Source: Flavobacterium sp. (lineage in GTDB: Bacteria; Bacteroidota; Bacteroidia; Flavobacteriales; Flavobacteriaceae). Taken from it: a DNA stretch of 64,000 nt. The notes beneath the pieces are model-generated. The model had not been told where the DNA came from. It made no database searches and worked only from the letters and a program-made list of their open reading frames with translations. A program made the position numbers and the translations under genes. Location: contig JAYVGC010000063.1 in the NCBI GenBank assembly GCA_043772535.1, positions 4,613-68,612 of the forward strand. The letters run 5' to 3'. This document shows, piece by piece, positions 1-64,000 of this stretch; position 1 is the stretch's first letter; the number at the start of each line of letters is the position of its first letter.

Positions 1-14
1 AAATTGACAATAAA

Positions 15-1712
15 TTGTGGGAATGGTTAAAAAACTATGAGACAACCAATGAGTATATTTCAATTCCTATGGTAATTGAAGAAAAAACGGATTATATAAT
101 CGACACCTATAAAAACTACGAAGAACGAAATTTCAAATACCAACTTGAAATTTGCAATATAATTTTGGAAAAAGAACCATCTGAAGAAATTATTTTCAAA
201 CATAAAAATGAATATGAAAAAAAGTTAATTAATTTAAGAAAACAATATCCGATACCAAATACAAATATCGTAACGATTATATCGGATATTAATAATGCAC
301 TTTACAGACTTGAAAAATTTATGGATGGTACTGTCCAAAATTATAAAAGTTTTCTTTTCAATGATGCTTTTACAATCTTTTTTAATGAATTAAATAAATT
401 AGAAAATGTAAATGTTAAAAACCATAAATTAAGAGACGGTTATCATTATTTTTTATCACAGCTTTCTTACGCCTACGATAAGGTTGAGTTTAAAAACCAA
501 AAAGCTTATAAAAATGATGATTTTAATAGGGATTTTAATGAATTAGAATATGTGTATAATCATAGAAGTTCAGAATTTGGGATTAATTTCGACCTTGATG
601 ATTATAAATTTGAAATGCCATCGATAATGGAAATTGTAAATGATGCAATTAATCAAAACTTAGACCTTAAAGTAGAAACAACTAATAAGATTAGCAGTTC
701 AGACAAAAAACTTTTAACACCTGACAAATATAATTATAAAAGTTTATTGGAAAAGTCGGGTAATTATTTTGAGAATTTAATCAATGATCCCTTATTTAGT
801 ACTCAAAACGAATATATGAATTTAAAGAAAACTTTTATAGAAGATGTTCATTCCACAACAGCTCATTTAAAAGAACCATATGATTATTTTTTACAAGAAT
901 TCGATGGCGATTTACAAGAATGGGAAAAGACTCAAAAAGAAGAAATTAATAAATCTTTTTTAAAGTTAATAAAAGAATTAAACCAAAACAAAATTTTCTT
1001 TTTTGGATGTACATTCGATAATTACAAACATAATTATAACAAGCGGTTAAATGAATTTTTGGAATTTTATGCAGATTCTACTGAATATGACTTTATAGAA
1101 GATGAATTGAAATTTTTAGAAAATATTTTATATGATATTCAAAATTCTGAAAATGCTCATAATGGATATCCTCAATCAGGATATGATGAGTTCAGCAAAG
1201 CATATGAATTTGTTTCTATAACTGGATATAAACAATACTTTTTCTCTCATAATAAAAAAGAAACATTTCTTAATAAAAGGATGTTTGAACTCACATCAGA
1301 GGAGAAGGTAAAAGATATAGATACTTTAAATAATCATATAAATACAGACAAAGACCAAACTAACATAATTGAAATTAAAAAAAATAATTCCAATATTTTT
1401 GTTCAAATAAAAGAAAAAAAACCAGCTGAAAAATGGTATGCTCTACTTTATTTGTTAGAATTACAAGCTACTAACACCAAACCACCTACTAATTATGAAG
1501 GGGATTTTATCAGAAAAGATATGGAAGAAATTGGCAAAAAAAGAACTGGTACAACTGGACAAAGTTTTTATCGTGAGTGTCTCAAAATAAATGAAATCAT
1601 AAATAATAACAGCTTATTAGAAAAGAGTTTTAATAAAGATTGGAAACAAAAAATAATCGACATTTCTAATAATGATGAATTGATTATTTATCATTTAAAA
1701 AACAATTATTAA
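15..1712 (+). CDS. hypothetical protein, N/K/E-rich, probably 5'-partial
   Basis: Long ORF. The track start is a TTG and the frame stays open back to nt 3, so the gene may begin upstream of the window. No recognisable motif. Confidence 0.6.
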   Translation: MWEWLKNYETTNEYISIPMVIEEKTDYIIDTYKNYEERNFKYQLEICNIILEKEPSEEIIFKHKNEYEKKLINLRKQYPIPNTNIVTIISDINNALYRLEKFMDGTVQNYKSFLFNDAFTIFFNELNKLENVNVKNHKLRDGYHYFLSQLSYAYDKVEFKNQKAYKNDDFNRDFNELEYVYNHRSSEFGINFDLDDYKFEMPSIMEIVNDAINQNLDLKVETTNKISSSDKKLLTPDKYNYKSLLEKSGNYFENLINDPLFSTQNEYMNLKKTFIEDVHSTTAHLKEPYDYFLQEFDGDLQEWEKTQKEEINKSFLKLIKELNQNKIFFFGCTFDNYKHNYNKRLNEFLEFYADSTEYDFIEDELKFLENILYDIQNSENAHNGYPQSGYDEFSKAYEFVSITGYKQYFFSHNKKETFLNKRMFELTSEEKVKDIDTLNNHINTDKDQTNIIEIKKNNSNIFVQIKEKKPAEKWYALLYLLELQATNTKPPTNYEGDFIRKDMEEIGKKRTGTTGQSFYRECLKINEIINNNSLLEKSFNKDWKQKIIDISNNDELIIYHLKNNY

Positions 1713-1812
1713 GAGCTAGGTATTATCTAGGTACTTCTAGATACATACCTCAAAAATACCCACAAATATACCTGCTTTCATTTGCCCTGTATAACATTAA
1801 AAAATACAGGAC

Positions 1813-2100
1813 ATGCAAACAAATGCGATTTTACTTCAAAACCTAACAGTTGAACAACTTCAACAGATTATAGGTACATCCGTAAAAAACGGAATTCTTG
1901 AACTACAAAAAGAGTTAAACTCCAAAAATGATGATGAGGAATTGCTCACCAGAGAGGAAACTTGCAAATTCTTAAAAATCGACAGCAGCACACTTTGGGC
2001 TTGGACAAACAAAGGCAAAGTCCTTGCTCACGGCATTGGTGCGCGTCGTTACTACAAAAGAAGTGAATTATTAGAGTGTCTAACCTTATTAAAAAAGTAA
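1813..2100 (+). CDS. small helix-turn-helix DNA-binding protein (excisionase/MerR-like HTH_17 type)
   Basis: 95 aa. The C-terminal segment 'LLTREETCKFLKIDSSTLWAWTNKGKVLAHGIGARRYYKRSEL' has the typical excisionase-family HTH pattern. It precedes a primase-like gene, as in Bacteroidota mobilisable islands. Confidence 0.7.
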   Translation: MQTNAILLQNLTVEQLQQIIGTSVKNGILELQKELNSKNDDEELLTREETCKFLKIDSSTLWAWTNKGKVLAHGIGARRYYKRSELLECLTLLKK

Positions 2101-2103
2101 GCT

Positions 2104-2391
2104 ATGGAATTCTACGAAAACACAGAAAAAACACTTTCCAAAATAGAAAGCAATGTAGTTGAAATGTCAGCTAAAATGAAGTTGGGTTATAAAATGGATC
2201 CGGATAATATTTTTTTCGACAGTCAAGAATTTATGCAACTAATGAATATTAGTAAAAGAACAGCCCAACAATGGAGAGATAATAAAACTATCGGTTTTTC
2301 TCAAGTGGGGAATAAGATTTATTATAAGCTTATAGACATACTAAGACTTCTAGAAGAAAACTACAACCCTAAAAAAGAAATACTAAAATAA
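2104..2391 (+). CDS. small helix-turn-helix DNA-binding protein (HTH_17-like), paralogous in architecture to the preceding gene
   Basis: 95 aa with 'FFDSQEFMQLMNISKRTAQQWRDNKTIGFSQVGNKIYYKLIDI'. It starts 3 nt after the previous gene. Confidence 0.65.
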   Translation: MEFYENTEKTLSKIESNVVEMSAKMKLGYKMDPDNIFFDSQEFMQLMNISKRTAQQWRDNKTIGFSQVGNKIYYKLIDILRLLEENYNPKKEILK

Positions 2392-2404
2392 TCCAATTAA
2401 GCTG

Positions 2405-4642
2405 ATGGTATCAACATATAAAAATTTCAAAACAAAATTGGAGGACAATAGTATTTTAAACATTCTCCAAGATATAAAAAACGGTAAGTATGAAAGTGAA
2501 ATCAAATCTATTCGCTATGCTATGCAATCGGGTAAAGAAAAACAAGCGGATGAATTAAAAAGTGAATTACTGGCATTTACAACTTCTGGAACATTTGACA
2601 AACAAAGAAAATCAGAATTTTTAAAAACCTATTCTCAAATCATAAATCTTGATTTCGACCACATTCCACTCGAAGAATTAGAAAGTCTTGTGGCAAAAAT
2701 AAACGATTGCAAGTTTACACTTGCTTCGTTTATTAGCCCAAGAGGCGAAGGGATTAAAGTATTCATTAAAATCAATTCTAATGCAGAAAAACACGCAATT
2801 GCATACAATCAGGTGGCTAATTTTTATAAAACTATTACAGGTTTCGAATTTGACCCAAAATGCAAGGACATTACCCGCTTGTGTTTTGTTTCTTATGATC
2901 CAAATACTTTTTTAAATGAAAATGCTACAATATTTGAGGTAGTAGAAAAATTAATAGAACCAAAAGCAAAAGTTGAAAATCAAATAGCACAAAATCTTTC
3001 AACAGATGAATTATTGGAGAAATGTTTAAAATTCACAGAGCAAAAAGAACAATATCATAACGGAAATCGTAACAATTTTATTCATTTGTTTGCTAGTAAT
3101 TCCAATCGGTTCGGTATCTACGAAGCAGATACATTGGATTATTGTGTTACTAATTTTGATTTAGACGAGAAAGAAATAAAAAACGCAGTCAACAGCGCAT
3201 ACAAAAATCAAAGTGCAGACTTTGCAAAGTTTGCAAAGTCTGCAAACTTGAAAACTAACGAAACAGTAACAAAAAAGGATTCTGTTTTAAAACCAGTTAT
3301 AGAAGAAGAAGATTATTTAAAAACCACTCCAATAATTCCGCAATCGGTTTACGATAACTTGCCTCCTATCCTATTCGAAAGCTGTACAGTATTTAAAGGA
3401 GCAAGAGAAAAAGATGTATTTCTAACAGGAGCATTAGCCATTCTTTCGGGTTGTTTACCAAATGTTTGTGGTTTGTATAGTGGTAGTGTGGTTTATCCAA
3501 GTTTATTTTCGTTCATATTAGCACCAGCTGCATCAGGAAAAGGAGCATTAAAATTTGCAAAGGCATTAGCCGATAAATATCACAGTACAATTTTAGAAGA
3601 ATCAAAAGAAGCTAGAAAGATTTACGAAGAAAAATTGGCAGCCTACAAAATGCTAAAAAGCAAAAATAAACTAGATGCCAACCAAGAAATGCCACAAGAG
3701 CCAAAATTCAAGGTGGTTTATATTCCGGCAAACACAAGTAATGCAAAAATAATTCAGCATTTAGATTGGAACGAGGGTAAAGGAATAATTTGCGAAACGG
3801 AAGCCGACACTTTAGGACAAACTTTTAAAAATGATTGGGGTTCTTATTCCGATATGCTTCGCAAATCGTTTCATCACGAAAAAATATCAGTAAGCCGTAA
3901 AACAGATGCGGAATTTGTTGAGGTAAATGAACCGCAACTTTCAGTTGCATTATCCGGAACACCAAAACAAGTCTTTAATATTATTGCATCGGCAGAAGAT
4001 GGATTGTTTAGTCGATTTATTTTCTATGTTTTTAAAACAGATGCAGTTTGGTTAGACCCGTCCCCAAAAGGAAATCCTGTAAACTTAACGGACTATTTCA
4101 ATAAGCAATCAAAACAAGTTTTTAAAATGGTTGAATTTTTTGAAAGAGACAGTATGACACTTCAATTAACAGAGGAACAATGGGATAAATTCAACCCTAT
4201 TTTTAGCTCGTATTTAGTACAAATAAGCACTTTTGTTAGTGATGACGCACAAAGTGTAGTAAAGCGATTAGGTATCATTTTATTTCGTTTGTGTATGATA
4301 TTTACAGCCATTAGAAAGTTTGACACAAACGATCATCATAAAGAGATTTATTGTTCAGATACTGATTTTGAAACTGCATTAACATTAATAAAAACCTATT
4401 TGCAGCATAGTATCATAATGTTTGAGAACTTGCCAAAACAAGGAGAGCAAGGACCTTTCAAATCAGGCGAAAACAAAAAGTTGTTTTATGATGCATTACC
4501 AAATGAGTTTCAACGTAAGGAAGCAGTAGAATTAGGAGTAAATTTTAATATAAAAGAAAGAACAGTCGATAATTTTCTAAAAGCTTGTTTGGGTAAATAT
4601 CTTATAAAATCGGATACAGGACTTTACAAAAAAATCCAATAA
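2405..4642 (+). CDS. primase-polymerase-like N-terminal domain (VirE/BT4734-like) fused to a DUF3987-type P-loop domain; island replication/mobilisation protein
   Basis: The N-terminus has 'IINLDFDHIP' and 'ITRLCFVSYDPN', typical of BT4734-like primase N-domains. The central part has a Walker A 'APAASGKGALKFA'. 745 aa. Confidence 0.75.
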   Translation: MVSTYKNFKTKLEDNSILNILQDIKNGKYESEIKSIRYAMQSGKEKQADELKSELLAFTTSGTFDKQRKSEFLKTYSQIINLDFDHIPLEELESLVAKINDCKFTLASFISPRGEGIKVFIKINSNAEKHAIAYNQVANFYKTITGFEFDPKCKDITRLCFVSYDPNTFLNENATIFEVVEKLIEPKAKVENQIAQNLSTDELLEKCLKFTEQKEQYHNGNRNNFIHLFASNSNRFGIYEADTLDYCVTNFDLDEKEIKNAVNSAYKNQSADFAKFAKSANLKTNETVTKKDSVLKPVIEEEDYLKTTPIIPQSVYDNLPPILFESCTVFKGAREKDVFLTGALAILSGCLPNVCGLYSGSVVYPSLFSFILAPAASGKGALKFAKALADKYHSTILEESKEARKIYEEKLAAYKMLKSKNKLDANQEMPQEPKFKVVYIPANTSNAKIIQHLDWNEGKGIICETEADTLGQTFKNDWGSYSDMLRKSFHHEKISVSRKTDAEFVEVNEPQLSVALSGTPKQVFNIIASAEDGLFSRFIFYVFKTDAVWLDPSPKGNPVNLTDYFNKQSKQVFKMVEFFERDSMTLQLTEEQWDKFNPIFSSYLVQISTFVSDDAQSVVKRLGIILFRLCMIFTAIRKFDTNDHHKEIYCSDTDFETALTLIKTYLQHSIIMFENLPKQGEQGPFKSGENKKLFYDALPNEFQRKEAVELGVNFNIKERTVDNFLKACLGKYLIKSDTGLYKKIQ

Positions 4643-4714
4643 TAAGTTTTTATGGTATTAAACTTTATAACTACTTTAGCCATTTATGTGTATTTAGGAT
4701 AATTAAACTTATAA

Positions 4715-5464
4715 ATGAAAGAGACAATTAATATATATTGTGATGAAAGTTGTCATTTACAGAATGATAAGCAATCAAATATGGCTTTAGGTGCAGTATA
4801 TTGCCCTGCCGCCAAGAAAGATGAAATCTTCTTACGCATATCAGAGATTAAGAGAAAACACAAACTTTTACCCAAATATATAAAAAACGAAAAACAAAAT
4901 AGACCTATTTATGAAATTAAATGGAACAAGGTTTCAAAAAACCAATTGCCATTTTACAAAGAAATAATTGATTTTTTCTTTGATGACGATGATTTAAGTT
5001 TTAGAGTATTAGTTGTCCCAGATAAAGAAAAATTAGACTATAAAGCATTAGGGCATACGCATGATACTTTTTACTATAAAATGTACTTTAATATGCTAAA
5101 AGTTATTTTAAATCCTGAATATGCACACAATATTTACATTGATATAAAAGATACTAAAAGTCGTGAAAAAGTACACAAACTAGAAAAAGTACTTAGAAAT
5201 GATAAGTATGATTATTCTAAAGAAATCATTAAAAAAGTACAACAAGTTCGTTCACATGAAATTGAATTAGTGCAACTCGCAGATTTATTTACGGGTGCAG
5301 TTTCTTATATAAATCGTGGTTTAAATACAAGCGATGCTAAAATGGAGTTAATAGAACACATTAAACATCGTTCAAGATATTCCTTACTTAAATCTACATT
5401 GATAAAAGAAAAGAAATTCAATATTTACCTTTGGACACCATCTAATCAAAGCGTAAATTTATGA
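4715..5464 (+). CDS. DUF3800-like protein
   Basis: The N-terminal 'INIYCDESCHL' motif (the I-Y-x-D-E-S signature of DUF3800) and the later 'VQLADLFTGAV' fit the family. 249 aa. Confidence 0.65.
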   Translation: MKETINIYCDESCHLQNDKQSNMALGAVYCPAAKKDEIFLRISEIKRKHKLLPKYIKNEKQNRPIYEIKWNKVSKNQLPFYKEIIDFFFDDDDLSFRVLVVPDKEKLDYKALGHTHDTFYYKMYFNMLKVILNPEYAHNIYIDIKDTKSREKVHKLEKVLRNDKYDYSKEIIKKVQQVRSHEIELVQLADLFTGAVSYINRGLNTSDAKMELIEHIKHRSRYSLLKSTLIKEKKFNIYLWTPSNQSVNL

Positions 5465-5958
5465 GTAATTTAGTGCCCTTAACTTTTCCAAGTCTTGAAT
5501 TATTTCAACATTACGGTGGTGATTTCAAAACTTATTTTTCAGCAATTTATAATATTTTTGAAAATCATTTTATTAAAAATAAAACATTATTTCAAGGAGT
5601 TCATGTTACAGCAAAAGCACTTCCTTTAGTTGATGGAATACATAATACTTTTTATCATATAACACATGAAGGAGAAGATGAAGATAATCGTACGCCAGAC
5701 TTTAGACGAATGGAAAGAATCCGTTATCCTGAATTTATGATTGTTAATAGCCCTAATGATGATCTTCTAATATGGAAGAATAAAAGAGGTAGAGATACTA
5801 AAATTGTAATTTTGAATGAATCAGAAGAGTATGTTGTTGTTTTAACTGAAAGACCAGGATATAATCTTTTTTGTACTGCTTATTATATTGATAAAGAGCA
5901 TAGAAAAAGAAAACTGATGAAAGAATACCAAGAGTATATAAATGCCAAAACCGCTTAG
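5461..5958 (+). CDS. hypothetical protein, translationally coupled partner of the DUF3800-like gene
   Basis: ATGA start/stop overlap with the upstream gene. 165 aa with a charged core 'YHITHEGEDEDNRTPDFRRMERIRYPEF'. No family recognised. Confidence 0.6.
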   Translation: MSNLVPLTFPSLELFQHYGGDFKTYFSAIYNIFENHFIKNKTLFQGVHVTAKALPLVDGIHNTFYHITHEGEDEDNRTPDFRRMERIRYPEFMIVNSPNDDLLIWKNKRGRDTKIVILNESEEYVVVLTERPGYNLFCTAYYIDKEHRKRKLMKEYQEYINAKTA

Positions 5959-6219
5959 GGTTACTAAACGGTTTCTATACTCCTTTAACGCTTACAACAC
6001 TAAATGTTTGGTCCCTGAGCTGGTGCAAATGTATAAAAGTATTATTTATTTTAAATGCTTTTTAACATATATTTTAAAATTGACGTAAAGGTCAATGATA
6101 ATAAGCTTTCACGTTTCATAAAGATACAAAATAATAACTAATTAATAAAAATAATATAAACCAGACTAGTAAATTAATCATAAAAAAATAAAGTCTAGTA
6201 TATTAAAAACAAAATAAAA

Positions 6220-7788
6220 ATGTCAGAAGACCAAAAAAAACAACTCGAACAACAACTTTGGAATATTGCCAATACCCTTCGTGGTAAAATGAATGCAGAT
6301 GAGTTTAGAGATTACATACTAGGATTTATTTTCTATAAATACCTTGCCGAAAAAATGGAAATTTATGCCAATGGTATTCTGAAAACAGACGGTGTAAAGT
6401 ACAAATCCATAAACGAAACTACTAAAAACGGTACTGAATACATTGATGCTATTCGTGAAGAAGCTTTAGAAACTTTAGGATATTTCTTGAAACCTAATGA
6501 ACTTTTTAGCGAAGTAGCAAAACGTGGTAATAGTGATATTGAAGGACAAAGTAATTTTATTATCGAAGACCTTCAAAAAATCCTAATCAATATACAATTA
6601 AGTACAATGGGTACAGAAAGCGAAGATGATTTTGACAATCTCTTTGAGGATATGGATTTGAACAGTACGAAACTTGGAAAAACTCCTGATGCTAGGAATG
6701 AAATTATAGCCAAAGTACTTTCGCATTTAGACAAGATTGATTTCAAATTAGAAGATACTGAATTAGATGTTTTAGGCGATGCCTACGAATATTTAATAGG
6801 TCAGTTTGCCAGTGGTGCAGGAAAAAAAGCAGGAGAGTTTTACACCCCACAAGAAGTAAGCACTATTTTGGCAAAGATTGTAACTACAGGAAAAACCAAA
6901 CTAAAATCGGCTTACGACCCAACATCAGGAAGCGGATCGTTACTTTTAAGAATTGCAAGACAAGTCAAGGAAGTAAGTATGTTTTACGGTCAGGAAATGA
7001 ACCGTACCACCTACAATCTTTGCCGAATGAATATGATTTTACACGGTGTGCATTACCGCAAATTCGATATAAAGCAAGAAGATACTTTAGAACACCCTCA
7101 ACATTTAGGTTTACAATTTGAGGCAATTGTTGCCAATCCTCCATTTTCTGCTCAATGGAGTGCCAATCCATTATTTACTAGCGATGACCGATTTTCTCAA
7201 TACGGTAAATTAGCACCAGGCAGTAAAGCCGATTTTGCTTTTGTACAACATATGATACATCATTTGGCAGATAATGGTACAATGGCTTTGGTTTTACCAC
7301 ACGGAGCATTGTTTCGAGGTGGTGCCGAGCAACATATTAGAAAGTATTTAATTGAAGACCGCAATTATCTAGATGCAGTAATAGGTTTGCCAGCCAATAT
7401 TTTTTATGGCACTCCAATTCCAACGTGTATTATGGTTTTTAAAAAATGTAGAGAAAATCCTAATGAAGTATTGTTTATTAATGCAAGTGAATATTTTGAA
7501 AGAGGTACACAAAACACTTTGCGCCCAGAAGATGTTGATAGGATTATTACAACGTATAGAAAAAGAGAAGAAATTGACAGATACAGTCATTTAGCAACCT
7601 TACAAGAAATTGAGAATAACGAATACAATCTTAATATTCCTCGTTATGTAAATACCTTTGAAGAACAAGATAGTGTTGATATTCCATTAGTTTCAATAAA
7701 GTTAAAAGGGTTAGAAAAAGAACTGAGTGCTACTGATGATGCATTACTATCTTTCTGTAATGAATTAAATATTGAAACTCCTTTTTAA
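6220..7788 (+). CDS. hsdM: Type I restriction-modification system, N6-adenine DNA methyltransferase subunit M
   Basis: Has 'LWNIANTLRG' (HsdM N-terminal domain), 'YEYLIGQFASGAGKKAGEFYTP', 'DPTSGSGSLL' (SAM motif I) and 'VANPPFS' (motif IV). Confidence 0.93.
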   Translation: MSEDQKKQLEQQLWNIANTLRGKMNADEFRDYILGFIFYKYLAEKMEIYANGILKTDGVKYKSINETTKNGTEYIDAIREEALETLGYFLKPNELFSEVAKRGNSDIEGQSNFIIEDLQKILINIQLSTMGTESEDDFDNLFEDMDLNSTKLGKTPDARNEIIAKVLSHLDKIDFKLEDTELDVLGDAYEYLIGQFASGAGKKAGEFYTPQEVSTILAKIVTTGKTKLKSAYDPTSGSGSLLLRIARQVKEVSMFYGQEMNRTTYNLCRMNMILHGVHYRKFDIKQEDTLEHPQHLGLQFEAIVANPPFSAQWSANPLFTSDDRFSQYGKLAPGSKADFAFVQHMIHHLADNGTMALVLPHGALFRGGAEQHIRKYLIEDRNYLDAVIGLPANIFYGTPIPTCIMVFKKCRENPNEVLFINASEYFERGTQNTLRPEDVDRIITTYRKREEIDRYSHLATLQEIENNEYNLNIPRYVNTFEEQDSVDIPLVSIKLKGLEKELSATDDALLSFCNELNIETPF

Positions 7789-7790
7789 TT

Positions 7791-9020
7791 ATGGAAAATC
7801 GAACTGCAATACCAGTAATCCGTTTTCCAGAGTTTACAGACCATTGGAACAACACAAAACTTAGTGAACTTTTAAAAGAAGCTAAAAAAAGAAATACCGA
7901 TTTAAAATATACTAAAGACGAAGTACTTTCTGTTTCTGGCGAAATGGGTATTGTAAACCAAATTGAACACTTAGGCAGAAGCTATGCAGGCGTTTCAGTG
8001 CATCAATATCACGTCGTGGAATTGGGAGATATTGTTTATACCAAAAGTCCATTAAAAGCAAATCCTTATGGTATTATAAAACAAAACAAAAGCAAAGCCG
8101 GAATTGTATCTACACTTTATGCAGTGTATAACGTAAAACAAGAAAATGCACACGGCGAATTTATAGAACACTATTTCTCTTTAGATGAAAATACCAATCG
8201 GTATCTTAGACCATTAGTAAAAAAAGGTGCTAAAAACGATATGAAAATTAGTAATGCCTATGTATTACACGATAAAATCTTTGTTCCATCAACTACCGAA
8301 CAAAAAAAGATAACTTTGTTCTTAAACACTTTAAATAAAAAAATAGAACAACTCAAACAAAAGAAAACTCTTTTGGAACAATACAAAAAAGGAGTAATGC
8401 AAAGACTATTCTCTCAAGAGTTAAGATTTAAAGATGAGAATAGAAATGAGTTTCCTGAATGGAAGAGAAAAAAACTTGGAAATTTAGGTGATTGTTTTAT
8501 TGGATTAACTTACTCTCCAAACGATGTTGTAGAAAGTGAAGGGACTTTAGTTTTACGTTCATCAAATGTACAAAATGGTAGATTAGCGTTTCAAGATAAC
8601 GTATTTGTAAATACAGTAATATCTGAAAAAAACTACGTTAAGGAAAATGATATTTTGATTTGTGCAAGAAATGGAAGCAAAAGCCTTATTGGTAAATGTG
8701 CTTTAATAAGTAAAGAAAATGAAGGTTATGCGTTCGGTGCTTTTATGTCAGTTTATAGAAGTAAGTATAATCGTTTTATTTATCATCTTTTTCAAACAGA
8801 TTTATTCTTTAGCCAAATTAATGAACATCTTGGAGCAACAATTAATCAGGTTACAACAAAAAGTTTAAATTCTTTTTCATTTAATTTTCCTTGTGAAGAA
8901 GAACAAGAAAAAATAGCTGTTTTTTTAGCGACTATAGATGATAAAATAAGCCGGACAAAAGCCCAAATAGAAAACACCCTACAATACAAAAAAGGGTTGT
9001 TGCAAAAAATGTTTGTGTAA
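7791..9020 (+). CDS. hsdS: Type I R-M specificity subunit S (two target-recognition domains)
   Basis: Starts 2 nt after hsdM. There are two TRD halves, each followed by a conserved helical region ('EQKKITLFLNTLNKKIEQLKQKKTLLEQYKKGVMQRLFSQ' and 'EQEKIAVFLATIDDKISRTKAQIENTLQYKKGLLQKMF'). Confidence 0.9.
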   Translation: MENRTAIPVIRFPEFTDHWNNTKLSELLKEAKKRNTDLKYTKDEVLSVSGEMGIVNQIEHLGRSYAGVSVHQYHVVELGDIVYTKSPLKANPYGIIKQNKSKAGIVSTLYAVYNVKQENAHGEFIEHYFSLDENTNRYLRPLVKKGAKNDMKISNAYVLHDKIFVPSTTEQKKITLFLNTLNKKIEQLKQKKTLLEQYKKGVMQRLFSQELRFKDENRNEFPEWKRKKLGNLGDCFIGLTYSPNDVVESEGTLVLRSSNVQNGRLAFQDNVFVNTVISEKNYVKENDILICARNGSKSLIGKCALISKENEGYAFGAFMSVYRSKYNRFIYHLFQTDLFFSQINEHLGATINQVTTKSLNSFSFNFPCEEEQEKIAVFLATIDDKISRTKAQIENTLQYKKGLLQKMFV

Positions 9021-9079
9021 AAATATACGTTTTAACGTATTTTTATTCTATTATTTTTTTTTATAAAGTTTATTAGTTA

Positions 9080-9087
9080 TATTTTTG
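9080..9087 (+). promoter_or_regulatory. candidate Bacteroidota -7 promoter box (TAnnTTTG) upstream of the inserted cassette
   Basis: 'TATTTTTG' matches TAnnTTTG about 55 nt upstream of the 9141 ATG, in the only sizeable gap (120 nt) of the hsd operon. No clear -33 TTTG was seen. Confidence 0.25.
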
Positions 9088-9140
9088 CACTCTATAAAGA
9101 GAGTTCCATTGCTTGAATATGGATATTAAATTAAATAGTT

Positions 9141-9380
9141 ATGAACAATTTTTTCGAAGAATTAAAGAAGTATTTTGAGGTTACACCTCAAGAGAAAGTC
9201 TTGAAAGATTGGGCAAAAAGCGCAGAATTTGACAAGATTGGGCCAACTGTAGAAGAGTTTCTGAAAAATACCCAAATGTATTATCAGATTCATTCAGAAG
9301 ACCCACAAAAGGGATGTCTAATAGAAAACAACCAATATAGCCCGAAGTATTCTTCGGGTTTTTTTTATCTAAATAAATAG
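9141..9380 (+). CDS. small hypothetical protein (79 aa), first gene of the cassette inserted in the hsd operon
   Basis: ATG-initiated ORF ending 4 nt before the next gene. It has an acidic helical N-terminus and an aromatic C-terminal tail, 'YSPKYSSGFFYLNK'. Confidence 0.55.
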   Translation: MNNFFEELKKYFEVTPQEKVLKDWAKSAEFDKIGPTVEEFLKNTQMYYQIHSEDPQKGCLIENNQYSPKYSSGFFYLNK

Positions 9381-9384
9381 TATT

Positions 9385-9792
9385 ATGCAAAAAGCAGCAT
9401 TTTCAATTATCAATTATCAATTTGACAAAGTATCGATTGATTTAAGCAATCACAACAACAAAGACCTATCGCTCTCGTTTGATACAAGCGGCATATATTT
9501 TAATGAAAATCAAAATTTTGAATTAAGATTTGTAGTTAAGGTTGCTCAAAATGCAGATGAAAAATCATTTGCCGAAATAAGTTGTAAAGGAACTTTCAAA
9601 TTTGAGAACATTGAAAGCTTTGAAAATATTCCTGAATTTTTCTACAGAAACAGTATTGCAATTTTGTTTCCTTATGTTAGAGCCTATTTAAGTTTAGTTA
9701 CTACACAAGCAAATGTACCTGGAATCATTTTGCCAACTCTAAATTTATCTAATTTAGAAGCCGAACTAAAGAAAAACACCACTCAAATATAA
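9385..9792 (+). CDS. SecB-like chaperone
   Basis: 135 aa. It aligns by eye along its whole length with E. coli SecB: 'FSIINYQFDKVSIDLSN' vs 'FQIQRIYTKDISFEAPN', and 'NSIAILFPYVRAYLSLVTTQANVPGIILPTLNLSNL' vs '[35 protein letters not shown]'. Confidence 0.75.
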   Translation: MQKAAFSIINYQFDKVSIDLSNHNNKDLSLSFDTSGIYFNENQNFELRFVVKVAQNADEKSFAEISCKGTFKFENIESFENIPEFFYRNSIAILFPYVRAYLSLVTTQANVPGIILPTLNLSNLEAELKKNTTQI

Positions 9793-9798
9793 TTTATT

Positions 9799-10377
9799 TT
9801 GACTATCAGAACAGTTTATCAAACACTAGAAGATAGAGGAAATCCTGATTATGTTGAGCAAAATGGACCGTTTAAATGTGACCGTAATAATGCTTGGCTT
9901 GGGGATGGCTACTATTTTTGGGACTCTTTTATAGAGAATGCTCATTGGTGGGGTTCAGAAGGTGCGTCTTATAGAAACGGTTATATGATTTGTAAATCTA
10001 CCTATTTATTAGATGAAGAAAAATGCTTTAATTTAATAGATAACGCTTTACATTTTAAAATGTATAACGACACTAAACAATTAATGACAGATAAAGGTTT
10101 ATATAAAGAAAATAGTACAACGGTAGCAAGAATTATTGAACATACTAAAAACACATTAAAAATTTTTAAATACGAAGCTATTAGGGCTTACGGTGTAAAT
10201 AGTAAATCTTTCAACTCACCTTTTAGTAACAGAACTATTTTTGACAATAATCATAATACAAAATATTTAGATTCTTTGCCAGCAATTCAGATTTGTTTCT
10301 ATTCTGCTAAATGTCTACATTTAAACGGTGTTAAAGTAATACATCCACCAGAATACAATGACGAATATTTAGTGTAA
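9799..10377 (+). CDS. hypothetical protein (192 aa), candidate effector/toxin of the inserted cassette
   Basis: TTG start 6 nt after the SecB-like gene; ends 2 nt before hsdR. It has a W/Y-rich motif, 'NAWLGDGYYFWDSFIENAHWWG'. No family confidently recognised. Confidence 0.55.
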   Translation: MTIRTVYQTLEDRGNPDYVEQNGPFKCDRNNAWLGDGYYFWDSFIENAHWWGSEGASYRNGYMICKSTYLLDEEKCFNLIDNALHFKMYNDTKQLMTDKGLYKENSTTVARIIEHTKNTLKIFKYEAIRAYGVNSKSFNSPFSNRTIFDNNHNTKYLDSLPAIQICFYSAKCLHLNGVKVIHPPEYNDEYLV

Positions 10378-10379
10378 AA

Positions 10380-13235
10380 ATGGCAAAACAACCCGAACAA
10401 ATTTTAGAGGAACAATTAGTAGAACAATTGCAAAAGTTAGGCTACAGCAATGTGGTAATCAAAGACGAAAAAGATTTACTTTCCAATCTTAAAAAGCAAT
10501 TAGAAAAACACAATAACATTACTTTTTCAGATAAAGAATTTGAGAGAGTTTTAAATATTCTAAGCAAAGGTTCTGTATTTGAAAAAGCCAAAACACTCAG
10601 AGAAAAGCAACACATAGTTAGAGATAACGGTGATAATCTTTATTTTGAGTTTATTCAATCAGAACACTGGTGTCAAAACCAATTCCAAGTTACCAATCAG
10701 GTTACAATGGAAGGAAGTTACAAAAACCGATACGATGTAACCCTATTGATTAATGGTTTTCCATTGGTACAAATAGAACTAAAACGTAGAGGATTAGAAC
10801 TAAAAGAAGCATTCAATCAAACTAATCGTTATCAAAGACATTCATTTGGTGCAGGTGTAGCATTATTTCAATACATTCAAATATTTATAATTAGTAACGG
10901 GGTTAATACAAAATATTACGCTAACAATAAATACCAATCATTCAAACAAACCTATTACTGGACCGATAAAGAAAATAAACGTTTAACCAATATCCTTAAT
11001 GGTTTTACAAGTGATTTTCTCGAACCGTGTCATATCTCTAAAATGATATGTAAGTATGTGGTTATGAATGAAGCCAATAAGATATTAATGGTGCTTCGAC
11101 CATATCAATATTATGCTGTTGAAGCTTTAATTGACAAAGTAAAAAACAGCAATCACAACGGTTATATTTGGCACACAACAGGATCAGGCAAAACCCTAAC
11201 TTCGTTCAAAGCCAGCCAAATCATTATGCAAATGCCACAAGTTAAAAAAGTGGTTTTTGTTGTTGACAGAAAAGATTTAGATTACCAAACAACCAAAGAA
11301 TTTAATAGCTTTAGTAAAGGCAGTATTGACGGAACAGACAATACAAAGGCATTAGTAAAACAGTTTTCAGACGATACAAAATTAATAGTTACTACCATTC
11401 AAAAATTAAATACGGCAATAAGCAAAAGCCAGTATTTAAGTAAAATGGAAAAACTTAAAGACGAACATATTGTCTTTATTTTTGATGAGTGCCACCGTTC
11501 CCAATTTGGAGAAACACACAATCGAATTAAAGATTTTTTCAATAACTATCAAATGTTTGGCTTTACCGGAACACCAATTTTCGCTGATAATGCTGTTAAA
11601 AATGAATTAGGAAAAAGAACTACAAAAGAATTATTTGGCGAATGTTTGCATAAATATGTAATTACAGATGCTATTAAAGATGAAAATGTATTAAAGTTTT
11701 CCATTGAATACGTTGGAAGGTATAAGCAAAAAGAAAGTGCTACAGCAATAGATATTGAGGTAGAAGATATTGACACAAAGGAGTTAATGGAAGCTCCTAA
11801 GCGTTTAGAAAAAATAGCAGATTACATAATAGCACATCACAATCGAAAAACCTATAACAAGGAATTTACAGGAATGTTTTGTGTGAGTAGCGTTGATACT
11901 TTAATAAAGTATTACGACATATTACAACAAAAGAAATTAGCAGGTCAGCACAATTTAAAAGTAGCTACAATATTCAGTTATACAGCAAATGAAGACGATG
12001 CAGATGCAAACGGATTTATTCCTGAAGAATTATCAGTTGTTGGAGAACCAAAAGCATTATATGGTTTAAATGTGCATACTCGTGAAAAGTTAGATGAATT
12101 TATTGGTCATTATAATGCAATGTTTGAAACCAAGTTTTCTACCAAAGACAGCGAGAGTTTTTATAACTATTACAATGACATTTCCAAAAAAGTAAAAGAA
12201 CGTAAAGTTGATGTTTTGTTAGTTGTAAATATGTTTCTTACAGGATTTGACAGCAAACCATTAAATACATTATACGTTGATAAAAATCTAAAATATCACG
12301 GATTAATTCAAGCCTATTCCAGAACCAATCGTATTCTAAATGAGCAAAAGTCACAAGGAAATATAATTGTATTCAGAAACCTCAAGAAAGCAACAGACGA
12401 AGCAATAACCTTGTTTAGTAATAAAGAAGCTATTGAAGAAATTATAATGAAACCTTACGAGGATTATGTAAAAAAATTCAATGATGCTTTTATTGGGTTG
12501 CTAAAAGTAGTTCCAACGGTTAACAGTGTTAATAATCTCCAAAGCGAAGAAGACGAATTAGAATTTATAAAAGCATTTCGTGAGTTAATGCGTATCAAAA
12601 ACACAATGGCAACTTTTGCGGATTTTGTTTGGGAAGATTTAGCAATGAATGAGCAACTTTTTGAAGACTACAAAAGCAAATACCTTGATTTATACGATAA
12701 AGTAAAAGACGAACACCAAGCAGAAAAAGTATCAATTCTTGAAGATGTTGATTTTGAATTGGAGTTAATTCATCGTGATGAGGTTAATGTTACCTATATT
12801 TTGAAATTATTAGCAGGATTAAAAGACACTACAAAAGCAGATAAAGAAAGAAAACAAAAAGAGATTATTGATTTATTGACTGGAGAAGCTAATCTAAGAA
12901 GTAAACGAGAATTAATCGAAAAGTTCATTTTAGAAAACCTGCCGGTAATTGAAGATACCGATACAATCCCAGAAGAATTTGATAAGTATTGGAATGAAGA
13001 ACAACAAAAAGCATTCGACGAATTAGTAAAAGAAGAAAACCTATCAGCGGAGAAAACCCATAAATTAATAGAAAGTTATTTATTTGCAGAAAGAGAACCA
13101 TTGAGGAATGAGGTTTTAGATTTAATTGAAGGAGAAAAACCATCAGTACTACATCGCAAAAAATTAGGCGATAAAATCCTTAATAAAATAGTTGGTTTTG
13201 TGGAAACTTTTATTAATGGGGTAGCAGGGAGTTAA
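10380..13235 (+). CDS. hsdR: Type I restriction endonuclease subunit R (SF2 helicase/nuclease)
   Basis: N-terminal nuclease region with 'VTLLINGFPLVQIELKRRG', Walker A 'HTTGSGKTLT', DEAH box 'FIFDECHRSQ', and motif VI 'LIQAYSRTNR'. 951 aa. Confidence 0.93.
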   Translation: MAKQPEQILEEQLVEQLQKLGYSNVVIKDEKDLLSNLKKQLEKHNNITFSDKEFERVLNILSKGSVFEKAKTLREKQHIVRDNGDNLYFEFIQSEHWCQNQFQVTNQVTMEGSYKNRYDVTLLINGFPLVQIELKRRGLELKEAFNQTNRYQRHSFGAGVALFQYIQIFIISNGVNTKYYANNKYQSFKQTYYWTDKENKRLTNILNGFTSDFLEPCHISKMICKYVVMNEANKILMVLRPYQYYAVEALIDKVKNSNHNGYIWHTTGSGKTLTSFKASQIIMQMPQVKKVVFVVDRKDLDYQTTKEFNSFSKGSIDGTDNTKALVKQFSDDTKLIVTTIQKLNTAISKSQYLSKMEKLKDEHIVFIFDECHRSQFGETHNRIKDFFNNYQMFGFTGTPIFADNAVKNELGKRTTKELFGECLHKYVITDAIKDENVLKFSIEYVGRYKQKESATAIDIEVEDIDTKELMEAPKRLEKIADYIIAHHNRKTYNKEFTGMFCVSSVDTLIKYYDILQQKKLAGQHNLKVATIFSYTANEDDADANGFIPEELSVVGEPKALYGLNVHTREKLDEFIGHYNAMFETKFSTKDSESFYNYYNDISKKVKERKVDVLLVVNMFLTGFDSKPLNTLYVDKNLKYHGLIQAYSRTNRILNEQKSQGNIIVFRNLKKATDEAITLFSNKEAIEEIIMKPYEDYVKKFNDAFIGLLKVVPTVNSVNNLQSEEDELEFIKAFRELMRIKNTMATFADFVWEDLAMNEQLFEDYKSKYLDLYDKVKDEHQAEKVSILEDVDFELELIHRDEVNVTYILKLLAGLKDTTKADKERKQKEIIDLLTGEANLRSKRELIEKFILENLPVIEDTDTIPEEFDKYWNEEQQKAFDELVKEENLSAEKTHKLIESYLFAEREPLRNEVLDLIEGEKPSVLHRKKLGDKILNKIVGFVETFINGVAGS

Positions 13236-13265
13236 AAATAAATAATTGTATAATTTCAAAAAAAA

Positions 13266-13296
13266 CCGCCTCAGTTTTGAGACGGCTTCTTTTTTG
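13266..13296. terminator. bidirectional rho-independent terminator between convergent hsdR and the ImmA-fusion gene
   Basis: Hairpin 'ccgcctca gttt tgagacgg' (one mismatch), with an A-run before and 'cttctttttt' after. Confidence 0.6.
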
Positions 13297-13311
13297 TTTA
13301 TGAAAAGGTTT

Positions 13312-14373
13312 TTAATTTCTAATTATTTTAAATCTTGTGTCTTTTTTAAAATACATTTCCTGTAAATCTTCTTGATTTATATTTAATAATCCTGCAATTT
13401 CAGATTTTGAATATTCCAATTCATCTGAATATTTTTCTATAATTTCAGTTAAAAGGGTTGGTGTTTCTGATATTACTTCAAGTTCTTTTGGTTCTTTAGT
13501 TTTATAACCAAGCATTGACATTTGTTGCCATAAGTACCTATACTGATTATCGGTTATCATATTTAAAGCTTTACATCTATATAATAAAGACCCCATAGAA
13601 ACTCTCCAATATAACTTAAGATTTGCCAATGTTCTTAAATCAAAAGACACAATTGTACTTTTAAATTCTTTTTCCGGCACAAGTAATTCTGATGCAAATT
13701 TCATAGCTTCTTTTTCCACATCTCTTTCAATATCAATTATTCTTCCGAAGTGCATAATTAAATGCCCTAATTCGTGGGCAATAGTAAGTCTCTGTCTATC
13801 ACCAGGCATATTGCTATTGTAAAATATGAGTGGCTCATTGTTTGTTGTGTACATACTCAAACCATCAAATTTATCTGCTCCAAAATCAAATGGAATAACA
13901 ATAATTCCATTGTCCTCAATTAATTTTACTAAATCATCTATTCTACCTTTTGGTATTTTCCATTGTTGTCTCAATGTTATTGCAGCTTCCTCGGGAGTAC
14001 CATTTTTATCAACATCCCACTGAAATAGATTATCATCGGGCAATTCAACGCTACTTAACAATTTTTCAATATTCATTCTAACAATATTTATTTTTGCTTC
14101 CGCTTTTAAAAGAACTTTCTTTTTTACAGCAATTCTTCTACGGTAATAAATTAAATCTGGATTATAAATATTGTCTTGTTGATAAAAGAAACTTTCAGGA
14201 TAGTTTAAAACATTACAAAATTTTTCAATATTTTCTACTGATGCAGATTGTATTCCTTTTTCTATTTTAGATAGCGATCCTTGAGTTATACCAAGCAATT
14301 CACATAATTCCTTTTGCGTATAACCTCTTGCTTCTCTGGCCAATACTAACATTTTGGAATTTATTTCTTTCAT
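13312..14373 (-). CDS. XRE-family HTH fused to an ImmA/IrrE-type (COG2856, M78-like) zinc metallopeptidase
   Basis: N-terminal 'ARGYTQKELCELLGITQGSLSKIEKG' (HTH_3) and a central HEXXH 'TIAHELGHLIMH'. 353 aa. Confidence 0.85.
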   Translation of the reverse strand: MKEINSKMLVLAREARGYTQKELCELLGITQGSLSKIEKGIQSASVENIEKFCNVLNYPESFFYQQDNIYNPDLIYYRRRIAVKKKVLLKAEAKINIVRMNIEKLLSSVELPDDNLFQWDVDKNGTPEEAAITLRQQWKIPKGRIDDLVKLIEDNGIIVIPFDFGADKFDGLSMYTTNNEPLIFYNSNMPGDRQRLTIAHELGHLIMHFGRIIDIERDVEKEAMKFASELLVPEKEFKSTIVSFDLRTLANLKLYWRVSMGSLLYRCKALNMITDNQYRYLWQQMSMLGYKTKEPKELEVISETPTLLTEIIEKYSDELEYSKSEIAGLLNINQEDLQEMYFKKDTRFKIIRN

Positions 14374-14393
14374 TTTAAATATTATTTATTTTT

Positions 14394-15008
14394 TTAATGT
14401 TTATCTGTACCAGTTTCTTTTTTCTCGGTCACTTTAACTTTAACACGACTTGGCTGTTTTGGTTTAGTTTGTTCAGTACTTTCAAATGTAAACTGTGTTT
14501 GTTCTGCAAAAGAAGTTAAATTTTTAACCCAAATTACATTTCCACCATTTTTGCACATAATAAATATATCTTTGATACTTGTCCAAGTTGGATTTGGAAT
14601 GTAGCCAGCATACAAAAACGTTGCTTGTTTAGGTAGACCTTCAATCTCTACTTGTTTTTCAAAATTCCTTGTCTGTTTTGTCTTTACATTTGAAGTTGTA
14701 TAATCAGCATTAATTTTTTTAAAACGAATTAGAAACTTTTTATCGATATGCAAACCGAATATTTTATTAAATTCTTTCGTTTCGACATTCTCTATCTGTG
14801 AATACTGTTGTTTAACTCTATCTTTTATAAAATCGTGTACTAAATTTGCAATCGTCCTTTTTTCAAAGTTGATAGGTTTTTTGTTTCTGTTCCATTCATT
14901 AATGAAACCTTGACAATCTTCGAAACCATCATTTATACATTTTGCAATAACATCAAAATGTACATTTAAAATGCTTTCTGCTTCTTTTAGAGGTAATATA
15001 CTTTTCAT
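14394..15008 (-). CDS. hypothetical protein, upstream gene of the XRE/ImmA operon
   Basis: 204-aa ORF lying 20 nt upstream of the ImmA-fusion gene on the same strand, with a lysine-rich C-terminal tail. No motif recognised. Confidence 0.55.
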   Translation of the reverse strand: MKSILPLKEAESILNVHFDVIAKCINDGFEDCQGFINEWNRNKKPINFEKRTIANLVHDFIKDRVKQQYSQIENVETKEFNKIFGLHIDKKFLIRFKKINADYTTSNVKTKQTRNFEKQVEIEGLPKQATFLYAGYIPNPTWTSIKDIFIMCKNGGNVIWVKNLTSFAEQTQFTFESTEQTKPKQPSRVKVKVTEKKETGTDKH

Positions 15009-15229
15009 CTTAAATCATTTATTTAAACAAAGATATGAAACATTTTGCAAAAACACAAAAAAATATTCCTTAAAATATTCCCTTAAATTAATTAAAAATA
15101 TTCCTATATATGCAAATGTCTTGTTTTTAGTGTTTTAATTAAACTTATTTTTGTCGAGTTTAATATGTTTAAAAGAAAAATCATTTTCTCTTTCACTTCA
15201 CAAATTAGCTATAATTTAAGTTTTCAAAA

Positions 15230-16210
15230 TTCAAATAATTTCAAAAGAACATTTTCGTTACAAACAACACGGGCAATCAAGCGGTCTCTCTTCGGTCGTT
15301 CCCTTTGTTCCGTTCGGCTGTTCCAGTCGGTCAACCTTATATATTCATAAGAACATTTTCGGGAAATAGGTAATTTATTATTTCTATTCAATAGTTAGGT
15401 TTCCCTCCGTTTCACAGGCACTTCACAGCACTAAAAAAAACAGCAGCTTGAAAATAAGCAGCTATTTTTTTTGCGCTGTTTCGTTCCTCATCTTCACACG
15501 GTCTCTACCCTACGTTCGGTCGGGCTTATGCATCCACAATACCGCTTCATTTCGTTACACTCCGCAGGCTACGTTTCACTACATTCCAGCAGTATTATGT
15601 CTGCCGCCCTCAGTATTTTCAGCGGTTGCTCCTTCGCACAGCCATCGGGGTTGGCTCCGTTAGCACTTTGCCCTAAATCAAGGAACGCCAAAGGCTGACT
15701 TATATTTTTTCCCCGCCGTTACACGCTGCTATCCCTTCTCTCCACTTCGCAAAGGCTACGTTCCGTTCTCGGTCTAGCGTGGCTGTTCGATTGCCGCAAC
15801 ACCGCCACATCGCTCCTCACAAAAAATTCCGTAAAAACTCCATTTTTTGTTGCGGTGCTTGGGGGTGTTTGATTGCCGATTACAAATGAAGCATCCCAGA
15901 AAAAAGTCTACACAAGAAACATCCTGCTACTAAAAAAATAAATAAAAAGAAAGCAAAGGTAAGTTTCGGTTTCAAAAAGTAAAGTTCAAGCCCTACGGGT
16001 TTTTGAAAAAATCTCCACCCTTACATTTCCAATTCAACATTTGATTACACGATGACGATTTCATTTCATAAGAACAATTGGGTAGTATTTTTTCAAAAAA
16101 ACTTGACTCCTTTTGAAACCTCCACTGATACGACGACTTTCTTTTTTTTCTTTTTTTCTTTTAAAAATGATATGGTGCGGAGCGTAGCGACAGCATCATT
16201 TTAAATCCGA
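15230..16210. other. ORF-free, GC-elevated, pyrimidine-skewed segment with short internal repeats (structured RNA, REP-like cluster or decayed DNA)
   Basis: Only short overlapping ORFs. Exact repeats: 'aagaacattttcg' (15245, 15349), 'ttcataagaaca' (15344, 16065), 'aggctacgtt' (15566, 15753) and 'gttccgttc' (15307, 15760). There is also a polypyrimidine tract at 16138-16163. Confidence 0.5.
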
Positions 16211-16214
16211 AACT

Positions 16215-16637
16215 ATGCCAAATTTCATCGTCAAAACCCACAGAAAGAATGTTGTTTATACAGGAAATCAAATTTACATTCTCAACAAAGGATCGAATAG
16301 TGGAAAACCACAAAAAAAACCTTTTACAAATAGTTTTGTAATTATTTTTCAAAACGAAGATGATACCGAATCGGTTTATTGGTTAGCTTATAGCCTTTGG
16401 AAATCAAAGTTCTGGCATCAGTCACTTTGTGGTTCTGTAATTCCATTTTTACGTCTTACTGACTTCAAGAAAAATTTTAATCCAAAGCTTTCAGAAATGA
16501 TTTTGAATTTTGAGCTGCATCAAAAGCAAATAAACACGTTGAGATTATTAGAAGAAAAAGAGCAAAATTTTCAAAAGAACTTAATTTTAATAAATGAATT
16601 GAGAAGATCGATTTTACATAATTATTACAAATTCTAA
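16215..16637 (+). CDS. hypothetical protein (140 aa); weak resemblance to half of an HsdS-like specificity subunit
   Basis: ATG ORF with 'IYILNKGSNSGKP' and 'GSVIPFLRLTDFKK' followed by a helical tail. The resemblance to an HsdS TRD plus conserved helix is by eye only. Confidence 0.45.
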   Translation: MPNFIVKTHRKNVVYTGNQIYILNKGSNSGKPQKKPFTNSFVIIFQNEDDTESVYWLAYSLWKSKFWHQSLCGSVIPFLRLTDFKKNFNPKLSEMILNFELHQKQINTLRLLEEKEQNFQKNLILINELRRSILHNYYKF

Positions 16638-16728
16638 TTTTGCATATGATCAACCTTTATTCCGTACTTGTTTGCACTATATCTCACATATAAGTCCCCA
16701 TTATAGATAAATTGATGCAAAATAAAAA

Positions 16729-16752
16729 AAGCCCTCTCAAATGAAAGGGCTT
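16729..16752 (-). terminator. rho-independent terminator for the 267-aa minus-strand gene
   Basis: Hairpin 'aagccct ... agggctt'. On the minus strand it is followed by a T-run (complement of the A-run at 16723-16730). Confidence 0.55.
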
Positions 16753-16799
16753 AATTTGCAACATTGCAAACTTTGCAGTATTGCAAACTGATGGTTTTT

Positions 16800-17603
16800 T
16801 TAGAAAGTCTCTTGGATCTTTAAAGCATTACCAGCATTGAATAAGTAATAATTTGAACCTACCATTTGATAAAATTCTATTCCAATACTTCCCAAAACAG
16901 CTACATTAGTTGTTAGTGTTGGAGCACCCGGTAAAGTAGCAACAACATCAATTGACGAAGTTACGACATCAATTGGAGTATAACCAGAATAAGCAATGTT
17001 TGCCAATTCATTTAAAGCAGGTTCAGCAGGTTCGTAAGCACCAGTAGTAGGATTGTAAATAGTATCTGAAACAACAGATAAAGCATTGATGATTCTGAAA
17101 TGAGATGCTCCTGCAGGAATATTCAAATAATTAAGAGGATTAAAAGACGGAATACTAAAAGTACTTTCGTTTCTGTCAACCGTAGCAGATAATGTAAATG
17201 GAGCACTGAAAACACCATTAAACGAAATGTTACGATTAAAATCCAAACCTTTTAAATATTGTGGTTGTTGTGAAACCAAAACAGCTCTTTGCCCTCTCGC
17301 TTCTGAACCATCTTCAATATTGATTTTCTTCATAATGGCAGTCAGTCGACCTGTTAGTTGACTATCAGACATTTGTTTCATCAATGCCGATAAACCAATT
17401 CTTAATGATTTACCCGCATTTGCACAAGCTGCAAACTCACTCATATTTTCACGTGTACGAATAAAGCCAGGTGCCGTTTTTACTTGTTCCGCAGTTGGTC
17501 CGCCTTTCAGACCTGCAAAATAACCTTCGTTACCTTTAATTTTGAAGTGTCTCACTTCTCCTAAAGTTCCGACATATTTAATATGCCCTTTCTGTCTTGC
17601 CAT
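16800..17603 (-). CDS. conserved hypothetical protein (267 aa)
   Basis: Clean ORF whose composition differs from its AT-rich neighbours. The N-terminus 'MARQKGHIKYVGTLGEVRHFKIKG' resembles a family I recall as widespread but uncharacterised in Bacteroidota (memory only). Confidence 0.6.
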   Translation of the reverse strand: MARQKGHIKYVGTLGEVRHFKIKGNEGYFAGLKGGPTAEQVKTAPGFIRTRENMSEFAACANAGKSLRIGLSALMKQMSDSQLTGRLTAIMKKINIEDGSEARGQRAVLVSQQPQYLKGLDFNRNISFNGVFSAPFTLSATVDRNESTFSIPSFNPLNYLNIPAGASHFRIINALSVVSDTIYNPTTGAYEPAEPALNELANIAYSGYTPIDVVTSSIDVVATLPGAPTLTTNVAVLGSIGIEFYQMVGSNYYLFNAGNALKIQETF

Positions 17604-17682
17604 TTTTATGTGTTTTAAATTAAAAATATTTATTAAATTTACACAGTAAAATACTAATAATCAATTACTTAATAAATGCAAT

Positions 17683-18177
17683 TTGAAGCATTTGAACGCT
17701 AATGAGCTTATGACAAGAAATATTATTCTGAAAGTGAAGAAATTCGTAGATGGAGACGGACTTATTGCAGAGGATTATCTAACAAAAAGAGAGTTTGAAA
17801 TTCGATTATATGGTATTGATGCACCAGAAATGAATTATTGTAACAAAATTAAAAAGGATGAAAAAGAACTACATATTCCAGCAGCATTTTTAATTAAGCT
17901 TGGTTATATGTCATTTGAATTTTTAAAAAGTAATATTTTAATAGGTGATAAATGTACATTGATTCAAGAAAAAAATAATCTTCAAGACAAATATGGTAGA
18001 AGTCTTGGTTATCTTATTCTAAATGACGGCAGAGTTTTAAACGAAATTATGATAAAAGAGGGGTATGCAAAGCCGTATAACGATGTTTTTTGCGAAATGC
18101 TTCCAATGTATCAAGAATGGAATTTACAAGCTAAAATCGACTTAAAAGGATTGTATTCTATTGTAAATAAGTTTTGA
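17683..18177 (+). CDS. thermonuclease (staphylococcal nuclease, SNase-like) family protein
   Basis: Has 'IRLYGIDAPE', 'DKYGRSLGYLILNDGRVLNEIMIKEGYA'. The track start is TTG, so the real start may be the ATG 8 codons downstream. Confidence 0.75.
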   Translation: MKHLNANELMTRNIILKVKKFVDGDGLIAEDYLTKREFEIRLYGIDAPEMNYCNKIKKDEKELHIPAAFLIKLGYMSFEFLKSNILIGDKCTLIQEKNNLQDKYGRSLGYLILNDGRVLNEIMIKEGYAKPYNDVFCEMLPMYQEWNLQAKIDLKGLYSIVNKF

Positions 18178-18191
18178 AAGTATATATAATG

Positions 18192-18213
18192 AATGTGGGC
18201 TAAATGTGGGCTA
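18192..18213. repeat. perfect 2 x 11 nt tandem repeat 'aatgtgggcta'
   Basis: Read directly from the sequence. It lies between the nuclease stop and the tRNA 3' end. Confidence 0.8.
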
Positions 18214-18228
18214 GAAGTAAAAACAAAA

Positions 18229-18266
18229 AACCCTAACTTACTGATTAACAGCGGTTAGGGTTTTTA
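18229..18266. terminator. bidirectional terminator-like hairpin
   Basis: 'aaccctaac' (18229-18237) pairs with 'gttagggtt' (18254-18262), flanked by an A-run and a T-run. Confidence 0.5.
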
Positions 18267-18271
18267 AAAAG

Positions 18272-18356
18272 CGGAGAAAGAGGGATTCGAACCCCCGGAC
18301 CTGTGACAGTCAACAGTTTTCAAGACTGCCGCATTCGACCGCTCTGCCATTTCTCC
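18272..18356 (-). tRNA. tRNA-Ser (anticodon UGA), class II with a long variable arm
   Basis: The reverse complement folds as a cloverleaf. The acceptor stem is GGAGAAA/TTTCTCC plus discriminator G. The anticodon stem is GCAGT/ACTGT with loop CT-TGA-AA. The variable arm is 16 nt and the T arm is GGGGG-TTCGAAT-CCCTC. No CCA is encoded. Confidence 0.92.
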
Positions 18357-18502
18357 AGTGTGAGCAACACAACTATTTTTGGTTTCAAGTGCAAATATAC
18401 AACGCTTTTTGATTAATCCAAATCTAATAGGGATAAAAATTATTATTTTTTTATAAAAAAAAGTAACTATTTAATAGTGAAACGTTTACAATTAAGCAAT
18501 TT

Positions 18503-19636
18503 TTAGTATTTAACGTATTCTGTTATTTCTAAACCATAACCAATCATCCCTACGCGCTTTGTTTGTTCTGTATTTGAAATCAAACGGAGTTTTGAAACAT
18601 CAATATCATGTAATATTTGAGCCCCAATTCCATAATCTTTAGCATCCATTTTTATTTGGGGCGCCTGAACGATGCCGTTTTCTTGCAAAATACGTAACTC
18701 TGCTAACCGATTTAGTAAATCAACTGACTGTACCTCTTGATTAATAAAAATTATAGCACCTCTATCTTCGCTATTTACTTTTGCAAAAATATCATCTAAT
18801 TTTTTATCAATTGTATTTGTTAATGTACCTAAAATATCATTGTTAATTTGTGTGGAATTTATGCGCGTTAGTATAGCCTCACCACTATTCCAACTCCCTT
18901 TAGTTAATGCAAGATGGACTTGATTATTAGTGGTTTGTAAATAGGATCGAAGTCTGAACTCGCCAAATCTGGTTAAGATATTAAAATCCTCTTTTTTTAC
19001 AATCAAACTATCATGTTGCATTCGATACGCTACTAAATCTTCGATTGAAACTAATTTCAAATTAAACTTTTTAGCAACCTCAACTAATTCTGGCAATCGT
19101 GCCATTGAACCATCATCATTCATTATTTCCACAATAACACCAGCCGATTTAAAACCTGCCAGCCGAGCAAAATCAATTGCTGCTTCCGTGTGCCCAGTTC
19201 TTCTTAAAACACCGCCTTGCTTTGCGACTAACGGAAAAATGTGACCAGGACGAGCTAATTCATGAGATTTTGTATTCTCGTGAACTAACGCTAAAATTGT
19301 TTTTGCACGATCGGCCGCAGAAATCCCTGTTGTAACTCCATTTCCTTTTAGATCTACAGAGACCGTAAAAGCTGTTTCCATGTGATCGGTATTATTGCTT
19401 ACCATTGGCCTTAGCCCTAATTCTTTACATCTATTCTCTGTTAACGGGGCACATATCAAACCGCGACCATGTGTAGCCATAAAGTTGATCATCTCGGGAG
19501 TTACTTTTTCTGCCGCAGCTAAAAAATCACCTTCATTTTCTCTATCTTCATCATCTACGACAATAATTATTTTTCCTTGTCTAATAGCTTCTATGGCTTC
19601 CTCAATTGTATTAAGCTTTATTTTTTCAGGTAACAT
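18503..19636 (-). CDS. ribBA: bifunctional 3,4-dihydroxy-2-butanone-4-phosphate synthase / GTP cyclohydrolase II-like protein
   Basis: Has 'VVDDEDRENEGDFL', 'THGRGLICAP', 'RRTGHTEAAIDFARLAG'. 377 aa. Confidence 0.9.
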   Translation of the reverse strand: MLPEKIKLNTIEEAIEAIRQGKIIIVVDDEDRENEGDFLAAAEKVTPEMINFMATHGRGLICAPLTENRCKELGLRPMVSNNTDHMETAFTVSVDLKGNGVTTGISAADRAKTILALVHENTKSHELARPGHIFPLVAKQGGVLRRTGHTEAAIDFARLAGFKSAGVIVEIMNDDGSMARLPELVEVAKKFNLKLVSIEDLVAYRMQHDSLIVKKEDFNILTRFGEFRLRSYLQTTNNQVHLALTKGSWNSGEAILTRINSTQINNDILGTLTNTIDKKLDDIFAKVNSEDRGAIIFINQEVQSVDLLNRLAELRILQENGIVQAPQIKMDAKDYGIGAQILHDIDVSKLRLISNTEQTKRVGMIGYGLEITEYVKY

Positions 19637-21084
19637 TATCGTATTTTTTTTAATGAAAATTTTTTAAAAAATTGCTGAATTGGACTTGTAATTAAATCAA
19701 AACTTATCATTCCACCAATATCATTTGTAGCTCTATATGTAAGCAAAATTGCTAAAGGAGTCAAAATTATTGATGACAGCCATGTTCCTAAAAAAGGTGG
19801 CATTCCGTTTTCTTGTGCAACACGCTTACTAAAAGTATTAATAAAATGAAAGGTTATAAAAATACCTACTGCAAAAACAATGGGCAATCCCAAACCGCCT
19901 TTTCTTATTATTGCTCCTAATGGCGCTCCAATAAAAAACATCAACAAACATGAAAATGCGATCATAAATTTTTCATACAATGCAATCCAATGACTATTAA
20001 TATTTTTATGTTTTGATTCCATCTCTACAATCGAACTGTCAATTGAAAACCCAGTATTTTCAATATTACTTTTAGCTATATTGAGAATATCAATTTTTTT
20101 TAGTGTGTCCACATCCTTAAGTAAATTTACTTTTGATAATTGGATTGGTTGCTGCAAATTGGCTCCTAAATTATTATAATATTGATTCGCAATGCCCGTT
20201 CGCTGATAAATATTTTCCGCATAAGAAGCTACATCCTTTGAATAGTTTTTATTCAACGAATCTAACGTAAACCGAAGTTCATTAACGTTCAACATCGCAT
20301 CTGTAGAAACCGACTCATTATTTGTGTTCACCTGATTTAATTGAGATAAATCTATGTTAATAATATCTTTTTTGAAAGAAGCTTTTGCGAAAGGAATTTT
20401 ATTTACGTCTTGATAATTTTTCGGAATTATATCTTCATAATAGTAGCCATTTGTAAGTTCTAGTTTTAAAATATTTGACGACTCACTACTAATTAATTCT
20501 CCTTTTTTAGATTTTATAACGGTTGTATTTCCTTCTCCGTTAAGTGCTTTTTTATGTATTGTAACTCCCGTTAAAAAATTTCCTTTTTCGCCTGACTTTT
20601 TATCTACTTTAATAGTGTAGCTACCAACCTCACTAAATTGACCCTCGGCAATAGCAAGTGCTGGTTTAACTTGTGCTAAATTGCGTCGAAAGTTAGTGAA
20701 CTTATATTCAGCATAAGGAATGACGTTATTCGCAAAAAAAAATGAAACAACACTTAATAAAACAATAAATATAGTGAGGCTTTTCATCGCTCTTTGTAGT
20801 GAAATTCCTGACGATTTCATAGCAGCAAACTCATAATTTTCAGACAAACTTCCAAACGTCATAATTGATGACAAAACTATTGAAAGTGGCAAAACTAAAG
20901 GTACAATTCGCGGCATATTGTAAAGTAAAAACTTTAAAACCATACCAATATCTAAATCTTTTCCTGCCAATTCATTTATAAATAACCAGACGGTTTGTAA
21001 TACAAAAATAAAAAAAAGTATAATGAACACAGTTCCAAACGTGGAAATAAAAGTTTTTAGTAAGTACTTATCTAGAATTTTCAC
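19636..21084 (-). CDS. LptF/LptG-family (YjgP/YjgQ) permease
   Basis: N-terminus 'MKILDKYLLKTFISTF', multiple TM helices at both ends and a large periplasmic middle domain. 482 aa. Confidence 0.8.
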   Translation of the reverse strand: MKILDKYLLKTFISTFGTVFIILFFIFVLQTVWLFINELAGKDLDIGMVLKFLLYNMPRIVPLVLPLSIVLSSIMTFGSLSENYEFAAMKSSGISLQRAMKSLTIFIVLLSVVSFFFANNVIPYAEYKFTNFRRNLAQVKPALAIAEGQFSEVGSYTIKVDKKSGEKGNFLTGVTIHKKALNGEGNTTVIKSKKGELISSESSNILKLELTNGYYYEDIIPKNYQDVNKIPFAKASFKKDIINIDLSQLNQVNTNNESVSTDAMLNVNELRFTLDSLNKNYSKDVASYAENIYQRTGIANQYYNNLGANLQQPIQLSKVNLLKDVDTLKKIDILNIAKSNIENTGFSIDSSIVEMESKHKNINSHWIALYEKFMIAFSCLLMFFIGAPLGAIIRKGGLGLPIVFAVGIFITFHFINTFSKRVAQENGMPPFLGTWLSSIILTPLAILLTYRATNDIGGMISFDLITSPIQQFFKKFSLKKIR

Positions 21085-21090
21085 AAGTTT

Positions 21091-21753
21091 TTAATCCAAT
21101 TTATTAATATAATATTTAGGGTATTTCGCTGCCACAAAAGTAAATTGATTTTGAGGAATTGGCTGATTGGTTTTGAAAGAATTAACAATTAATGTAGTCT
21201 TTGTGCCATTTCTTCCTACCTCGATCATGTTATAAATGGTTTTTGTTTGAATGTCAATCCCTAACAAAATTTGTTTTCTACTGTCTTTTGCGTTTGTTGG
21301 GCTGAGTTCTATAAATTGAATCTTACGACCTTTACTGTTTTGTAAAATATCCCACTTAAACTTGTACCCAGAATTAAAAAAAGTAAGCATTTTTGAAGGT
21401 GTAATTGCTTTACTATCAGAGTCATCAATATTTGAAATGGCAACCTCTTCATCCTCAGGGTTTATGGTATATGTTTTTTTTCCATCAAAAATTTTGGTAA
21501 CACCCATAAGGTTCAAAACGTACTTATTACCTTGCAGTACAACGTTACCTTTGCTCTCTTGACTGATGTTTTCTTTAGCATTGTTTAACGAATACTTAAA
21601 ATCAATCACAATATTTTTATAACTTTTTATTTTTTGTGTCACTTCGTTTAAAAGCTCTTTTGCTCGTTTGTCTTGTGAAAAGCTTGATTTTGAAGCGAAT
21701 AGCAAAAGTAAAACCACAATGATTTTTTTCATTTTAATTTTGATTTTTTTCAT
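21091..21753 (-). CDS. lolA: LolA-like outer-membrane lipoprotein carrier protein
   Basis: Signal peptide 'MKKIIVVLLLLFASKSSFSQ' (the real start is probably the internal ATG at 21732). Size and position between ftsK and the lptF/G-like gene are typical of Flavobacteriia. Confidence 0.7.
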   Translation of the reverse strand: MKKIKIKMKKIIVVLLLLFASKSSFSQDKRAKELLNEVTQKIKSYKNIVIDFKYSLNNAKENISQESKGNVVLQGNKYVLNLMGVTKIFDGKKTYTINPEDEEVAISNIDDSDSKAITPSKMLTFFNSGYKFKWDILQNSKGRKIQFIELSPTNAKDSRKQILLGIDIQTKTIYNMIEVGRNGTKTTLIVNSFKTNQPIPQNQFTFVAAKYPKYYINKLD

Positions 21754-24232
21754 TATTAAAAAATTGGTCTAAGGCAACCATATCCGAAATAGTAACGCTT
21801 CTGGCTTTACTTCCTTCAAAAGGACCTACAATACCAGCAGCTTCTAACTGATCAATCAAACGCCCAGCACGGTTGTAACCTAATTTTAGTTTTCTTTGCA
21901 ATAATGATGCCGAACCTTGTTGCGAAGTAACAATTATTTCTGCAGCGTCTTTAAATAAAGTATCTCGCTCTGAAATATCAATATCTAATTTTATGCTCTC
22001 GCCTTCACCAACATATTCTGGTAATAAGTAAGCTGTGGCGTATGCTTTTTGCGACCCTATAAAATCGACAATTCGCTCCACCTCTGGTGTATCCACAAAG
22101 GCACATTGCACTCGTACTAAATCATTGCCGTTGGTGTACAATAAGTCACCTCGACCAATCAACTGATCCGCTCCTTGGGTATCTAAAATAGTTCGTGAAT
22201 CGATTTTTGATATTACTCGAAAGGCAATTCGTGCCGGAAAATTGGCCTTTATCATACCGGTAATTACGTTTACCGATGGTCGTTGCGTTGCTATTATTAA
22301 ATGTATTCCAATTGCTCGCGCTAATTGTGCTAAGCGCGCAATGGGAATCTCTACTTCTTTACCCGCTGTCATTATTAAATCGGCAAATTCATCTACAACT
22401 AATATAATATAGGGTAAAAATTGGTGCCCATGCTCTGGATTTAATTTCCGTGCTTTAAATTTATCATTATATTCTTTTATGTTTCGAACCATCGCATCTT
22501 TTAAAAGCGAATAGCGGTTGTCCATTTCGATACAAAGTGAATTTAATGTATTGATTACCTTTGCGTTATCTGTAATAATAGCGTCTTCAGTATCGGGTAG
22601 TTTGGCTAAATAGTGACGCTCAATTTTATTAAAAAGTGTCAATTCTACTTTTTTTGGATCAACCAAAACAAACTTTACTTCGGCAGGATGTTTCTTGTAC
22701 AATAATGATGTTAAAACGGCATTTAAACCCACCGACTTTCCTTGACCTGTGGAACCAGCCATTAGTAAATGTGGCATTTTGGCTAAGTCCACAACAAATG
22801 TTTCATTTGAAATTGTTTTCCCTAACGCAATTGGCAACTCCATTTCAGCTTCTTGAAATTTTGCAGATGCAATTACTGATTTCATTGGTACTATGGTCGG
22901 ATTTTTATTTGGCACTTCAATACCAATTGTTCCTTTGCCTGGAATTGGCGCAATAATACGAATACCTAATGCTGCTAATGAAAGTGCAATGTCATCTTCA
23001 AGACTTTTAATTTTTGAAATACGAATTCCAGCTTCGGGCACTATTTCATATAACGTTACCGACGGCCCAACGGTGGCCTTAATTTGAGCAATATCTATTT
23101 TATAATTGCGAAGGGTTTCGACAATTTTATTTTTATTTTCTTCTAGCTCGCCTTGATTTATTGTAATTCCAACAGTGGCATATTCTTTTAACAAATCAAT
23201 TGGCGGGAATTTAAAATTTGATAAATCTAATTTTGGATCGAACTCTCCAAAGTCAGCAACTAATTTTGCTGCCAAGTTTTCTTCAACAGTACTTTCAACT
23301 ACTTGTGCTTCTACTACAAAATTTTCTTCTGAATGCACAACACTCTGTTTATGAGGTTCTTCAATCATTGAATTTGAAACTTCGAACGGAACATTATTAT
23401 TTTTTAAAATAGATTCCTTATCTAATTGAGAGTGGTTTGAAATAGTTGGCTTTAGGTCGTCTTTATTAATTTCAAATTTAGAAATTGGTTTCAAAACTAT
23501 TTCTTCTAATCCTTCTTCCCCTTCTTTGAATTGCGCATTATCATCCTCATCTGTGGCAAATTCTTCTAAATTATAGCCATTCGAGTGACCTGATGCTCCC
23601 GATAAAGGTATTTTTTTGTCGTTGATAGTATTTTTGTTTGAATTTTCAAAAAAATCTTTTAAAACCTCGGGCGATATTTTAATTTTGTAGAACAAATAAA
23701 TAATTACTCCAAACAGTAAGAGTAATAAAGTTCCAGATTTACCTATAAAATCTTGAAAGAACAAATTCATTTCGTACCCAATAACTCCACCAAGCTCAGG
23801 TAAACTTGTAAAAAAAAATCCTAAAATTATCGATAAAATTAGTACTGCATACACATTCCAAAACCAAATTGATTTGAGTTTTTTAAGTGGCAAGCCCATT
23901 ATGAGGTATGCTCCAGTTAAAAAAAACACAAGTACTAATAAAAAAGAAGCTAAACCAAAACCCTTATAAATAAACAAATCAGCCAAAAAAGCACCTATTT
24001 TTCCAAGCCAATTTTCGGCCACTTCACTCCTATCCGCAATTGCACCTACAACACTTTGGTCGGACTGACCATTAACAAAAAATGAAATAAAAGCAACTAA
24101 TAACGCAACAGAAAAAAGTAACAGAAAAAACCCAAGTACAACTTTGTGCTGTTTTTCAAATTGGAAAGGAATTTTTTCATCTAAATTATTTTTTTTGCTT
24201 GCAGTCGCCTCTTTTTTTACTGTTTTAGCCAT
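21734..24232 (-). CDS. ftsK: DNA translocase FtsK/SpoIIIE
   Basis: N-terminal TM helices, Walker A 'MAGSTGQGKSVGLN', 'LVVDEFADLIM', 'ATQRPSV', and a C-terminal gamma-domain-like 'GSASLLQRKLKLGYNRAGRLIDQLE'. Confidence 0.93.
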   Translation of the reverse strand: MAKTVKKEATASKKNNLDEKIPFQFEKQHKVVLGFFLLLFSVALLVAFISFFVNGQSDQSVVGAIADRSEVAENWLGKIGAFLADLFIYKGFGLASFLLVLVFFLTGAYLIMGLPLKKLKSIWFWNVYAVLILSIILGFFFTSLPELGGVIGYEMNLFFQDFIGKSGTLLLLLFGVIIYLFYKIKISPEVLKDFFENSNKNTINDKKIPLSGASGHSNGYNLEEFATDEDDNAQFKEGEEGLEEIVLKPISKFEINKDDLKPTISNHSQLDKESILKNNNVPFEVSNSMIEEPHKQSVVHSEENFVVEAQVVESTVEENLAAKLVADFGEFDPKLDLSNFKFPPIDLLKEYATVGITINQGELEENKNKIVETLRNYKIDIAQIKATVGPSVTLYEIVPEAGIRISKIKSLEDDIALSLAALGIRIIAPIPGKGTIGIEVPNKNPTIVPMKSVIASAKFQEAEMELPIALGKTISNETFVVDLAKMPHLLMAGSTGQGKSVGLNAVLTSLLYKKHPAEVKFVLVDPKKVELTLFNKIERHYLAKLPDTEDAIITDNAKVINTLNSLCIEMDNRYSLLKDAMVRNIKEYNDKFKARKLNPEHGHQFLPYIILVVDEFADLIMTAGKEVEIPIARLAQLARAIGIHLIIATQRPSVNVITGMIKANFPARIAFRVISKIDSRTILDTQGADQLIGRGDLLYTNGNDLVRVQCAFVDTPEVERIVDFIGSQKAYATAYLLPEYVGEGESIKLDIDISERDTLFKDAAEIIVTSQQGSASLLQRKLKLGYNRAGRLIDQLEAAGIVGPFEGSKARSVTISDMVALDQFFNNEKNQN

Positions 24233-24265
24233 TTTAAAGTTAGTGTGAATTCGTGTAAATAACGA

Positions 24266-24637
24266 TTAAAATTTAGGAATATAAATAATACAAAGTATCG
24301 AAAACGCAGTTAACGCAGCAAAAAAAACTGCTCCCGCTGCGATGTCTTTTATAAAACCAATGCGCTCATGAAACTCTGGATGAATAAAATCGGCAATTTT
24401 TTCAGTTGCAGTGTTCAATCCTTCGACACTCAAAACCAAACCAAAAGCTAAAATTTGAAACATCCACTCGGTACTAGAAATAGAATAATAAAAACCCAAA
24501 ATCGTTGCACCTACCATTACAATCGATTGCACCATTATGCTGTGCTCGGTCGTTAATAACTTTATTGCTCCATTAAACGCAAATCCGACGCTTTTTAATC
24601 TACCGGTAAAAAAAGTGTTGTCTTTTTGAAACTCCAT
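24266..24637 (-). CDS. dgkA: diacylglycerol kinase family membrane protein
   Basis: 123 aa with three TM helices; 'EHSIMVQ', 'VLSVEGLNTATEKIADFIHPE'. Confidence 0.75.
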   Translation of the reverse strand: MEFQKDNTFFTGRLKSVGFAFNGAIKLLTTEHSIMVQSIVMVGATILGFYYSISSTEWMFQILAFGLVLSVEGLNTATEKIADFIHPEFHERIGFIKDIAAGAVFFAALTAFSILCIIYIPKF

Positions 24638-24646
24638 ATTTTAAAT

Positions 24647-25144
24647 TTAAAGTACAGCTAAAGCCGCTTCATAATTGGGTTCATTAGCGATTTCTGCAAC
24701 TTGTTCTGCATAAATGACCATAGCGTTTTCATCTAAAACCAAAACTACGCGCGAATGTAAACCGCTAAAAGCGCTATCAACTATTTCTAAACCGTAATCG
24801 CGTCCGAACGCACCCGTTTTAAAATCAGATAAATTCTCTACATTTTCTAATCCTTCAGCACCACAAAAACGTTTTTGAGCAAAAGGTAAATCTCTCGAAA
24901 TGCATAAAACCTTGGTGTTATTTAGAGTGCTTGCTTTTTCATTAAATTTTCTAACTGATGCAGCACAAGTTCCCGTGTCAACACTTGGAAAAATAGAAAG
25001 CACCAGCTTTATACCTTTATAATCACTGAGTTTTACTGCCGATAAGTCACCTTTAATCAATTCAAATTCAGGTGCCTTTGTACCTACTTTTGGTAAATTT
25101 CCTATGGTATTTATAGGATTTCCACCTAACATAACTGTCGCCAT
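24647..25144 (-). CDS. tpx: thiol peroxidase (atypical 2-Cys peroxiredoxin)
   Basis: Has 'FPSVDTGTCA' (peroxidatic Cys) and 'DLPFAQKRFCGAEG' (resolving Cys). The start was trimmed to the ATG at 25144 because the track start at 25168 is TTG. Confidence 0.88.
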   Translation of the reverse strand: MATVMLGGNPINTIGNLPKVGTKAPEFELIKGDLSAVKLSDYKGIKLVLSIFPSVDTGTCAASVRKFNEKASTLNNTKVLCISRDLPFAQKRFCGAEGLENVENLSDFKTGAFGRDYGLEIVDSAFSGLHSRVVLVLDENAMVIYAEQVAEIANEPNYEAALAVL

Positions 25145-25253
25145 TTTAGTTTTTTTTTTAGAGTTCAAAAGTAGTGAAAAAAAATTACATTAGTAAATTC
25201 AAATCATAAGAATTAGAATTTTAAAAAAATGTTAATTATTTTCAACTCAAGCT

Positions 25254-25279
25254 TATATATTGTAATATTGCAATATATA
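25254..25279. promoter_or_regulatory. near-perfect 26-bp palindrome, candidate ArsR operator overlapping the arsR promoter
   Basis: 'tatatattgtaatattgcaatatata' differs from its own reverse complement at 2 positions. It ends 12 nt before the arsR ATG. Confidence 0.5.
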
Positions 25280-25290
25280 AATATATAAAA

Positions 25291-25614
25291 ATGGGAGTTT
25301 CTAAAACACAATTATTTACAACACCTCAAAACGACATGGCTACCATTTGCAAAGCACTTGCGCACCCTGCACGAATTGCCATAATAGAATACTTACTGTC
25401 GGTTAATAGCTGCATTTGCGGCGATATTGTGAACGTCGTACCTCTTGCTCAGCCCACTGTTTCCCAACATCTTAAAGAATTAAGAAATGCTAACATTATA
25501 ATGGGCACTATTGAAGGTACCGCAATTTGCTACTGTTTAAACCAAAAAGTTATTGCAAAATTTAAAAACTATTTTGCACTTTTTTCATCGCAATTAGATT
25601 TAAAATGTTGTTAG
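25291..25614 (+). CDS. arsR: ArsR/SmtB-family metalloregulatory repressor
   Basis: Has 'ALAHPARIAIIEYL', 'CICGDIV' (metalloid-binding Cys pair), 'VSQHLKELRNANII'. Confidence 0.88.
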   Translation: MGVSKTQLFTTPQNDMATICKALAHPARIAIIEYLLSVNSCICGDIVNVVPLAQPTVSQHLKELRNANIIMGTIEGTAICYCLNQKVIAKFKNYFALFSSQLDLKCC

Positions 25615-25656
25615 TAAAAACGCAATTGTACACAAAATAATTAAAATAAAGAGTCA

Positions 25657-25700
25657 AAATTAAACTGTCACAAATTAAACTGTCACAAATTAAAAATCAC
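25657..25700. repeat. about 3 tandem copies of a 15-nt unit 'aaattaaactgtcac' (third copy degenerate)
   Basis: Read directly from the sequence. It lies just downstream of the arsR stop, inside a 553-nt ORF-free spacer. Confidence 0.7.
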
Positions 25701-26167
25701 CGCAAAAATTCGAGCTTAATTCTACTCAATTAGCATGTAATATTGTAATTCCGTCGCATTTTTATGCTACTTAAATGATTTTCTTACTAATAACCTTAAG
25801 TAATTCTGAAAGCAATTATCGCAAAGAACGACAGTCATATTTCAACTTTAATTTTCAATCGATTGACGGCAACGATTAACCTAAATTAAAGAAATATACA
25901 TCGAAAAAATGGTGCAAAATTTAATGATGATTTTAATTATAAAATAGAAAGTAAAACTTATATGAGCTCAAGAGTAGGCACATTTGAACTACAATTTATA
26001 AAAATCAAATTTATTTTTTGTACTGAATAACTTGTATGGCTTAATAATCGTTCGAGTAGTATTTAATAAAAATAAAAAAAGCAATACCAATTTTAGTGAT
26101 CAATGACAAAAAAATCTTATAACGCACGTACTTTTTATTAACTAAAAAATCAAAAAAAAACTTCAAA

Positions 26168-26800
26168 ATGACAAAATCGCAATCAACCTTGTTTATAGAG
26201 ATAGAAAAAACAATAGAACAGTTAAAGTTTGAAGAAATTTCAGCAGCACGAAAAGCAATGTTGCAACCGCTAATAAAATTTATTCAATCAAAAGTAAATG
26301 AACAAAAAGAAATCAAACTCAATTTAATATGCACGCACAATTCGCGTAGAAGTCATTTAGCGCAAGTTTGGGCGCAGACTGCAGCAGCATATTTCAACCT
26401 AAAAAATGTTTTTTGCTATTCGGGCGGAACTCAAGTTACTGCACTTTTTTATATGGTTATAAAAACTTTAGTAAGACAAGGATTTCAAGTAAACGCAATT
26501 TCAGATGGCTGTAACCCTAATTACGCCATCAACTATTCTCAAAACGAACCTCCAATTATTGGTTTTTCTAAAAAATATAACGATGCTTTTAATCCACAAA
26601 GCGAATTTGCCGCAGTACTAACATGTTCGCAGGCTGATACCGATTGCCCTTTGGTTATTGGTGCCGAAAAACGAATTTCACTATCTTTTGAAGACCCAAA
26701 AGCCCATGACCACACAACTCAACAATCACAAAAATACCACGAAACCAGCCTGCAAATTGCTACTGAAATGTGGTATGTTTTTTCACAAATTAAACAATAA
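26168..26800 (+). CDS. arsC: arsenate reductase / low-molecular-weight protein-tyrosine-phosphatase family, with an N-terminal extension
   Basis: CX5R P-loop 'CTHNSRRS' and downstream Cys residues in '[11 protein letters not shown]'. It sits between arsR and acr3. Confidence 0.8.
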
Positions 26801-26802
26801 CT

Positions 26803-27879
26803 ATGGCAACAAATAACAGCAACCCCAAACTAAACAGAAAAAAGTTAGGTTTTCTTGATCGCTTTTTAACACTTTGGATATTTATTGCAATGGCAACAGG
26901 TATTTCCATAGGATACTTTATCCCGTCAAGCAGCGGCTTTATAAATTCATTTTCGAGCGGCACCACAAATATTCCGTTGGCCATCGGACTAATTTTAATG
27001 CTTTATCCGCCGCTAGCCAACGTAAAATATGAGCAAATGGGAACAATTTTTAAAAAACCAAAAATTCTAGGCGTTTCGTTGTTTTTAAATTGGATTGTTG
27101 GCCCTTTATTCATGTTTGCTTTGGCTGTACTGTTCCTAAAAGATACCCCTGAATACATGATAGGATTAATTTTGATCGGTTTAGCCCGATGCATCGCTAT
27201 GGTAGTTGTTTGGAACGATATCGCTCATGGAAACCGAGAATATGCAGCAGGCTTAATTGCCTTAAATAGTATTTTTCAGGTAGTACTTTATAGTGCTTAC
27301 GCCTACTTTTTTATCACAATACTACCCCCGTATTTTGGATTTAAAGGTGCATTAGTGTCAATTAGTGTGGTTGAAATTGCCAAAAGCGTCGGACTCTATT
27401 TAGGAATTCCGTTTGTACTTGGCATCATTACACGTTACTCATTGTTATATCTTAAAGGCGACGATTGGTACCAAAAAAAATATATTCCACTAATTTCGCC
27501 TTTAACATTACTTGCATTACTTTTTACAATACTTATTATGTTTAGTATCAAAGGCGAACTTATCGTTCAATTACCTATCGATGTGCTAAAAATTGCCTTG
27601 CCATTAGTTATCTATTTTACGGTAATGTTTGTTATTAGTTTTCTTGCAGGTATTTATTTTGGTGCAAATTATTCAACAACAACTGCAATCGCATTTACCG
27701 CAACAGGTAATAATTTTGAATTAGCCATTGCGGTTGCCATCGGTGTTTTTGGCATTAATAGCGGTCAGGCTTTTACAGGCGTAATTGGTCCTTTAGTGGA
27801 AGTGCCCGCACTAATTGCCTTAGTAAATGTTGCCTTTTGGTTCAAAAAAAAATATTATTACCCGCAAAAAAATAACTAA
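26803..27879 (+). CDS. acr3: ACR3-family arsenite efflux permease
   Basis: Has '[13 protein letters not shown]', '[13 protein letters not shown]' and about 10 TM helices. It starts 2 nt after arsC. Confidence 0.9.
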
Positions 27880-27923
27880 AATTTTGAAAATATAAAATAA
27901 AGATCAAATTTTAAAACCACAAT

Positions 27924-28040
27924 TTTGGGCGTTACCTGCTTGCTTCGTCCCTAGCAATGACAGGTCGGACTTTACGCTACACTCTTTTTTAAAGAAAAAA
28001 ACTTTAAAAAAGGAGTTTCACTGCAATTCCTAACGCAAAC
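27924..28040. repeat. intergenic REP-like palindromic element (copy 1 of 2 in the window)
   Basis: 'tttgggcgttacc...' then hairpin 'cttttttaaag-aaaaaaa-ctttaaaaaag', then 'gagtttcactgcaattcctaacgcaa'. The second copy at 53892-53989 has the same ends and core hairpin. Confidence 0.7.
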
Positions 28041-28115
28041 TAGGTTTTAACTCAAATATATTTATAAGTATTAAATATCTTTATTTTATATTTGCGTCAA
28101 TAAAATTATATTGTA

Positions 28116-29543
28116 ATGGAAGAATGCATCTCGGTTTTTGACATGCTCAAAATTGGCGTTGGACCATCAAGTTCTCACACACTAGGGCCTTGGCGCGCAG
28201 CCGAGCGTTTTTTGTCTGAATTAACTGCTAAAAATATCTTACCACAAATAATTAGAATAAAAGTTGATTTATTTGGCTCACTTTCTTTAACTGGTAAAGG
28301 ACACGCCACCGATTTAGCTATTATGCTTGGATTATCAGGTCAAGATCCAGAATATATTCCAATTGATGCTATTGCGGGCATTATTAAGTCTATCGAAGAT
28401 CGAAACGAAATAAATATAGCAAACAAAAAAAAAATACCGTTTTACTTTTTACAAGATATAATTTTTAATAAAAACTTTTTGCCTTTTCATGCCAATGGAT
28501 TAACATTTACTGCATTTTTAGACACTGATTCTGAATATATCTCAACTTTTTATTCCATTGGAGGTGGTTTTGTAATTAAAGAAGAGCGAATCAATGCCAA
28601 AAAGAAAATAGTTATAAAATGTGCTTTCCCGTTCCCAATTGAGAATGCGGCACAACTTTTAGCATATACTGTTTCAGAAAACAAATCCATTTCAGAAATT
28701 GTTTACGAGAACGAAAAATCAATGCGAACTGAAGCTGTAATCGACCACGAATTACTACGAATTTGGAGCACCATGCTCGAATGTATGTATATTGGATGCC
28801 ATTCTGAAGGTATATTACCCGGCGGATTAAATGTTAGAAGGCGCGCTTTTGACATGCATCAAAATTTAATTGGCTTGGCTAATTACCACTCACCACAAAC
28901 TTGGTTACAAGAAATACGAAAAACCGAGGTTAAATTTCGACAAATTTTAAAATGGGTTTCTTGTTTCGCATTAGCAGTCAACGAGGTAAATGCCGCATTG
29001 GGCCGGGTTGTAACGGCTCCTACCAACGGCAGTGCAGGCGTAATTCCAGCTGTTTTGATGTACTATTTAGTCATCGAAAACCACAATGCTACCGAAGAGC
29101 ACATTAAACGATTTTTAATGGTAGCAGGTGAAATAGGAAGTATTTTTAAAAAAGGTGCTACAATTTCAGCAGCTATGGGTGGGTGCCAGGCAGAAATTGG
29201 TGTTTCGAGTGCTATGGCAGCAGCGGCACTATGCGAAATGATGGGCGGCACACCAGACCAAGTATTAATGGCAGCCGAAATTGCTATGGAACATCATTTG
29301 GGAATGACCTGCGACCCCATTGGTGGTTTAGTCCAAATTCCGTGTATCGAGCGCAACACTATGGGCGCCATTAAGGCTATTAACGCAGCTGAATTGGCAC
29401 TAGAAACCGATGCGAAAAACGCTAAAGTACCGCTCGATAAAGTAATTGCAACTATGTGGAAAACGGCTCAAGATATGAATTCGAAATATAAAGAAACATC
29501 AGAAGGTGGTTTAGCAATAGCTGTTAATATGTCAGATTGCTAA
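28116..29543 (+). CDS. sdaA: L-serine ammonia-lyase (iron-sulfur dependent, single-chain)
   Basis: Has '[20 protein letters not shown]', '[13 protein letters not shown]', '[15 protein letters not shown]', '[10 protein letters not shown]'. Confidence 0.92.
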
Positions 29544-29585
29544 ACTATTAGTAAAATAAATAAAACCAAGCATAAAATTATTTTA

Positions 29586-31331
29586 TTATTTTCGCTCCCC
29601 TATTTGTTGGCGCCACATGGCATAATACAACCCTTTTTCGAGCAACAAATCATCATGCTTACCCTCTTCTATAATTTTGCCTTGTTCTAAAACAAAAATT
29701 TTATCGGCATGCATAATTGTTGACAAGCGATGGGCAATTAAAACAGTGATTCGGTTTTGGTCGGAAATATTTCTAATAGTTGTATTAATTTCCTCTTCGG
29801 TTATCGAGTCTAGGGCCGATGTTGCTTCATCAAAAATTAATAAATTAGGGTTTCTTAAAATGGCCCGTGCAATAGATAACCGTTGCTTTTCGCCACCAGA
29901 AACTTTAATTCCACCTTCGCCAATTGTAGTGTTTAAACCATCTTGGGCACGTTCTAACAATTTTGTACAACTTGCTTTTTTTAGTACATCAAGTAAATCA
30001 TTATCGCTAGCACTTGGTTTTACAAATAATAAATTTTCACGAATTGTTCCTGAAAACAGTTGTGCATCTTGTGTTACAAACCCCAGTTGTTTTCGTAATT
30101 CTAATAAATCAATTTCAGATGAGTTTATACCGTTGTATTTTACTTTTCCTTCTTTTGGAGGATACAATCCTACTAATAACTTTACTAAGGTCGTTTTTCC
30201 TGCACCCGATGGCCCTACAAAAGCAACGGTTTCGCCCTTTTCAATTTTAAAATTTATATTTTCAACTGCATTTTGATTTGCCGTTTGATGTTTAAAACTA
30301 ACATTTAAAAATTCTAACGAAGCTATAGTTCCTATTAATTTAGGGTTTTTTGGTCGGAATTCTGATTTTGCATTTAGCAAAGCGCTAAAATTATCTAAAG
30401 AAACCTTCGATTCGTTTTTAACGATTATAAAGGCACTTAATTCTTGCAAAGGACCAAAAATAAAAAAAGTAAAAAAGACCATTGTAAGTAAATCGCCAAC
30501 TAAAATTTTTCCTCCAAATAAAAAGTAATACAGTGCAAAAACAACTGATGTACGCAAAAAATGTACCGTTGTGCCTTGAATAAAACTTAAACTTCGAATA
30601 AAACGAATTTTTTCTAATTCTAATTTCAAAATTTTTAAGGTATTTAAATTCAATCTTTTTTCTTCTTGGCGCGTGAGTCCTAAACTTTTAACCAACTCAA
30701 TGTTACGCAAACTTTCGGTAGTTGCACCCGCTAAAGCATTAGTTTGCCCAATAATTTTTTTAGAAACTATTTTAATTTTTTTTCCTAAATACGAACTCAA
30801 AAAAGCAATTATTGGAGCTGCAATAAAAAATATAAATGAAATTCGATAATCAATGCGCGAGATATATAAAATTACAAAAACAAAGCCGACAACAGTTTGA
30901 AAAATTAGTGCTATCGAAAGTGTAATTAATTTTTCAGAGTCGGTGCGTACTTTTTGCAATTTACTTAAGGTTTCGCCACTTCGCTGGTCTTCAAAATCTT
31001 CAAACGGCAACCCTAACGATTTTTTAATTCCGTCGGTGTACATTGCAGCCCCCGAGCGCTGAATTACACTATTTGTAAAATAATCTTGAAAATTTTTAGT
31101 CAATCTTGAAATCATTGCTGCACCTAATGAAAGTGCCAACCAAAAAAATAATGACTTTAAAAAGCCCGCTTCGTTTCCTTTATATTTCAAAATTCCAACT
31201 CCACAATCTTGCAATAATTTTCCGGTAATAATTGAGTCACTTAAACTAAAGCAAATATTAATGGTTGCCATTAAGAGCGCAAAAAACAACAATTTTTTGT
31301 GGGGTTTTAAATAAGAATATAAAATTTTCAT
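29586..31331 (-). CDS. ABC exporter, fused permease/ATPase (MsbA/multidrug-type)
   Basis: Six N-terminal TM helices, Walker A 'GPSGAGKTT', signature 'VSGGEKQRLSIARA', and Walker B 'LIFDEATSALD'. Confidence 0.9.
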   Translation of the reverse strand: MKILYSYLKPHKKLLFFALLMATINICFSLSDSIITGKLLQDCGVGILKYKGNEAGFLKSLFFWLALSLGAAMISRLTKNFQDYFTNSVIQRSGAAMYTDGIKKSLGLPFEDFEDQRSGETLSKLQKVRTDSEKLITLSIALIFQTVVGFVFVILYISRIDYRISFIFFIAAPIIAFLSSYLGKKIKIVSKKIIGQTNALAGATTESLRNIELVKSLGLTRQEEKRLNLNTLKILKLELEKIRFIRSLSFIQGTTVHFLRTSVVFALYYFLFGGKILVGDLLTMVFFTFFIFGPLQELSAFIIVKNESKVSLDNFSALLNAKSEFRPKNPKLIGTIASLEFLNVSFKHQTANQNAVENINFKIEKGETVAFVGPSGAGKTTLVKLLVGLYPPKEGKVKYNGINSSEIDLLELRKQLGFVTQDAQLFSGTIRENLLFVKPSASDNDLLDVLKKASCTKLLERAQDGLNTTIGEGGIKVSGGEKQRLSIARAILRNPNLLIFDEATSALDSITEEEINTTIRNISDQNRITVLIAHRLSTIMHADKIFVLEQGKIIEEGKHDDLLLEKGLYYAMWRQQIGERK

Positions 31332-31664
31332 TGTGTTTTTTTAGACTGTAAAAGTAGTGAAAAAGAAATCTATTCTTTGACGTTTTAATTTACTTTTAAA
31401 TTTAAAATACGGATGACGTTTATAAAAAATTGGTGGAATTTTAAATATAGAAACACCCTTAACTGTAAAAATAGGTATTGATTTTGGCAGTAGCGTTCAC
31501 TAAAATAGTATTTTACGGTCACAATAGTACCTGTTCATTAAATAAATAATAGCTCTAGTTACAGTATAAAAACTTTTAGTTGCCTTGCCTCTTAATTTTG
31601 CATATTTTGTTAAAAATGACTATTATTGTACTATCATAAAAAACGAATTACAAAAAATAAAAAA

Positions 31665-32240
31665 ATGGCAATCAACTTACAAAAAGGACAAAAAATAGAT
31701 ATTGGTTTATCAAAAATAACGGTTGGATTGGGCTGGGATCCAAATGAAGGCACCGGTCGCGATTTTGATTTGGATGCATCGGCAATTATGATTAATGCTG
31801 AACGTAAATTGCTGGGTGAAAATTATTTTATTTTTTATAATAATTTAAATTCTCCAGATGGCGCACTAGAGCATACCGGAGACGACCCAACAGGCGGCAA
31901 CAGTGACGGAGCAGACGATGAAGCAATAAAGGTTGATTTAACTAAAATTGACGCAAACGTGCAAGAAATACTTTTTGTTGTTACAATTGAAGATTTTGAA
32001 GCAAGAAAACAAAATTTTGGTCAAGTTAGAAATTCATATATCAGAATTGTTGACGATGCTACTGGCGAGGAGATTGCTAAATATGAATTGGACGAAGATT
32101 TTTCGATAGAAACTGGCGTAGAATTCGGTAGATTATACAGAAGAAATGGGCAGTGGAAATTTGAAGCATCAGGTATCGGATACAAAGCAGATTTAAGTTT
32201 TTTTCTAGAGAAATATTATTCAGGAGAAATTATAAAATAG
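31665..32240 (+). CDS. terD: TerD-family stress protein (paralog 1)
   Basis: Has 'MAINLQKGQK', 'GLGWDPN', 'DFDLDASAIM', 'HTGDDPTGGNSDGADDE' (Ca-binding DGDDE-like loop), 'GRLYRRNGQWKFEA'. The start was trimmed to the ATG at 31665. Confidence 0.9.
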   Translation: MAINLQKGQKIDIGLSKITVGLGWDPNEGTGRDFDLDASAIMINAERKLLGENYFIFYNNLNSPDGALEHTGDDPTGGNSDGADDEAIKVDLTKIDANVQEILFVVTIEDFEARKQNFGQVRNSYIRIVDDATGEEIAKYELDEDFSIETGVEFGRLYRRNGQWKFEASGIGYKADLSFFLEKYYSGEIIK

Positions 32241-32278
32241 GCTTTTAAACGACGATAAATAATCCTTAAAAATATCCT

Positions 32279-32944
32279 TTGAAACTAGATTATTCAAAAC
32301 ACCAGCATTTTTCGTTTGATTTATGGTTAACATTAATAAAATCGAATCCAGAATTTAAGAGTAAGAGAAATCTATTATTTAAAGATTTTTTTGAAATAAA
32401 CTGTTCAATTGATAAAGTTACAGAAACGGTGCGGTATTATGACGTTTTATGCAATGCCATAAATGAAAAAACAGGACTTAATATTGATACCAATGAGATT
32501 TATTATTTAATTTTGTATGCACTAAATGTAAACATCAATGAAATAAGTACAGCACAATTAAGTTTATTTTACAAGGCAGCAGAACTATTGTTTTTAGAAT
32601 ATAAACCGCAACTACTATATCCAAATATTAAAATAGTATTTGAGGAAATAGCCGCACAGCAAAAAACAATCAATATTTTAAGTAATACTGCGTTTATAAA
32701 AGGTACTACTTTAAGAAAAATTATTTCATATTATGAATTAAGTGATTATTTTAAATTTCAAATTTATTCGGACGAAGTTGGATTTTCAAAACCAAATCCA
32801 AAAATATTTGAAGTAGTATTTGACCAAATAAATAATATAAAACCAATACAAAAAAAACAAGTATTGCACATTGGTGACAATATTGTAGCCGATTATAATG
32901 GTGCACTTCGATTTGGATTTGACGCACATTTATTAAAAATATAA
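32279..32944 (+). CDS. HAD-superfamily hydrolase (Ter-associated)
   Basis: Motif I 'FSFDLWLTL' (Asp+2 replaced by Trp), 'GFSKPNPKIFE' (motif III Lys) and 'HIGDNIVADYNGA' (motif IV). TTG start. Confidence 0.75.
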   Translation: MKLDYSKHQHFSFDLWLTLIKSNPEFKSKRNLLFKDFFEINCSIDKVTETVRYYDVLCNAINEKTGLNIDTNEIYYLILYALNVNINEISTAQLSLFYKAAELLFLEYKPQLLYPNIKIVFEEIAAQQKTINILSNTAFIKGTTLRKIISYYELSDYFKFQIYSDEVGFSKPNPKIFEVVFDQINNIKPIQKKQVLHIGDNIVADYNGALRFGFDAHLLKI

Positions 32945-32948
32945 AACC

Positions 32949-33755
32949 GTGAAAAGTAGTTACAGTTTACATAAAATAATTAATGAAACCGAGTACCCGT
33001 TTGATGCAAACGAATACAGTTGGTTTAAATTTGGCGACAAGCACTATGCTGAAAAATTTGCAATAGAATTGTTTAACGGATTTATAGAAAAATACAGCGA
33101 CTTACTTTTATCAAGCAATGATATTGTAGTGCTTCCAAGTCCTTATTTATCAATTCCTACAGCGTCAAATTTTTTGTGCTTCTATTTTAAAAAGTGTTTA
33201 AATAGCTTTCTTTTTAAAAATAATAAAAAGGCAAGTATCGAATCTAAAATTTATCGAAACCAAACGTATGTTACCGATTACGGAAATTTAAATTTTGATG
33301 AAAGAGTACAACTAATAGCGAATGACACCTACTATATTGATCGAAATTTTATTAATGATAAATTGTGTATTTTTGTTGATGACATTAAAATTACAGGCAG
33401 TCATGAGCATACCGTCAATAAAATATTAGATCAATACGATGTCAATGGTAATTTTATATTTGTTTATTTTGCCGAATTAAGCAACAAAGAGATTCATCCA
33501 AAAATAGAAAACCATTATAATTATTTTGCTATTGAAAATTTAGACAGTATTATTGAGGTGGTTAACAGAAATAAATTTCAATTTAATACAAGAATCATAA
33601 AATACATATTAAACCTTGATGAAAAGCAGTTTACAGTATTAATAAATGCCATTTCGATTGAAAAACGCAACGATCTATTTCATTTAGCAATTAGTAATAA
33701 CTATCATCAAATTATTGAATATCAGAGTAACATTGAATCAATAAAAATCGTTTAA
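32949..33755 (+). CDS. phosphoribosyltransferase-like protein (Ter-associated PRTase)
   Basis: PRPP-binding loop 'LCIFVDDIKITGSHEHTV'. GTG start 4 nt after the HAD gene. Confidence 0.7.
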   Translation: MKSSYSLHKIINETEYPFDANEYSWFKFGDKHYAEKFAIELFNGFIEKYSDLLLSSNDIVVLPSPYLSIPTASNFLCFYFKKCLNSFLFKNNKKASIESKIYRNQTYVTDYGNLNFDERVQLIANDTYYIDRNFINDKLCIFVDDIKITGSHEHTVNKILDQYDVNGNFIFVYFAELSNKEIHPKIENHYNYFAIENLDSIIEVVNRNKFQFNTRIIKYILNLDEKQFTVLINAISIEKRNDLFHLAISNNYHQIIEYQSNIESIKIV

Positions 33756-34027
33756 GTCAGCAAACAAAAAAATTGAATCTTCAAACTTTTAATCGCATAG
33801 AAAAATGACATATACAACGCAGGATATAAAAAACTTACAGTTAAAAATTTGGTTTAATAAATCGCCAATGGAAAGATTACACCAGTTTACGACTGATAAT
33901 GAAGCACTAATTAATTTTTGAAAAGAAGTTAAATCTTCAGATTAAATTTTAAAAGTTATTTCTAGTAAAAATACAATTGACACTTCAAAAAATACTAATA
34001 GTTCAAAAACTAAAAAAAATTAAAATT

Positions 34028-34582
34028 ATGGCAATCAACTTACAAAAAGGGCAAAGAGAAAATATAAATGCTCCAAAATTTACAATTGGATTAGGATGGG
34101 ACACAAATAGTAGTGCAACAGGTTCAGGCTTTGATTTAGACGCCTCAGTATTTGTACTAGGCGAAAACAAAAAATTAATTTCAGATGCTCATTTTATATT
34201 TTATAACAACCTTAAATCGCCCGATGATGCCGTTATTCATACCGGAGATAATTTAACAGGCGACGGCGATGGTGATGACGAGCAAATTAAAATTGACTTA
34301 ACAAAAATAAATCCTGCTGTAAAAGAGATTTGTGTAGTTGTAACAATTCACGACAGCGAAGCCCGAAAACAAAATTTTGGTCAAGTTCGCAATTCATTTA
34401 TCAGAATTGTTGATGATAGCAATACCACCGAAATGGTTAAATATGAATTAGAGGAAGATTTTTCGATAGAAACAGCAGTTGAATTTGGAAGAATATACAA
34501 CAAAGACGGACAATGGAAATTTGAAGCGATTGGCGTTGGCATGAAAGGTGGACTTCAGGATTATTTAAATAAATATAACTAA
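34028..34582 (+). CDS. terD: TerD-family stress protein (paralog 2)
   Basis: Has 'MAINLQKGQRENINAPKFTIGLGWD', 'GFDLDASVFVL', 'HTGDNLTGDGDGDDEQIKIDL'. The start was trimmed to the ATG at 34028. Confidence 0.9.
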   Translation: MAINLQKGQRENINAPKFTIGLGWDTNSSATGSGFDLDASVFVLGENKKLISDAHFIFYNNLKSPDDAVIHTGDNLTGDGDGDDEQIKIDLTKINPAVKEICVVVTIHDSEARKQNFGQVRNSFIRIVDDSNTTEMVKYELEEDFSIETAVEFGRIYNKDGQWKFEAIGVGMKGGLQDYLNKYN

Positions 34583-34586
34583 AACT

Positions 34587-35195
34587 ATGGCAATTAATTT
34601 AGAAAAAGGGCAACGAATTAATCTTGAAAAAGGCAATGGAACTACCCTTCAAAACATTTGTGTGGGCGTAAATTGGGGTGCAATTGAAAAAAAGGGGCTT
34701 TTTGGCACTAAAAAAGAGCCCGTAGATTTGGATGCAAGCTGCGCTATTTATGACGACAAGAAAAATCATATTGATTCGGTAAATTTTAAAAAACTACAAT
34801 CAAATGATCAAGCCATAAAACATAGTGGCGATGATTTAACTGGTGATTTAGACGGCGATGACGGGCTAGATAACGAAGTAATTACCCTAGATTTTTCGAA
34901 ATTATCTCCTGCAGCAAGCCATGTTGCTTTTTTTATAAATAGCTTTAGAGGTCAAGATTTTAAAGACATTCCGTTTGCATCGATACGCATATACGAAGGA
35001 ACTCCTACTAAAGTGAACCAAGAATATGCACGCTATGATATTGCAAATGACGCTTCTTTTGCAGGTAACGTTTCGATGGTACTTGGGGTTTTTTATAAAA
35101 GAAACGAACAATGGAAGTTCAACGCCATTGGTGTTGCCACTAAAGATAAAAAACTAGAAGAAACAGTGATCACAATTCAAACAAATCATTTATAA
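34587..35195 (+). CDS. diverged TerD-domain protein (paralog 3, longer type)
   Basis: Has 'MAINLEKGQRINLEK', 'VGVNWGAIEKKGLFG', 'VDLDASCAIYD', 'HSGDDLTGDLDGDDGLDNEVITLD'. Confidence 0.85.
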   Translation: MAINLEKGQRINLEKGNGTTLQNICVGVNWGAIEKKGLFGTKKEPVDLDASCAIYDDKKNHIDSVNFKKLQSNDQAIKHSGDDLTGDLDGDDGLDNEVITLDFSKLSPAASHVAFFINSFRGQDFKDIPFASIRIYEGTPTKVNQEYARYDIANDASFAGNVSMVLGVFYKRNEQWKFNAIGVATKDKKLEETVITIQTNHL

Positions 35196-35202
35196 AAAAA
35201 GT

Positions 35203-36291
35203 ATGACAGATAATCAATTAGTTACTCAAGAAAATGTAGCATTGATTGATAAAAATGGAAATGTAAATTTAACATCTATTTCAGCAAGTGAAGTAGCTAA
35301 TTACAAATCGATTTCTAATCAGTTAAATGAAAACGATGCGAATTCAATTTTAAATTACGGTGCAGAAATTCAAAATGCAATTGCCAAACAAAGCGATACT
35401 TTTTTGACCAACGTACGAACTTATAATTCAGGAGAAGTTGGAACTTTGATAAATGATTTATTAACAGAATTAAATTATGTTGATGTAGACCAATTGGATC
35501 AAGGTCCTTTTAAACGATTTCTTTCTAAAATTCCACTAGTTAATAAACTGGTTGTTGATGTAAAAAAATTATTTCAACAATATGATAAAATTACTGTAAA
35601 TATTGATAAAATTAGCAATAAAGTTAAAGCAGGAATGATCAATTCTGCAAAAGACAACAGCGCATTACAAACTATGTTTGACGGCAACGTAGGATTGATA
35701 AAAGAAATGGAACAACACATTATTGGTGGTCAAATTCGATTTAAAGAATTGAGCGAAGAACTTGCCGTAATGGATACCAATACCACCCAGTACCAGGACT
35801 ATCAAATATCTGACAAAAGAAACTACATTAACCGACTAGACAAACGTTTAGCCGATATGAAAATTGTTCGCTTCATTATGTTACAGTCGTTGGCACAAAT
35901 TCGGGTGGTGCAAAACAACAACACCTCTATTGCCGAAAAAGCACAATCGATATTAACCACTACAATGCCCGTTTGGAAAAACCAACTTACATTGGCGGTT
36001 GCCTTGCAACGACAAAAGCAAAATATTGAAATTCAACGTAAAGTAGCCGAAACGACCAATACTATTTTACAAAAAAATGCCGAGATGCTTAAACAAAACA
36101 GCATTGAAGTTGCCAAAGAAAACGAAAATACAATTGTATCGCTTGAAACACTTAAAATAACAACAAAATCATTAATCGATACTTTAACAGAAGTAAAACA
36201 AATTCATGATCAAGGAACAGAAACCAGAAGACAACTTGATGCAGGATTGCACAGTCTTGAAAGCGAATTAAAAAAAGGAGTTATCAGTTAA
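35203..36291 (+). CDS. telA: TelA-family toxic anion resistance protein
   Basis: Has 'ILNYGAEIQNAIAKQSDTFLTNVRTYNSGEVGTLINDLLTEL' and long coiled-coil regions. 362 aa. Confidence 0.85.
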   Translation: MTDNQLVTQENVALIDKNGNVNLTSISASEVANYKSISNQLNENDANSILNYGAEIQNAIAKQSDTFLTNVRTYNSGEVGTLINDLLTELNYVDVDQLDQGPFKRFLSKIPLVNKLVVDVKKLFQQYDKITVNIDKISNKVKAGMINSAKDNSALQTMFDGNVGLIKEMEQHIIGGQIRFKELSEELAVMDTNTTQYQDYQISDKRNYINRLDKRLADMKIVRFIMLQSLAQIRVVQNNNTSIAEKAQSILTTTMPVWKNQLTLAVALQRQKQNIEIQRKVAETTNTILQKNAEMLKQNSIEVAKENENTIVSLETLKITTKSLIDTLTEVKQIHDQGTETRRQLDAGLHSLESELKKGVIS

Positions 36292-36314
36292 ACTGACCAA
36301 AGCAAGACCATTAC

Positions 36315-37280
36315 ATGACAGATGAAGAAGAACGATATGTTCAAATAATAAAGGAAAGTAATAAGAAGCTTGTGATTTTAGAATTGTTATCCAATTTTTT
36401 TAATCATAAACATCTTATTGGAACTTTAATAAAAACAAAAATTATTCATACTCTTTTTCAAAATAACAGCACTTTAGACATTAATAAGCTTGAATTATTT
36501 CATATTCAATTTACCAATAGTCTGCTTGATTTGTTTAAAAAACTTAAAAAATCAAAAGAGCAAAATTATCTTTTAATTTCTGATGAGATTTATATCAATA
36601 AGGATATTATTTCAAAGTTAAAAATTGAAATTGATGAAATTAATTTTTTTGACCAGATGCGAGTTCATTCACAAAAAATGTCTAAAAAAATAGAACAACT
36701 TTATAATATGTTGGTTACCGATAACCTATCACCTTTTAGTTGGGACGATGTGGTAAACCATTCCAAACAAATTCAATCAGAGTACTATCGAGAAATAAAT
36801 AGTAACCAATACGAGCAATTAACGCAATTAAATAAAAGTGTATATCAAAATACATTTGCTATATTTGAAAAAAAACTTTTAGGACGCTTAAATATTTTTA
36901 AGTTTAAAATTAAATTTTTGTGCGGATTAGTTTGCAATAATAATTGTATCGAAGTGTATGAGTTTCGGGATTCGAATGATAAATTTATATTTGTTGACAA
37001 TGATAAATCGTTCTATTTTTTGGAGCATGAAAGTGCAAAAGGAATTGATTTTTCAAAAAATTGTTCTACTAAAAATCAAATTGTAATGCAACTCGAATCG
37101 AAAAATGCAGACCTAAAAGTAGCACTCGGTCAGATAAAAACCAGCTTGCCTGCAACGGTAGAAGAGGTATTAAAAAATTATTTGGATAAAATTTCGTCAG
37201 TAGATTTTTTAGAAGATTTGCAAAATGTTGATGAACAAACAAATATTTTAAAAACAATGTTAAATATTAAAATTAACTAA
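36315..37280 (+). CDS. hypothetical protein (321 aa) embedded in the Ter cluster
   Basis: Same-strand ORF between telA and a TerD gene, ending 7 nt before the next start. Helical and K/N/E-rich. No motif recognised. Confidence 0.55.
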   Translation: MTDEEERYVQIIKESNKKLVILELLSNFFNHKHLIGTLIKTKIIHTLFQNNSTLDINKLELFHIQFTNSLLDLFKKLKKSKEQNYLLISDEIYINKDIISKLKIEIDEINFFDQMRVHSQKMSKKIEQLYNMLVTDNLSPFSWDDVVNHSKQIQSEYYREINSNQYEQLTQLNKSVYQNTFAIFEKKLLGRLNIFKFKIKFLCGLVCNNNCIEVYEFRDSNDKFIFVDNDKSFYFLEHESAKGIDFSKNCSTKNQIVMQLESKNADLKVALGQIKTSLPATVEEVLKNYLDKISSVDFLEDLQNVDEQTNILKTMLNIKIN

Positions 37281-37287
37281 ACATAAA

Positions 37288-37839
37288 ATGGCAATTAATT
37301 TAGAAAAAGGACAACGACAAAGCATTGATGCTCCAAAATTTACTGTGGGATTAGGCTGGGATAGCAATGCGAGCAGCACAGGAGAAGGATTTGACTTAGA
37401 TGCATCTGTTTTTTTAATTGGCACAAATGGTAAAATTCCAAACGACAATCATTTTGTGTATTACAATAATTTAAAATCGCCGGACGGTGCTGTACTTCAT
37501 ACTGGAGATAACCTGACTGGAGATGGTGATGGCGATGATGAAAAAATACAAATTGATTTGTCAAAAATAGATCCACAAGTAAATGAAATTTCGTTTGTAG
37601 TAACCATTCATCATGCCGATACAAGAAGGCAAAATTTTGGTCAAATTAGAAACTCGTTTATTAGAATTTTAGACCAATTAAATGTAGAATTAGTAAAATA
37701 CGAACTCGACGAAGATTTTTCGATAGAAACAGCAGTCGAATTTGGACGACTTTACAAAAGAAACAGCGAGTGGAAATTTGAAGCAGTTGGCATAGGCATG
37801 AAAGGTGGATTACAAGATTATTTAACCAAATATAATTAA
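37288..37839 (+). CDS. terD: TerD-family stress protein (paralog 4)
   Basis: Has 'MAINLEKGQRQSIDAPKFTVGLGWD', 'GFDLDASVFLI', 'HTGDNLTGDGDGDDEKIQIDL'. Very similar to paralog 2. Confidence 0.9.
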   Translation: MAINLEKGQRQSIDAPKFTVGLGWDSNASSTGEGFDLDASVFLIGTNGKIPNDNHFVYYNNLKSPDGAVLHTGDNLTGDGDGDDEKIQIDLSKIDPQVNEISFVVTIHHADTRRQNFGQIRNSFIRILDQLNVELVKYELDEDFSIETAVEFGRLYKRNSEWKFEAVGIGMKGGLQDYLTKYN

Positions 37840-37844
37840 AAAAT

Positions 37845-38504
37845 ATGGCCATAAATTTAACAAAAGGACAAAAAATTGATTTACGAAAATCAAGCGGCGA
37901 GACATTAACAAATTTTTGTGTAGGCGTAAACTGGGGAGCAATAGAAACAAAAGCATTCTTTGGATTATCAAAAAATATAAAAGACGTTGATTTGGATTTA
38001 AGTTGCATCCTAATTGACGACCAAAACAAGCTTTGCGATCATTTATATTCACCTTTATATCGAGTTGAAGTGTTGCAACAATTTGGTTTGCCAAAAGGTA
38101 AATTATTAACTTCAGATGGTGCTTTAAAACATACAGGCGATGATCTTGCTGGCGATAAAGGAGGCGACGATGGCTTGGATAATGAAATTATAACCGTAGA
38201 TTTGTCTAAGGTAGATGCAAAAGTTACCCAAATATTTTTCTTTTTGAACAATGCTGGAAACGAAGATTTTTCACAAATTCCGTATGCAAAAATCAGAATG
38301 TACGAAGGCACACCAACACGAGTAGTTTCAGAATTTGCGTCGTATAATGTTGCTGCTGATGCGCAATATATAAACAAACGATCCATTATTATGGGTAAAT
38401 TATACAAACGAAATAACGAATGGAAATTTAGCGCTATTGGTGATCCTACCGAAGATACTTTTTTAGGACAAACTATTCATAAAATTATTCAATCGTACTT
38501 GTAA
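37845..38504 (+). CDS. diverged TerD-domain protein (paralog 5, longer type)
   Basis: Has 'MAINLTKGQKIDLRK', 'VGVNWGAIETKAFFG', 'HTGDDLAGDKGGDDGLDNEIITVD'. Resembles paralog 3. Confidence 0.85.
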   Translation: MAINLTKGQKIDLRKSSGETLTNFCVGVNWGAIETKAFFGLSKNIKDVDLDLSCILIDDQNKLCDHLYSPLYRVEVLQQFGLPKGKLLTSDGALKHTGDDLAGDKGGDDGLDNEIITVDLSKVDAKVTQIFFFLNNAGNEDFSQIPYAKIRMYEGTPTRVVSEFASYNVAADAQYINKRSIIMGKLYKRNNEWKFSAIGDPTEDTFLGQTIHKIIQSYL

Positions 38505-38917
38505 TGGAAATTAAAAATATAAACGGACTTAGCGTTTCTGAAATAAAACAATTGGTGCAACAAGGAGGTAAATTTGTTCTGTTTCCCTACACCATTTCAT
38601 TTGTACTAATGACGCTCAAAAGAAATTCAAGTATCTATTTTATTCGACCAAACGAAGGGACTTTTAAATATTCGTATGGGTATGTTTTATTAAATTTACT
38701 TGTGGGCTGGTGGGGGATTCCGTGGGGTCCTATTTATACAATTGGTGCATTATACAACCATATCATTGGTGGTAAAGAGTATACGCAATTGGTTTTAAGC
38801 GAATTAATACAAAATGACCCACAAGCTAATACCAGTACCTATGGCATTAATGATATGATTACTGCAACTCAAGAAAACAGTAGCATCAAACCCGAAACGT
38901 ATACTATTCCATCCTAA
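38504..38917 (+). CDS. small putative membrane protein
   Basis: TAATG overlap with the upstream TerD gene. Two hydrophobic segments: 'FVLFPYTISFVLMTL' and 'YVLLNLLVGWWGIPWGPIYTIGALY'. Confidence 0.55.
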   Translation: MEIKNINGLSVSEIKQLVQQGGKFVLFPYTISFVLMTLKRNSSIYFIRPNEGTFKYSYGYVLLNLLVGWWGIPWGPIYTIGALYNHIIGGKEYTQLVLSELIQNDPQANTSTYGINDMITATQENSSIKPETYTIPS

Positions 38918-38932
38918 ATAAAAAATATTAAA

Positions 38933-39571
38933 ATGAGAAGACTACCTGTATATTTGCTATTAGACACGTCAGGATCAATGTCAGGCGAGCCAATTGAAGC
39001 TGTAAAAAATGGAGTTCAAATAATGATTAGTTCCTTACGCCAAAATCCACAAGCTATTGAAACAGCCTTTTTAAGTGTAATAACTTTTGATAGTACAGCA
39101 CAACAAATTATTCCGTTGACTGATTTAGCCTCTTTTCAAATGGTAGATATTAAAGCAACCGGAGTTACGGCTCTTGGCGAAGCTTTAAAATTAGTTGCTC
39201 ATAAAATTGATACCGAAGTTCAAAAAACAACTCCCGAACAAAAAGGAGATTGGAAACCTTTGGTTTTTATTATGACTGATGGTATTCCTACCGATGATTG
39301 GCAAAGTGGCTTAAATGAATTTAAAAAATCTAAAGTTGCCTTTACAGTTGCTTGTGCAGCAGGCAGTGGCGCTGATGCTAAAATTTTAAAACAAATTACC
39401 GATAATGTAGTGAGTTTAGATACTGCTGATAGTGCTAGTATTGGTAAATTCTTTCAATGGGTAACCGCTTCAATCGGCGTAAGTTCGACAAAAGTAGAAG
39501 ACTCTGGAAAAGAGGTTACGGGTTTAAAAGAACTCCCTCCTCCTCCATCGGAATTAAATATCGTAGTTTAA
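38933..39571 (+). CDS. TerY-like von Willebrand factor A (vWA) domain protein, paralog 1
   Basis: Has 'MRRLPVYLLLDTSGSMSGEPI' (MIDAS DxSxS), 'IMTDGIPTDDW', and a C-terminal 'ELPPPPSELNIVV'. Confidence 0.88.
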   Translation: MRRLPVYLLLDTSGSMSGEPIEAVKNGVQIMISSLRQNPQAIETAFLSVITFDSTAQQIIPLTDLASFQMVDIKATGVTALGEALKLVAHKIDTEVQKTTPEQKGDWKPLVFIMTDGIPTDDWQSGLNEFKKSKVAFTVACAAGSGADAKILKQITDNVVSLDTADSASIGKFFQWVTASIGVSSTKVEDSGKEVTGLKELPPPPSELNIVV

Positions 39572-39582
39572 AATAAAATAGT

Positions 39583-39741
39583 ATGGCAAAGTTTGGATTT
39601 TCATTTTCGTTAAATAGACTTTTAGGAATTACGGGTGCTAAACAAAGTTTTGCCCGAAAAACAGGAGTTCCAACTACTAAAGGTGGCGTTGAAAGAAAAT
39701 TGGGTAATTTCATAATTAAATCGTTATTCGGAAAAAAGTAA
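39583..39741 (+). CDS. small ORF (52 aa) not in the supplied track, between two vWA genes
   Basis: ATG at 39583, TAA at 39739-39741, and the next gene starts at 39743. The peptide is MAKFGFSFSLNRLLGITGAKQSFARKTGVPTTKGGVERKLGNFIIKSLFGKK. It is basic, and it fills the gap exactly. Confidence 0.45.
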   Translation: MAKFGFSFSLNRLLGITGAKQSFARKTGVPTTKGGVERKLGNFIIKSLFGKK

Positions 39742-39742
39742 C

Positions 39743-40378
39743 ATGAGACGACTACCAGTATATTTTTTATTAGATACATCGGGCTCTATGTATGGCGAAC
39801 CCATTCAAGCGTTAAATAATGCTTTGAGCGGTATGATTAACACTTTACGTTCCGATGCACAAGCACTAGATTCGCTCTGGATAAGCATCATAACCTTTGA
39901 TAGGGAAGTTAAAGAAATTGTTCCGTTAACAGAATTAGTTAGTTTTCAACTTCCAGAAATTACGTGTCCACAAAGCGGTCCTACAAATACTGGTGCTGGT
40001 TTAGAATTTGTTATTCAAAAAGTAAAAACGAATGTCATAAAAAGTTCATCAACCCAAAAAGGCGATTGGAAACCATTATTATTTGTATTTACCGACGGAA
40101 AACCATCTGACATACAGCTGTATAGACAAAAAATATCTGAAATTAAAAATTTAAATTTTGGAACTGTTGTTGGCTGTGCTGCCGGCCACATGGCAAATGA
40201 TGAAATACTTAAAGAACTAACAGATAATGTGGTTCATTTAGATTCTGCAGATAGTGCAACCCTTAAACAATTTTTTAAATGGGTTTCTGAAACAATTGAA
40301 CAGGGCAATAAAAGCCAAGGAACGGGCGAAAATACTCCATTACCGCCACCCCCAAGCGAAATAACTTTAATAATATGA
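39743..40378 (+). CDS. TerY-like vWA domain protein, paralog 2
   Basis: Has 'MRRLPVYFLLDTSGSMYGEPI', 'VFTDGKPSD', and a C-terminal 'PLPPPPSEITLII'. Confidence 0.88.
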   Translation: MRRLPVYFLLDTSGSMYGEPIQALNNALSGMINTLRSDAQALDSLWISIITFDREVKEIVPLTELVSFQLPEITCPQSGPTNTGAGLEFVIQKVKTNVIKSSSTQKGDWKPLLFVFTDGKPSDIQLYRQKISEIKNLNFGTVVGCAAGHMANDEILKELTDNVVHLDSADSATLKQFFKWVSETIEQGNKSQGTGENTPLPPPPSEITLII

Positions 40379-40629
40379 CAAAATTAATTCCAATTTTTAT
40401 AAATATCTTAATTGTAGGTTTGTTTTTATATTCAAAACTACTACCCTACAAAGACAAATTAAACCCGCAATACAAAAAGATTTTCGATTTTTTCAACAGT
40501 ATCTTTTCTCCAATCTTTAATTTTTTAAAAAATAGTATCAAACCTTTTCAGGTTGGTTTAGGATTGTCTGTTGATATGTCACAAATTGTGCTTTTAATTA
40601 TCTTTTTAATGCTTTTAAATTTTTTCTAG
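40375..40629 (+). CDS. small membrane protein, YggT-like
   Basis: ATGA overlap with the upstream vWA gene. 84 aa with two TM segments. 'FQVGLGLSVDMSQIVLLIIFLML' resembles the YggT repeat (by eye). Confidence 0.5.
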   Translation: MTKLIPIFINILIVGLFLYSKLLPYKDKLNPQYKKIFDFFNSIFSPIFNFLKNSIKPFQVGLGLSVDMSQIVLLIIFLMLLNFF

Positions 40630-40630
40630 T

Positions 40631-41683
40631 ATGCGAAGATTACCGATATATTTTTTAATAGACATTTCAGAATCAATGGTTGGCGAACCCATTCAACAAG
40701 TTGAAGAAGGTTTGGCAACAATTATTCAAACATTAAAAACAGATCCACACGCACTCGAAACTGTTTTTGTTTCTATTATTGTCTTTGCTGGTCAACCTAA
40801 AACTTTAGTGCCATTACAAGAAATAGTTAGTTTCTATCCTCCAAAATTCCCTATTGGTAGCGGAACCTCATTAAGCAAAGGTTTAGGGCATTTGATGCAC
40901 GAATTAAGAACTAATATTGTCAAAACCACTTATGAAATAAAAGGCGATTGGAAACCAATTGTATTTTTATTTACCGACGGTGTGCCAACAGATGACAGTA
41001 AAATAGCTATTAACGAGTGGAAGCAAAATTGGCAAAGTACCGCAAATTTAATTGCCGTTTCATTTGGTAATGATACAGATACAAAACTTTTAGGAGAATT
41101 AACAGATACTGTTTTAGAATTTAAAAACACCAATGTTCAATCCTATAAAGAATTTTTTAAATGGGTTACCGATTCCATAAAAACAAGCAGTATTAGCGTT
41201 GAAAGTAACGCAAACGGTTTTGAATTAGCAAAATTAGATGGGGAAACACTATCAAAAATTGATTTGACAAAAGCAACACCTAACCGCCAATTTGTAGATG
41301 ATAATTTTGTAGTGCTGAATGGTAAATGCCAAAATACCAAAAGACCTTATTTAATGAAATACCGTAAAATAATTGCACCGTCAATTTATGCAGGTATTGA
41401 ATTAGGTACAAAAAGCTACCGCTTAGTTGGAGCGTATCAAGTTGATACTTCTTACTTTGAATTGGCAGACAGTGCCACTTTTAGCAATAAAGTAAATACA
41501 GACGAATTAATTGGTGCTCCAACTTGTACGTGTTGTGGCAATCAAATTGCGTTTGCTGTTTGCAGTTGCGGTAAAATACATTGTATTGGTGATGAAGTAA
41601 TAAGCACTTGCCCATGGTGCGGCAATCAAGGAACTTATGGCAATGGTGCTGGAGGTTTTGACGTAAATAGAACACAAGGATAA
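40631..41683 (+). CDS. TerY-like vWA domain protein, paralog 3, with a C-terminal Cys-rich (zinc-ribbon-like) extension
   Basis: Has 'MRRLPIYFLIDISESMVGEPI', 'LFTDGVPTDD', and a C-terminal 'CTCCGNQIAFAVCSCGKIHCIGDEVISTCPWCGNQ'. Confidence 0.88.
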   Translation: MRRLPIYFLIDISESMVGEPIQQVEEGLATIIQTLKTDPHALETVFVSIIVFAGQPKTLVPLQEIVSFYPPKFPIGSGTSLSKGLGHLMHELRTNIVKTTYEIKGDWKPIVFLFTDGVPTDDSKIAINEWKQNWQSTANLIAVSFGNDTDTKLLGELTDTVLEFKNTNVQSYKEFFKWVTDSIKTSSISVESNANGFELAKLDGETLSKIDLTKATPNRQFVDDNFVVLNGKCQNTKRPYLMKYRKIIAPSIYAGIELGTKSYRLVGAYQVDTSYFELADSATFSNKVNTDELIGAPTCTCCGNQIAFAVCSCGKIHCIGDEVISTCPWCGNQGTYGNGAGGFDVNRTQG

Positions 41684-41686
41684 TTT

Positions 41687-43096
41687 ATGGAAGATGCAAA
41701 AAAATATATTCAAGCATTTTTATCACAAAACAAAATAGAAATTCCTTCAAAAAAACGGTCTCTTTTTGATGAATTTATTGCCAATGAAACAAATATAAAT
41801 TCCGTAAAAATAATTCAAGAAAATCAAAAAATGATTATGGCAAATTGGACCTTAAAAACTCGAATTGACGATATTATTTTACAAGCAGTATCATTACCAA
41901 ACGGCACTGTAAATAAAAAATATGAATCAAAAATTGATTTTATTAAATTGGGTTGGAATGATGTTATTTATTCAGAAATTAAGGGTTTAGAAGAAACAGG
42001 ACTTGAATTTGATAACGAAAAAGAATTGCTTTTTGGAAATCCGTTAATAAGTGGCGATTTAAAAATAAGATTGTTATTTCGAATTGAAGGAGAAGCAAAA
42101 GATTCTAAATTAAATGAAAAAACAATAACACTTATTATCAATCCAGATCCTAAATCATTATGGAAAGACATTGAAAGTGATAAAAATGATCCTTACTGGA
42201 AAGATGACAATGTTGCTATTTCTAATAAATTTTTAGATAAAAATATAGTAATAGCGTCAAAACGTGGAAGAAGTCACGCCAATGTGGGTTCTTTTAGAGA
42301 TGATGATTTTGCCTTCAAGAATATCAACGAAACTGGTTGGAGTGTGTTAGCCGTTTCAGATGGTGCAGGTTCGGCAAGTTTATCAAGACAAGGTTCTAAA
42401 ATGTCTTGTGATTTAGTACTATCCTATTTTGAAGAAAACTTTACTGACGAATATTTAAAAGAATTTGATGAAACATTATTGAATCATCACAATAAAACGG
42501 ATGAAGATTCTTCAAAAAAAATAAGTCACTTTGTTTATGATACTCTTTCAAAAGCAGCTTGGTTTGTTCATAAGGAATTAGAGAAATTTGCCATAAAATC
42601 AGAAAAACCGTTACGAGATTTTCACGCCACTTTGATTTTTGCTTTAGTCAAAAAATACGATTTTGGATATGCAATACTAACTTTTGGTGTTGGCGATTGC
42701 CCAATTGGATTATTAAATAAAGATGTAACCGAAATTAAATTAATGAATTGGTTGGATGTTGGAGATTTTGGTGGTGGAACTCGTTTTATTACAATGCCAG
42801 AAATATTCCAAAGTGATAAATTTTCAACACGATTTGGTTTTACATTGGTTGCTGATTTCTCTTATTTGATGTTGATGACAGATGGAATCTATGATCCAAA
42901 ATTTGTTGTAGAAGCTAATTTAGAAAAAATAGAAAAATGGAAAGAATTCATAGAAGATTTACAAGGGAAAAATGGTGATAGTTGTAAAGTTAATTTTACA
43001 AAAGAAAATGTAGCAATTGCAAATCAACTTTCTACTTGGATGGACTTTTGGAATCCGGGTAATCACGACGACCGAACTCTTGCAATAATCTATTAG
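41687..43096 (+). CDS. PP2C-family Ser/Thr protein phosphatase with an N-terminal extension (TerY-P triad phosphatase)
   Basis: Has 'SVLAVSDGAGSASLSRQGS', 'LMLMTDGIYD', 'NHDDRTLAII'. 469 aa. Confidence 0.82.
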   Translation: MEDAKKYIQAFLSQNKIEIPSKKRSLFDEFIANETNINSVKIIQENQKMIMANWTLKTRIDDIILQAVSLPNGTVNKKYESKIDFIKLGWNDVIYSEIKGLEETGLEFDNEKELLFGNPLISGDLKIRLLFRIEGEAKDSKLNEKTITLIINPDPKSLWKDIESDKNDPYWKDDNVAISNKFLDKNIVIASKRGRSHANVGSFRDDDFAFKNINETGWSVLAVSDGAGSASLSRQGSKMSCDLVLSYFEENFTDEYLKEFDETLLNHHNKTDEDSSKKISHFVYDTLSKAAWFVHKELEKFAIKSEKPLRDFHATLIFALVKKYDFGYAILTFGVGDCPIGLLNKDVTEIKLMNWLDVGDFGGGTRFITMPEIFQSDKFSTRFGFTLVADFSYLMLMTDGIYDPKFVVEANLEKIEKWKEFIEDLQGKNGDSCKVNFTKENVAIANQLSTWMDFWNPGNHDDRTLAIIY

Positions 43097-43099
43097 ACG

Positions 43100-44611
43100 A
43101 TGAAAACAATAACTGTAAAATCGATTAATAATACCTCAAAAACGTATCAGTTTGTAGATAATGGCGAACCTATGCGTGGCGGTGTAAAAGATGTATTTTT
43201 TAGTCCTGATAAAAAATATGTTGTAGCCATTTTTAGAGATAAATTAGACTTTAATCAAAAAGAAAGACTGCAAAAAATAACCAATTATTATTTACCCCAA
43301 ATTCAAACTAAAGAAGCAGGAGATTATTATTTAAACGAAGTGTTTCGTTGGCCAACAGATGTTATTGAGTATAATGGATTGACGGGAATAATTGTACCCA
43401 TCTATAATTCTAAATTTTTCTTTAAAAAAGGATATGAAACCAGTGATTTGATTCAAGGTAAAGAAAAAAATGGCAAATGGTTTGCAGGACCTAAATTCAG
43501 AAATCCTCAATTTCCCCTAAGGATTGCTAAATCAGAATTAGGTGATTGGTTGAGTTATTTTCAAGTTTGCGTTAATTTGACTCGTGGTGTCAAAAAAATG
43601 CACGCAATGGGATTGTCTCATTCTGATTTATCGTACAATAATGTTTTGATCGATCCTGTTGAAAAATCGGCATGCATGATTGATTTAGACGGATTAGTTG
43701 TACCTGGTTTGTTTCAAGCTGAAGTGATAGGTACCGCTGAATTTATAGCCCCAGAAGTACTTTCTACCAAACATTTAAGCAAAACAGACCCGAATAGAAA
43801 ACTACCAAACAGATTAACCGATTTACATGCGTTACCAGTACTTATTTACATGTTTCTTTTACATCGACATCCTTTAAAAGGAGGTAAAGTTCACGATTTA
43901 GATACTGAAAAAGATGATTTATTGTCAATGGGTGCGAAAGCAATGTTTATTGAACATCCAAAAGATGCAACCAATAGACCTAAATTAAACCAGGTTTCTA
44001 AATGGGACTTGCCTTGGGCTGATATTGCAAAACTTCCGTATTCTATTACTGGTCCGTATTTAAAAACATTGTTTGACAAAGTTTTTATCGACGGTTTGCA
44101 CAATCCAATGCAAAGACCCACTGCCGAAGAATGGGAAATAGGATTGCTAAAAACAACCGATTTAATGCAGAAATGCCACAATGTTTATTGTGAACAAAAA
44201 TGGTATGTTTTTGACAATACAAATACGCCTAAATGCCCATTTTGCGGTACAGCTCATAAAGGAACTTTACCAATTTTAGATTTATATTACCAATTTAAAG
44301 AATCGGTATGGAAACCTGAAAATCATAGACTGATGGTTTATGACAATCAATATTTGTTTCAATGGCATGTTAATAGGAATGTGAACAGAAACGAAAAAAC
44401 AACAGCCGACCAGAAAATTCCAGTTGGTTATTTCACATTTCATAATAATAAATGGGTTTTCGTAAATCAAAAATTAGCATCGATGAAAGATGTAACCGAA
44501 GATAAAGAAATTCCGATTGGTTCAATGGTAGCATTAACGGACGGTAAAAAACTTCTATTGTCAAAAGAAGATGGAGGACGAGTAGTAGTAATAACAATGG
44601 CAAATAAATAA
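43100..44611 (+). CDS. Ser/Thr protein kinase-like protein with a zinc ribbon and a C-terminal domain (TerY-P triad kinase)
   Basis: Catalytic loop 'GLSHSDLSYNNVLID', DFG-equivalent 'MIDLDGL', 'FIAPEV', and a zinc ribbon 'CHNVYCEQKWYVFDNTNTPKCPFCG'. Confidence 0.82.
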   Translation: MKTITVKSINNTSKTYQFVDNGEPMRGGVKDVFFSPDKKYVVAIFRDKLDFNQKERLQKITNYYLPQIQTKEAGDYYLNEVFRWPTDVIEYNGLTGIIVPIYNSKFFFKKGYETSDLIQGKEKNGKWFAGPKFRNPQFPLRIAKSELGDWLSYFQVCVNLTRGVKKMHAMGLSHSDLSYNNVLIDPVEKSACMIDLDGLVVPGLFQAEVIGTAEFIAPEVLSTKHLSKTDPNRKLPNRLTDLHALPVLIYMFLLHRHPLKGGKVHDLDTEKDDLLSMGAKAMFIEHPKDATNRPKLNQVSKWDLPWADIAKLPYSITGPYLKTLFDKVFIDGLHNPMQRPTAEEWEIGLLKTTDLMQKCHNVYCEQKWYVFDNTNTPKCPFCGTAHKGTLPILDLYYQFKESVWKPENHRLMVYDNQYLFQWHVNRNVNRNEKTTADQKIPVGYFTFHNNKWVFVNQKLASMKDVTEDKEIPIGSMVALTDGKKLLLSKEDGGRVVVITMANK

Positions 44612-44639
44612 AATAAAAATTAACTTTTAAATTAAACAA

Positions 44640-45641
44640 ATGAACAATCATCCAATTTTTTCAGAACATCCTTGGCTAATAGTCACTTTTGCAGTAGCCG
44701 TATTTATAATGTTAATTCTAGATTTAGGAGTTTTTAATAAAAAAAGCCATTCTGTAACCAACAAAGAAGCCGTTATTTGGTCTTGTGTTTGGATATCTTT
44801 AGCAATGATATTTAGTGGACTGGTTTATAATTTTGCTGGATCAGCTAAATTTTATGAATTTCAATCAGCCTATTGGATCGAAAAAGCACTTTCCGTCGAT
44901 AATTTATTTGTATTTATTTTAGTTTTTAAATTTTTTGATGTCGCCAACGAAAACAAACATAAAGTATTATTTTGGGGTATTGTAGGCGCCCTAGTTTTAC
45001 GTGCCTTATTTATTTTTTCTGGTGCCTATTTAATCGAATTAACCTACTTAAACAAACTACTTGGTCTTGCTGGCATTCAAGGTTTTAAATACGACATCAA
45101 CCTAATCATGACTGCTTTTGGTTTATTTTTAGTTTATGCAGGTATTAAATCATGGTCCGCAGGTGACGAAGACGATGACCAGGATTATAACGATACGAGA
45201 GGCGCAAAATTAATCCGTAAATTTTTTAACGTAAGTGATAAATACGTAGGCGATAAATTTTTTACAATCGAAAACGGTAAAAAATTAGCTACACCCTTGC
45301 TAGTTGTTGTAGCAGTAATTGAATTTACCGATTTGCTTTTTGCAGTAGATTCGATACCCGCAATTTTTGCCATATCAAATGATCCATTTATACTGTACAC
45401 CTCTAATATTTTTGCAATACTTGGTTTACGTGCCTTATTTTTTCTTTTGGATAATTTCATCCATTTATTTAGTAAACTAACGTATGGCTTGGCATTTATT
45501 CTTTCATTTATAGGTATTAAAATGATCATTTCGCCTTTCTACCATATTGATTCTGTCTACTCGCTTATTGTAATAGGTGGTATTTTAGTACTATCCGTGC
45601 TTGCATCTGTATTGTTTCCAACCAAAGAAGAGCAAGAATAG
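44640..45641 (+). CDS. terC: TerC-family integral membrane protein
   Basis: Has 'LSVDNLFVFILVF', 'ALVLRALFI', 'FAVDSIPAIFAIS', 'TSNIFAILGLRALFFLL'. Confidence 0.9.
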   Translation: MNNHPIFSEHPWLIVTFAVAVFIMLILDLGVFNKKSHSVTNKEAVIWSCVWISLAMIFSGLVYNFAGSAKFYEFQSAYWIEKALSVDNLFVFILVFKFFDVANENKHKVLFWGIVGALVLRALFIFSGAYLIELTYLNKLLGLAGIQGFKYDINLIMTAFGLFLVYAGIKSWSAGDEDDDQDYNDTRGAKLIRKFFNVSDKYVGDKFFTIENGKKLATPLLVVVAVIEFTDLLFAVDSIPAIFAISNDPFILYTSNIFAILGLRALFFLLDNFIHLFSKLTYGLAFILSFIGIKMIISPFYHIDSVYSLIVIGGILVLSVLASVLFPTKEEQE

Positions 45642-45664
45642 TATATTAGTTATAAAGTTTATAC

Positions 45665-45708
45665 ACAACAGGCAACACTATCAAAAAAATGATAGTGTTG
45701 CCTGTTGT
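45665..45708 (+). terminator. perfect 19-bp stem / 6-nt loop hairpin downstream of terC (candidate terminator)
   Basis: 'acaacaggcaacactatca aaaaaa tgatagtgttgcctgttgt', verified as an exact inverted repeat. No strong T-tract follows, so terminator function is uncertain. Confidence 0.5.
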
Positions 45709-46012
45709 ATTGCGATAACCTACGTTAATACGTATGTACTGCAACAATACTAATAAACCTGTCAAAAAAATTATTAGATTCAAGATATTAAATGCTTTGG
45801 TTATTATAAACAATACTCGAAAACACTACAATTAAGCCTAAATACTGTGCCGTTGGCCGGTTAACAACCACTTTACAAAGTAAACTATAACTGCTATTTA
45901 TGGCACTTATAAAATGGATGCTGGCCAAAAAAGTACAATTAAAACATTTTTCATGGCTTGTTTTATTTTATATCAAGTACATTTGATAACCATAACATTA
46001 AAAAATTAAATT

Positions 46013-46753
46013 GTGTTGTTTTTCACTTCAAAAAAGCCAATTCTTGCCGATTTAATTCCCAACAATTATGTTGATATTCATTCGCATTTATTACCTGCAA
46101 TTGATGATGGTTCGCCAACAACGTCCACAACACTGCACCTAATTTTGGAGTTGCAAAAAATAGGATTTGCTGAATTTATTACAACGCCTCACATTATGGA
46201 ATTGATTTATCCCAATACCGATAATACAATTTTAAAGTTGTTAGATCAAACAAAAATTGAAATTGAAAAAGCAAATATTGCTACTTATTTTTCGGCTGCA
46301 GCAGAGTACATGATGGACGCAAATTTTTCAAATGCTTTACACCAAAAAAAAATACTACCGTTAAAAGAAAATTACGTTTTGGTTGAAATGTCGTATGTTA
46401 ATGCACCCTTAAATTTATACGATATTATTTTTGATATGCAGCTGCAAGGGTACCAGCCCGTTTTAGCACATCCTGAGCGGTACGCTTTTTTACATTCAAA
46501 ACTTGATGAATATAAAAAACTAAAAAATGCAGGCTGTTTATTTCAAATGAATTTGCTTTCAACCGTAGGATACTATGGCAAAGGTGTGAGTAAAGTAGCC
46601 GATTATTTACTACTAAATGCAATGATCGATTTTGTGGGTTCAGATGTACACCATCACAGGCATACGGAATCATTTTACAAAAAAATTGTTTTAAAAAATC
46701 ACGATAAGCTGCCACAACTTATTCAAAATAATCTCTTTTTTTCGTCTAAATAA
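46013..46753 (+). CDS. PHP-family protein-tyrosine phosphatase (CpsB/CapC/YwqE type)
   Basis: Has 'VDIHSHLLPAIDDG', 'TPHI', 'LAHPERY', 'GSDVHH'. GTG start. It is convergent with wzc. Confidence 0.85.
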   Translation: MLFFTSKKPILADLIPNNYVDIHSHLLPAIDDGSPTTSTTLHLILELQKIGFAEFITTPHIMELIYPNTDNTILKLLDQTKIEIEKANIATYFSAAAEYMMDANFSNALHQKKILPLKENYVLVEMSYVNAPLNLYDIIFDMQLQGYQPVLAHPERYAFLHSKLDEYKKLKNAGCLFQMNLLSTVGYYGKGVSKVADYLLLNAMIDFVGSDVHHHRHTESFYKKIVLKNHDKLPQLIQNNLFFSSK

Positions 46754-46755
46754 AT

Positions 46756-49113
46756 TTATTTTTTTCGTAGAAATGTCTTCATCTTACTTTTCCAATTTTC
46801 AGCAGTTTCTTCTGATCCGTAACCAAAACCGTATCCATAACCATAGCCGTACGTACTTTTTTGTTCGACATCATTAAGTACAATTTGCATTTTTGGCAAC
46901 TTTTTTTCTAGGTATAATGTTTCGGCATATTGCAATACTTTCTTTTCCAAATGATTGGCTCGCATTACATATATAAAAGCATCAGCATTACTCGAAATTA
47001 AAAAAGTGTCGGTTACTGGCCCCACAGGTGCTGTATCTACAATTATATAATCGTACTCTTTTTTAAGTTGGTCAAAAAGCACTTTTAATTTTTCGTTCAT
47101 TAACAACTCAACCGGATTTGGCGGAACAATACCCGATGGCATTACAAAAAAGTTATCATAACCCGCAACATTTATAATCAAATCAGCAACAGAAGTAGAG
47201 CTTCCGCTTAAATAACTAGTAATGCCTTGCTTCGGAATTTCAATGTATTCGCCTATGCGCGGACTTCTGATATCTAACCCAATTAATAGCACTTTTTTTC
47301 CGGTAAATGCAAGTGTTGTAGCAAAATTAACGGCAAAAAATGTTTTTCCTTCTTTTGGAATAGACGAGGTTACAAAAATGGTTTTACATAATTTAGAATC
47401 CAAATTTGCTAATGTAAATTCTAAATTTGTTCGTATCATTCGCAGCGCTTCGGCGGCACTTGAGCGACTTTCGGGTTGTATTACCAATTCGTCTTGCGGT
47501 GCTTTTGGCACTTCACCCAAAAATGGAATCGAAATTTTGCCTTCTACGTCTTTGCGGTATTTAATTTTAGTGTCTAAAAGGTCTTTTACATAAATCACAG
47601 CACCAGGAAGGAGCAGTCCAATAAAAATGGCACCTAAATAGAGTAATATTTTTTTGGGTTCAACCGATCCTATTAAAAATGCACTGTCAATTACTTTGGC
47701 TTTTGGTGATGTAACTGCTAACGAAATTTCGGTTTCTTCACGCTTTTGCAACAAATAAAGGTACAATGTTTCTTTTATTTTTTGCTGTCTTGCAATTGCA
47801 TTATAATTTTTTTCGTGCGATGGAATTTGAGTAATTTTACTATCAAATCGGTTTTTTTGTTCTGTTAAATTGCGTTTGCTAATTAACAAATCGTTTTGAC
47901 GACTCAATAAACTTTCTATAATATTCGTTTTAAATGCAGTTACTTGCGTATTCAAATTTTGAATTAATGGATTTAAAGCAGTGCCTTTTTCACTAATTCG
48001 TTTTTTTTCTAAAACCAATTTATTGTACTCATTTATATAACTGCTTGACGTTTCGGTGGCACTAATTACGTTTGTTGGAATTAGGGCATCAATATTTGCA
48101 TTACGCACCGACTCAAGCATGTACTGCCCTACTTTTATCTGGGTTTCTATTTCTAATTCTTTTTTTTCATAATCAGATGCCAATTGCACATCAAATTCTG
48201 CATCCGATTCAATATTTGTCAATCGGTTTGATTTTTTGTACGCCTCAGCAGTACTTTCTACGTTATCTAATTCATTTGAAATTAAAATTAAACGGTCTTT
48301 TATAAATTTCGATGTGTTTTCAGCTACTTCATTTCTATCTTTTATTGCATCTATGTTGAATTGTTTGACCAACTCGTTTTCATAATCTATTCCTTTTTCG
48401 ATAACCGGATTGATAAACGAAATCTCGACAACATTTGTTTTTTCAATATTGGCAATATTTAAACCCGAACTAAAATTTACTGCAATGTCTTTTTGCGATG
48501 ACTTAATAATTTTAACAATACATGGCGCGGTAATTTTTAAATTAGTGACCACTATTACAAATTCACCTAACTCTGATTTTATTTTTTGACCAAAATTATA
48601 TTCTACACGCTTACGGTTTTCTAGATCTGAATAAATAAATTTTTTACTATCAACAACATCAATTATAAACGATAAGGCTCCGTTTTCATAGTTATCATTT
48701 TTAGATATAAAAATTAATTTGATGGGCGAATTATTGTAAAGTTCACTTTCTACAACGCGTCCTTTTGTATAGTACGAAATGTCTAAATCCAACTCTTTTA
48801 CAACATTTTTTGATAACTTTCTTGATTTTAAAAGGGCAAGTTCGTTTTCGATATTCGTTTTTCCCGAAAATATGTTAAGTTCACTAAACGCCGATAGCTC
48901 GCTGGTACCTCCTTTTTTTTCATCTTTTATCAAAATTGTAGTTTTTACATTGTACTGCACAATGTTATACCGCAAAAAAGAAAAAACCATCACTAAACAA
49001 AATAAAATACTAAAAACGAACCATTTCCAATAGTGCAAATAGTCAAAAATAATTTCTTTGATGTTTATTTCTTCGTCTAATGTATTGGTGTTGTTATTTA
49101 AAAGAGGTTCCAT
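46756..49113 (-). CDS. wzc: polysaccharide co-polymerase / BY-kinase (Wzc-like tyrosine autokinase)
   Basis: N-terminal Wzz-like domain with two TMs, Walker A 'SSIPKEGKTF', 'IIVDTAPV', and a C-terminal tyrosine cluster 'STYGYGYGYGFGYGSE'. Confidence 0.9.
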   Translation of the reverse strand: MEPLLNNNTNTLDEEINIKEIIFDYLHYWKWFVFSILFCLVMVFSFLRYNIVQYNVKTTILIKDEKKGGTSELSAFSELNIFSGKTNIENELALLKSRKLSKNVVKELDLDISYYTKGRVVESELYNNSPIKLIFISKNDNYENGALSFIIDVVDSKKFIYSDLENRKRVEYNFGQKIKSELGEFVIVVTNLKITAPCIVKIIKSSQKDIAVNFSSGLNIANIEKTNVVEISFINPVIEKGIDYENELVKQFNIDAIKDRNEVAENTSKFIKDRLILISNELDNVESTAEAYKKSNRLTNIESDAEFDVQLASDYEKKELEIETQIKVGQYMLESVRNANIDALIPTNVISATETSSSYINEYNKLVLEKKRISEKGTALNPLIQNLNTQVTAFKTNIIESLLSRQNDLLISKRNLTEQKNRFDSKITQIPSHEKNYNAIARQQKIKETLYLYLLQKREETEISLAVTSPKAKVIDSAFLIGSVEPKKILLYLGAIFIGLLLPGAVIYVKDLLDTKIKYRKDVEGKISIPFLGEVPKAPQDELVIQPESRSSAAEALRMIRTNLEFTLANLDSKLCKTIFVTSSIPKEGKTFFAVNFATTLAFTGKKVLLIGLDIRSPRIGEYIEIPKQGITSYLSGSSTSVADLIINVAGYDNFFVMPSGIVPPNPVELLMNEKLKVLFDQLKKEYDYIIVDTAPVGPVTDTFLISSNADAFIYVMRANHLEKKVLQYAETLYLEKKLPKMQIVLNDVEQKSTYGYGYGYGFGYGSEETAENWKSKMKTFLRKK

Positions 49114-49116
49114 GAA

Positions 49117-49875
49117 TTACTTAATTAAAATTAATGCAGTGGTTAAAACAAATCCCAAAATAGAAACTATGGCAGTAACATTAGGTCCAATTGCAGCAGA
49201 ATCGATTTTTGCTTTTCGAGGTTCAACATAGATAACATCGTTTTGATCGAGATAATAAAGTGGCGAATTTACAAACTCGGCTTTAGTCAAATCAATACGA
49301 TTGTACGTTTTTACACCCTGGTATTCTCTGATTAGTAAAATATTTTCACGCCGCCCGAAGGGTGTTAAATCGCCTGCCGCTGCAAGTGCCTCTAATACTG
49401 TGATGCGTTGGCTTGTTACGGTTATTAGCCCCGGATTTACTACCTCGCCCAAAACTGCTATTTTAAAATTCAATAACCGAATGTTAATTACCGGATCTTT
49501 AACGTATACCAGTAGTTTTTCTTTTAAGATAGATTTTAGCTTGTTCAATGAATAGCCACTTACACTGAGGGTTCCTATAATCGGAAATTCAATATTTCCT
49601 GAATTATCAACCAAATACGATTGTTTTTGAGAATCAAACGTTCCGCCAGAATTTCCAAGTAATTGCGAATCAATATTAAACGGCACCACCGCATCACTCA
49701 CCGTTGACGAAACATGAATATACAACATGTCATCTTGTTGAATTAATGGTTCATAATTTGAGGATGAATTGTTCGGATTCTGCTGTCCTTGAAGATAAAT
49801 TACGCTCTTTTTTGGTACGCATGACGTTGCCCATAAAACAAGTGTAAAAGCGGCTAAAATTTTAGATACAGTCAT
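49117..49875 (-). CDS. wza: polysaccharide export outer-membrane protein (Wza-like)
   Basis: Lipoprotein-like signal peptide with Cys ('LWATSC'), then 'EPLIQQDDMLYIHV' and a SLBB-like region. It sits immediately upstream of wzc. Confidence 0.85.
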   Translation of the reverse strand: MTVSKILAAFTLVLWATSCVPKKSVIYLQGQQNPNNSSSNYEPLIQQDDMLYIHVSSTVSDAVVPFNIDSQLLGNSGGTFDSQKQSYLVDNSGNIEFPIIGTLSVSGYSLNKLKSILKEKLLVYVKDPVINIRLLNFKIAVLGEVVNPGLITVTSQRITVLEALAAAGDLTPFGRRENILLIREYQGVKTYNRIDLTKAEFVNSPLYYLDQNDVIYVEPRKAKIDSAAIGPNVTAIVSILGFVLTTALILIK

Positions 49876-49954
49876 TAATAAAATCAGATTTTTTACAAAT
49901 ATAGAATAAACTATTTAAATCGCTTTGCACCAGTACTATCTAAATTAGCTTTTG

Positions 49955-51952
49955 CTAATCGAGCGATTGAAAAACGGAGTTTAGACTTTTAAATTCAGGA
50001 ATTATACGTTTCATGATAGCGACCATTTCTTCCTTTTCACATTGTTCTATTGCCTTTTTCATTGCTGCAATCATGGTATTTAAATCATCAAAATCGTCAC
50101 AAACCTCATTCGCTATCAGTATTTTTTGGTGGTGTGTTGGCATTGTTTTGGACGATTCTGTTAGCAATTCTTCAAACAACTTTTCACCAGGTCGCAACCC
50201 TATAATTTTAATTTTAATGTCTAACTCGGGTTTAAATCCTGCTAAAAGGATCATTTTTTTTGCCAAATCTATAATTTTTACTGGCTTACCCATATCAAAT
50301 ATATAAATCTCGCCTCCATTTCCCATCGAGCACGCCTCTAAAACCAGCTGGCACGCCTCTGGAATGGTCATAAAATACCTAATTATGTCGGGATGGGTTA
50401 TTGTAATAGGCCCTCCTTCTTGTATTTGCTTTGTAAAAAGAGGTACTACCGAACCGCTTGATCCCAATACATTTCCAAACCGCGTAGTGATGAATTTTGT
50501 GATGGTACCATCAGCAGCTTCTTTATTTTTAAAATGTTTTGATTGCACATACATCTCGGCAATTCGTTTGCTGGCGCCCATAATACTGCTCGGGTTTACG
50601 GCTTTATCGGTCGAAATCATTATAAAACGCTCCACACCATGTTTTTGAGCTAAATCAACTACATTTTTAGTTCCTATTACATTGGTAAGAATTGCCTGAT
50701 CGGGATTTTCTTCCATCATCGGTACGTGCTTGTAGGCTGCCGCATGAAAAATTACATCGGGTTTATACAGTTCAAAAATACGGTTTACGGCATCGCTATC
50801 TTTTATATCAGCAATGGTATTTTTAATGGCAATAGAAGGCGCTTTTGTTTCTATTTCAAGCGATAAATTATGAAGAGGCGTTTCGGCTTGGTCTAGTAAA
50901 ATAATTGTGTTTGGTGCAAAAAGTAGTATTTGACGTACAATTTCGCTGCCAATTGACCCTGCTGCACCAGTAACTAAAATTGTTTTGTTGTTAAGTTGCG
51001 CCGCTATTGCAGATGAATCCAAGACAATAGGGTCGCGCCCAAGCAAATCTAAAATTTCGATGTTCTTTATTTTTTTGGAAACCTCTTTTTCATTTTCCCA
51101 ATTGGCAACAAGTGGCAAAGTAAATAATTTAAAATTGTATTCTAAACATTCCTCTACTATTGTATATCGCTCTTCTTTTGACAACAGTCCTTCGGTAAAT
51201 AATAGCCCCTCGGCACCTATTGACCGCAACAAAATTGGTATTGTTTTTCGTATCTGGTAAATAGGTAAATCTAAAATCCTTTTGTTTGTATTTTGATTGT
51301 TATTATCTATAAAGCCACATAGTTTGTACCGCTGGGGCGTTTCTGACTTTAATGCGTTTGCAACGGCTATCGCATTATCGTTTGATCCATAAACCACTAC
51401 TTTGATTAAATTATTAGAATTAGAATTTTTAAAAAAATATTCAAAGGTTTGTTTTACAATGATTCTATAAAAAAACAACAGAGTGAACGACATAACTCCA
51501 TTTATAAATGATGCTGTAGTTAAATATACTTTTTGATAATCAAAAAAAATAAATACCCTATTTAATACAATAATTACAACGAAAGTCGAAAATTGAGAAA
51601 AAAATAATTGTAAAGCATCGGTGTAACCCGAATGGCGAATAATACCAGAGTAGGTTCGAAATATCCAAAAAAAGAAAATATTTGTACCTAACTGAAATAA
51701 AACCGCAAACAACAAATACTGATTGGGTACGTAACTCCATTGAAGCGTTTTAAACAGAAAAAAAGTAATTATTCCTGACATTAAAACCATCGTAACGTCG
51801 ATGGACAAAATAATCCATCGAGGCAAATAGTCGAGGTTTTTAAATCTAAAAGTGAAATTTACTTCTTTTAAAGTTTTAAAAACATCATGGTATAAAGTAA
51901 TAAAATAATGGTTTTTCAAATTATTGCTTTTTTTAACGCATTTTAAATACAA
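49955..51952 (-). CDS. membrane-anchored nucleotide-sugar 4,6-dehydratase (CapD/PglF/WbpM family)
   Basis: N-terminal TM helices, Rossmann 'VTGAAGSIGSE', 'AAAYKHVP', 'ISTDKAV'. Confidence 0.88.
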   Translation of the reverse strand: MYLKCVKKSNNLKNHYFITLYHDVFKTLKEVNFTFRFKNLDYLPRWIILSIDVTMVLMSGIITFFLFKTLQWSYVPNQYLLFAVLFQLGTNIFFFWIFRTYSGIIRHSGYTDALQLFFSQFSTFVVIIVLNRVFIFFDYQKVYLTTASFINGVMSFTLLFFYRIIVKQTFEYFFKNSNSNNLIKVVVYGSNDNAIAVANALKSETPQRYKLCGFIDNNNQNTNKRILDLPIYQIRKTIPILLRSIGAEGLLFTEGLLSKEERYTIVEECLEYNFKLFTLPLVANWENEKEVSKKIKNIEILDLLGRDPIVLDSSAIAAQLNNKTILVTGAAGSIGSEIVRQILLFAPNTIILLDQAETPLHNLSLEIETKAPSIAIKNTIADIKDSDAVNRIFELYKPDVIFHAAAYKHVPMMEENPDQAILTNVIGTKNVVDLAQKHGVERFIMISTDKAVNPSSIMGASKRIAEMYVQSKHFKNKEAADGTITKFITTRFGNVLGSSGSVVPLFTKQIQEGGPITITHPDIIRYFMTIPEACQLVLEACSMGNGGEIYIFDMGKPVKIIDLAKKMILLAGFKPELDIKIKIIGLRPGEKLFEELLTESSKTMPTHHQKILIANEVCDDFDDLNTMIAAMKKAIEQCEKEEMVAIMKRIIPEFKSLNSVFQSLD

Positions 51953-52075
51953 AACCTGAAGTACACAATAAAATTAAGTTTCGAACTAAACTTTTAAAAT
52001 GAGTTGTTTATAATAAAAATAGCCTTTAAAAAAGGCAACAAAAAACTAGAAAATATCTTAAATGCGTACTTTGAA

Positions 52076-53209
52076 TCAAAACAAATATAAGGCTTTTTTT
52101 ATTCTATCGTGTGCATATTTGTCTAAATTAGATCCCGAAGGCAAACACAAGCCGTTATTGAAAAGATTTTCTGACACGGTGCCACCATAAAAAGGATATT
52201 TTTCAAAAACAGGTTGCAAATGCATTGGTTTCCACAACGGACGGCTCTCGATATTATTTTTATCTAAATACAAACGCAAATCTTCGCGTGATTTACCGTT
52301 GTTTTTAAAAGCGTCAATTACGATAGCACTGAGCCAATGGTTTGAAAAATAAGCAGCATTGGGTTCAGAAAAAACGGTTACTGCTGCATTGTTTTTAAAA
52401 AAATCGCTATACAACTGTTGCATTGCGCGTCGTTTGGCTACGTGATTGTCCAAAACTTCCATCTGACCACGCCCAATTCCGGCACAAATATTGCTCATTC
52501 GGTAATTATAACCAATTTCTGAATGTTGGTAATGCGGTGCAGCATCGCGGGCTTGCGTTGCTAAAAAAATAGCTTTATTTTTAATTACTTTTGAAGTACA
52601 CACCAAGGCACCACCGCCCGAAGTGGTAATAATTTTATTTCCGTTAAACGATAAAACACCTATATCGCCAAAAGTACCGCATTTTTGGTTTTTATAACTA
52701 CTGCCCAACGCCTCGGCACTGTCCTCAAGAATCGGAATTTCATACCGATTTGCAATGCTTCTAATTGCGTCTACTTTATAAGGCATGCCATACAAATGTA
52801 CTGCAATAATGGCTTTTGGCTTTTTGCCTTTTGCAATGCGGTCTTTTATAGCGTGCTCTAATGCGGTAGGACAAATATTCCATGTTTCTGGCTCGCTGTC
52901 AATAAAAATTGGCGTAGCACCTTGATAAATAATCGGGTTAGCCGATGCCGAAAACGTAAAACTTTGACAAAGTACCTCATCGCCTGCTTGCACATCCAAC
53001 AAAATTAAACCCAAATGCAAGGCTGCGGTGCCCGAACTTAAAGCTGCTACAACAACGTTGTGGTTTAAATATTGCGCCAAATCGTTTTCAAAACCCGATA
53101 CATTGGGCCCTAGTGGCGCCACCCAGTTGCTGTCAAAGGCTTCTTGCACGTACTTTTGCTCGTTGCCGCCCATGTGCGGCGACGAAAGCCATATTTTTTG
53201 GTTAGTCAT
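52076..53209 (-). CDS. DegT/DnrJ/EryC1/StrS-family nucleotide-sugar aminotransferase (PglE-like)
   Basis: PLP-lysine region 'LSFNGNKIITTSGGGAL' and N-terminal 'WLSSPHMGGNEQKYVQEAF'. The start was trimmed to the ATG at 53209. Confidence 0.88.
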   Translation of the reverse strand: MTNQKIWLSSPHMGGNEQKYVQEAFDSNWVAPLGPNVSGFENDLAQYLNHNVVVAALSSGTAALHLGLILLDVQAGDEVLCQSFTFSASANPIIYQGATPIFIDSEPETWNICPTALEHAIKDRIAKGKKPKAIIAVHLYGMPYKVDAIRSIANRYEIPILEDSAEALGSSYKNQKCGTFGDIGVLSFNGNKIITTSGGGALVCTSKVIKNKAIFLATQARDAAPHYQHSEIGYNYRMSNICAGIGRGQMEVLDNHVAKRRAMQQLYSDFFKNNAAVTVFSEPNAAYFSNHWLSAIVIDAFKNNGKSREDLRLYLDKNNIESRPLWKPMHLQPVFEKYPFYGGTVSENLFNNGLCLPSGSNLDKYAHDRIKKALYLF

Positions 53210-53864
53210 GTACTTGTGTTTGATCATGAAATTTAATTGGTTTGGCAGGAATACCTACTGCGGTACAAAATGCAGGAATATCTTGCACAACTACCGCACC
53301 CGCTCCGATAATACTTGCTGTTCCAATGCATACCTGATTTATAATTGTAGCTCCAGTACCTACATATACTTTATCATGCACAACAACTTCGCCCGAAATA
53401 TTTACTGATGGCATGAACGACGCATAATTACCAATAACAGTATCGTGACCCACGGTACACAATAGGTTTAAAGTCACAAAATCTTTTACTTCAATATTGC
53501 ATGTAAGAATTGTGCCGGCACAAATAACGCATCCTTTTCCGAGCACTACGCCATCGCTAGAAATATGAACACTTGGATGAATTATATTTGGATAACTACT
53601 GTTTGTACTGCTTAGGGCACTACTAATTTTTAATTTAGTTTCAGGATCACCAATGCCTAAAACCACATTAATGGGTTTTTTATGTGCTTGTAAATCATTT
53701 AAATTTCCTAAAATTGGATAGCTGTTTACTAGGGTTCCTTTTTCGAGGTTGTCATCATAAAATCCTAAAAAATTAAATTCCTTTGCACGTATATTAATCG
53801 CATCGATTATCGTTTTTACCTCCCTGCCAAATCCCCCTGCACCAATAATTACAATATCTTTCAT
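53202..53864 (-). CDS. NeuD/PglD-family hexapeptide-repeat sugar N-acetyltransferase
   Basis: N-terminal 'IVIIGAGGFGREV' and a C-terminal left-handed beta-helix repeat region ('VGTGATIINQVCIGTASIIGAGAVV'). Confidence 0.85.
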   Translation of the reverse strand: MKDIVIIGAGGFGREVKTIIDAINIRAKEFNFLGFYDDNLEKGTLVNSYPILGNLNDLQAHKKPINVVLGIGDPETKLKISSALSSTNSSYPNIIHPSVHISSDGVVLGKGCVICAGTILTCNIEVKDFVTLNLLCTVGHDTVIGNYASFMPSVNISGEVVVHDKVYVGTGATIINQVCIGTASIIGAGAVVVQDIPAFCTAVGIPAKPIKFHDQTQVHD

Positions 53865-53891
53865 AGCAACACGTATATATTAAAAAAATAA

Positions 53892-53989
53892 TTTGGGCGT
53901 TACCACAAGGGTCGCGCTTTTCATTACAATCTTTTTTAAAGCAAAAAAAGCTTTAAAAAAGTATTTTCATTGCAATCGCTAACGCAACC
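53892..53989. repeat. intergenic REP-like palindromic element (copy 2)
   Basis: 'tttgggcgttaccacaagggtcgcgcttttcattacaatc', then hairpin 'ttttttaaag-c-aaaaaaag?ctttaaaaaa', then 'gtattttcattgcaatcgctaacgcaacc'. Same family as 27924-28040. Confidence 0.7.
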
Positions 53990-54085
53990 TCAGCGCCGAC
54001 AATAACAATAGGTTTACTTCTATTCTTTAATAAACCCCAATTTTTTTCAGGCTTATTTTAAGGCAGGTACTTGCACCAATACCTA

Positions 54086-54691
54086 TTAGTACTGTCCTTC
54101 AAAAGGTTCAATTGTTGCTGCATCAGCAGCGGTTATGCCATCACTTTTTATTACTTTACTTACTGTTTTAAACAAAATGTGTAGGTCCAACCAAAAACTA
54201 CAATGGCGCACATAATACACGTCGAGTTCAAATTTTTTGTCCCAACTAATGGCGTTACGCCCGTTTACTTGTGCCCAACCTGTTATGCCTGGTTTTACCT
54301 CGTGACGCCTGTTTTGAAAATCAGAGTACAAATGCAAATAGTTCGTTAACAGCGGTCGCGGTCCAATGATACTCATGTCGCCTTTTAACACATTTATCAA
54401 TTGCGGAATTTCGTCTAACGATGTTTTTCTTACAAAAGCACCCCATGTAGTTAACCGTTCGGCATCGGATAGCAAATTTCCATCTGCATCTTTTTTGTTG
54501 TTCATGGTTTTGAACTTGATAATTTTAAAAATTTTTTGATGCAAACCAGGTCGTAATTGTACAAAAAAAGGTGTACCTTTATTTGCAATACACAGTACCG
54601 CTGTTACTACAACCACCACGGGACTTAAAAGTACCAACCCGCAAAGCGCCGTACAAAAATCAAGTCCTGTTTTAAAAAATGTTCTATACAT
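54086..54691 (-). CDS. small monotopic phosphoglycosyl transferase (PglC/WbaP C-terminal type, 'bacterial sugar transferase')
   Basis: Has 'DEIPQLINVLKGDMSIIGPRPL' and 'KPGITGWAQVNGRN'. 201 aa with one N-terminal hydrophobic helix. Confidence 0.9.
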   Translation of the reverse strand: MYRTFFKTGLDFCTALCGLVLLSPVVVVVTAVLCIANKGTPFFVQLRPGLHQKIFKIIKFKTMNNKKDADGNLLSDAERLTTWGAFVRKTSLDEIPQLINVLKGDMSIIGPRPLLTNYLHLYSDFQNRRHEVKPGITGWAQVNGRNAISWDKKFELDVYYVRHCSFWLDLHILFKTVSKVIKSDGITAADAATIEPFEGQY

Positions 54692-55835
54692 TTTCTATTA
54701 TGTTTATATATTCGTTCAAAGTTGCGTTCCAAACCAACTGCTGTTCAAATTTTAATACCACATTCGCGCGGGCGCTATTTTTCATTTTTTGTACCAATTT
54801 TTTGTCACAAAACAAAATATTCATTGCGTCAAAAATAGCCTTTTCATTTTTAACTTCAATTAACAATCCGTTTATTTTATCAGATATAATTTCGTTACTA
54901 CCATTTATGTTCGTTACGATACTGGGCAAATTCATAGCACCTGCTTGCAACACCACGTTTGGAAATCCTTCGCGGTAACTCGGAAAAACCAAACAATCAG
55001 CCAATGCAAAATACGAGCGAACGTCGGTTTGATAGCCCACCGAAACAATGCTTTTGTGGTTAACGATTTGGTGTATCGTAGTGCTTTTTAATGCGCTTAA
55101 ATGCGGCTCTAACGATCCAACCAAAAGCAGTTTTGCAGTTACTTGTGTGGCAGCAAATGCTACAAAAGCTGCAATAAGTTCGTTAATACCCTTGTCTTGT
55201 ACCAAACGACCCACAAAAATAAATACAAAATCATCTTTACTAATGTTTAAATCGTTTCGTAGTATTGAAAGAGCGTTTACATCGAAATGTTTGCTGTCAA
55301 AATAGTCGCAATCGATGCCGTTTACGTTTCCGTTGGCAATAATGTTAAGTGGTTTTTTGGTTATTTTATATCGAATTAAATCGTTTTTAACGCCGTTGCC
55401 TTCCGGATAAATATGCGTAGCAAATTGGCACAAAAGCTGATCTGTTGCAATTAACAACCGTTGCATTACGCCTGTTTTTGACGGAAAAATCAATCCGGTA
55501 AAAGTGTGCATTCGTATTGGAACTCTTGCAAAATAACCTGCCACCATTGATAGCAATCCGGCTTTAGGTGTTATGGAATGGATTATAAAAGGTTTTTCTT
55601 TTTTAAGGACGCGGTACAATTTAAACAGCGAAACCACATCTTTTAATGGGGCAATTTTGCGCTCGAATTGCACATTTATTGTTTTGACTTCTTCGCGGTT
55701 TTGAACTTCGAGCAAATGCGCATCTTTGCCCGAAATAGCGACTACCTCAAAATGCGCATTTAAAAAACGCAGTTGCCCTTTTAGCAATACGTCTAATGAA
55801 ATGGCAACGGTTGAAGTGCGGACTAATTTTTTCAA
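54684..55835 (-). CDS. glycosyltransferase, GT4 family (GT-B fold)
   Basis: The EX7E region 'PSYREGFPNVVLQAGAMNLPSIVTNINGSNEII'. Confidence 0.85.
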   Translation of the reverse strand: MKKLVRTSTVAISLDVLLKGQLRFLNAHFEVVAISGKDAHLLEVQNREEVKTINVQFERKIAPLKDVVSLFKLYRVLKKEKPFIIHSITPKAGLLSMVAGYFARVPIRMHTFTGLIFPSKTGVMQRLLIATDQLLCQFATHIYPEGNGVKNDLIRYKITKKPLNIIANGNVNGIDCDYFDSKHFDVNALSILRNDLNISKDDFVFIFVGRLVQDKGINELIAAFVAFAATQVTAKLLLVGSLEPHLSALKSTTIHQIVNHKSIVSVGYQTDVRSYFALADCLVFPSYREGFPNVVLQAGAMNLPSIVTNINGSNEIISDKINGLLIEVKNEKAIFDAMNILFCDKKLVQKMKNSARANVVLKFEQQLVWNATLNEYINIIENV

Positions 55836-56914
55836 ATTATTAGTGTTTTATACAATTGTATTTGCTTTTGTACCATAATTTCGATATCGAATTCAGATGC
55901 TCTTTTCAGACAATTTTTAACGGTTTGGTTATAAAAATCTGAATTAGTATCTAAGTGCAAAATGTGCTGTGCCAATGCTTTGTAATCGCCATCGTTAAAA
56001 AGCAAACCCGCACCGGCAACCACTTCGTGTAATCCGGGAACGTCAGAAGCAATAAACGGTTTGCCAGATGCTAATCCTTCAATACTTGCCAGCGATAGCC
56101 CTTCGTGATGCGACGAAAGCACAATAAAATCGGCGGTTTGCAGTAAATTTGCAATATCCATTCTAATTCCTAAGAAATGAACTCGACTTTGCAAATTTAA
56201 AGTATTTACTAAACCTTCGCATTCTGGTCTTAAAATACCATTGCCAACTAAAAACAAAGAGAACTTTGAAGGCAGATGTAGCAACGATTTTATGAGTGTT
56301 TTTTGATCCTTAGGGTATTGAAAAGAGGACACTTGAATAAGGAATTTTTTATTGCCTTTTTTTTCGAAAATAGCATCGTCATATATTTTGCCACTTTCAA
56401 TTAATTTCAAATTTATTCCGTTTTTTATAAGGATAAATTTTTTTAAATTATTTTTTATCGATTTTTTAATTGCTAAATCAACATCATCTGAAATGGTAAT
56501 AATATTGGTATAAAAAGAATATATAAATTGGTCAATTATTTGAAAAACGATATTGTTTCTTCTTCTGTTAGATGTACTGTGCTCTGTAAAGACCAATTTT
56601 ATTTTTGAAAATGACATCCATTTTGCAAGCGCAACCCAATACAGTGCTGGAAATAAGTGCACATGTACAATATCGTACTTTTTTAGAAGCGGTATAATTT
56701 TAAAAATCAATAACGGATTGTACACCGATTGCATTCCTAAAATAACAGGAGTACAGCCGTTGGCATAGAGCTTATTTAAAAAAGGAGTTGCTGTGCCATT
56801 TAACAAAATTACATCAACCACCACACCTTGATTTTTAAAAACCGAAACCGATTCGGCAATTAAATTTTCGGCGCCACCGGTACCCATCGAGTTTATTAGG
56901 TGGGCGACTTTCAT
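55832..56914 (-). CDS. glycosyltransferase, GT4 family
   Basis: Has 'MKVAHLINSMGTGGAENL' and 'SSHHEGLSLASIEGLASGKPFIASDVPGLHEV'. The start was trimmed to 56914, giving an ATGA overlap with the upstream GT2. Confidence 0.85.
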   Translation of the reverse strand: MKVAHLINSMGTGGAENLIAESVSVFKNQGVVVDVILLNGTATPFLNKLYANGCTPVILGMQSVYNPLLIFKIIPLLKKYDIVHVHLFPALYWVALAKWMSFSKIKLVFTEHSTSNRRRNNIVFQIIDQFIYSFYTNIITISDDVDLAIKKSIKNNLKKFILIKNGINLKLIESGKIYDDAIFEKKGNKKFLIQVSSFQYPKDQKTLIKSLLHLPSKFSLFLVGNGILRPECEGLVNTLNLQSRVHFLGIRMDIANLLQTADFIVLSSHHEGLSLASIEGLASGKPFIASDVPGLHEVVAGAGLLFNDGDYKALAQHILHLDTNSDFYNQTVKNCLKRASEFDIEIMVQKQIQLYKTLII

Positions 56915-57786
56915 GTGGTGGTTTTTATATCGTTTATATACAATAAAAAACCAAGCGGCAAAGCCACCAGCGACTTTATGAACGATACTTTTTTTAATTT
57001 TATAAAAAATGGTACTTGCGAGCAAAATGCAAAACGCCAAAAATTTACTGTTGCCCGCACTTGTTGGGTTACGGGTATTTTAAATGATGCTAACTCACTA
57101 TAACACGCCATTGCGGCACTGGGAGATTTCATGCGTATTTTTACAATATTGAATGTTAAACCATCTGCAAGATACGCGGTAGTATAAATGCCCGTATTAA
57201 AAAAAAATAACGTGTATTTTTGTGCAATTCGGTTCCATACAAGTGCTTCAGGGCAAAAATTTTCGTTTTCATATTCCGGAAAAGGAAATTCTTTAAGTAC
57301 TTGGGTTTCAAAAACCTCAACCAAATCGCCACGCACTTGCCATTTATATCGTATTTCTATACTTGTGCTCACAACTGCTTCAAAAGCAGGTGACCCAACT
57401 ACTTTACCATCATAAAACATACGCCTGCCTGCTACCCCACTGATATTGTATTTTTTTTTGGCAAATATATAATTGGTAACAACCGTATTTATACCATGGT
57501 AAGGTAAATAATCGTCACTGTCTACCATAAAAAACAAGCTGCCCTGTGCAACAGCAACGCCTTTATTTATTGCACGGTGTTTCCCGCCATTTTCTTGCTT
57601 AAAATATCGAATTGCTATTTTATTTTCGGCAATAAAACACTTAATCAGTTGTGCTGTTCCGTCACTGCTGCCATCATCTACAATAACCCATTCAAAACAT
57701 ACATAGGTTTGTAGTAGTAAACTGCCGTATAATTTGGGCAATAAACTAGCTCTGTTGTAGGTTGCTGTAAATAGGGTTACCATCAT
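56911..57786 (-). CDS. glycosyltransferase, GT2 family
   Basis: Has 'VTLFTATYNRASLLPKLYGSLLLQT', 'VIVDDGSSDGT', 'FMVDSDD'. The start was trimmed to 57786, giving an ATGA overlap with the upstream gene. Confidence 0.85.
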   Translation of the reverse strand: MMVTLFTATYNRASLLPKLYGSLLLQTYVCFEWVIVDDGSSDGTAQLIKCFIAENKIAIRYFKQENGGKHRAINKGVAVAQGSLFFMVDSDDYLPYHGINTVVTNYIFAKKKYNISGVAGRRMFYDGKVVGSPAFEAVVSTSIEIRYKWQVRGDLVEVFETQVLKEFPFPEYENENFCPEALVWNRIAQKYTLFFFNTGIYTTAYLADGLTFNIVKIRMKSPSAAMACYSELASFKIPVTQQVRATVNFWRFAFCSQVPFFIKLKKVSFIKSLVALPLGFLLYINDIKTTT

Positions 57787-58844
57787 TTGGTTGCAATTAT
57801 ATAACAAACTATTGATAAATAAGCAATAATTAAGGCAATTATAGCATTTTGATGTTTGTAAATCTTTTGTATTGACAACGGATATAAAAAAATAAACGGA
57901 ATTAAAAACCAACTTAAATACGCAAAGCGATCAGTAAACGCAATGCGAATTACTAACAGCCACACTGCATTTACAACAATGTATAACGAAAGCATTCTAT
58001 TATAGAATTCGCTATTAATTTTACTCTTTATTTTTAAACCATACACTATTGGCGCAACAGAATAAATTAAAAAATTTAGTTTAAAGCCTGCTTTATAACC
58101 ATCGTTTTTGCCAGTAACATAATTATTTAATCGTACATCGCTGCTACTCACAAAATCGCCAAGATATACCGCTATTGCGTTGCCAAAAATTAAGGTAAGT
58201 ACTAAACAAAAAATCCAAAAGTAAATAAAATTGTTTTTGGGATTGTATTTTTTTATAATATAAAAAGCTACTGCCGGAATAATTAAACTTTTGTGAATAA
58301 GCACCGCGATAATTGTAAAAAAAAGATGTTTTAATCTGTTGCTTTGGTATACAATAGCTATTAAAAATAAGGACAGACCCATACCTTGCCTTAATGTATT
58401 GGTGCCATAGGCATAAAACCCAAGCGAGCAAATAGTAGCAAAAAAAACTATAAATTGGTGTTCTTTGGTAAAAAAATGTTTGATAAATTTAAGGTATCCA
58501 AAAATATAAATTGATGCAATTATAACTAAATAAGCGTAGAATGAATTAAAAAAATATTTGACACATTTTGATAATAATATAAAGCCAAAATCGCCCGTAA
58601 ATTTATTTTTTTTAAGGTCAAAAACACTTTCAAAGGAAGACATGTAGTTGTATTTGTCGTCGTAAATAAAAATAGGTTCACTGGTAAAAAATAACAATAT
58701 ACCAATGCCAAAAAAATATAAAAGTGCTGTTGGTGCAGCAATTGTTTTTTTACTAATGAGCAACCTTAACGATAGTAAAACCGTCATAAATAGAATGCTG
58801 TTGTACCAAAAGCCAGACCAATTTTGTGTCGAATAGGTTTCCAA
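57783..58844 (-). CDS. polytopic membrane protein, O-antigen/capsule polymerase-like (Wzy/EpsG type)
   Basis: About 10 predicted TM helices, no enzymatic motif, and embedded among glycosyltransferases. Confidence 0.65.
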   Translation of the reverse strand: METYSTQNWSGFWYNSILFMTVLLSLRLLISKKTIAAPTALLYFFGIGILLFFTSEPIFIYDDKYNYMSSFESVFDLKKNKFTGDFGFILLSKCVKYFFNSFYAYLVIIASIYIFGYLKFIKHFFTKEHQFIVFFATICSLGFYAYGTNTLRQGMGLSLFLIAIVYQSNRLKHLFFTIIAVLIHKSLIIPAVAFYIIKKYNPKNNFIYFWIFCLVLTLIFGNAIAVYLGDFVSSSDVRLNNYVTGKNDGYKAGFKLNFLIYSVAPIVYGLKIKSKINSEFYNRMLSLYIVVNAVWLLVIRIAFTDRFAYLSWFLIPFIFLYPLSIQKIYKHQNAIIALIIAYLSIVCYIIATK

Positions 58845-58853
58845 TAGTTGTGC

Positions 58854-60008
58854 TTATATTAAATTGTATAATTTTTCAATTTCACTTTCATTGCTGTTGC
58901 GTTCTTTTTTTAAATTAAAAGCGTAGGTACGTTGCAACGCCTCGTTGGTAAGCAAATCTATTACATTTTGAGCAATAATTGCGCTATCAAATGCGGTAAT
59001 TGTGGCCGTATAATTGTGTTGAAACTGGTCTTGTACCGTGCTAAAATTAGTAACTACAATGGGTTTACAAAATAATTTGGCTTCGTCTAAAGCAATAGAT
59101 TTTCCTTCAAAATAAGCGGTATGCACTATAATTTTGGCATTTTTTAGGTACGGATACGGATTAGGAGTAACTCCAACAAAAACAATATTATCTTGCAAGC
59201 CGTACTTTTGCACCAACCCATAATAATCATGGTCGTGAGTGTTTTGCCCCACAAAGTACCAAGTAAAATGAACACCCCTTTGTTTTAATAGTGCCGCCGC
59301 TTCAAGCGCAAGTAGTGTGCCTTTAGTTTTTATTAAATGACCTACGGTTACAATTGAATTTACCTGCATTTTTGCAAGAGGTTCTGCTGCCAAGCGATTC
59401 ATTACTTTTAAGGAAGAGATGTTTTCAAACAGCTCTATTTTACTAGATTGATTTGGGAAATAGTTTTTTAAAGACTGTACGCAAGTTGCTGAAATAGTAA
59501 AAATTTTATCCACTTTGGGATAGTATTTTTTATCCATAAAATAGTAGTAGGCCCATTTGGAATAATCACTATGAAAAAAACTTACTTTTACCTTTGCATT
59601 TACGTAATCTACTAAATAATACAACTGATGCTGCCCATTATAATCTACTGCCAAGTCGTACTGCTTGGCTATTTTCAAAATACCTTTTGATAATAATTTT
59701 GCTCCAATGCCTTTATTAAACAACATAAACACTGCCGCAAAAAATCGCAGTAGTACGGCAAAAAAATAGCCTTTTTTTAGTAATAAAAGTAAGTTGTTGG
59801 GGAACTTTGAAAAAAAGAGTTGCGTTTTATAATCGCTAATTACAGTAATGCCTTTGGGTAATAAGTTCATAAAAACCCCTGTTGGGTGTAACAGCAACAC
59901 ATCAATTTCGAACCGATTGGTATCGATAACATTCAATAAAGTCGACATGCTTTTTGATACGCCTCCGCTTTCCATAGTACTAACGATAAAAAGTATTTTC
60001 TTGTTCAT
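58854..60008 (-). CDS. glycosyltransferase, GT4 family
   Basis: Has 'FIVSTMESGGVSKS' and 'TAYFEGKSIALDEAKLFCKPIVVTNFSTV'. Confidence 0.8.
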   Translation of the reverse strand: MNKKILFIVSTMESGGVSKSMSTLLNVIDTNRFEIDVLLLHPTGVFMNLLPKGITVISDYKTQLFFSKFPNNLLLLLKKGYFFAVLLRFFAAVFMLFNKGIGAKLLSKGILKIAKQYDLAVDYNGQHQLYYLVDYVNAKVKVSFFHSDYSKWAYYYFMDKKYYPKVDKIFTISATCVQSLKNYFPNQSSKIELFENISSLKVMNRLAAEPLAKMQVNSIVTVGHLIKTKGTLLALEAAALLKQRGVHFTWYFVGQNTHDHDYYGLVQKYGLQDNIVFVGVTPNPYPYLKNAKIIVHTAYFEGKSIALDEAKLFCKPIVVTNFSTVQDQFQHNYTATITAFDSAIIAQNVIDLLTNEALQRTYAFNLKKERNSNESEIEKLYNLI

Positions 60009-60014
60009 TTTTGT

Positions 60015-61133
60015 TTACAATTCGACTATTAACTGGTCAAATGCCCGCACCGTATTTTCAATATCAAAAGCTGCTGCCCGCTGATAACCCAAGGTTTTGT
60101 ATTGATTGCGTACTATTTCGTTATCCATCATTTTTTTAACAGCTAGGTAAATAGATGTATCGTCATGATTGCACAACAAACCATATACATTATTGTGTAT
60201 AATTTCGGTTGGTCCGGCTGTTTTGGTCGATACCACCGGAACACCCAAAACCATCGCTTCACAAACGACCAAGCCAAATCCTTCATAGCCAGAAGGCAAG
60301 AGCAACACATCGGCGTTTTTGATGTAAGGATATGGATTTTTAAGAAACCCTAAAAATGCCACGCAATCGGTAACGTTTAAATCTATTGTAAGTTGCTGCA
60401 ACTCATTTTTTAATTCGCCGTCGCCAATAATTTGAAATGCAACAGCATATTTTTCTTTTTTTAAACGGGCTGCCAAACGAATAACACGATCTATTTTTTT
60501 TGGCATTGTTAAACGACCAACCGTAACAATGGTAAATTTTTTATTTTTTACTAAAAACGTTTCATTGGCTAATTTAGCAATTTTTATGCTGTCTATTGGG
60601 TTGTACAGCACCCTTTTTTTAGTTTGGCACGCTGGAAATCGCTTTTCAAAAGCCATTTTTGAATCGTTACTAACACACACCACTACATTCATTTTACGGT
60701 ATGCTTGCAACTCGTCGTTGTCCGAAAATAAAGTGGCTTGGTACCGAAAATTAAATAAATCACAATGAACCCATGTAATTTTTTTGGCAGTTGTAGCCAT
60801 TAACGCATGCAATTTAAGAGGCATTCCTTCTAAGAAGCTAATTTCAACATCGTATTTTTTTACAATTTTATTTTTTAAAACCCGTTTAAACATATAATTG
60901 TTTTTGAACCATATTGACGTTCGCAACGCCACTTTATAGTACAGCGAATAATTTTGCCACAGTGGTATAATGGTAACTTGTTTGGGTACTTCGGGCAGCA
61001 TTATTCCTTGATTTATAATTAGGCATAAATCGACATCGTATTTTGTATGATCTAGGTTGGTCAACAAATCGATTAAAACGCGCTCGGCACCACCTCCTCC
61101 TAAAGATCCGTGCAAGAATAATATTTTTTTCAT
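60015..61133 (-). CDS. glycosyltransferase, GT4 family
   Basis: Has 'LHGSLGGGGAERVL' and 'PSGYEGFGLVVCEAMVLGVPVVSTKTAGPTEII'. Confidence 0.85.
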   Translation of the reverse strand: MKKILFLHGSLGGGGAERVLIDLLTNLDHTKYDVDLCLIINQGIMLPEVPKQVTIIPLWQNYSLYYKVALRTSIWFKNNYMFKRVLKNKIVKKYDVEISFLEGMPLKLHALMATTAKKITWVHCDLFNFRYQATLFSDNDELQAYRKMNVVVCVSNDSKMAFEKRFPACQTKKRVLYNPIDSIKIAKLANETFLVKNKKFTIVTVGRLTMPKKIDRVIRLAARLKKEKYAVAFQIIGDGELKNELQQLTIDLNVTDCVAFLGFLKNPYPYIKNADVLLLPSGYEGFGLVVCEAMVLGVPVVSTKTAGPTEIIHNNVYGLLCNHDDTSIYLAVKKMMDNEIVRNQYKTLGYQRAAAFDIENTVRAFDQLIVEL

Positions 61134-62158
61134 TGTTTACCACTATTTACGATTAAGTTTATAACTGCTTGCGGGGATGCATAATTTTCATAATATATTT
61201 TACTATTTTTTTGCAATTTTTCTCTAAATATTCTATCCTTTAATTTTTCGATTGCATTTGTTAATTCAACGGTAGTATTTACAATTAAAATGTGTTCATT
61301 ATGTTTTAATTCGCCAGGAAGTTTATTGCTTAACGGTGTAGATATTATTGCTTTGCCCATTGCCAAAAATTCACCAAGTTTCCATCCATGACAATTATGT
61401 ACTGCTGGAGTATTAAAAACAAAAAGAGATTTTTTTATTTTTAATATGTATTCACTCGGTTTAACGCGTATTGGTGATAACATATCTTCATATTTACTAG
61501 CCTCACTCGAATTGTTTTTTGAAATAAAACCTCCTTCAAACATTTCCACACTACTTTTTGCTGCTTTCATAAAACTGTATCTTAACGGATTAGTATAATC
61601 AATACATTCTTGATGACTCCATAAAGTAGAAGCAAAGAATACATACTCTTGTTGTTCGTCTTTACTAATTGATAAATAATTTGCAATTGGTTGCCTAAAT
61701 GCACAGGCATTATAACTACCAATAAAAGTTTTTATAGATACTGGTCTGTTAAAAAAACACTTAATCAAGTTTGCTATTGCAATATATCTATTTTGATATT
61801 TATTGTATATTTTAATTCCAAAAGATGGTGGAATACTTAATAATTTTTCTCTAAAAATTACATAATCCTTGCAAATATTAATTTTTGCATAAACATCAGT
61901 CCATATATAAGCAGATTCACTGATATAATTTTGATCACCGTAATCAACAATGCAACGCATAAGTTTTTGTGACTGGTTGTCAATTACTACAAAAGCAAAA
62001 AATTGATCAAAATCACTTCTCCCACTATACGAAAGCAACTTAAAATAGTTATTACCAAATTTTACATTCTCTTTGCCATATTTTTCATAAAGACCTAAAA
62101 TATAATATGAAGAATATAAAATTTGACACCGTGAATCTATATATACTCTATTTTTCAT
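61130..62158 (-). CDS. hypothetical protein, possibly a GT-B-like glycosyltransferase
   Basis: ATGA-type overlap with the downstream GT4. Only the C-terminal segment 'HGWKLGEFLAMGKAIISTPLSNKLPGEL' looks GT-B-like. Confidence 0.5.
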   Translation of the reverse strand: MKNRVYIDSRCQILYSSYYILGLYEKYGKENVKFGNNYFKLLSYSGRSDFDQFFAFVVIDNQSQKLMRCIVDYGDQNYISESAYIWTDVYAKINICKDYVIFREKLLSIPPSFGIKIYNKYQNRYIAIANLIKCFFNRPVSIKTFIGSYNACAFRQPIANYLSISKDEQQEYVFFASTLWSHQECIDYTNPLRYSFMKAAKSSVEMFEGGFISKNNSSEASKYEDMLSPIRVKPSEYILKIKKSLFVFNTPAVHNCHGWKLGEFLAMGKAIISTPLSNKLPGELKHNEHILIVNTTVELTNAIEKLKDRIFREKLQKNSKIYYENYASPQAVINLIVNSGKQ

Positions 62159-62254
62159 TTAATTATTGATAATTAATCTATCTCGATTGCGCAAGTTGAT
62201 TATTTGGTAGTTTGCCACAATAATTGCTAATTGTAGAAGCAACTTATACCAAAA

Positions 62255-63247
62255 CTATTTCGTGATTAATCTTTTTTTTATAATTGATATTTTATAGTAC
62301 CAGTAAACAAAGATGGGTTTTTTTAATTTCAATATTTTTTTTAAAACACCATTAATCTGTAAATTACGTACGGCATCATAACAAAAATTATAATACGCAC
62401 TGGCAAATAATTCGTTTAACTCAGATAATTGTTCTGTTTTTGATGTTCGAGCATGAGTATGAAAAACATTAGAAATTTTTCGCAAACATGTTTGAAGAAT
62501 AAATTCTTGTACTAAAAAAGTGTCATTTTTTGACTTCACAAAAGTATTTAGTTGCATGTATAAATATTCTATATGATTAAAGTTAAGATGAAACCTACCA
62601 GAAGCTGAAATTTTATGGTTTACATAAACGTATCCAAAACAATTAATTAATAAAATCTTGTCAATATGCTTAGCATAGTTTAAATTAAATAAAATATCTT
62701 CTTGGTACGTATAATTTTCATCAAATTGAATTACATGTTTTCGTATTATTTTTGTTGAATATATCTTTGCACAAGGCGAACTAAAGCAATAATACCGCAA
62801 CAAATCAATAAAATTATTTTTTTCAATTTGCTTTTCAGGATAAACCGTCAATAACTTTTTAAAATCTAAACTTTCTATCAAATTATTATTTTCTTCGATA
62901 ACCATTCCAGAAATTGTCCAAATTTTGTCACAAGTATTTTTAATAATTTGTACCAAATAATCAGGTTTCACATAGTCATCACCATCAATAAACATAATAT
63001 AATCGGCTTGCGCCAAGTCAATTCCTCTATTTCTAGTATAACTCACGCCTTTATTTTCGTGACTGTACACTTTGATTCGTACGTCTTTTTTCTGAAAATC
63101 GTTGCAAATCGCTAAAGTGGCATCTGTAGATCCGTCATTTAATAACAGTAATTCAAAGTCTGTAACGGTTTGATTGAGTACACTTTCGATACATTTTGGT
63201 AAGTGTTCGGCGTTATTGTAACATGGTATAATTATTGAAACTTTCAA
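62255..63247 (-). CDS. glycosyltransferase, GT2 family
   Basis: Has 'VSIIIPCYNNAEHLPKCIESVLNQT', 'LLLNDGSTDAT', 'MFIDGDD'. Confidence 0.88.
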   Translation of the reverse strand: MKVSIIIPCYNNAEHLPKCIESVLNQTVTDFELLLLNDGSTDATLAICNDFQKKDVRIKVYSHENKGVSYTRNRGIDLAQADYIMFIDGDDYVKPDYLVQIIKNTCDKIWTISGMVIEENNNLIESLDFKKLLTVYPEKQIEKNNFIDLLRYYCFSSPCAKIYSTKIIRKHVIQFDENYTYQEDILFNLNYAKHIDKILLINCFGYVYVNHKISASGRFHLNFNHIEYLYMQLNTFVKSKNDTFLVQEFILQTCLRKISNVFHTHARTSKTEQLSELNELFASAYYNFCYDAVRNLQINGVLKKILKLKKPIFVYWYYKISIIKKRLITK

Positions 63248-63287
63248 ATTTATCTGTCTTTTAGTTCTTTATGTCGTGCTGCTATCT

Positions 63288-63473
63288 TTACTTGGTACGC
63301 TTTTTATATTCATCACTGCACAATACTTTTATTTCAGCCAAACGCTGCAAATTGTATTCTCCATTTTCAGCACCTGCATAACCAAGATAACACATAATTT
63401 CGATAGTTCCATTGGCATTTTTAATAATCGTATTTAATATTTCTGCCGTTGCATTGTTATCTAAAACTACCAC
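63288..63473 (-). CDS. small hypothetical ORF (61 aa, GTG start), possibly a gene remnant
   Basis: Short ORF between two GT2 genes. 'VVVLDNNATAEIL' vaguely recalls a GT2 N-terminal region. Weak. Confidence 0.3.
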   Translation of the reverse strand: MVVLDNNATAEILNTIIKNANGTIEIMCYLGYAGAENGEYNLQRLAEIKVLCSDEYKKRTK

Positions 63474-63521
63474 ATTAAAATTATAATATACTTTATTAAC
63501 TCAGCAAAACATCAACAATAT

Positions 63522-64000
63522 TTATTTATAATCTAAAAATTTATATGTTAATGCTGACTTTGAAATTTGTAAATTATTTTTTAACATAGTAAAATTATAT
63601 AATTTATAACGAAATAATTTTAGTGAAGCGTTGGCTGTCTTTTTCTTGTTTAAGACCAATAAGTACATAAAATAGCTAACAATAAGTCTTACTGCCGAAA
63701 GGTTGTAAACTTCATTCGTATTCGGATTTGCCCACAATACCAAACGATCTCTAAACATTCTTTCACTTAAATCAGCGTGTTCTGCTGGCATTTGATCGCG
63801 ATCATGCAATACAAAGGCGAGTGGGTAAATTGCGATAGATACATTATGAAACTGCGCTCGATGGCAATAATTATTATCTTCGCCATAATGATAAAATGTT
63901 GGGCTAAAACCACCCACAATTCGAAAACAGTCTTTTGATACTAGCCATGCGGCGGCATTCACAAAATTGGTTTGATATAGTTTATTTTCGACTTTATTTA
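63522..64000 (-). CDS. GT2-family glycosyltransferase (rhamnosyltransferase-like), C-terminal part; 5' end outside the window
   Basis: Has 'AAAWLVSKDCFRIVGGFSPTFYHYGEDNNYCHRAQ', typical of the GT2 C-terminal half. The frame stays open from 63962 to the window end. Confidence 0.75.
   Translation of the reverse strand, partial: NKVENKLYQTNFVNAAAWLVSKDCFRIVGGFSPTFYHYGEDNNYCHRAQFHNVSIAIYPLAFVLHDRDQMPAEHADLSERMFRDRLVLWANPNTNEVYNLSAVRLIVSYFMYLLVLNKKKTANASLKLFRYKLYNFTMLKNNLQISKSALTYKFLDYK

Follow-up and report, generated by a model that had tools for sequence, protein, structure and literature searches.

A probable CmdTAC cassette in permuted gene order, with a terminator-like hairpin inside its antitoxin gene, at the hsdS–hsdR junction of a Flavobacterium Type I restriction–modification operon

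Introduction

CmdTAC, also named PD-T4-9, is an experimentally validated toxin–antitoxin–chaperone (TAC) system that acts by abortive infection (PMC9519451, PMC11618068) and was described in E. coli ECOR22 and O112ab:H26 (Vassallo 2022, 2024; Mets 2024). The E. coli system functions in the absence of any restriction–modification (R-M) system, with its chaperone acting as the sensor (PMC11618068). The trigger is a capsid protein, and the modification is ADP-ribosylation of GA in single-stranded RNA. An H-Y-[E,D,Q] triad has been published for the CmdT toxin family (the catalytic tyrosine is Y41 in ECOR22), while the antitoxin, called ‘widely variable’ in the literature, requires in its canonical form (CmdA) a C-terminal Ala-Ala, which serves as a ClpXP degron. 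The published survey of CmdTAC homologues demanded the gene order toxin, ORF, SecB (T-A-C); therefore, a clade with the antitoxin in front would have been missed.

Two other groups of systems resemble the locus described here. In HigBA1-SecB(TA) of M. tuberculosis and other TACs (Bordes 2011, 2016), a chaperone shields the antitoxin through an aromatic-dependent C-terminal chaperone-addiction region, as we predict below, but their toxin and antitoxin families are unrelated, their gene order is another one, and none of them is known to have an internal terminator. With respect to genomic position, PrrC of the EcoprrI locus and the rlo genes of Campylobacter Type I loci are likewise latent suicide or abortive-infection (Abi) effectors among co-directional hsd genes, and the R-M system of PrrC is also type IC-like. 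For PrrC, linkage to type IC EcoprrI homologues is invariable, and the enzyme silences it physically (PMC1484252). The present cassette differs from this obligately R-M-linked effector in that it is mostly found outside hsd loci, with a predicted sensor and antidote of its own.

Locus Layout and the Host hsd Operon

The window analyzed here, i.e., the whole 64,000-nucleotide stretch of Flavobacterium sp. DNA, contains a Type I R-M operon on the + strand. It consists of hsdM (6220..7788; methyltransferase subunit with Pfam N6_Mtase, E = 8e-107, and HsdM_N), hsdS (7791..9020; specificity subunit with two stretches of Pfam Methylase_S) and hsdR (10380..13235; restriction subunit with Pfam HSDR_N, SWI2_SNF2, a T1R_D3-like region and EcoR124_C). 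The last of these domains is a type IC domain, and we refer to this HsdR as type IC-like. Past the hsdS stop codon opens a junction occupied by three ORFs of 79, 135 and 192 aa, all on the + strand. The genes are tightly spaced, with 2 nt between hsdM and hsdS, 120 nt between hsdS and the 79-aa ORF, and 4, 6 and 2 nt at the 79/135, 135/192 and 192/hsdR boundaries, respectively. All coordinates and spacings given in the original prediction, made from the sequence without database searches, turned out to be exact.

The TAnnTTTG-like box that had been noticed in the 120-nt gap is also real: TATTTTTG, at 9080..9087 on the + strand, is a Bacteroidota-type -7 promoter box, and among 53 related loci, 48 have a TAnnTTTG box no more than 160 nt ahead of the antitoxin gene, versus 11.5% of random windows. 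From its sequence and this recurrence, we infer that the TATTTTTG box is the cassette’s own promoter. None of seven hsd-embedded loci has a terminator between the toxin gene and hsdR, and the cassette would be co-transcribed with hsdR. A 69-aa antisense ORF (9181–9390) was taken as spurious, and an Rfam scan of positions 8900–10500 returned sub-threshold chance matches only. The locus is part of a tRNA-Ser-adjacent island that also carries a DUF3987 primase-type gene. Flavobacterium tibetense YH5 has a locus that is nearly identical to it.

Three Proteins of the CmdTAC Family

The 135-aa protein (9385..9792, + strand) is encoded by a cmdC-like gene of the SecB family. Its likeness to SecB, previously judged by eye, was borne out by a search against Pfam PF02556 (E = 1.4e-7; 31.9 bits, with the cut-off at 26), and it matches the PADLOC model PD-T4-9_C over its full length (E = 9e-57) as well as the annotated chaperone of a Vibrio-phage PD-T4-9 system (BLASTP, E = 6e-6). 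A role as housekeeping SecB was rejected because the protein scores far under the export-SecB equivalog cut-offs of NCBIfam and its gene belongs to the trio in every case. The chaperone gene starts with ATG in 71 of 78 loci.

The 192-aa protein (9799..10377, + strand, TTG start) aligns end to end with PADLOC PD-T4-9_A (PDLC04068; E = 7e-73, residues 1–192 against positions 1–187 of the 187 in the profile) and, again over its full length, with the annotated PD-T4-9_A of the Vibrio phage (BLASTP, E = 2e-12). Its AlphaFold2 (AF2) model has a pLDDT of 94.7, and the best Foldseek matches of this model, ART-PolyVal (E = 1e-4, probability 1.0) and the ART domain of PARP-1 (E = 0.03, probability 0.92), suggest an ADP-ribosyltransferase (ART) fold; matches to solved ART structures were weak, the best having E = 0.03. 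Residues Q8, Y39 and Q164 are invariant among 72 sequences. The glutamine Q8, aligned opposite His10 of the Vibrio protein, occupies the first position of the published triad, and glutamine is also found there in toxins of canonical-order loci. Sequence and model thus identify the protein as a predicted CmdT-like, ADP-ribosyltransferase-like toxin. Its start codon is usually weak, to judge from 69 loci in which TTG or GTG occurs 53 times and ATG 13 times. PDB sequence searches with the toxin profile and with the chaperone gave no match, a distant blastn comparison of the Vibrio locus with E. coli genomes found nothing, and a search with the canonical-order toxin profile had no E. coli among the best 120 matches listed. 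Similarly, a tblastn search of phage and plasmid records with the toxin yielded two distant matches only, both of which were used as canonical T-A-C references.

The 79-aa protein (9141..9380, + strand; stop codon at 9378–9380) has 58 homologues. In its AF2 model, helices span residues 4–14, 17–32 and 37–51, and the C-terminal ~28 residues have a pLDDT of ~50. W24 and G34 are invariant in the family and P35 nearly so, and the codons of the N-terminal domain are periodic (0.43, 0.31 and 0.58 at positions 1, 2 and 3). A family HMM matches the antitoxins of T-A-C loci with E-values from 4e-10 to 2e-6. The single protein has no match among the PADLOC PD-T4-9_B models, and comparison of the family with Vibrio PD-T4-9_B was not significant (BLASTP and hhalign; E = 0.35 and 0.3); the homology to canonical antitoxins emerged only with the broader family HMM. 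The aromatic tail to which the original prediction had drawn attention is conserved across the family as [SN]P[KE][FY]x[SL][GD]FF, within which the motif [KE]-[FY]-x-[SL] recurs; in the window, it reads K69-Y70-S71, followed by F74-F75, and the protein ends in ...GFFYLNK, without Ala-Ala. The element K-[FY]-[ST] fits the published ChAD pattern, polar-aromatic-small (Mets et al. preprint), and marks a putative chaperone-addiction region. On this basis, the 79-aa protein is classified as a CmdA-like antitoxin, with a predicted N-terminal helical domain and a disordered, ChAD-like aromatic C-terminal tail. The roles of antitoxin, chaperone and toxin proposed for the three ORFs in the original prediction are therefore all supported, by PADLOC, Pfam, the family HMM and AF2.

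The same three families occur in the same antitoxin–chaperone–toxin (A-C-T) order in ~75 loci, mostly from Bacteroidota; the survey of co-occurrence proposed earlier shows the trio recurring in this order in ~70 of the 80 genome loci found with the toxin as the seed, mostly without flanking hsd genes. It is also present on viral contigs. This association is far above chance, and the trio behaves, by comparative sequence analysis, as a conserved, autonomous and mobile unit that carries a promoter box of its own. We consider it probable that the trio is a CmdTAC (PD-T4-9) toxin–antitoxin–chaperone abortive-infection cassette in permuted order, carried as interchangeable cargo with no sign of mechanistic dependence on the R-M enzyme. 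The family is already known and named, and the A-C-T order is a variant of it; the earlier remark that the order departs from that of described TACs was correct, the described order being T-A-C.

Although the same three protein families make up the E. coli system, the locus differs from it in several ways. The order is A-C-T rather than T-A-C; the antitoxin has 79 residues instead of 121 (O112ab:H26) and does not end in the Ala-Ala ClpXP degron; an intrinsic-terminator-like hairpin lies within the antitoxin ORF; the first triad position of the toxin is Gln rather than His; and the host belongs to the Bacteroidota, with the cassette located in a Type I R-M operon. By analogy with E. coli CmdTAC, the abortive-infection logic is presumably the same. 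The N-terminal helices of the 79-aa antitoxin would bind and neutralize the 192-aa toxin, while a tetrameric SecB-like chaperone would hold the disordered aromatic tail of the antitoxin. Bulk phage protein would then titrate the chaperone, leading to loss of the antitoxin, and the freed toxin would ADP-ribosylate RNA, block translation and abort the infection.

A Terminator-like Hairpin inside the Antitoxin ORF

A terminator scan identified an intrinsic-terminator-like RNA hairpin with a U-tract at 9339..9366 (+ strand), within the antitoxin ORF. Its stem (9339–9347 paired with 9352–9360) has 9 bp, including five G-C pairs, and encloses a tetraloop (9348–9351); a T8 run occupies 9359–9366. The folding energy is -17.1 kcal/mol (z = -4.1), and only one further element of this kind is found in the 64-kb window, where it sits at a gene end. 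The hairpin and U-tract encode residues S67–F75 and end 11 nt ahead of the antitoxin stop codon. Thus, the conserved ‘aromatic tail’ appears as the translation of a conserved terminator hairpin and its U-tract, which is a new feature of this family.

The hairpin was found in 64 of 78 loci, and its pairing is covariant: 93.8% of positions are paired, and six of the nine pairs show compensatory changes, a level matched by none of 500 shuffles. Across loci, many stem pairs are G.U. Because such pairs are possible only in sense-strand RNA, a DNA-level element was rejected, and comparative evidence of this kind indicates that the hairpin is maintained at the RNA level, on the sense strand. In all 75 hairpin-bearing genes, the stop codon lies downstream of the U-tract, at a distance of 2–64 nt, in a search that also permitted terminators past the stop. 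These observations suggest a predicted attenuator. The hairpin would end part of the transcription after the antitoxin gene; with partial termination there, antitoxin message would exceed that for the chaperone, the toxin and, in the window, hsdR. The idea of a purely gene-order-specific attenuator is weakened because the hairpin is missing from 11 A-C-T loci, whose antitoxins end in -AA, and present in one T-A-C locus.

Two readings would remove either the RNA element or the protein from this picture. The hairpin might be an accidental by-product of codons for a chaperone-binding peptide (PK[FY]xSGFF), with no RNA-level role, as NP[E]xx[YF]S, a peptide related to it, is found in T-A-C antitoxins that have no hairpin, and the loop codes for a mostly conserved aromatic residue. 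Selection on the peptide is hard to reconcile with third-position synonymous changes that follow non-synonymous changes in the pairing partner, with double non-synonymous changes (P to S plus G to S) that also preserve pairing, and with the survival of the hairpin in two loci (L046 and L054) where a 2-nt loop insertion ruins the peptide motif. Furthermore, the hairpin codons have no codon periodicity, and in a control in which the partners were slid by 1 nt, pairing collapsed; we regard a by-product as very improbable. Conversely, a promoter box followed by a short transcript and an intrinsic terminator looks like an sRNA gene, and the 79-aa ‘gene’ could be one (promoter, ~230 nt, terminator), specifying an RNA antitoxin from a region whose ORF is spurious. 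This is the least credible of the alternatives considered here: the ORF is unbroken in every locus, its N-terminal domain has coding periodicity, invariant (W24, G34) and nearly invariant (P35) residues and confidently modeled helices, and the family is homologous to the protein antitoxins of T-A-C loci. A protein-coding antitoxin gene with an RNA-level element at its end is the reading retained below.

The hairpin and an encoded Ala-Ala degron are close to mutually exclusive. An AA or VA C-terminus is found in only 3 of 72 hairpin-bearing antitoxins versus 15 of 17 without the hairpin, and the two features have been swapped at least 5–6 times, with rare intermediates that have both. Residues past the U-tract drift freely, even via changes in T-run length between close relatives. 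A tentative interpretation, which we hold possible but on balance unlikely, is that the in-ORF terminator serves as an in-built source of a degron and so replaces the encoded one. Transcripts ending at the U-tract would have no stop codon, ribosomes would stall on them, and tmRNA would add the SsrA tag (...YALAA); the tagged antitoxin would be a ClpXP substrate unless the chaperone covers the adjacent aromatic motif. Such an ‘outsourced’ tag would substitute for the hard-coded Y-x-L-A-A end of canonical CmdA-type antitoxins. This scheme would explain the near-exclusivity of hairpin and Ala-Ala, the invariable position of the stop codon past the U-tract, and the free drift of what follows it. 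If it were true, the cassette would be a toxin–antitoxin system in which transcription termination and trans-translation determine how labile the antitoxin is, with a trigger threshold tied to the condition of the host's transcription and ribosome rescue.

Elements of this arrangement have been described elsewhere. In ToxIN, the ratio of the two products is shifted by a terminator that separates the first gene from the second. The HicAB systems of IncI2 plasmids likewise have an internal terminator that skews the product ratio (PMC11878559), but there it lies between the two genes and toxin is raised over antitoxin, whereas here the terminator follows the antitoxin, inside its ORF. The brfA gene of B. 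subtilis, like the cassette antitoxin gene, has a rho-independent terminator in the coding region a few codons ahead of the stop, and produces a non-stop mRNA whose SsrA-tagged product is rapidly degraded (PMC6881298). However, brfA and the arfA gene of E. coli, which is likewise expressed from a non-stop mRNA, encode ribosome-rescue factors with nothing downstream that needs read-through, while here an antitoxin gene is followed by the chaperone and toxin genes, and the tagging is hypothetical.

The hsdS–hsdR Junction and Its Cargo

Only ~10 of the 80 toxin-seeded loci are embedded in hsd operons, and no hsd genes adjoin ~85% of antitoxin-first cassettes, whose flanks are otherwise unrelated, with 366 genes falling into 320 clusters. 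Viewed from the R-M side, the cassette is present in one of ~47 loci of this HsdR lineage. In 18 metagenomic relatives of the locus, hsdS abuts hsdR and the junction is empty; in 28, it holds other cargo, including AbiD, Fic, PDC-M04 and unknowns. HsdR stays at 71–80% identity while toxin identity drops to 39–46%; embedded cassettes fall in at least five clades of the toxin tree, and sister cassettes exist with and without hsd (L003 and L005). Other R-M systems are also involved: the 3' end of a Type III mod-res operon carries the cassette in all five loci of the T-A-C clade, and another cassette adjoins MmeI. Comparison of these loci identifies the hsdS–hsdR junction of this type IC-like lineage as a general hotspot for interchangeable cargo of the Abi or toxin–antitoxin type. 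As to coupling between cassette and restriction, nothing beyond co-transcription was seen. Of the earlier proposal that the module is ‘wired into’ the R-M operon, the location inside the operon holds, and the functional coupling has weak support, since most cassettes lie outside hsd operons and the cargos of the junction are interchangeable. The PrrC precedent invoked with it is apt for the position, given the type IC link and EcoR124_C in HsdR, but an obligate linkage to the Type I locus does not extend to a cassette embedded in ~10 of 80 cases.

A guard of the PrrC type would nevertheless make the cassette a dedicated second line of defense, silenced by the R-M complex or triggered by anti-restriction proteins. 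The same hsdS–hsdR position is occupied by prrC in type IC loci (PMC1484252), and the HsdR of the window is type IC-like; the cassette ends 2 nt from hsdR with no terminator in between; and CmdTAC cassettes have repeatedly joined R-M operons of Type I, Type III and MmeI kinds. We consider this improbable, as the bulk of antitoxin-first cassettes stand apart from hsd, the L003 and L005 sisters differ in the presence of hsd, the same junction is either empty or filled by one of at least 12 unrelated cargos, and E. coli CmdTAC, with its sensing chaperone, needs no R-M (PMC11618068). Alternatively, the trio could act mainly as an addiction or stabilization module that keeps the R-M operon or the island from being lost, with no part in phage defense; toxin–antitoxin systems are able to stabilize mobile DNA (PMC11878559), and the trio lies in the tRNA-Ser-adjacent island with its DUF3987 gene. 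This reading has little likelihood in view of the abortive-infection phage defense provided by the characterized CmdTAC members (PMC9519451, PMC11618068), the Abi-type defense genes (AbiD, Fic, PDC-M04) that are its fellow cargos at the junction, and the presence of the cassette on viral contigs. The preferred reading is the one given above, of an autonomous abortive-infection cassette carried as cargo.

Implications

With this analysis, the characterized CmdTAC family is extended to Bacteroidota; the order of the genes there is one that the published survey ruled out by its design. Because of that order rule, and because the available antitoxin model fails on the 79-aa type, defense-system censuses probably under-count the family. 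The R-M lineage is widespread, and the unknown cargos at its hsdS–hsdR junction are candidate new defense genes. Lastly, a covarying in-ORF terminator that alternates with the Ala-Ala ClpXP degron leads to the hypothesis that the supply and lability of an antitoxin may be controlled through RNA, with non-stop mRNA and tmRNA tagging as one of the routes.

CmdTAC-like cassette in a Type I restriction operon

The Type I restriction-modification (R-M) operon of the window contains, on the forward strand, Pfam-confirmed hsdM (6220–7788) and, 2 nt further 3′, Pfam-confirmed hsdS (7791–9020). After a gap of 120 nt come three ORFs of 79 aa (9141–9380), 135 aa (9385–9792) and 192 aa (9799–10377), separated by 4 and 6 nt; hsdR (10380–13235), a Pfam HsdR with a type IC EcoR124_C domain, starts 2 nt after the last of them. 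The coordinates, spacings and strand match the original prediction exactly, and its interpretation of the trio as a toxin–antitoxin–chaperone or abortive-infection (Abi) cassette is supported by sequence comparisons that place the trio in the CmdTAC (PD-T4-9) family. PD-T4-9 is a validated abortive-infection system in which CmdT is an ADP-ribosyltransferase (ART) acting on GA dinucleotides of single-stranded RNA, CmdA, which ClpP degrades, has helices at its N-terminus and an unstructured C-terminal part with LAA at the end, and CmdC is a SecB-like chaperone titrated away by newly made capsid protein (PMC9519451, PMC11618068).

The SecB likeness, noticed by eye, holds on a profile search: the 135-aa protein matches Pfam SecB (E = 1.4e-7; 31.9 bits, above the gathering score of 26), scores well under the NCBIfam cut-offs for export SecB, and matches the PADLOC chaperone model PD-T4-9_C over its full length (E = 9e-57). 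The 192-aa protein, guessed to be the toxin, matches the toxin model PD-T4-9_A, also full-length (E = 7e-73), and its confident structure model (pLDDT 94.7) has ART folds as nearest structural neighbours, including the ART-PolyVal domains of phages (E = 1e-4) and the ART domain of PARP-1 (E = 0.03, prob 0.92), which points to a CmdT-like toxin. It aligns full-length with an annotated Vibrio-phage PD-T4-9_A at 21% identity (E = 2e-12). Residues Y39 and Q164 are invariant in 72 sequences; at the first triad position the family of the window toxin invariably has Gln (Q8) and the Vibrio protein has His, and Gln is also present there in canonical-order toxins.

Unlike the chaperone and toxin, the 79-aa protein has no PADLOC match, and its 58 database homologues are all unnamed. 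An AF2 model predicts helices within residues 4–51 and then a disordered tail of ~28 residues, whose motif K-[FY]-[ST]...FF agrees with the pattern of polar, aromatic and small residues reported for chaperone-addiction regions (Mets et al. preprint). The family HMM matches the antitoxin-position ORF of canonical toxin–antitoxin–chaperone loci (L052, 4e-10; L076, 1.8e-7; L163–L165, 1e-12 to 2e-6). By sequence and model, the protein is a predicted CmdA-type antitoxin with the aromatic tail originally ascribed to it.

Putative expression signals accompany the cassette. The TAnnTTTG-like box proposed upstream of it is present as TATTTTTG at 9080–9087 (+), within the 120-nt gap, and a −7 box lies 5′ of the antitoxin gene in 48 of 53 related loci, versus a background of 11.5%. 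The window toxin starts with TTG (9799–9801); among 69 loci, TTG (43) and GTG (10) together account for 53 toxin starts and unambiguous ATG for only 13. Antitoxin genes are mostly ATG-initiated, like chaperone genes (71/78 loci). To judge from these codons, the non-ATG toxin start looks like a conserved means of limiting toxin translation.

Recurrence of the antitoxin-first order

A toxin-profile scan of GTDB representative genomes recovered 80 loci, nearly all in Bacteroidota. The trio recurs in the order antitoxin–chaperone–toxin (A-C-T) in about 70 of them, mostly outside hsd operons; the same order is found on viral contigs, and Flavobacterium tibetense YH5 has the identical layout hsdM-hsdS-A-C-T-hsdR. 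The gene order was rightly remarked upon as different from that of described systems: the window cassette is A-C-T, whereas CmdTAC, with the same toxin and chaperone families, is toxin–antitoxin–chaperone (T-A-C). The published survey of CmdTAC homologues demanded the order toxin, ORF, SecB, and would therefore have missed the antitoxin-first clade.

Linkage to restriction-modification operons

Genes flanking the cassettes are nearly all unrelated between loci (366 genes fall into 320 clusters), and only HsdR, HsdS and HsdM recur as neighbours (about 10 loci). HsdR is 71–80% identical to that of the window at loci where toxin identity is only 39–46%, and hsd-embedded cassettes are spread over at least five clades of the toxin tree. 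The hsdS|hsdR junction, the site of prrC in type IC EcoprrI loci, was surveyed in a metagenome scan seeded with the HsdR N-terminus. It was empty, hsdS abutting hsdR, in 18 loci, held other co-directional cargo of 0.6–6.2 kb in 28, and carried an A-C-T cassette in only one. Besides several unknowns, the cargo at these junction loci (L084–L155) included AbiD/Abi_2 with a small upstream ORF (six loci), Fic/DOC (three loci) and a PDC-M04 A/B pair. Recurrent cargo with no family match included a 200–297-aa protein (six loci), a 290-aa protein (four), a 430-aa protein (two) and a set of three genes that includes an HTH protein (two); such proteins are candidate new defence genes. This census of empty, otherwise occupied and cassette-bearing sites makes the junction a hotspot for interchangeable Abi/TA-type cargo.

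PrrC is obligately linked to EcoprrI homologues (PMC1484252), whereas the window-type cassette has hsd neighbours in only about 10 of 80 loci. The idea of a module wired into the Type I operon has weak support beyond its embedding between hsdS and hsdR; the cargo is interchangeable, and a specific mechanistic coupling to R-M is not indicated.

Cassettes of a distinct clade, in T-A-C order, are fused to Type III mod-res operons at the 3′ end, as seen at 5/5 examined loci (L163 3001–4197, L164 3001–4195, L165 3001–4208, as well as L076 and L078), the toxin start lying −8 to +5 nt from the res stop codon in all five; the hosts are Maribacter, Dyadobacter, Myroides, a Methylophilaceae and a Saprospiraceae. 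Together with the hsd junction loci, these fusions make R-M linkage of CmdTAC-type cassettes recurrent. In two Psychroflexus genomes (L032 3349–6042, L034 7802–9772), A-C-T has an MmeI-type R-M gene on one side and a DEAD/ResIII helicase gene on the other, by gene content a further restriction-linked context. The same Type I operon in Arcicella aurantiaca (L059 2817–6069) additionally carries RhuM, which separates hsdM from hsdS, and a DUF1016/YhcG PDDEXK nuclease that follows hsdS and precedes the cassette; cargo is accepted at more than one junction.

Surrounding defence island

The defence genes of the window sit in an island (1–18356) bounded by tRNA-Ser (18271–18356, −), past which lie the housekeeping genes ribBA, lptF/G, lolA and ftsK. 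Just 5′ of hsdM lies a candidate defence pair, PDC-M04 A and B, with DUF3800 and a partner (4715–5464 and 5461–5958, +; PADLOC E = 3e-89 and 2e-60); a homologous pair is cargo within the hsdS|hsdR junction at L086 and L105. Convergent with hsdR is an RmrA-like gene (13312–14373, −; PADLOC E = 1e-69) encoding an HTH and an ImmA/IrrE-type peptidase region, followed by a 204-aa ORF without family match (14394–15008, −); the two may form another defence or regulatory pair. No integrase was identified in the island. It contains a DUF3987/BT4734-like primase-type gene (2405–4642), of a kind typical of Bacteroidota mobile elements.

A conserved hairpin within the antitoxin ORF

Codons S67–F75 of the antitoxin ORF overlap a hairpin at 9339–9366 (+), with a 9-bp G+C-rich stem, a tetraloop and then T8, by sequence a textbook intrinsic terminator. 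Only two elements of such strength occur in the 64-kb window, both strands scanned; the other (16729–16752, −), 48 nt past the stop codon of a gene at 16800–17603, served as the reference for a genuine gene-end terminator in this genome. A hairpin and T-run lie just 5′ of the chaperone gene in 64/78 loci, with control rates of 2/76 in chaperone and 5/76 in toxin gene bodies. A terminator 3′ of the toxin gene is rare (4/62 non-hsd and 0/7 hsd-embedded loci).

Compensatory stem variants alter the encoded residues (CCCGAAG/CTTCGGG, TCCGAAG/CTTCGGA, CTCGGAG/CTTCGAG, TCCAGAG/CTCTGGA). Across 43 distinct sequences, 93.8% of stem cells are paired, both-sided changes occur at 6/9 stem pairs, and double-change cells number 49 against 16.6 ± 3.3 in shuffles that ignore sequence relatedness, 0/500 of which reach 49. 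Stronger evidence comes from the slide control, in which shifting partners by one column drops pairing to 56% and 63%, and from synonymous third-position changes that follow non-synonymous changes of the pairing partner. The many G.U pairs assign the structure to the sense-strand RNA. Codon periodicity marks the N-terminal codons of the family (positions 1–3: 0.43, 0.31, 0.58) and is lacking in the hairpin codons (0.31, 0.34, 0.38); L046 and L054 keep the hairpin although 2 nt inserted in the loop abolish the peptide motif. In the closest relatives, T-runs of T8, T9 or T7 give the tails GFFYLNK, GFFLSK and GFFI. Comparative sequence evidence thus shows a conserved predicted RNA hairpin and U-tract within the antitoxin ORF.

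Possible role of the hairpin

Partial termination at the hairpin would leave the antitoxin message in excess of the messages for chaperone, toxin and hsdR; an internal terminator is known to tune the product ratio of a HicAB operon (PMC11878559). Three further features suggest more than attenuation alone. In 75/75 cases the stop codon comes after the U-tract, in a search that also permitted terminators past the stop. An Ala-Ala or Val-Ala C-terminus occurs in 3/72 hairpin-bearing antitoxins versus 15/17 hairpin-less ones, which typically terminate in Y-x-L-A-A and whose genes genuinely have no local structure (median best dG −7.1 versus −13.8). An approximate NJ tree of toxins has at least 5–6 switches between the two states, with intermediates that carry both hairpin and encoded degron; across these sequences, degron absence is a better predictor of the hairpin than gene order.

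A rho-independent terminator inside an ORF is known from B. subtilis brfA, where it gives rise to a non-stop mRNA and a quickly degraded, SsrA-tagged product (PMC6881298), and the window antitoxin gene has the same architecture. Given these features, we propose, tentatively and with considerable doubt, that terminated antitoxin transcripts would be non-stop, the Ala-Ala degron being supplied by tmRNA. Tagging cannot explain everything, because toxin and chaperone could come only from read-through transcripts, which also encode untagged antitoxin.

For the window cassette we infer toxicity, target, trigger, termination and tagging. The core of the system is not new, since the trio belongs to the known CmdTAC family. 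What is new is the permuted, antitoxin-first CmdTAC clade in Bacteroidota, its cassette as exchangeable cargo of the Type I hsdS|hsdR hotspot, and a covarying predicted terminator embedded in the antitoxin ORF that alternates with an Ala-Ala degron.

Follow-up and report, generated by a model that had tools for sequence, protein, structure and literature searches.

A chromosomal Ter gene cluster of Flavobacterium is a composite of modules rather than one fixed unit

The Flavobacterium chromosome carries, in the window of 64,000 nucleotides that was analysed, a block of 18 open reading frames on the + strand (positions 31665-45641) that is about 97% coding, with only 422 of its 13,977 nt being non-coding. 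The genes and the non-coding features in and around the block are the following:

31621..31630, + strand: promoter-like box TATTATTGTA, nearly matching TAnnTTTG, the -7 motif of Bacteroidetes
31665..32240, + strand: TerD1, canonical TerD, 191 aa (Pfam TerD 233.9 bits)
32279..32944, + strand: HAD-superfamily hydrolase, 221 aa, TTG start (Pfam Hydrolase 43.5 bits, HAD_2 38.1 bits)
32949..33755, + strand: PRTase_3, ComF-like phosphoribosyltransferase, 268 aa, GTG start (PF15610 288.4 bits, full length)
33756..34027, no strand: lineage-specific non-coding insertion of 272 nt, from the junction comparison
34028..34582, + strand: TerD2, canonical TerD, 184 aa (Pfam TerD 243.6 bits)
34587..35195, + strand: TerD3, long divergent TerD, TerZ-like, 202 aa (Pfam TerD 116.5 bits)
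35203..36291, + strand: TelA, 362 aa (Pfam TelA 300.4 bits)
36315..37280, + strand: ORF7, coiled-coil protein, 321 aa, Bacteroidota-wide (database label PF26677)
37288..37839, + strand: TerD4, canonical TerD, 183 aa (Pfam TerD 239.7 bits)
37845..38504, + strand: TerD5, long divergent TerD, 219 aa (Pfam TerD 106.4 bits)
38504..38917, + strand: ORF10, small, 137 aa, two hydrophobic segments; opens the TerY-P cassette
38933..39571, + strand: vWA1, TerY-like von Willebrand A protein, 212 aa (Pfam VWA 56.1 bits)
39583..39741, + strand: ORF12, basic peptide, 52 aa, rare among relatives
39743..40378, + strand: vWA2, TerY-like vWA protein, 211 aa (Pfam VWA 57.2 bits, MIDAS intact)
40375..40629, + strand: ORF14, two predicted transmembrane segments, 84 aa (hydrophobic residues 1-25 and 58-84)
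40631..41683, + strand: vWA and TerY_C metal-binding protein, 350 aa (TerY_C 167.3 bits, VWA 49.2 bits)
41687..43096, + strand: PP2C-family Ser/Thr phosphatase, 469 aa (PP2C_2 95.9 bits, residues 193-424)
43100..44611, + strand: Ser/Thr protein kinase with C-terminal zinc ribbon, 503 aa (Pfam Pkinase 35.2 bits)
44640..45641, + strand: TerC/Alx-type integral membrane protein, 333 aa (Pfam TerC 161 bits)
45665..45708, + strand: hairpin, perfect 19-bp stem with a 6-nt A loop

The arrangement of the genes fits co-transcription, as in the one apparent operon proposed in the first-pass annotation. Each of the 18 same-strand ORFs was found where it had been placed, and the intergenic gaps are indeed small (from 5' to 3': 38, 4, 272, 4, 7, 23, 7, 5, -1, 15, 11, 1, -4, 1, 3, 3 and 28 nt), the largest being the 272 nt in front of the second TerD gene. 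The start/stop codon overlaps that had been noted are two ATGA sequences, at 38504 and 40375. The ORF listing runs the first and the fourth genes to upstream TTG codons; we conclude that the ATG codons at 31665 and 34028 are the correct starts since all five TerD paralogs then begin with MAINL. The box TATTATTGTA lies 35 nt 5' of the first ATG, and many Flavobacterium loci with differing upstream neighbours have the same box, TAT(C/T)ATTGTA, at equal distance 5' of their first TerD gene, suggesting that it may serve as the promoter; a perfect TAATTTTG is additionally present at 31593-31600. The perfect 19-bp hairpin claimed for the end of the block was recovered as well (-32.2 kcal/mol, z = -9.0; none of 200 shuffles folded equally well). 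It was not listed by the terminator scan because no T tract follows the stem; the transcript probably ends here.

The 272-nt gap between the PRTase_3 and TerD2 genes is a recent insertion, and the idea of an ancestral inter-operon spacer was rejected: the corresponding junction measures 2-5 nt or overlaps in 71 of 75 relatives. At one further locus (L001) it has grown to 1286 nt, with the insertion of what, judged by eye, is probably a HicA/HicB toxin-antitoxin pair. The 272 nt resemble neither any compared locus nor other parts of the window and match no Rfam family, and the 38-aa ORF at 33805-33921 inside them is not conserved among the compared loci. Transcription in this strain could be split by it, and this weighs against the reading that we prefer below.

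Fourteen of the 18 genes score far above the Pfam/NCBIfam cut-offs, and the profile searches bore out all earlier domain assignments. The Ca-site motifs are kept in all five TerD copies; in TerD1 they read DLDAS and HTGDD..G..DG.DDE. TerD2 matches the solved, Ca2+-binding Klebsiella TerD (2KXT/2KXV) with 196 bits and shares 72.7% identity with TerD4. The long TerD3 has 52% identity with TerD5 and 36-40% with the canonical copies, and TerD4 is paired with TerD5 as TerD2 is with TerD3. In the HAD protein, motifs I-IV (FDLWLT, LSNT, SKPN and GDNxxxD) are conserved in 76 homologs, including an invariant Trp two residues after the nucleophile Asp; its closest PDB relative, 2om6, has FDVWNTL. The usual acid/base Asp two residues past the nucleophile is thus missing, which also weighs against our preferred reading. 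The PRPP loop of PRTase_3 (DDIKITGSH) is likewise conserved in 76 homologs. Its gene has the HAD gene as a constant partner, also where there is no Ter cluster: on Rhizobium pRL10 no Ter gene was found within 7 kb of the pair, and therefore the product of the pair need not be Ter-specific. For TelA no solved homolog was found. TerC has multiple hydrophobic segments and reaches 345.7 bits against NCBIfam TIGR03718 (Alx; cut-off 246.4).

The MIDAS motif DxSxS..T..D is kept in all three vWA proteins: it is intact as DTSGS..T..D in vWA1 and reads DISES in the TerY_C protein, and vWA2 is about 90% identical across Flavobacterium. The N-terminal region of the phosphatase (about 190 aa) has no family match. 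The kinase was aligned by Foldseek with many kinases at a probability of 1.00, and 55 homologs share its HSD..N, DLDG and APE motifs as well as its CxxxxC..CxxC ribbon. A Phe replaces the canonical lysine of VAIK, and the kinase might therefore be atypical or weak, a further point against our preferred reading.

It had been suggested that four extra ORFs are lineage-specific components. This holds for ORF12 only: ORF7 belongs to the core, and the cassette regularly includes ORF10 and ORF14. Among 80 loci, ORF12 is present only in L038 (96%) and L067 (76%), 16 contigs on record carry exactly its sequence, and WP_298395238.1, annotated by NCBI as a hypothetical protein, shares 50 of its 52 residues. 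ORF10, which shares an ATGA with the end of TerD5, is conserved in 37 loci (E < 1e-28), all of them with the cassette, and ORF14 in about 36, again only inside the cassette. Neither ORF10 nor ORF12 had a match in Pfam, NCBIfam, PADLOC or a high-E Pfam scan; the YGGT match of ORF14 is sub-threshold (20.9 bits, cut-off 27). ORF7, for which the Pfam accession already exists, is part of the conserved core in three classes of Bacteroidota and always follows TelA in the 80 loci, a set that was collected via ORF7 homology. Among 1.84 billion proteins, clustering at 50% identity gave only 129 clusters of it, and no phage or plasmid copies were found. Its AF2 model (pLDDT 84) consists of long helices and a small beta-sheet domain (residues 176-235); Foldseek returned nothing at E < 0.001 from PDB and BFVD, and the sequence had no match in PDB. 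The lack of a detectable homolog of known function in these searches weighs against our reading of the cluster. A relationship with TelA was rejected by hhalign.

How the block is composed becomes apparent from the 80 Bacteroidota loci, 66 of them fully covered, which span Flavobacterium, Pedobacter, Mucilaginibacter, Chitinophaga and Edaphocola. A core of HAD, PRTase_3, TerD, long TerD, TelA and ORF7 genes is present in essentially all complete loci. In Flavobacterium, a second block consists of the second TerD pair and the Alx-type TerC, the last gene in most loci of this genus, and the TerY-P cassette (small membrane ORFs, three vWA, PP2C and kinase genes) sits between the pair and TerC. 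It is tempting to see in this one indivisible 18-gene machine with obligatorily co-dependent modules, selected and inherited as a unit. The dense same-strand packing with its stop/start overlaps, the single conserved promoter-like box upstream and the one strong hairpin downstream would fit such a machine, as would the exact gene order, ORF12 aside, in 21 of the 66 fully covered loci. This idea is nevertheless unlikely, since these 66 loci show 19 architectures. The cassette is missing from six Flavobacterium loci, in which the second TerD pair leads directly to TerC, it is cut to one stand-alone vWA gene in 17 loci, and it is inverted on the opposite strand in four Chitinophaga loci. Moreover, Mucilaginibacter loci end after ORF7, and the first TerD gene is optional, being missing in many relatives. 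Finally, the plasmid locus of Hymenobacter monticola (NZ_CP094537.1), from the same phylum, has the HAD and PRTase_3 genes (28% and 36% identity) divergent from the remaining genes, i. e. three TerD, two vWA, PP2C and kinase (53%) genes; it lacks TelA, ORF7 and TerY_C, ends in a DUF475 membrane protein rather than TerC, and has a tyrosine recombinase nearby. The TerY-P block thus varies as a unit, being present or absent, shortened or inverted, and the cluster is a composite of modules. The single 'supercluster' of the first-pass annotation does not stand. Independent variation of the modules, which was found here, is part of what had been named there as speaking against it.

Among the nearest known systems is the IncHI2 (R478-type) ter locus of Enterobacteria, with terZABCDE and a terY/terX/terW-biosynthetic arm, which we compared in the copy of Salmonella p33836-1. 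The genes for vWA, vWA, TerY-C, PP2C and kinase are collinear in both, and this supports the proposed link to the Ter network and the TerY-P triad. The identities are 64.6% for vWA1, 44.7% over the full length of TerY-C, 30% for PP2C and 50.6% over 492 aa for the kinase, its C-terminal part included. TerD2 and TerD4 are about 50% identical (TerD2 50-52%) to the two TerD-family genes of the terD/terE position, TerD3 matches TerZ best (35%), and TerC shares 34%; ORF12 occupies the slot of terX. A PRTase-containing biosynthetic arm is found in both loci, although PRTase_3 and the plasmid PRTase are distant at best as judged from the lack of a tblastn match. TelA, ORF7, HAD, ORF10, ORF12 and ORF14 had no tblastn match in the IncHI2 locus either and are specific to the Flavobacterium cluster in this comparison. 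Conversely, TerB, a 385-aa TerD-family gene at the terA position, TerW, TerX, ATP-grasp, StiP, HpcH lyase and DUF4236 are found only on the plasmid. The earlier statement that every major Ter module is assembled here was therefore too broad: TerB, TerW, ATP-grasp, StiP and HpcH are absent. That no ORF of the cluster matches TerB in Pfam, and that there are two biosynthetic enzymes as compared to six or more in the plasmid locus, both count against our preferred reading. The plasmid locus occupies two divergent strands, whereas the Flavobacterium cluster lies on one strand of a chromosome without mobile genes nearby.

The TerY-P triad of Anantharaman, Iyer and Aravind (2012), as described in PMC11090510, has the same adjacent classes in the same order, a MIDAS TerY-like vWA protein, PP2C and a zinc-ribbon kinase. 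It has one vWA protein and lies beside restriction or CoCoNuT systems; here, there are three vWA paralogs with small hydrophobic or basic ORFs between them, placed between TerD and TerC genes. The vWA, phosphatase and kinase classes are also shared with the TerY-P system of Gao et al. (2020), which is reported to be protective against T7-like phages (summarised in PMC7699616). A dedicated anti-phage defence, with the triad sensing infection and TerD, TelA and TerC acting as abortive-infection or exclusion effector, would agree with this, with the inhibition of phages by plasmid ter genes (PMC12054061), and with the patchy occurrence of the cassette among close relatives. The 87% identity of the kinase to that of a Pedobacter record hints at horizontal transfer; identities are 76-93% across Flavobacterium, Pedobacter, Emticicia and Arcicella. 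We consider such a dedicated role improbable, however. One chromosomal context is common to 26 loci and another to 10, and the cluster is flanked in the window by housekeeping and capsule genes; neither an integrase or transposase nor another defence gene was found nearby. TerD, vWA and kinase proteins keep 80-95% identity across species, a very high conservation for defence genes. In addition, the kinases of the validated Gao systems end in an OB fold (PMC11090510), whereas this kinase has a zinc ribbon followed by a domain of low confidence in the AF2 model. PADLOC matched no model to the cluster and so gave no confirmation of a link to the anti-phage TerY-P of Gao et al., though the positive control, the classical plasmid triad, was likewise unmatched. 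A locus for divalent-metal (Mn2+/Ca2+) homeostasis and secretion metalation, in which TerC would do the work, TerD and vWA proteins would buffer or regulate, and tellurite and phage effects would be secondary, is very improbable: the strong match of TerC to the Alx subfamily, the Mn2+ export or exoenzyme metalation by TerC-family proteins described in PMC12096827 and PMC10197570, and the Ca2+ and metal sites of TerD, vWA MIDAS and TerY_C speak for it, but no Mn riboswitch or other Rfam element precedes terC (gap 28 nt), the core stays without TerC in Chitinophaga and some Mucilaginibacter loci, and the PRTase/HAD pair, TelA and ORF7 are left unexplained.

The reading that we favour, and regard as reasonably probable, is a chromosomal Bacteroidota Ter stress-response system of three separable modules, probably expressed as one long transcript in this strain. 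It would be a membrane-associated, Ca2+/metal-dependent system for stress response and phage exclusion; we infer its metabolite, protein complex, phospho-targets and phenotype, guided by the four-part functional model of Iyer et al. (2021; PMC7824862). In the first module, HAD and the ComF-like PRTase_3 would make a ribosylated-base small molecule (nucleoside or nucleotide-like), the canonical and long TerD pair would bind Ca2+ and possibly also this product, and TelA and ORF7 may form a scaffold under the inner membrane. In the second, the other TerD pair would act with the Alx-type TerC, which may move Mn2+ or Ca2+ across the membrane. The third, optional module, the TerY-P cassette, could be a metal-dependent phosphorylation switch made of three MIDAS vWA proteins, PP2C and the zinc-ribbon kinase that tunes the complex, with the hydrophobic ORF10 and ORF14 tying it to the membrane. 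By analogy with plasmid ter, for which PMC12054061 cites tellurite, phage and colicin resistance conferred by terZABCDE (Whelan, 1995), the output may be that phages, colicin-like toxins and toxic oxyanions enter the cell less or harm it less. The first-pass annotation rightly called such clusters hardly studied in Bacteroidota: we found no paper on the cluster in Flavobacterium and no experiment on any Bacteroidota Ter cluster, and the phenotype is thus an extrapolation from Enterobacteria. The cluster is built of modules that have already been described and that are common to dozens of related species, and its value is that of a good specimen rather than of a new kind of system.

Pfam scores and folding energy bear out the first-pass annotation's account of 31665-45641 as eighteen co-directional ORFs with named Ter domains and an end hairpin. 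These ORFs follow each other on the + strand, and the genes without a family assignment are named here by their position (ORF7, ORF10, ORF12 and ORF14).

Genes of the Ter cluster at 31665-45641, + strand, in order (scores are from Pfam).
TerD1: TerD, 233.9 bits
HAD: HAD hydrolase, 43.5 bits
PRT: PRTase_3, ComF-like, 288.4 bits
TerD2: TerD, 243.6 bits
TerD3: divergent TerD, 116.5 bits
TelA: TelA, 300.4 bits
ORF7: 321 aa, no assignment in the local Pfam copy
TerD4: TerD, 239.7 bits
TerD5: divergent TerD, 106.4 bits
ORF10: 137 aa, no assignment
vWA1: VWA, 56.1 bits
ORF12: 39583-39741, 52 aa, no assignment
vWA2: VWA, 57.2 bits
ORF14: 84 aa, YGGT below threshold at 20.9 bits
TerYC: VWA, 49.2 bits, and TerY_C, 167.3 bits
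PP2C: PP2C_2, 95.9 bits
Kin: 43100-44611, Pkinase, 35.2 bits
TerC: TerC, 161 bits

The genes are densely packed: the successive spacers measure 38, 4, 272, 4, 7, 23, 7, 5, -1, 15, 11, 1, -4, 1, 3, 3 and 28 nt, non-coding sequence accounts for 422 of 13,977 nt, and a perfect 19-bp hairpin at 45665-45708 (-32.2 kcal/mol, z = -9) closes the block. Upstream lie ordinary chromosomal genes for FtsK, a peroxiredoxin, a serine dehydratase and an ABC exporter. Directly 3' of the cluster, a capsule/exopolysaccharide locus (46013-53864) encodes a CpsB/CapC-type phosphatase, a Wzc-like tyrosine kinase (GNVR and AAA_31 domains), a Wza-like exporter, a Polysacc_synt_2 dehydratase, a DegT aminotransferase and a PglD-like acetyltransferase. 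The only matches in an Rfam gathering scan of the window were one tRNA and two Flavo-1 RNAs (RF01705), both on the minus strand: one upstream of the serine dehydratase gene (27959-28045, 59.7 bits) and one within the capsule/exopolysaccharide locus (53906-53988, 56 bits). The Flavo-1 RNAs, together with best matches that come from Flavobacterium throughout, assign the sequence to this genus.

All 18 proteins were mapped onto 80 loci with 10-kb flanks, one genome per species, drawn from at least 140 relatives that were found by ORF7 homology, so that the presence of ORF7 in this set is by construction; 66 of the loci are fully covered. The core, i.e. the series HAD, PRT, TerD, long TerD, TelA and ORF7, is found in essentially all complete loci listed, in Flavobacterium, Pedobacter, Mucilaginibacter, Chitinophaga and Edaphocola. 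Its only gaps among the 66 fully covered loci are a missing PRT match in one (L075) and a missing HAD match in another (L080). In Flavobacterium, the core is followed by a second TerD pair and then terC, with the genes from ORF10 to Kin placed between them like a cassette. The layout of the window without ORF12 recurs in 21 of the 66 fully covered loci. Elsewhere, the cassette is wholly absent, with TerD directly followed by TerC (6 loci), reduced to one stand-alone vWA (17 loci) or inverted (4 Chitinophaga loci); several Mucilaginibacter and Chitinophaga loci end after ORF7, and the first TerD gene is optional. The supercluster of the first-pass annotation is thus real as the commonest form in Flavobacterium, but gene order in the 66 loci shows it to be a composite: its parts come and go separately, and the TerY-P part is an exchangeable add-on. 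One chromosomal context is common to 26 loci and another to 10, while that of the window matches none, and the TerD and vWA proteins are 80-95% identical. Both the stability of chromosomal position at the level of clades and the very high conservation of the proteins favour a stress role of the housekeeping kind over a typical, fast-evolving defence island.

Within the core, the HAD and PRTase_3 genes are separated by 4 nt, and the PRPP loop DDIKITGSH as well as the HAD motifs I-IV are conserved (55-76 homologs across the enzyme motif checks). This pair, a PRTase with a PRPP loop adjoining a HAD phosphoesterase, has the make-up of the nucleoside-like metabolite module associated with Ter systems. 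The HAD protein carries an invariant Trp two residues past the nucleophile Asp (FDLWLT), and the same Trp is present in its nearest solved relative, 2om6 (FDVWNTL). The ATP-grasp protein, the HpcH-type lyase and StiP of the classical arm, all encoded in the locus of the IncHI2 plasmid, had no Pfam match among the 18 ORFs. On the Rhizobium johnstonii plasmid pRL10, a HAD-PRTase_3 pair with 29% and 26% identity to that of the window lies beside repA (positions 6355-7828 of the extracted locus). Since no Ter gene was detectable within 7 kb of it, the pair is an independent unit.

Among the five TerD proteins, three canonical copies (TerD1, TerD2 and TerD4) share 61-73% identity, and two long copies (TerD3 and TerD5) share 52% with one another and 32-42% with the canonical ones. 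A single canonical copy stands in front, and two pairs of a canonical and a long copy flank TelA-ORF7 on either side. The acidic Ca-site motifs DLD(A/L)S and H(T/S)GD(D/N)..G..DG.D(D/N)E are intact in all five, and TerD2 matches the solved Klebsiella TerD (2KXT) with 196 bits.

The last member of the core, ORF7, belongs to the family PF26677, a membership taken from precomputed labels as the model is not in the local Pfam copy: all 240 homologs among the matches listed carry the label, including the 100%-identical protein P0001. The family is small: clustering at 50% identity yields 129 groups of it in a collection of 1.84 billion proteins. Its AF2 model (pLDDT 84) shows a small beta-sheet domain amid long coiled-coil helices, for which Foldseek gave no match below E = 0.001 in PDB or BFVD; a sequence-profile search of the PDB gave no match either, and no ORF7 homolog was found in phage and plasmid records. 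A divergent TelA can be dismissed (hhalign probability 0.6%). Rare long members of the family (P0388, P0390, P0407 and P0478; 493-694 aa) have N-terminal extensions of 170-370 aa with a very AT-rich-looking composition; these extensions contain no Pfam domain and offer no informative fusion. The first-pass annotation had suggested that all four family-less ORFs are lineage-specific parts. This does not hold for ORF7, a component of the core, but it does fit ORF12, which among the loci listed occurs in only two others.

The signals for transcription and the single wide gap of the cluster were also compared among the relatives. About 35 nt 5' of the start codon of the first TerD gene, a box TAT(C/T)ATTGTA (31621-31630) is found that recurs at the equal position in ten relatives (L007, L009, L015, L018, L021, L023, L031, L034, L037 and L061), regardless of the upstream neighbour gene; it is likely to be the -7 element of the cluster promoter. 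A scan for Sigma-70-type promoters, the wrong type for Bacteroidota, showed no enrichment (79 found as compared to 73 expected from shuffles). The distance from the PRTase stop to the next TerD start is 2-5 nt, or the two overlap, in 71 of 75 relatives, and an expansion of the junction beyond about 200 nt is seen only in the window (272 nt) and in its closest relative listed, L001 (1286 nt). Judged by this comparison, the 272-nt gap is a derived insertion, and translational coupling of the biosynthetic HAD-PRT pair to the TerD/TelA genes is the ancestral state. In L001, the stretch corresponding to window positions 33756-34027 (6409-7696 of that locus) encodes 81-aa and 117-aa ORFs that, by eye from the translations, resemble HicA/HicB and probably form a toxin-antitoxin pair. 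The insert of the window has no similarity to that of L001 or to anything else compared, and because the two inserts are unrelated, the PRT/TerD junction may be an insertion hotspot of this lineage. A small gene or a regulatory RNA in the 272-nt gap can be rejected: its 38-aa ORF is not conserved among relatives, and Rfam gave no match. The gap also contains no TAnnTTTG on the + strand.

The cassette from ORF10 to Kin contains a TerY-P triad in the sense of Anantharaman 2012, as defined in PMC11090510: a TerY-like vWA protein with a MIDAS adjoins a PP2C and a Ser/Thr kinase that carries a zinc ribbon at its C-terminus. The MIDAS (DxSxS..T..D) is intact in all three vWA proteins (DTSGS, DTSGS and DISES, followed in every case by the T and the D). 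Foldseek confirmed the kinase fold of Kin, and the motifs HSD..N, DLDG and APE as well as the zinc ribbon CxxxxC..CxxC are conserved in 55 homologs. In all 55 of these homologs, Phe (VVAIF) stands in place of the usual ATP-anchoring VAIK lysine, and the glycine-rich loop (GGVKDV) has an invariant lysine, Lys30; this is a WNK-like arrangement in which activity could still be possible. The roughly 110 residues beyond the zinc ribbon are modelled by AF2 as beta-rich at a pLDDT of only 43-89 (mean 67), and the Foldseek result is dominated by the kinase core. With PADLOC, the vWA and PP2C proteins had no match at E <= 10 and Kin had weak matches to generic kinases; the classical IncHI2 triad was likewise unmatched. 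Kin is 76-93% identical across several genera, reaching 87% in Pedobacter records and 77-80% in records of Emticicia and Arcicella (P0252, P0254, P0310 and P0353), genera that belong to other classes of the Bacteroidota than Flavobacterium. Since an identity of 77-87% is far above the expectation for vertical descent and the cassette is patchy, this suggests lateral transfer of the cassette.

Small genes accompany the triad. ORF10 and ORF14 are conserved in about 36-37 loci and are restricted to loci with the cassette; two hydrophobic stretches can be made out by eye in ORF10, two segments of ORF14 exceed the hydropathy threshold, and a relationship between the two proteins was rejected by hhalign. 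A DUF4236-like peptide was rejected for ORF12 (BLASTP E = 0.42, no Pfam match). ORF12 is filed in a 90%-identity cluster that consists mostly of 211-aa vWA proteins, its representative included, and this is the kind of protein encoded by the neighbouring gene; as the sequences of ORF12 and the vWA proteins are unrelated, this placement looks like a clustering artefact. In Flavobacterium johnsoniae CI04 (locus L018), a further ORF of 161 aa (14074-14559), whose N-terminus is hydrophobic, lies between vWA2 and the ORF14 homolog. This locus has nothing in the ORF12 slot, and the window has no counterpart of the 161-aa ORF. Because ORF12 is rare and F. johnsoniae differs, the slots between the vWA genes can be said to hold variable small genes, which differ between strains. 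Comparable inserts between duplicated TerY-like vWA genes have been described in the CoCoNuT study (PMC11090510).

A tblastn search with TerYC against plasmids gave 2,320 records, mostly of the IncHI2 type from enterobacteria. In Salmonella p33836-1, arm 1 encodes an ATP-grasp protein, a PRTase, a hypothetical protein, StiP, HpcH, DUF4236, TerW, vWA, a TerD-family protein (TerX), vWA, TerY-C, PP2C and a kinase, and arm 2 encodes terZ, a terA-like gene, terB, terC, terD and terE. Compared with this plasmid, identity is 64.6% for vWA1, 44.7% for TerYC with TerY-C, 30% for PP2C, 50.6% over 492 aa for Kin, about 50% for TerD2 and TerD4 with the TerD-family genes at the terD/terE position, 35% for TerD3 with TerZ and 34% for TerC, whereas the plasmid locus lacks counterparts of HAD, PRTase_3, TelA, ORF7, ORF10, ORF12 and ORF14; terX sits in the slot that ORF12 holds in the window. 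As in other Ter systems, TerD proteins with Ca2+-site motifs and TerC are combined in the cluster. The earlier claim that every major Ter module is present goes too far, however: TerB is matched by none of the 18 ORFs in Pfam, yet it is present in the IncHI2 locus. On a Hymenobacter monticola plasmid, HAD-PRT is divergent from three TerD genes, two vWA genes and genes for PP2C, a kinase and DUF475. The kinase of the classical TerY-P triad has a C-terminal zinc ribbon, which Kin shares, whereas an OB fold ends the kinases of the anti-phage systems of Gao et al. (PMC11090510). TerC passes the NCBIfam model of the Alx subfamily (TIGR03718; 345.7 bits, cut-off 246.4). Only 28 nt separate terC from the preceding gene, and the Rfam gathering scan found neither yybP-ykoY nor another regulatory RNA upstream of terC, unlike in riboswitch-controlled Mn exporters of the Alx/TerC kind.

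The Ter system is widespread and linked to resistance to phages, colicins and tellurite and to the fitness of virulence plasmids. A description of the Ter modules, of how they associate and of most of the families was reportedly given by Anantharaman in 2012, and PRTase_3 and TerY_C are Pfam families devoted to exactly these proteins. Our literature search found no experimental work on any Bacteroidota Ter cluster. We adopt the four-part model restated by Iyer et al. in 2021 (PMC7824862): (i) PRTase and HAD would produce a nucleoside- or nucleotide-like signal, (ii) TerD would sense a ligand or metal, (iii) TerC would alter membrane transport, and (iv) TelA and the vWA proteins would build a sub-membrane structure. 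To these we add a TerY-P phospho-switch (PMC11090510) and metal transport by TerC/Alx; metal-transport roles are reported for TerC and Alx proteins (PMC12096827, PMC10197570). Every component of the four-part model is present in the cluster, with intact motifs and conserved, and the core is tightly coupled. The nucleoside-like product, a physical complex of the proteins, the targets of the kinase and the resulting phenotype are inferred. It is tempting to go further, into a reading that we consider improbable: the invariant six-gene core may be a self-contained signalling device, in which the two enzymes would respond to damage of the envelope or attack by phage with a nucleotide-like second messenger, the TerD pair would read it along with Ca2+, and TelA and the fold-orphan coiled-coil ORF7 would form a previously unrecognised membrane-remodelling effector, while the TerY-P cassette would be an exchangeable regulatory add-on, with the slots between its vWA genes picking up variable small membrane proteins.

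As a set of known modules in a known association, the locus is not surprising: both are established knowledge from comparative genomics, and the layout is found in many sequenced Flavobacterium species. What our work adds is the minimal invariant core including the fold-orphan ORF7 family, the TerY-P block as a cassette with variable small genes between vWA paralogs, and the 272-nt gap as a derived state. The layout of the window is also present in the genetically tractable F. johnsoniae as a compact, single-strand version with separable modules, and the natural variants without the cassette are ready "knock-outs" of TerY-P. Moreover, the minimal core of HAD, PRTase_3, two TerD proteins, TelA and PF26677 offers a cleaner biochemical entry into the Ter system than the 20-gene plasmid locus.

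Follow-up and report, generated by a model that had tools for sequence, protein, structure and literature searches.

Within a 64,000-nucleotide stretch of Flavobacterium sp. DNA (hereafter the window), a block of genes at 38933-44611 on the plus strand encodes three vWA proteins interleaved with two small proteins and followed by a PP2C phosphatase and a kinase. This raises the question whether the block is a more elaborate version of the TerY-P defence triad, as originally predicted, or belongs to the ter genes around it. Our analysis favours the second answer. With a probability of roughly 85% for the explanation as a whole, the block is a TerY-P signalling module that forms the 3' end of the ter (tellurite/'Ter stress response') operon on a Flavobacterium chromosome, with an ancient, fixed core of five genes (TerY1, TerY2, TerY3, PP2C and kinase). 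On the same explanation, the module would be the usual signalling part of the bacterial Ter operon, its novelty being limited to two small Bacteroidota insertions.

Module genes and their host operon

The module runs in the order TerY1, s52, TerY2, s84, TerY3, PP2C and kinase, with TerC next, and is tightly packed on a single strand: TerY2 and s84 overlap at ATGA, and only 1 nt separates s52 from TerY2 and s84 from TerY3. TerY1 (38933-39571, +, 212 aa, Pfam VWA E=7e-15), TerY2 (39743-40378, +, 211 aa, VWA E=3e-15) and TerY3, also called TerY-C (40631-41683, +, 350 aa, VWA E=1e-12), start with MRRLPVYLLLDTSGSMSGEPI, MRRLPVYFLLDTSGSMYGEPI and MRRLPIYFLIDISESMVGEPI, respectively. The first two end in a tail of the LPPPPSE-hydrophobic type (TerY1 ...LPPPPSELNIVV, TerY2 ...LPPPPSEITLII), which in TerY3 is replaced by the Cys-rich TerY_C domain (PF15616, E=2e-49; residues 223-350, matching positions 1-129 of the 129 in the profile), a predicted metal-binding domain that bears out the Cys-rich region noticed earlier. 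The MIDAS is intact in TerY1 (DTSGS...T...D) and in TerY2, and its residues D-x-S-x-S, T and D are invariant in the six proteins compared, i.e., those of the window and the Klebsiella TerYs.

The PP2C-family Ser/Thr phosphatase gene (41687-43096, +) begins 4 nt past the TerY3 stop codon, and its product matches PP2C_2 (Pfam E=3e-27) at residues 193-424; profile search returned no family match for the N-terminal extension of about 190 aa. It is followed by a eukaryote-like Ser/Thr kinase (43100-44611, +; Pfam Pkinase E=1e-8, 35.2 bits against a gathering score of 31.7). Alignment showed the catalytic loop H174-x-D176...N181 and D195-x-D197-G198 to be invariant, as are C359, C364, C379 and C382, whose CxxxxC...CxxC pattern would suit a zinc ribbon; a beta-rich tail comes after it. 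The C-terminal 148 aa gave no Pfam zinc-ribbon or OB match and are of low confidence in the AF2 model, which is poor overall (pLDDT 58). In addition, the kinase has VAIF in place of the VAIK that would contain the canonical beta-3 Lys, and because this Lys is missing from its usual place, kinase activity is an assumption.

The ter operon spans about 14 kb with the module at its end, and Pfam additionally identified five to six TerD paralogues, HAD, PRTase_3 and TelA in it; the TerD paralogues, TerC and the module share one strand, all within these 14 kb. The operon opens with a TerD paralogue (31626-32240, +, TerD E=1e-69), followed by a HAD-family hydrolase of the Ter-associated metabolite module (32279-32944, +, Hydrolase E=6e-11, HAD_2 E=2e-9), which is syntenic in relatives, a ComF-like phosphoribosyltransferase (PRTase_3, 32949-33755, +, PF15610 E=7e-86), two TerD paralogues (33977-34582 and 34587-35195, +, E=1e-72 and 1e-33) and TelA (35203-36291, +, E=2e-89). 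Next to TelA lies a 321-aa protein of unnamed family (36315-37280, +), which always adjoins TelA in relatives and is kept at 46-78% identity in TelA-bearing loci; Pfam, NCBIfam and PADLOC profile searches with it were all empty. Two further TerD paralogues (37288-37839 and 37845-38504, +, E=2e-71 and 2e-30) precede a 137-aa protein (38504-38917, +), and the last operon gene encodes a TerC/Alx-family membrane protein (44640-45641, +, Pfam TerC E=3e-47; NCBIfam TIGR03718 E=3e-103, above cut-off). Among the 18 proteins scanned across 31626-45641, none matched TerB or was TerW-like.

All genes named in the original prediction (the three vWA genes, the 52-aa and 84-aa ORFs, PP2C, kinase, the 137-aa ORF and TerC) were recovered where it placed them, and Pfam domains and gene order agree with its assignment of a vWA/PP2C/kinase TerY-P module in a Ter locus. 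The 137-aa protein had been described as a membrane protein. It is present and conserved (48-77% in relatives), and possibly membrane-associated, its two W/G-rich segments being moderately hydrophobic with a hydropathy under the usual TM threshold; profile searches returned no family match for it.

As presented in PMC10542128, citing Anantharaman 2012, the TerY-P triad consists of a vWA protein, a PP2C and a zinc-ribbon-fused kinase, predicted to act as a metal-sensing phosphorylation switch connected with Ter systems. The window has a vWA protein with MIDAS, an adjoining PP2C and an adjoining Ser/Thr kinase, and the three are encoded together as in the triad of Anantharaman, Iyer & Aravind 2012, so far as the accounts in PMC10542128 and PMC4978471 describe it. 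In what these accounts present, the triad is usually drawn with a single TerY, whereas in the ter-linked form of the window the paralogues are fixed at three, of which one carries TerY_C.

TerY orthologues on enterobacterial plasmids

The classic ter region has been named terY3Y2XY1W-ZABCDEF (PMC6885840) or, alternatively, terY-CYXYW (PMC12054061). The two enterobacterial loci that we read carry VWA, TerD (TerX), VWA, TerY-C, PP2C and kinase, and about 2,300 enterobacterial plasmids have this set: TerY-C matched 2,320 plasmids, with three vWA places in each, and the kinase 2,338. The cluster terY1-terX-terY2-terY3(TerY-C)-PP2C-kinase on IncHI2 (R478 type) and Klebsiella pneumoniae virulence plasmids thus has the same five proteins in identical order and strand as the window, and shares the MRRLP...DxSxS N-terminus, the LPPPPxE tails of TerY1 and TerY2, the TerY_C of TerY3 and the linkage to TerD and TerC genes. 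Differences concern the surroundings and the spacers. TerX, a TerD paralogue, lies between enterobacterial TerY1 and TerY2 (three loci), where the window has only s52, and enterobacterial TerY2 and TerY3 are spaced by just 88-95 bp, while in the window the YggT-like s84 fills this gap. Furthermore, the window lacks the TerW, TerB and ATP-grasp/StiP/HpcH genes of the enterobacterial clusters and has TelA, the 321-aa protein, HAD and PRTase_3 instead, and its locus is chromosomal, whereas the enterobacterial clusters are plasmid-borne.

TerY1 is 64-66%, TerY2 48-49% and TerY3 41-45% identical to the enterobacterial counterparts. Every paralogue is nearer to its own counterpart than to its window neighbours, as tblastn best matches and alignment showed; window TerY1, for instance, has 66% identity to Klebsiella TerY1 but 47% to window TerY2 (paralogue figures 47% and 39%). 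The kinase is 50-52% identical to the enterobacterial ter kinase across 97-99% of its length, and PP2C 29-30%. Since the TerY proteins pair off as 1:1 orthologues between phyla, and TerY1 and TerY2 have the LPPPP(S/P)E tail both in the window and in enterobacteria, the triplication is ancient and there was no local expansion. The order vWA, vWA, vWA+TerY_C, PP2C, kinase is the canonical, already known ter-operon-linked TerY-P order, and the view of the locus as an expanded triad does not hold, given that this five-gene order of 1:1 orthologues is already present on the roughly 2,300 enterobacterial plasmids.

The small genes s52 and s84

Only s52 and s84 are specific to the Bacteroidota; neither was present in any enterobacterial locus. 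s52 (39583-39741, +) is a basic 52-aa protein of unnamed family with a net charge of +10; in all contexts read, its gene separates TerY1 from TerY2. It has 7,693 clusters in public data at E<=1e-3, all 'hypothetical', and is predicted to form a helical hairpin (AF2 pLDDT 78), for which structure search found no PDB fold match; Pfam search likewise returned no family. s84 (40375-40629, +), whose start overlaps the TerY2 stop, has TM segments at residues 1-25 and 58-84 (Kyte-Doolittle windows above 1.6) and 1,038 public clusters. The earlier YggT-like call was supported by these two TM segments and by YGGT matches in 21 of 24 orthologues (E<=1, best 2e-6), and several orthologues are named 'YggT family protein' in NCBI and UniRef, some with precomputed PF02325. 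s84 resembles the YggT/Ycf19 family (PF02325) in its size of about 84 aa and its two TM segments, although the YGGT matches are mostly weak or sub-threshold and s84 itself stays under the gathering score (E=5e-4, 20.9 against 27 bits). The usual neighbourhood of yggT/ylmG is that of cell-division or proline-synthesis genes, whereas the context of s84 is the TerY array.

The module was found at 80 Bacteroidota genome loci, and the whole arrangement with TerD, TelA and TerC is syntenic in dozens of Flavobacterium species. For co-loss we used 70 Bacteroidota loci, every one ascertained via TerY3, and TerY2 and TerY3 were present at all of them. TerY1 is missing from 13 of the 70, with PP2C and kinase persisting, and all 13 TerY1-less loci also lack an intact s84; s84 without TerY1 was never seen among the 70. 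According to NJ trees (TerY3 plus kinase, and TerY2), s84 and TerY1 were jointly lost at least six independent times. This correlative link, drawn from NJ trees and 70 loci, indicates that s84 most likely acts with TerY1, e.g., as a membrane tether. Of the 56 Bacteroidota loci scored as three-vWA, 17 carry s52, which went undetected in the other 39; it may be an accessory that the TerY1-TerY2 pair can do without. The original prediction had made its reading depend on the additional vWA genes and small ORFs being needed; this failed in part, for s52 (undetected in 39/56), for TerY1 (missing from 13/70) and for both small ORFs in Enterobacteria. Against the TerY1-s84 link, enterobacterial TerY1 operates without any s84.

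Alternative explanations and proposed mechanism

Could the three vWA genes be a recent lineage-specific expansion of one TerY, with partly redundant copies? The three N-termini and two of the tails are very alike, and the loss of TerY1 in 13 of 70 loci could suggest redundancy, yet we consider this very improbable: TerY1 is closer to its enterobacterial counterpart (66%) than to its paralogues (47% and 39%), MIDAS is kept in all three proteins, TerY2 and TerY3 occur at every locus examined, and the identical triplet is found on more than 2,300 plasmids. A recent local expansion is contradicted by this orthology pattern. The notion that s52 and s84 are chance ORFs within AT-rich spacers has the least to recommend it, with a likelihood close to nil. 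Both are short and the window has a GC content of about 32%, and s52 is without family match and missing from many relatives, but length and sequence of both are kept across Flavobacteriia, Chitinophagia and Cytophagia, their dN/dS is 0.03-0.27 (s52 0.03-0.25, s84 0.05-0.27) with synonymous sites near saturation, the public clusters run to 7,693 and 1,038, and wherever s52 is lost the TerY1-TerY2 spacer contains no ORF. s52 and s84 are genuine genes under selection, but accessory.

It also seems unlikely, though less so, that the block is a stand-alone anti-phage TerY-P system like those validated by Gao et al. 2020, with additional vWA sensors and by chance beside ter genes. In that system vWA, PP2C and Ser/Thr kinase form one operon as in the window, and vWA/PP2C/kinase triads protect against T7-like and Autographiviridae phages (PMC7699616; bioRxiv 10.1101/2022.08.12.503731). 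In addition, PMC12054061, citing Whelan 1995, states that the IncHI2 ter region inhibits phage and that a terC mutant is more phage-sensitive, and integrase genes adjoin some compact Bacteroidota cassettes. However, the defence-type kinase is reported to bear a C-terminal OB fold (PMC10542128), whereas the window kinase shows a zinc-ribbon motif of four Cys, as in the ter/CoCoNuT type, and the window module, with its three vWA genes, lies inside a ter operon and forms one operon with TerD, TelA and TerC that is syntenic in dozens of Flavobacterium species. The flanks in the window carry ABC transporter and capsule genes, and defence genes are absent there. The defence framing of the original prediction also drew no support from PADLOC, which gave no TerY-P match for the three vWA proteins, PP2C or kinase even at E<=10, although the profile set may lack TerY-P models; the PADLOC matches of the kinase were PD-T4-6, MkoA and mad6 only, weak and generic.

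Returning to the module as part of the ter operon, we derive the mechanism from domain logic, since the literature searched contained no experiment on any ter-operon TerY, PP2C or kinase. We infer that it follows the published Ter model. The non-redundant TerY proteins would bind a divalent metal, or a partner bridged by such a metal, via MIDAS, TerY3 also via its Cys cluster, and would join a membrane-linked Ter complex of TerC, TerD paralogues and TelA. Kinase and PP2C may then reversibly phosphorylate a component of this assembly, which would switch the stress response to metals or oxyanions, possibly also to phage or colicin. That a membrane-associated vWA array is read by the kinase/phosphatase pair is a reasonable proposal and also the published hypothesis. 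The ter operon is induced by Zn(II) and Mn(II) (PMC12054061).

The TerY block and its place in the ter operon

The TerY-P module of the window (vWA proteins, a PP2C phosphatase and a Ser/Thr kinase) forms the 3' portion of a 14-kb ter operon (31626-45641), which reads TerD, HAD hydrolase, PRTase_3, TerD, TerD, TelA, a 321-aa protein, TerD, TerD, a 137-aa protein, the TerY block and TerC. According to the ORF table, the ORFs between 38504 and 45641 constitute an uninterrupted series on the plus strand, beginning with the 137-aa ORF (38504-38917), which is kept in many relatives and whose hydrophobicity is merely moderate. It is followed by TerY1 (38933-39571, 212 aa, Pfam VWA, E=7e-15), the 52-aa ORF s52 (39583-39741), TerY2 (39743-40378, 211 aa, VWA, E=3e-15), the 84-aa ORF s84 (40375-40629, Pfam YGGT, E=5e-4, below the gathering score) and TerY3 (40631-41683, 350 aa), which combines a VWA domain (E=1e-12) with a Cys-rich end matching TerY_C (PF15616, E=2e-49). 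The PP2C gene (41687-43096, 469 aa, PP2C_2, E=3e-27), the kinase gene (43100-44611, 503 aa, Pkinase, E=1e-8) and TerC (44640-45641, E=3e-47) complete the series, and the gene junctions within the TerY block are tight, with one ATGA overlap and 1-nt gaps. The original prediction had thus described the genes of 38933-44611 accurately, each call being borne out by the ORF table and Pfam, and the shared MRRLP...D-x-S-x-SM-x-GEPI N-termini and the LPPPPSE(L/I) tails match its quotation.

NCBIfam gave no informative model for the TerY proteins, the PP2C or the kinase, and TerC/Alx alone scored above the cut-off. Directly 3' of TelA lies the 321-aa protein (36315-37280, plus strand), conserved at 46-78% identity wherever related ter loci have TelA and without a match in Pfam, NCBIfam or PADLOC. 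An Rfam scan of the operon, including the region upstream of TerC, returned no riboswitches or other RNAs, and a promoter and terminator scan, with a consensus unsuited to Bacteroidota, gave the same counts as shuffled sequence.

Three vWA paralogues as the normal ter-linked arrangement

The closest relatives are Flavobacterium genomes, whose TerY3 is 86-92% identical, and the module extends, at 72-82%, to Aquimarina, Chitinophagaceae, Algoriphagus, Spirosoma, Saprospira and others. Beyond the Bacteroidota, a tblastn search with TerY3 matched 2,320 plasmid records, nearly all enterobacterial and each with three matching places, and 2,338 plasmids carry a match to the kinase that is 50-52% identical and covers 97-99% of it; in one mcr-1 plasmid the PP2C gene is interrupted by ISApl1. 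As annotated, Klebsiella pSGH10 and an IncHI2 plasmid of Salmonella share the order VWA (212 aa), TerD family (TerX), VWA (212 aa), TerY-C, PP2C and kinase, a region named terY3Y2XY1W-ZABCDEF (PMC6885840) or terY-CYXYW-ZABCDEF (PMC12054061). It differs from the window in that the TerD paralogue TerX fills the gap between TerY1 and TerY2.

In our alignment, TerY1 of the window is 66% identical to Klebsiella TerY1, compared with 47% to TerY2 and 39% to TerY3 of the window itself, the Klebsiella tails read LPPPPPEVNVVL and LPPPPPEIQLVL, and the residues of the vWA metal site (MIDAS; D11, S13, S15, T79 and D116 in the numbering of the window TerY1) are invariant in all six aligned proteins. Since TerY1 is closer to its Klebsiella counterpart, the tails are common to both and the MIDAS is invariant, the triplication, like the tail and the fusion to TerY_C, is older than the split, or the transfer, between Bacteroidota and Enterobacteria, and the three copies are distinct conserved subunits rather than a local elaboration. 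The view that the window carries a more elaborate version of the TerY-P triad was therefore not upheld: the three-vWA order, found on more than 2,300 plasmids and with counterparts that are closer across phyla than within the locus, shows itself to be the normal and ancient form of the ter-linked module, which gives no case for pursuing it as a new defence architecture.

The PADLOC search proposed in the original prediction returned no match for the three vWA proteins and the PP2C, at either E<=0.01 or E<=10, and the kinase gave weak, generic matches only. The kinase of ter- or CoCoNuT-type TerY-P is fused to a zinc ribbon (PMC10542128), and the same source describes the kinase of the stand-alone defence TerY-P (Gao et al.) as fused to an OB fold. 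Four cysteines in the pattern CxxxxC...CxxC (C359, C364, C379 and C382) are invariant in the kinase, and together with the lack of a PADLOC TerY match they lead us to class the module as ter-linked TerY-P and not as the Gao defence system. Because ter loci affect phage sensitivity (PMC12054061), the module may contribute to phage tolerance.

The C-terminal 148 aa of the kinase contain no Pfam domain, so that an FHA-like C-terminus, which was also considered, was rejected; the AF2 model, built with 22 close homologues, was too poor for the fold of this region (mean pLDDT 57.8), and sequence searches of the PDB gave generic kinase cores only for the kinase and nothing meaningful for TerY3. Within residues 40-48 the kinase has VVAIF in place of the canonical VAIK with its beta-3 lysine, and K30 and K48, both invariant among the 22 homologues, could stand in for this lysine, as in WNK-type kinases. 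The catalytic-loop motifs of the kinase are intact.

Small genes and their relation to TerY1

The locus is a further example of an already known module, and the only fresh lead comes from the small genes particular to Bacteroidota and from their joint loss with TerY1. The protein s84 has two transmembrane segments and is conserved at 54-92% identity with a dN/dS of 0.05-0.27; 21 of 24 orthologues match YGGT, and several are already annotated as YggT family proteins. We compared 70 Bacteroidota loci, all ascertained through TerY3, whose upstream sequence was long enough. TerY1 was present in 57 of these and TerY2 and TerY3 only in the other 13 (L027, L029, L030, L034, L045-L047, L049, L053, L060, L071, L073 and L075). 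The automated tally was 56 three-vWA and 14 two-vWA loci, as it scored the split TerY1 of L079 as absent; there, TerY1 (8090-8726) lies in two frames (residues 1-94 and 95-212), either because a frameshift has made it a pseudogene or because the assembly is wrong there. Intact s84 was missing from all 13 TerY1-less loci, decayed remnants being left in L030 and L034, and none of the 70 loci had s84 without TerY1. TerY1 without s84 occurred in five Bacteroidota loci and in all enterobacterial loci.

On neighbor-joining (NJ) trees of TerY3 plus kinase and of TerY2, the TerY1-less loci fall at no fewer than six separate places, which speaks against one loss in a common ancestor and also against a one-time exchange of the segment. 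An exchange of the whole segment as a single allele was considered as the cause of the joint loss and rejected, because the TerY2 proteins of two-vWA loci are scattered among those of three-vWA loci in the TerY2 tree and because s84 remnants survive in L030 and L034. TerY2, which is sited between TerY1 and s84, is kept at full length in the TerY1-less loci, and therefore two separate deletions have recurred together. This pattern, correlative and based on NJ trees of a TerY3-ascertained sample, suggests a functional dependence of s84 on TerY1. As s84 never occurs without TerY1, and as the two were jointly lost at least six times independently despite the retained TerY2, s84, and perhaps s52, may be dedicated partners of TerY1 specifically, with s84 possibly a membrane tether or receptor placing TerY1 at the Ter membrane complex; we give this reading a probability of roughly 0.35. 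If true, this would be the first time that the TerY paralogues are told apart by function, and it would make s52 a large unnamed family of ter-specific small proteins.

The s52 protein is very basic (net charge +10), follows the consensus MGKFGFSFSWKRxLGITxAKQxFARxTGxPTxKxGxERKxG... across Bacteroidota classes and has a dN/dS of 0.03-0.25. A profile search recovered 7,693 clusters at 90% identity, all labelled hypothetical and all lacking a Pfam domain, and Pfam scans of 14 members found nothing; its position was between TerY1 and TerY2 in every context read. The AF2 model predicts a helical hairpin (pLDDT 78), with no fold match in the PDB, and kinship with the DUF4236 protein encoded in the enterobacterial ter cluster was rejected (hhalign probability 0.2%). 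s52 is dispensable, being detected in only 17 of the 56 loci that were scored as three-vWA; the F. johnsoniae group retains a spacer of about 160 bp without an ORF at its site.

The TerY subunits are three conserved, MIDAS-bearing proteins, one with a Cys-rich domain, packed in an operon with TerD, TelA and TerC. They might act at a membrane-linked Ter complex by binding metal or a metal-bridged partner; s84 would tether TerY1 to the membrane, the polyproline-hydrophobic tails of TerY1 and TerY2 would serve as docking peptides, and the kinase and PP2C would switch this assembly through reversible phosphorylation. A metal-binding and phosphorylation-switch prediction for Ter was published earlier, as cited in PMC10542128 and PMC12054061. 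The serine of the LPPPPSE tail is an unlikely phospho-acceptor because Klebsiella has proline at that position. The differences among Bacteroidota loci in the presence of TerY1, s84 and s52 amount to a natural deletion series that could help to assign roles to the TerY paralogues, which also occur on clinically important Klebsiella and IncHI2 plasmids.

Inter-TerY spacers and neighbouring features

The gaps between the TerY genes vary in content. Seven loci (L005, L010, L032, L056, L058, L068 and L070) encode a Macro-domain protein (PF01661, E=4e-37; about 169 aa) beside s84 in the gap between TerY2 and TerY3, an insertion that may connect the module with ADP-ribose or with the nucleoside-like metabolite predicted for Ter systems. 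Other spacer genes encode AIM24 (E=8e-27), a membrane protein of the RDD family (E=2e-15, from a test of L009 alone), small membrane proteins of the GxxxG type and an acidic 126-aa protein with DGxID repeats and without a Pfam match; they lie between TerY2 and TerY3 in L055 and L063, and between TerY1 and TerY2 in L009, L037, L068 and L070 as well as in L056, L057 and L064. Between TerY2 and s84, L011-L015 and other F. johnsoniae-group loci encode a conserved protein (about 155 aa) that again has no Pfam match and is absent from the window. The inter-TerY spacers are hot spots at which accessory genes (TerD, Macro, AIM24, RDD and small membrane proteins) have been inserted, and with such varied genes in both gaps the TerY array thus represents a conserved scaffold with interchangeable accessories, whose identity hints at interaction partners of the module.

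A compact cassette in the order TerD-TerD-TerY1-125 aa-s52-TerY2-TerY3-PP2C-kinase-TerC is present in L084 and L085 (1-3100, 11970-12168), where it adjoins tyrosine recombinase and Bro-N genes, which suggests that the locus in its short form is a mobile one.

Outside the ter operon, about 4 kb upstream, lies a probable arsenic-resistance cluster (25291-27879, plus strand), in which a 210-aa ORF without a Pfam match sits between the gene of an ArsR-family regulator (HTH_5, E=3e-9) and that of an SBF/ACR3-type permease (E=4e-55). Furthermore, the window holds two minus-strand copies of the Flavo-1 RNA motif (RF01705), at 27959-28045 and 53906-53988, whose scores of 59.7 and 56 bits both exceed the gathering cut-off.
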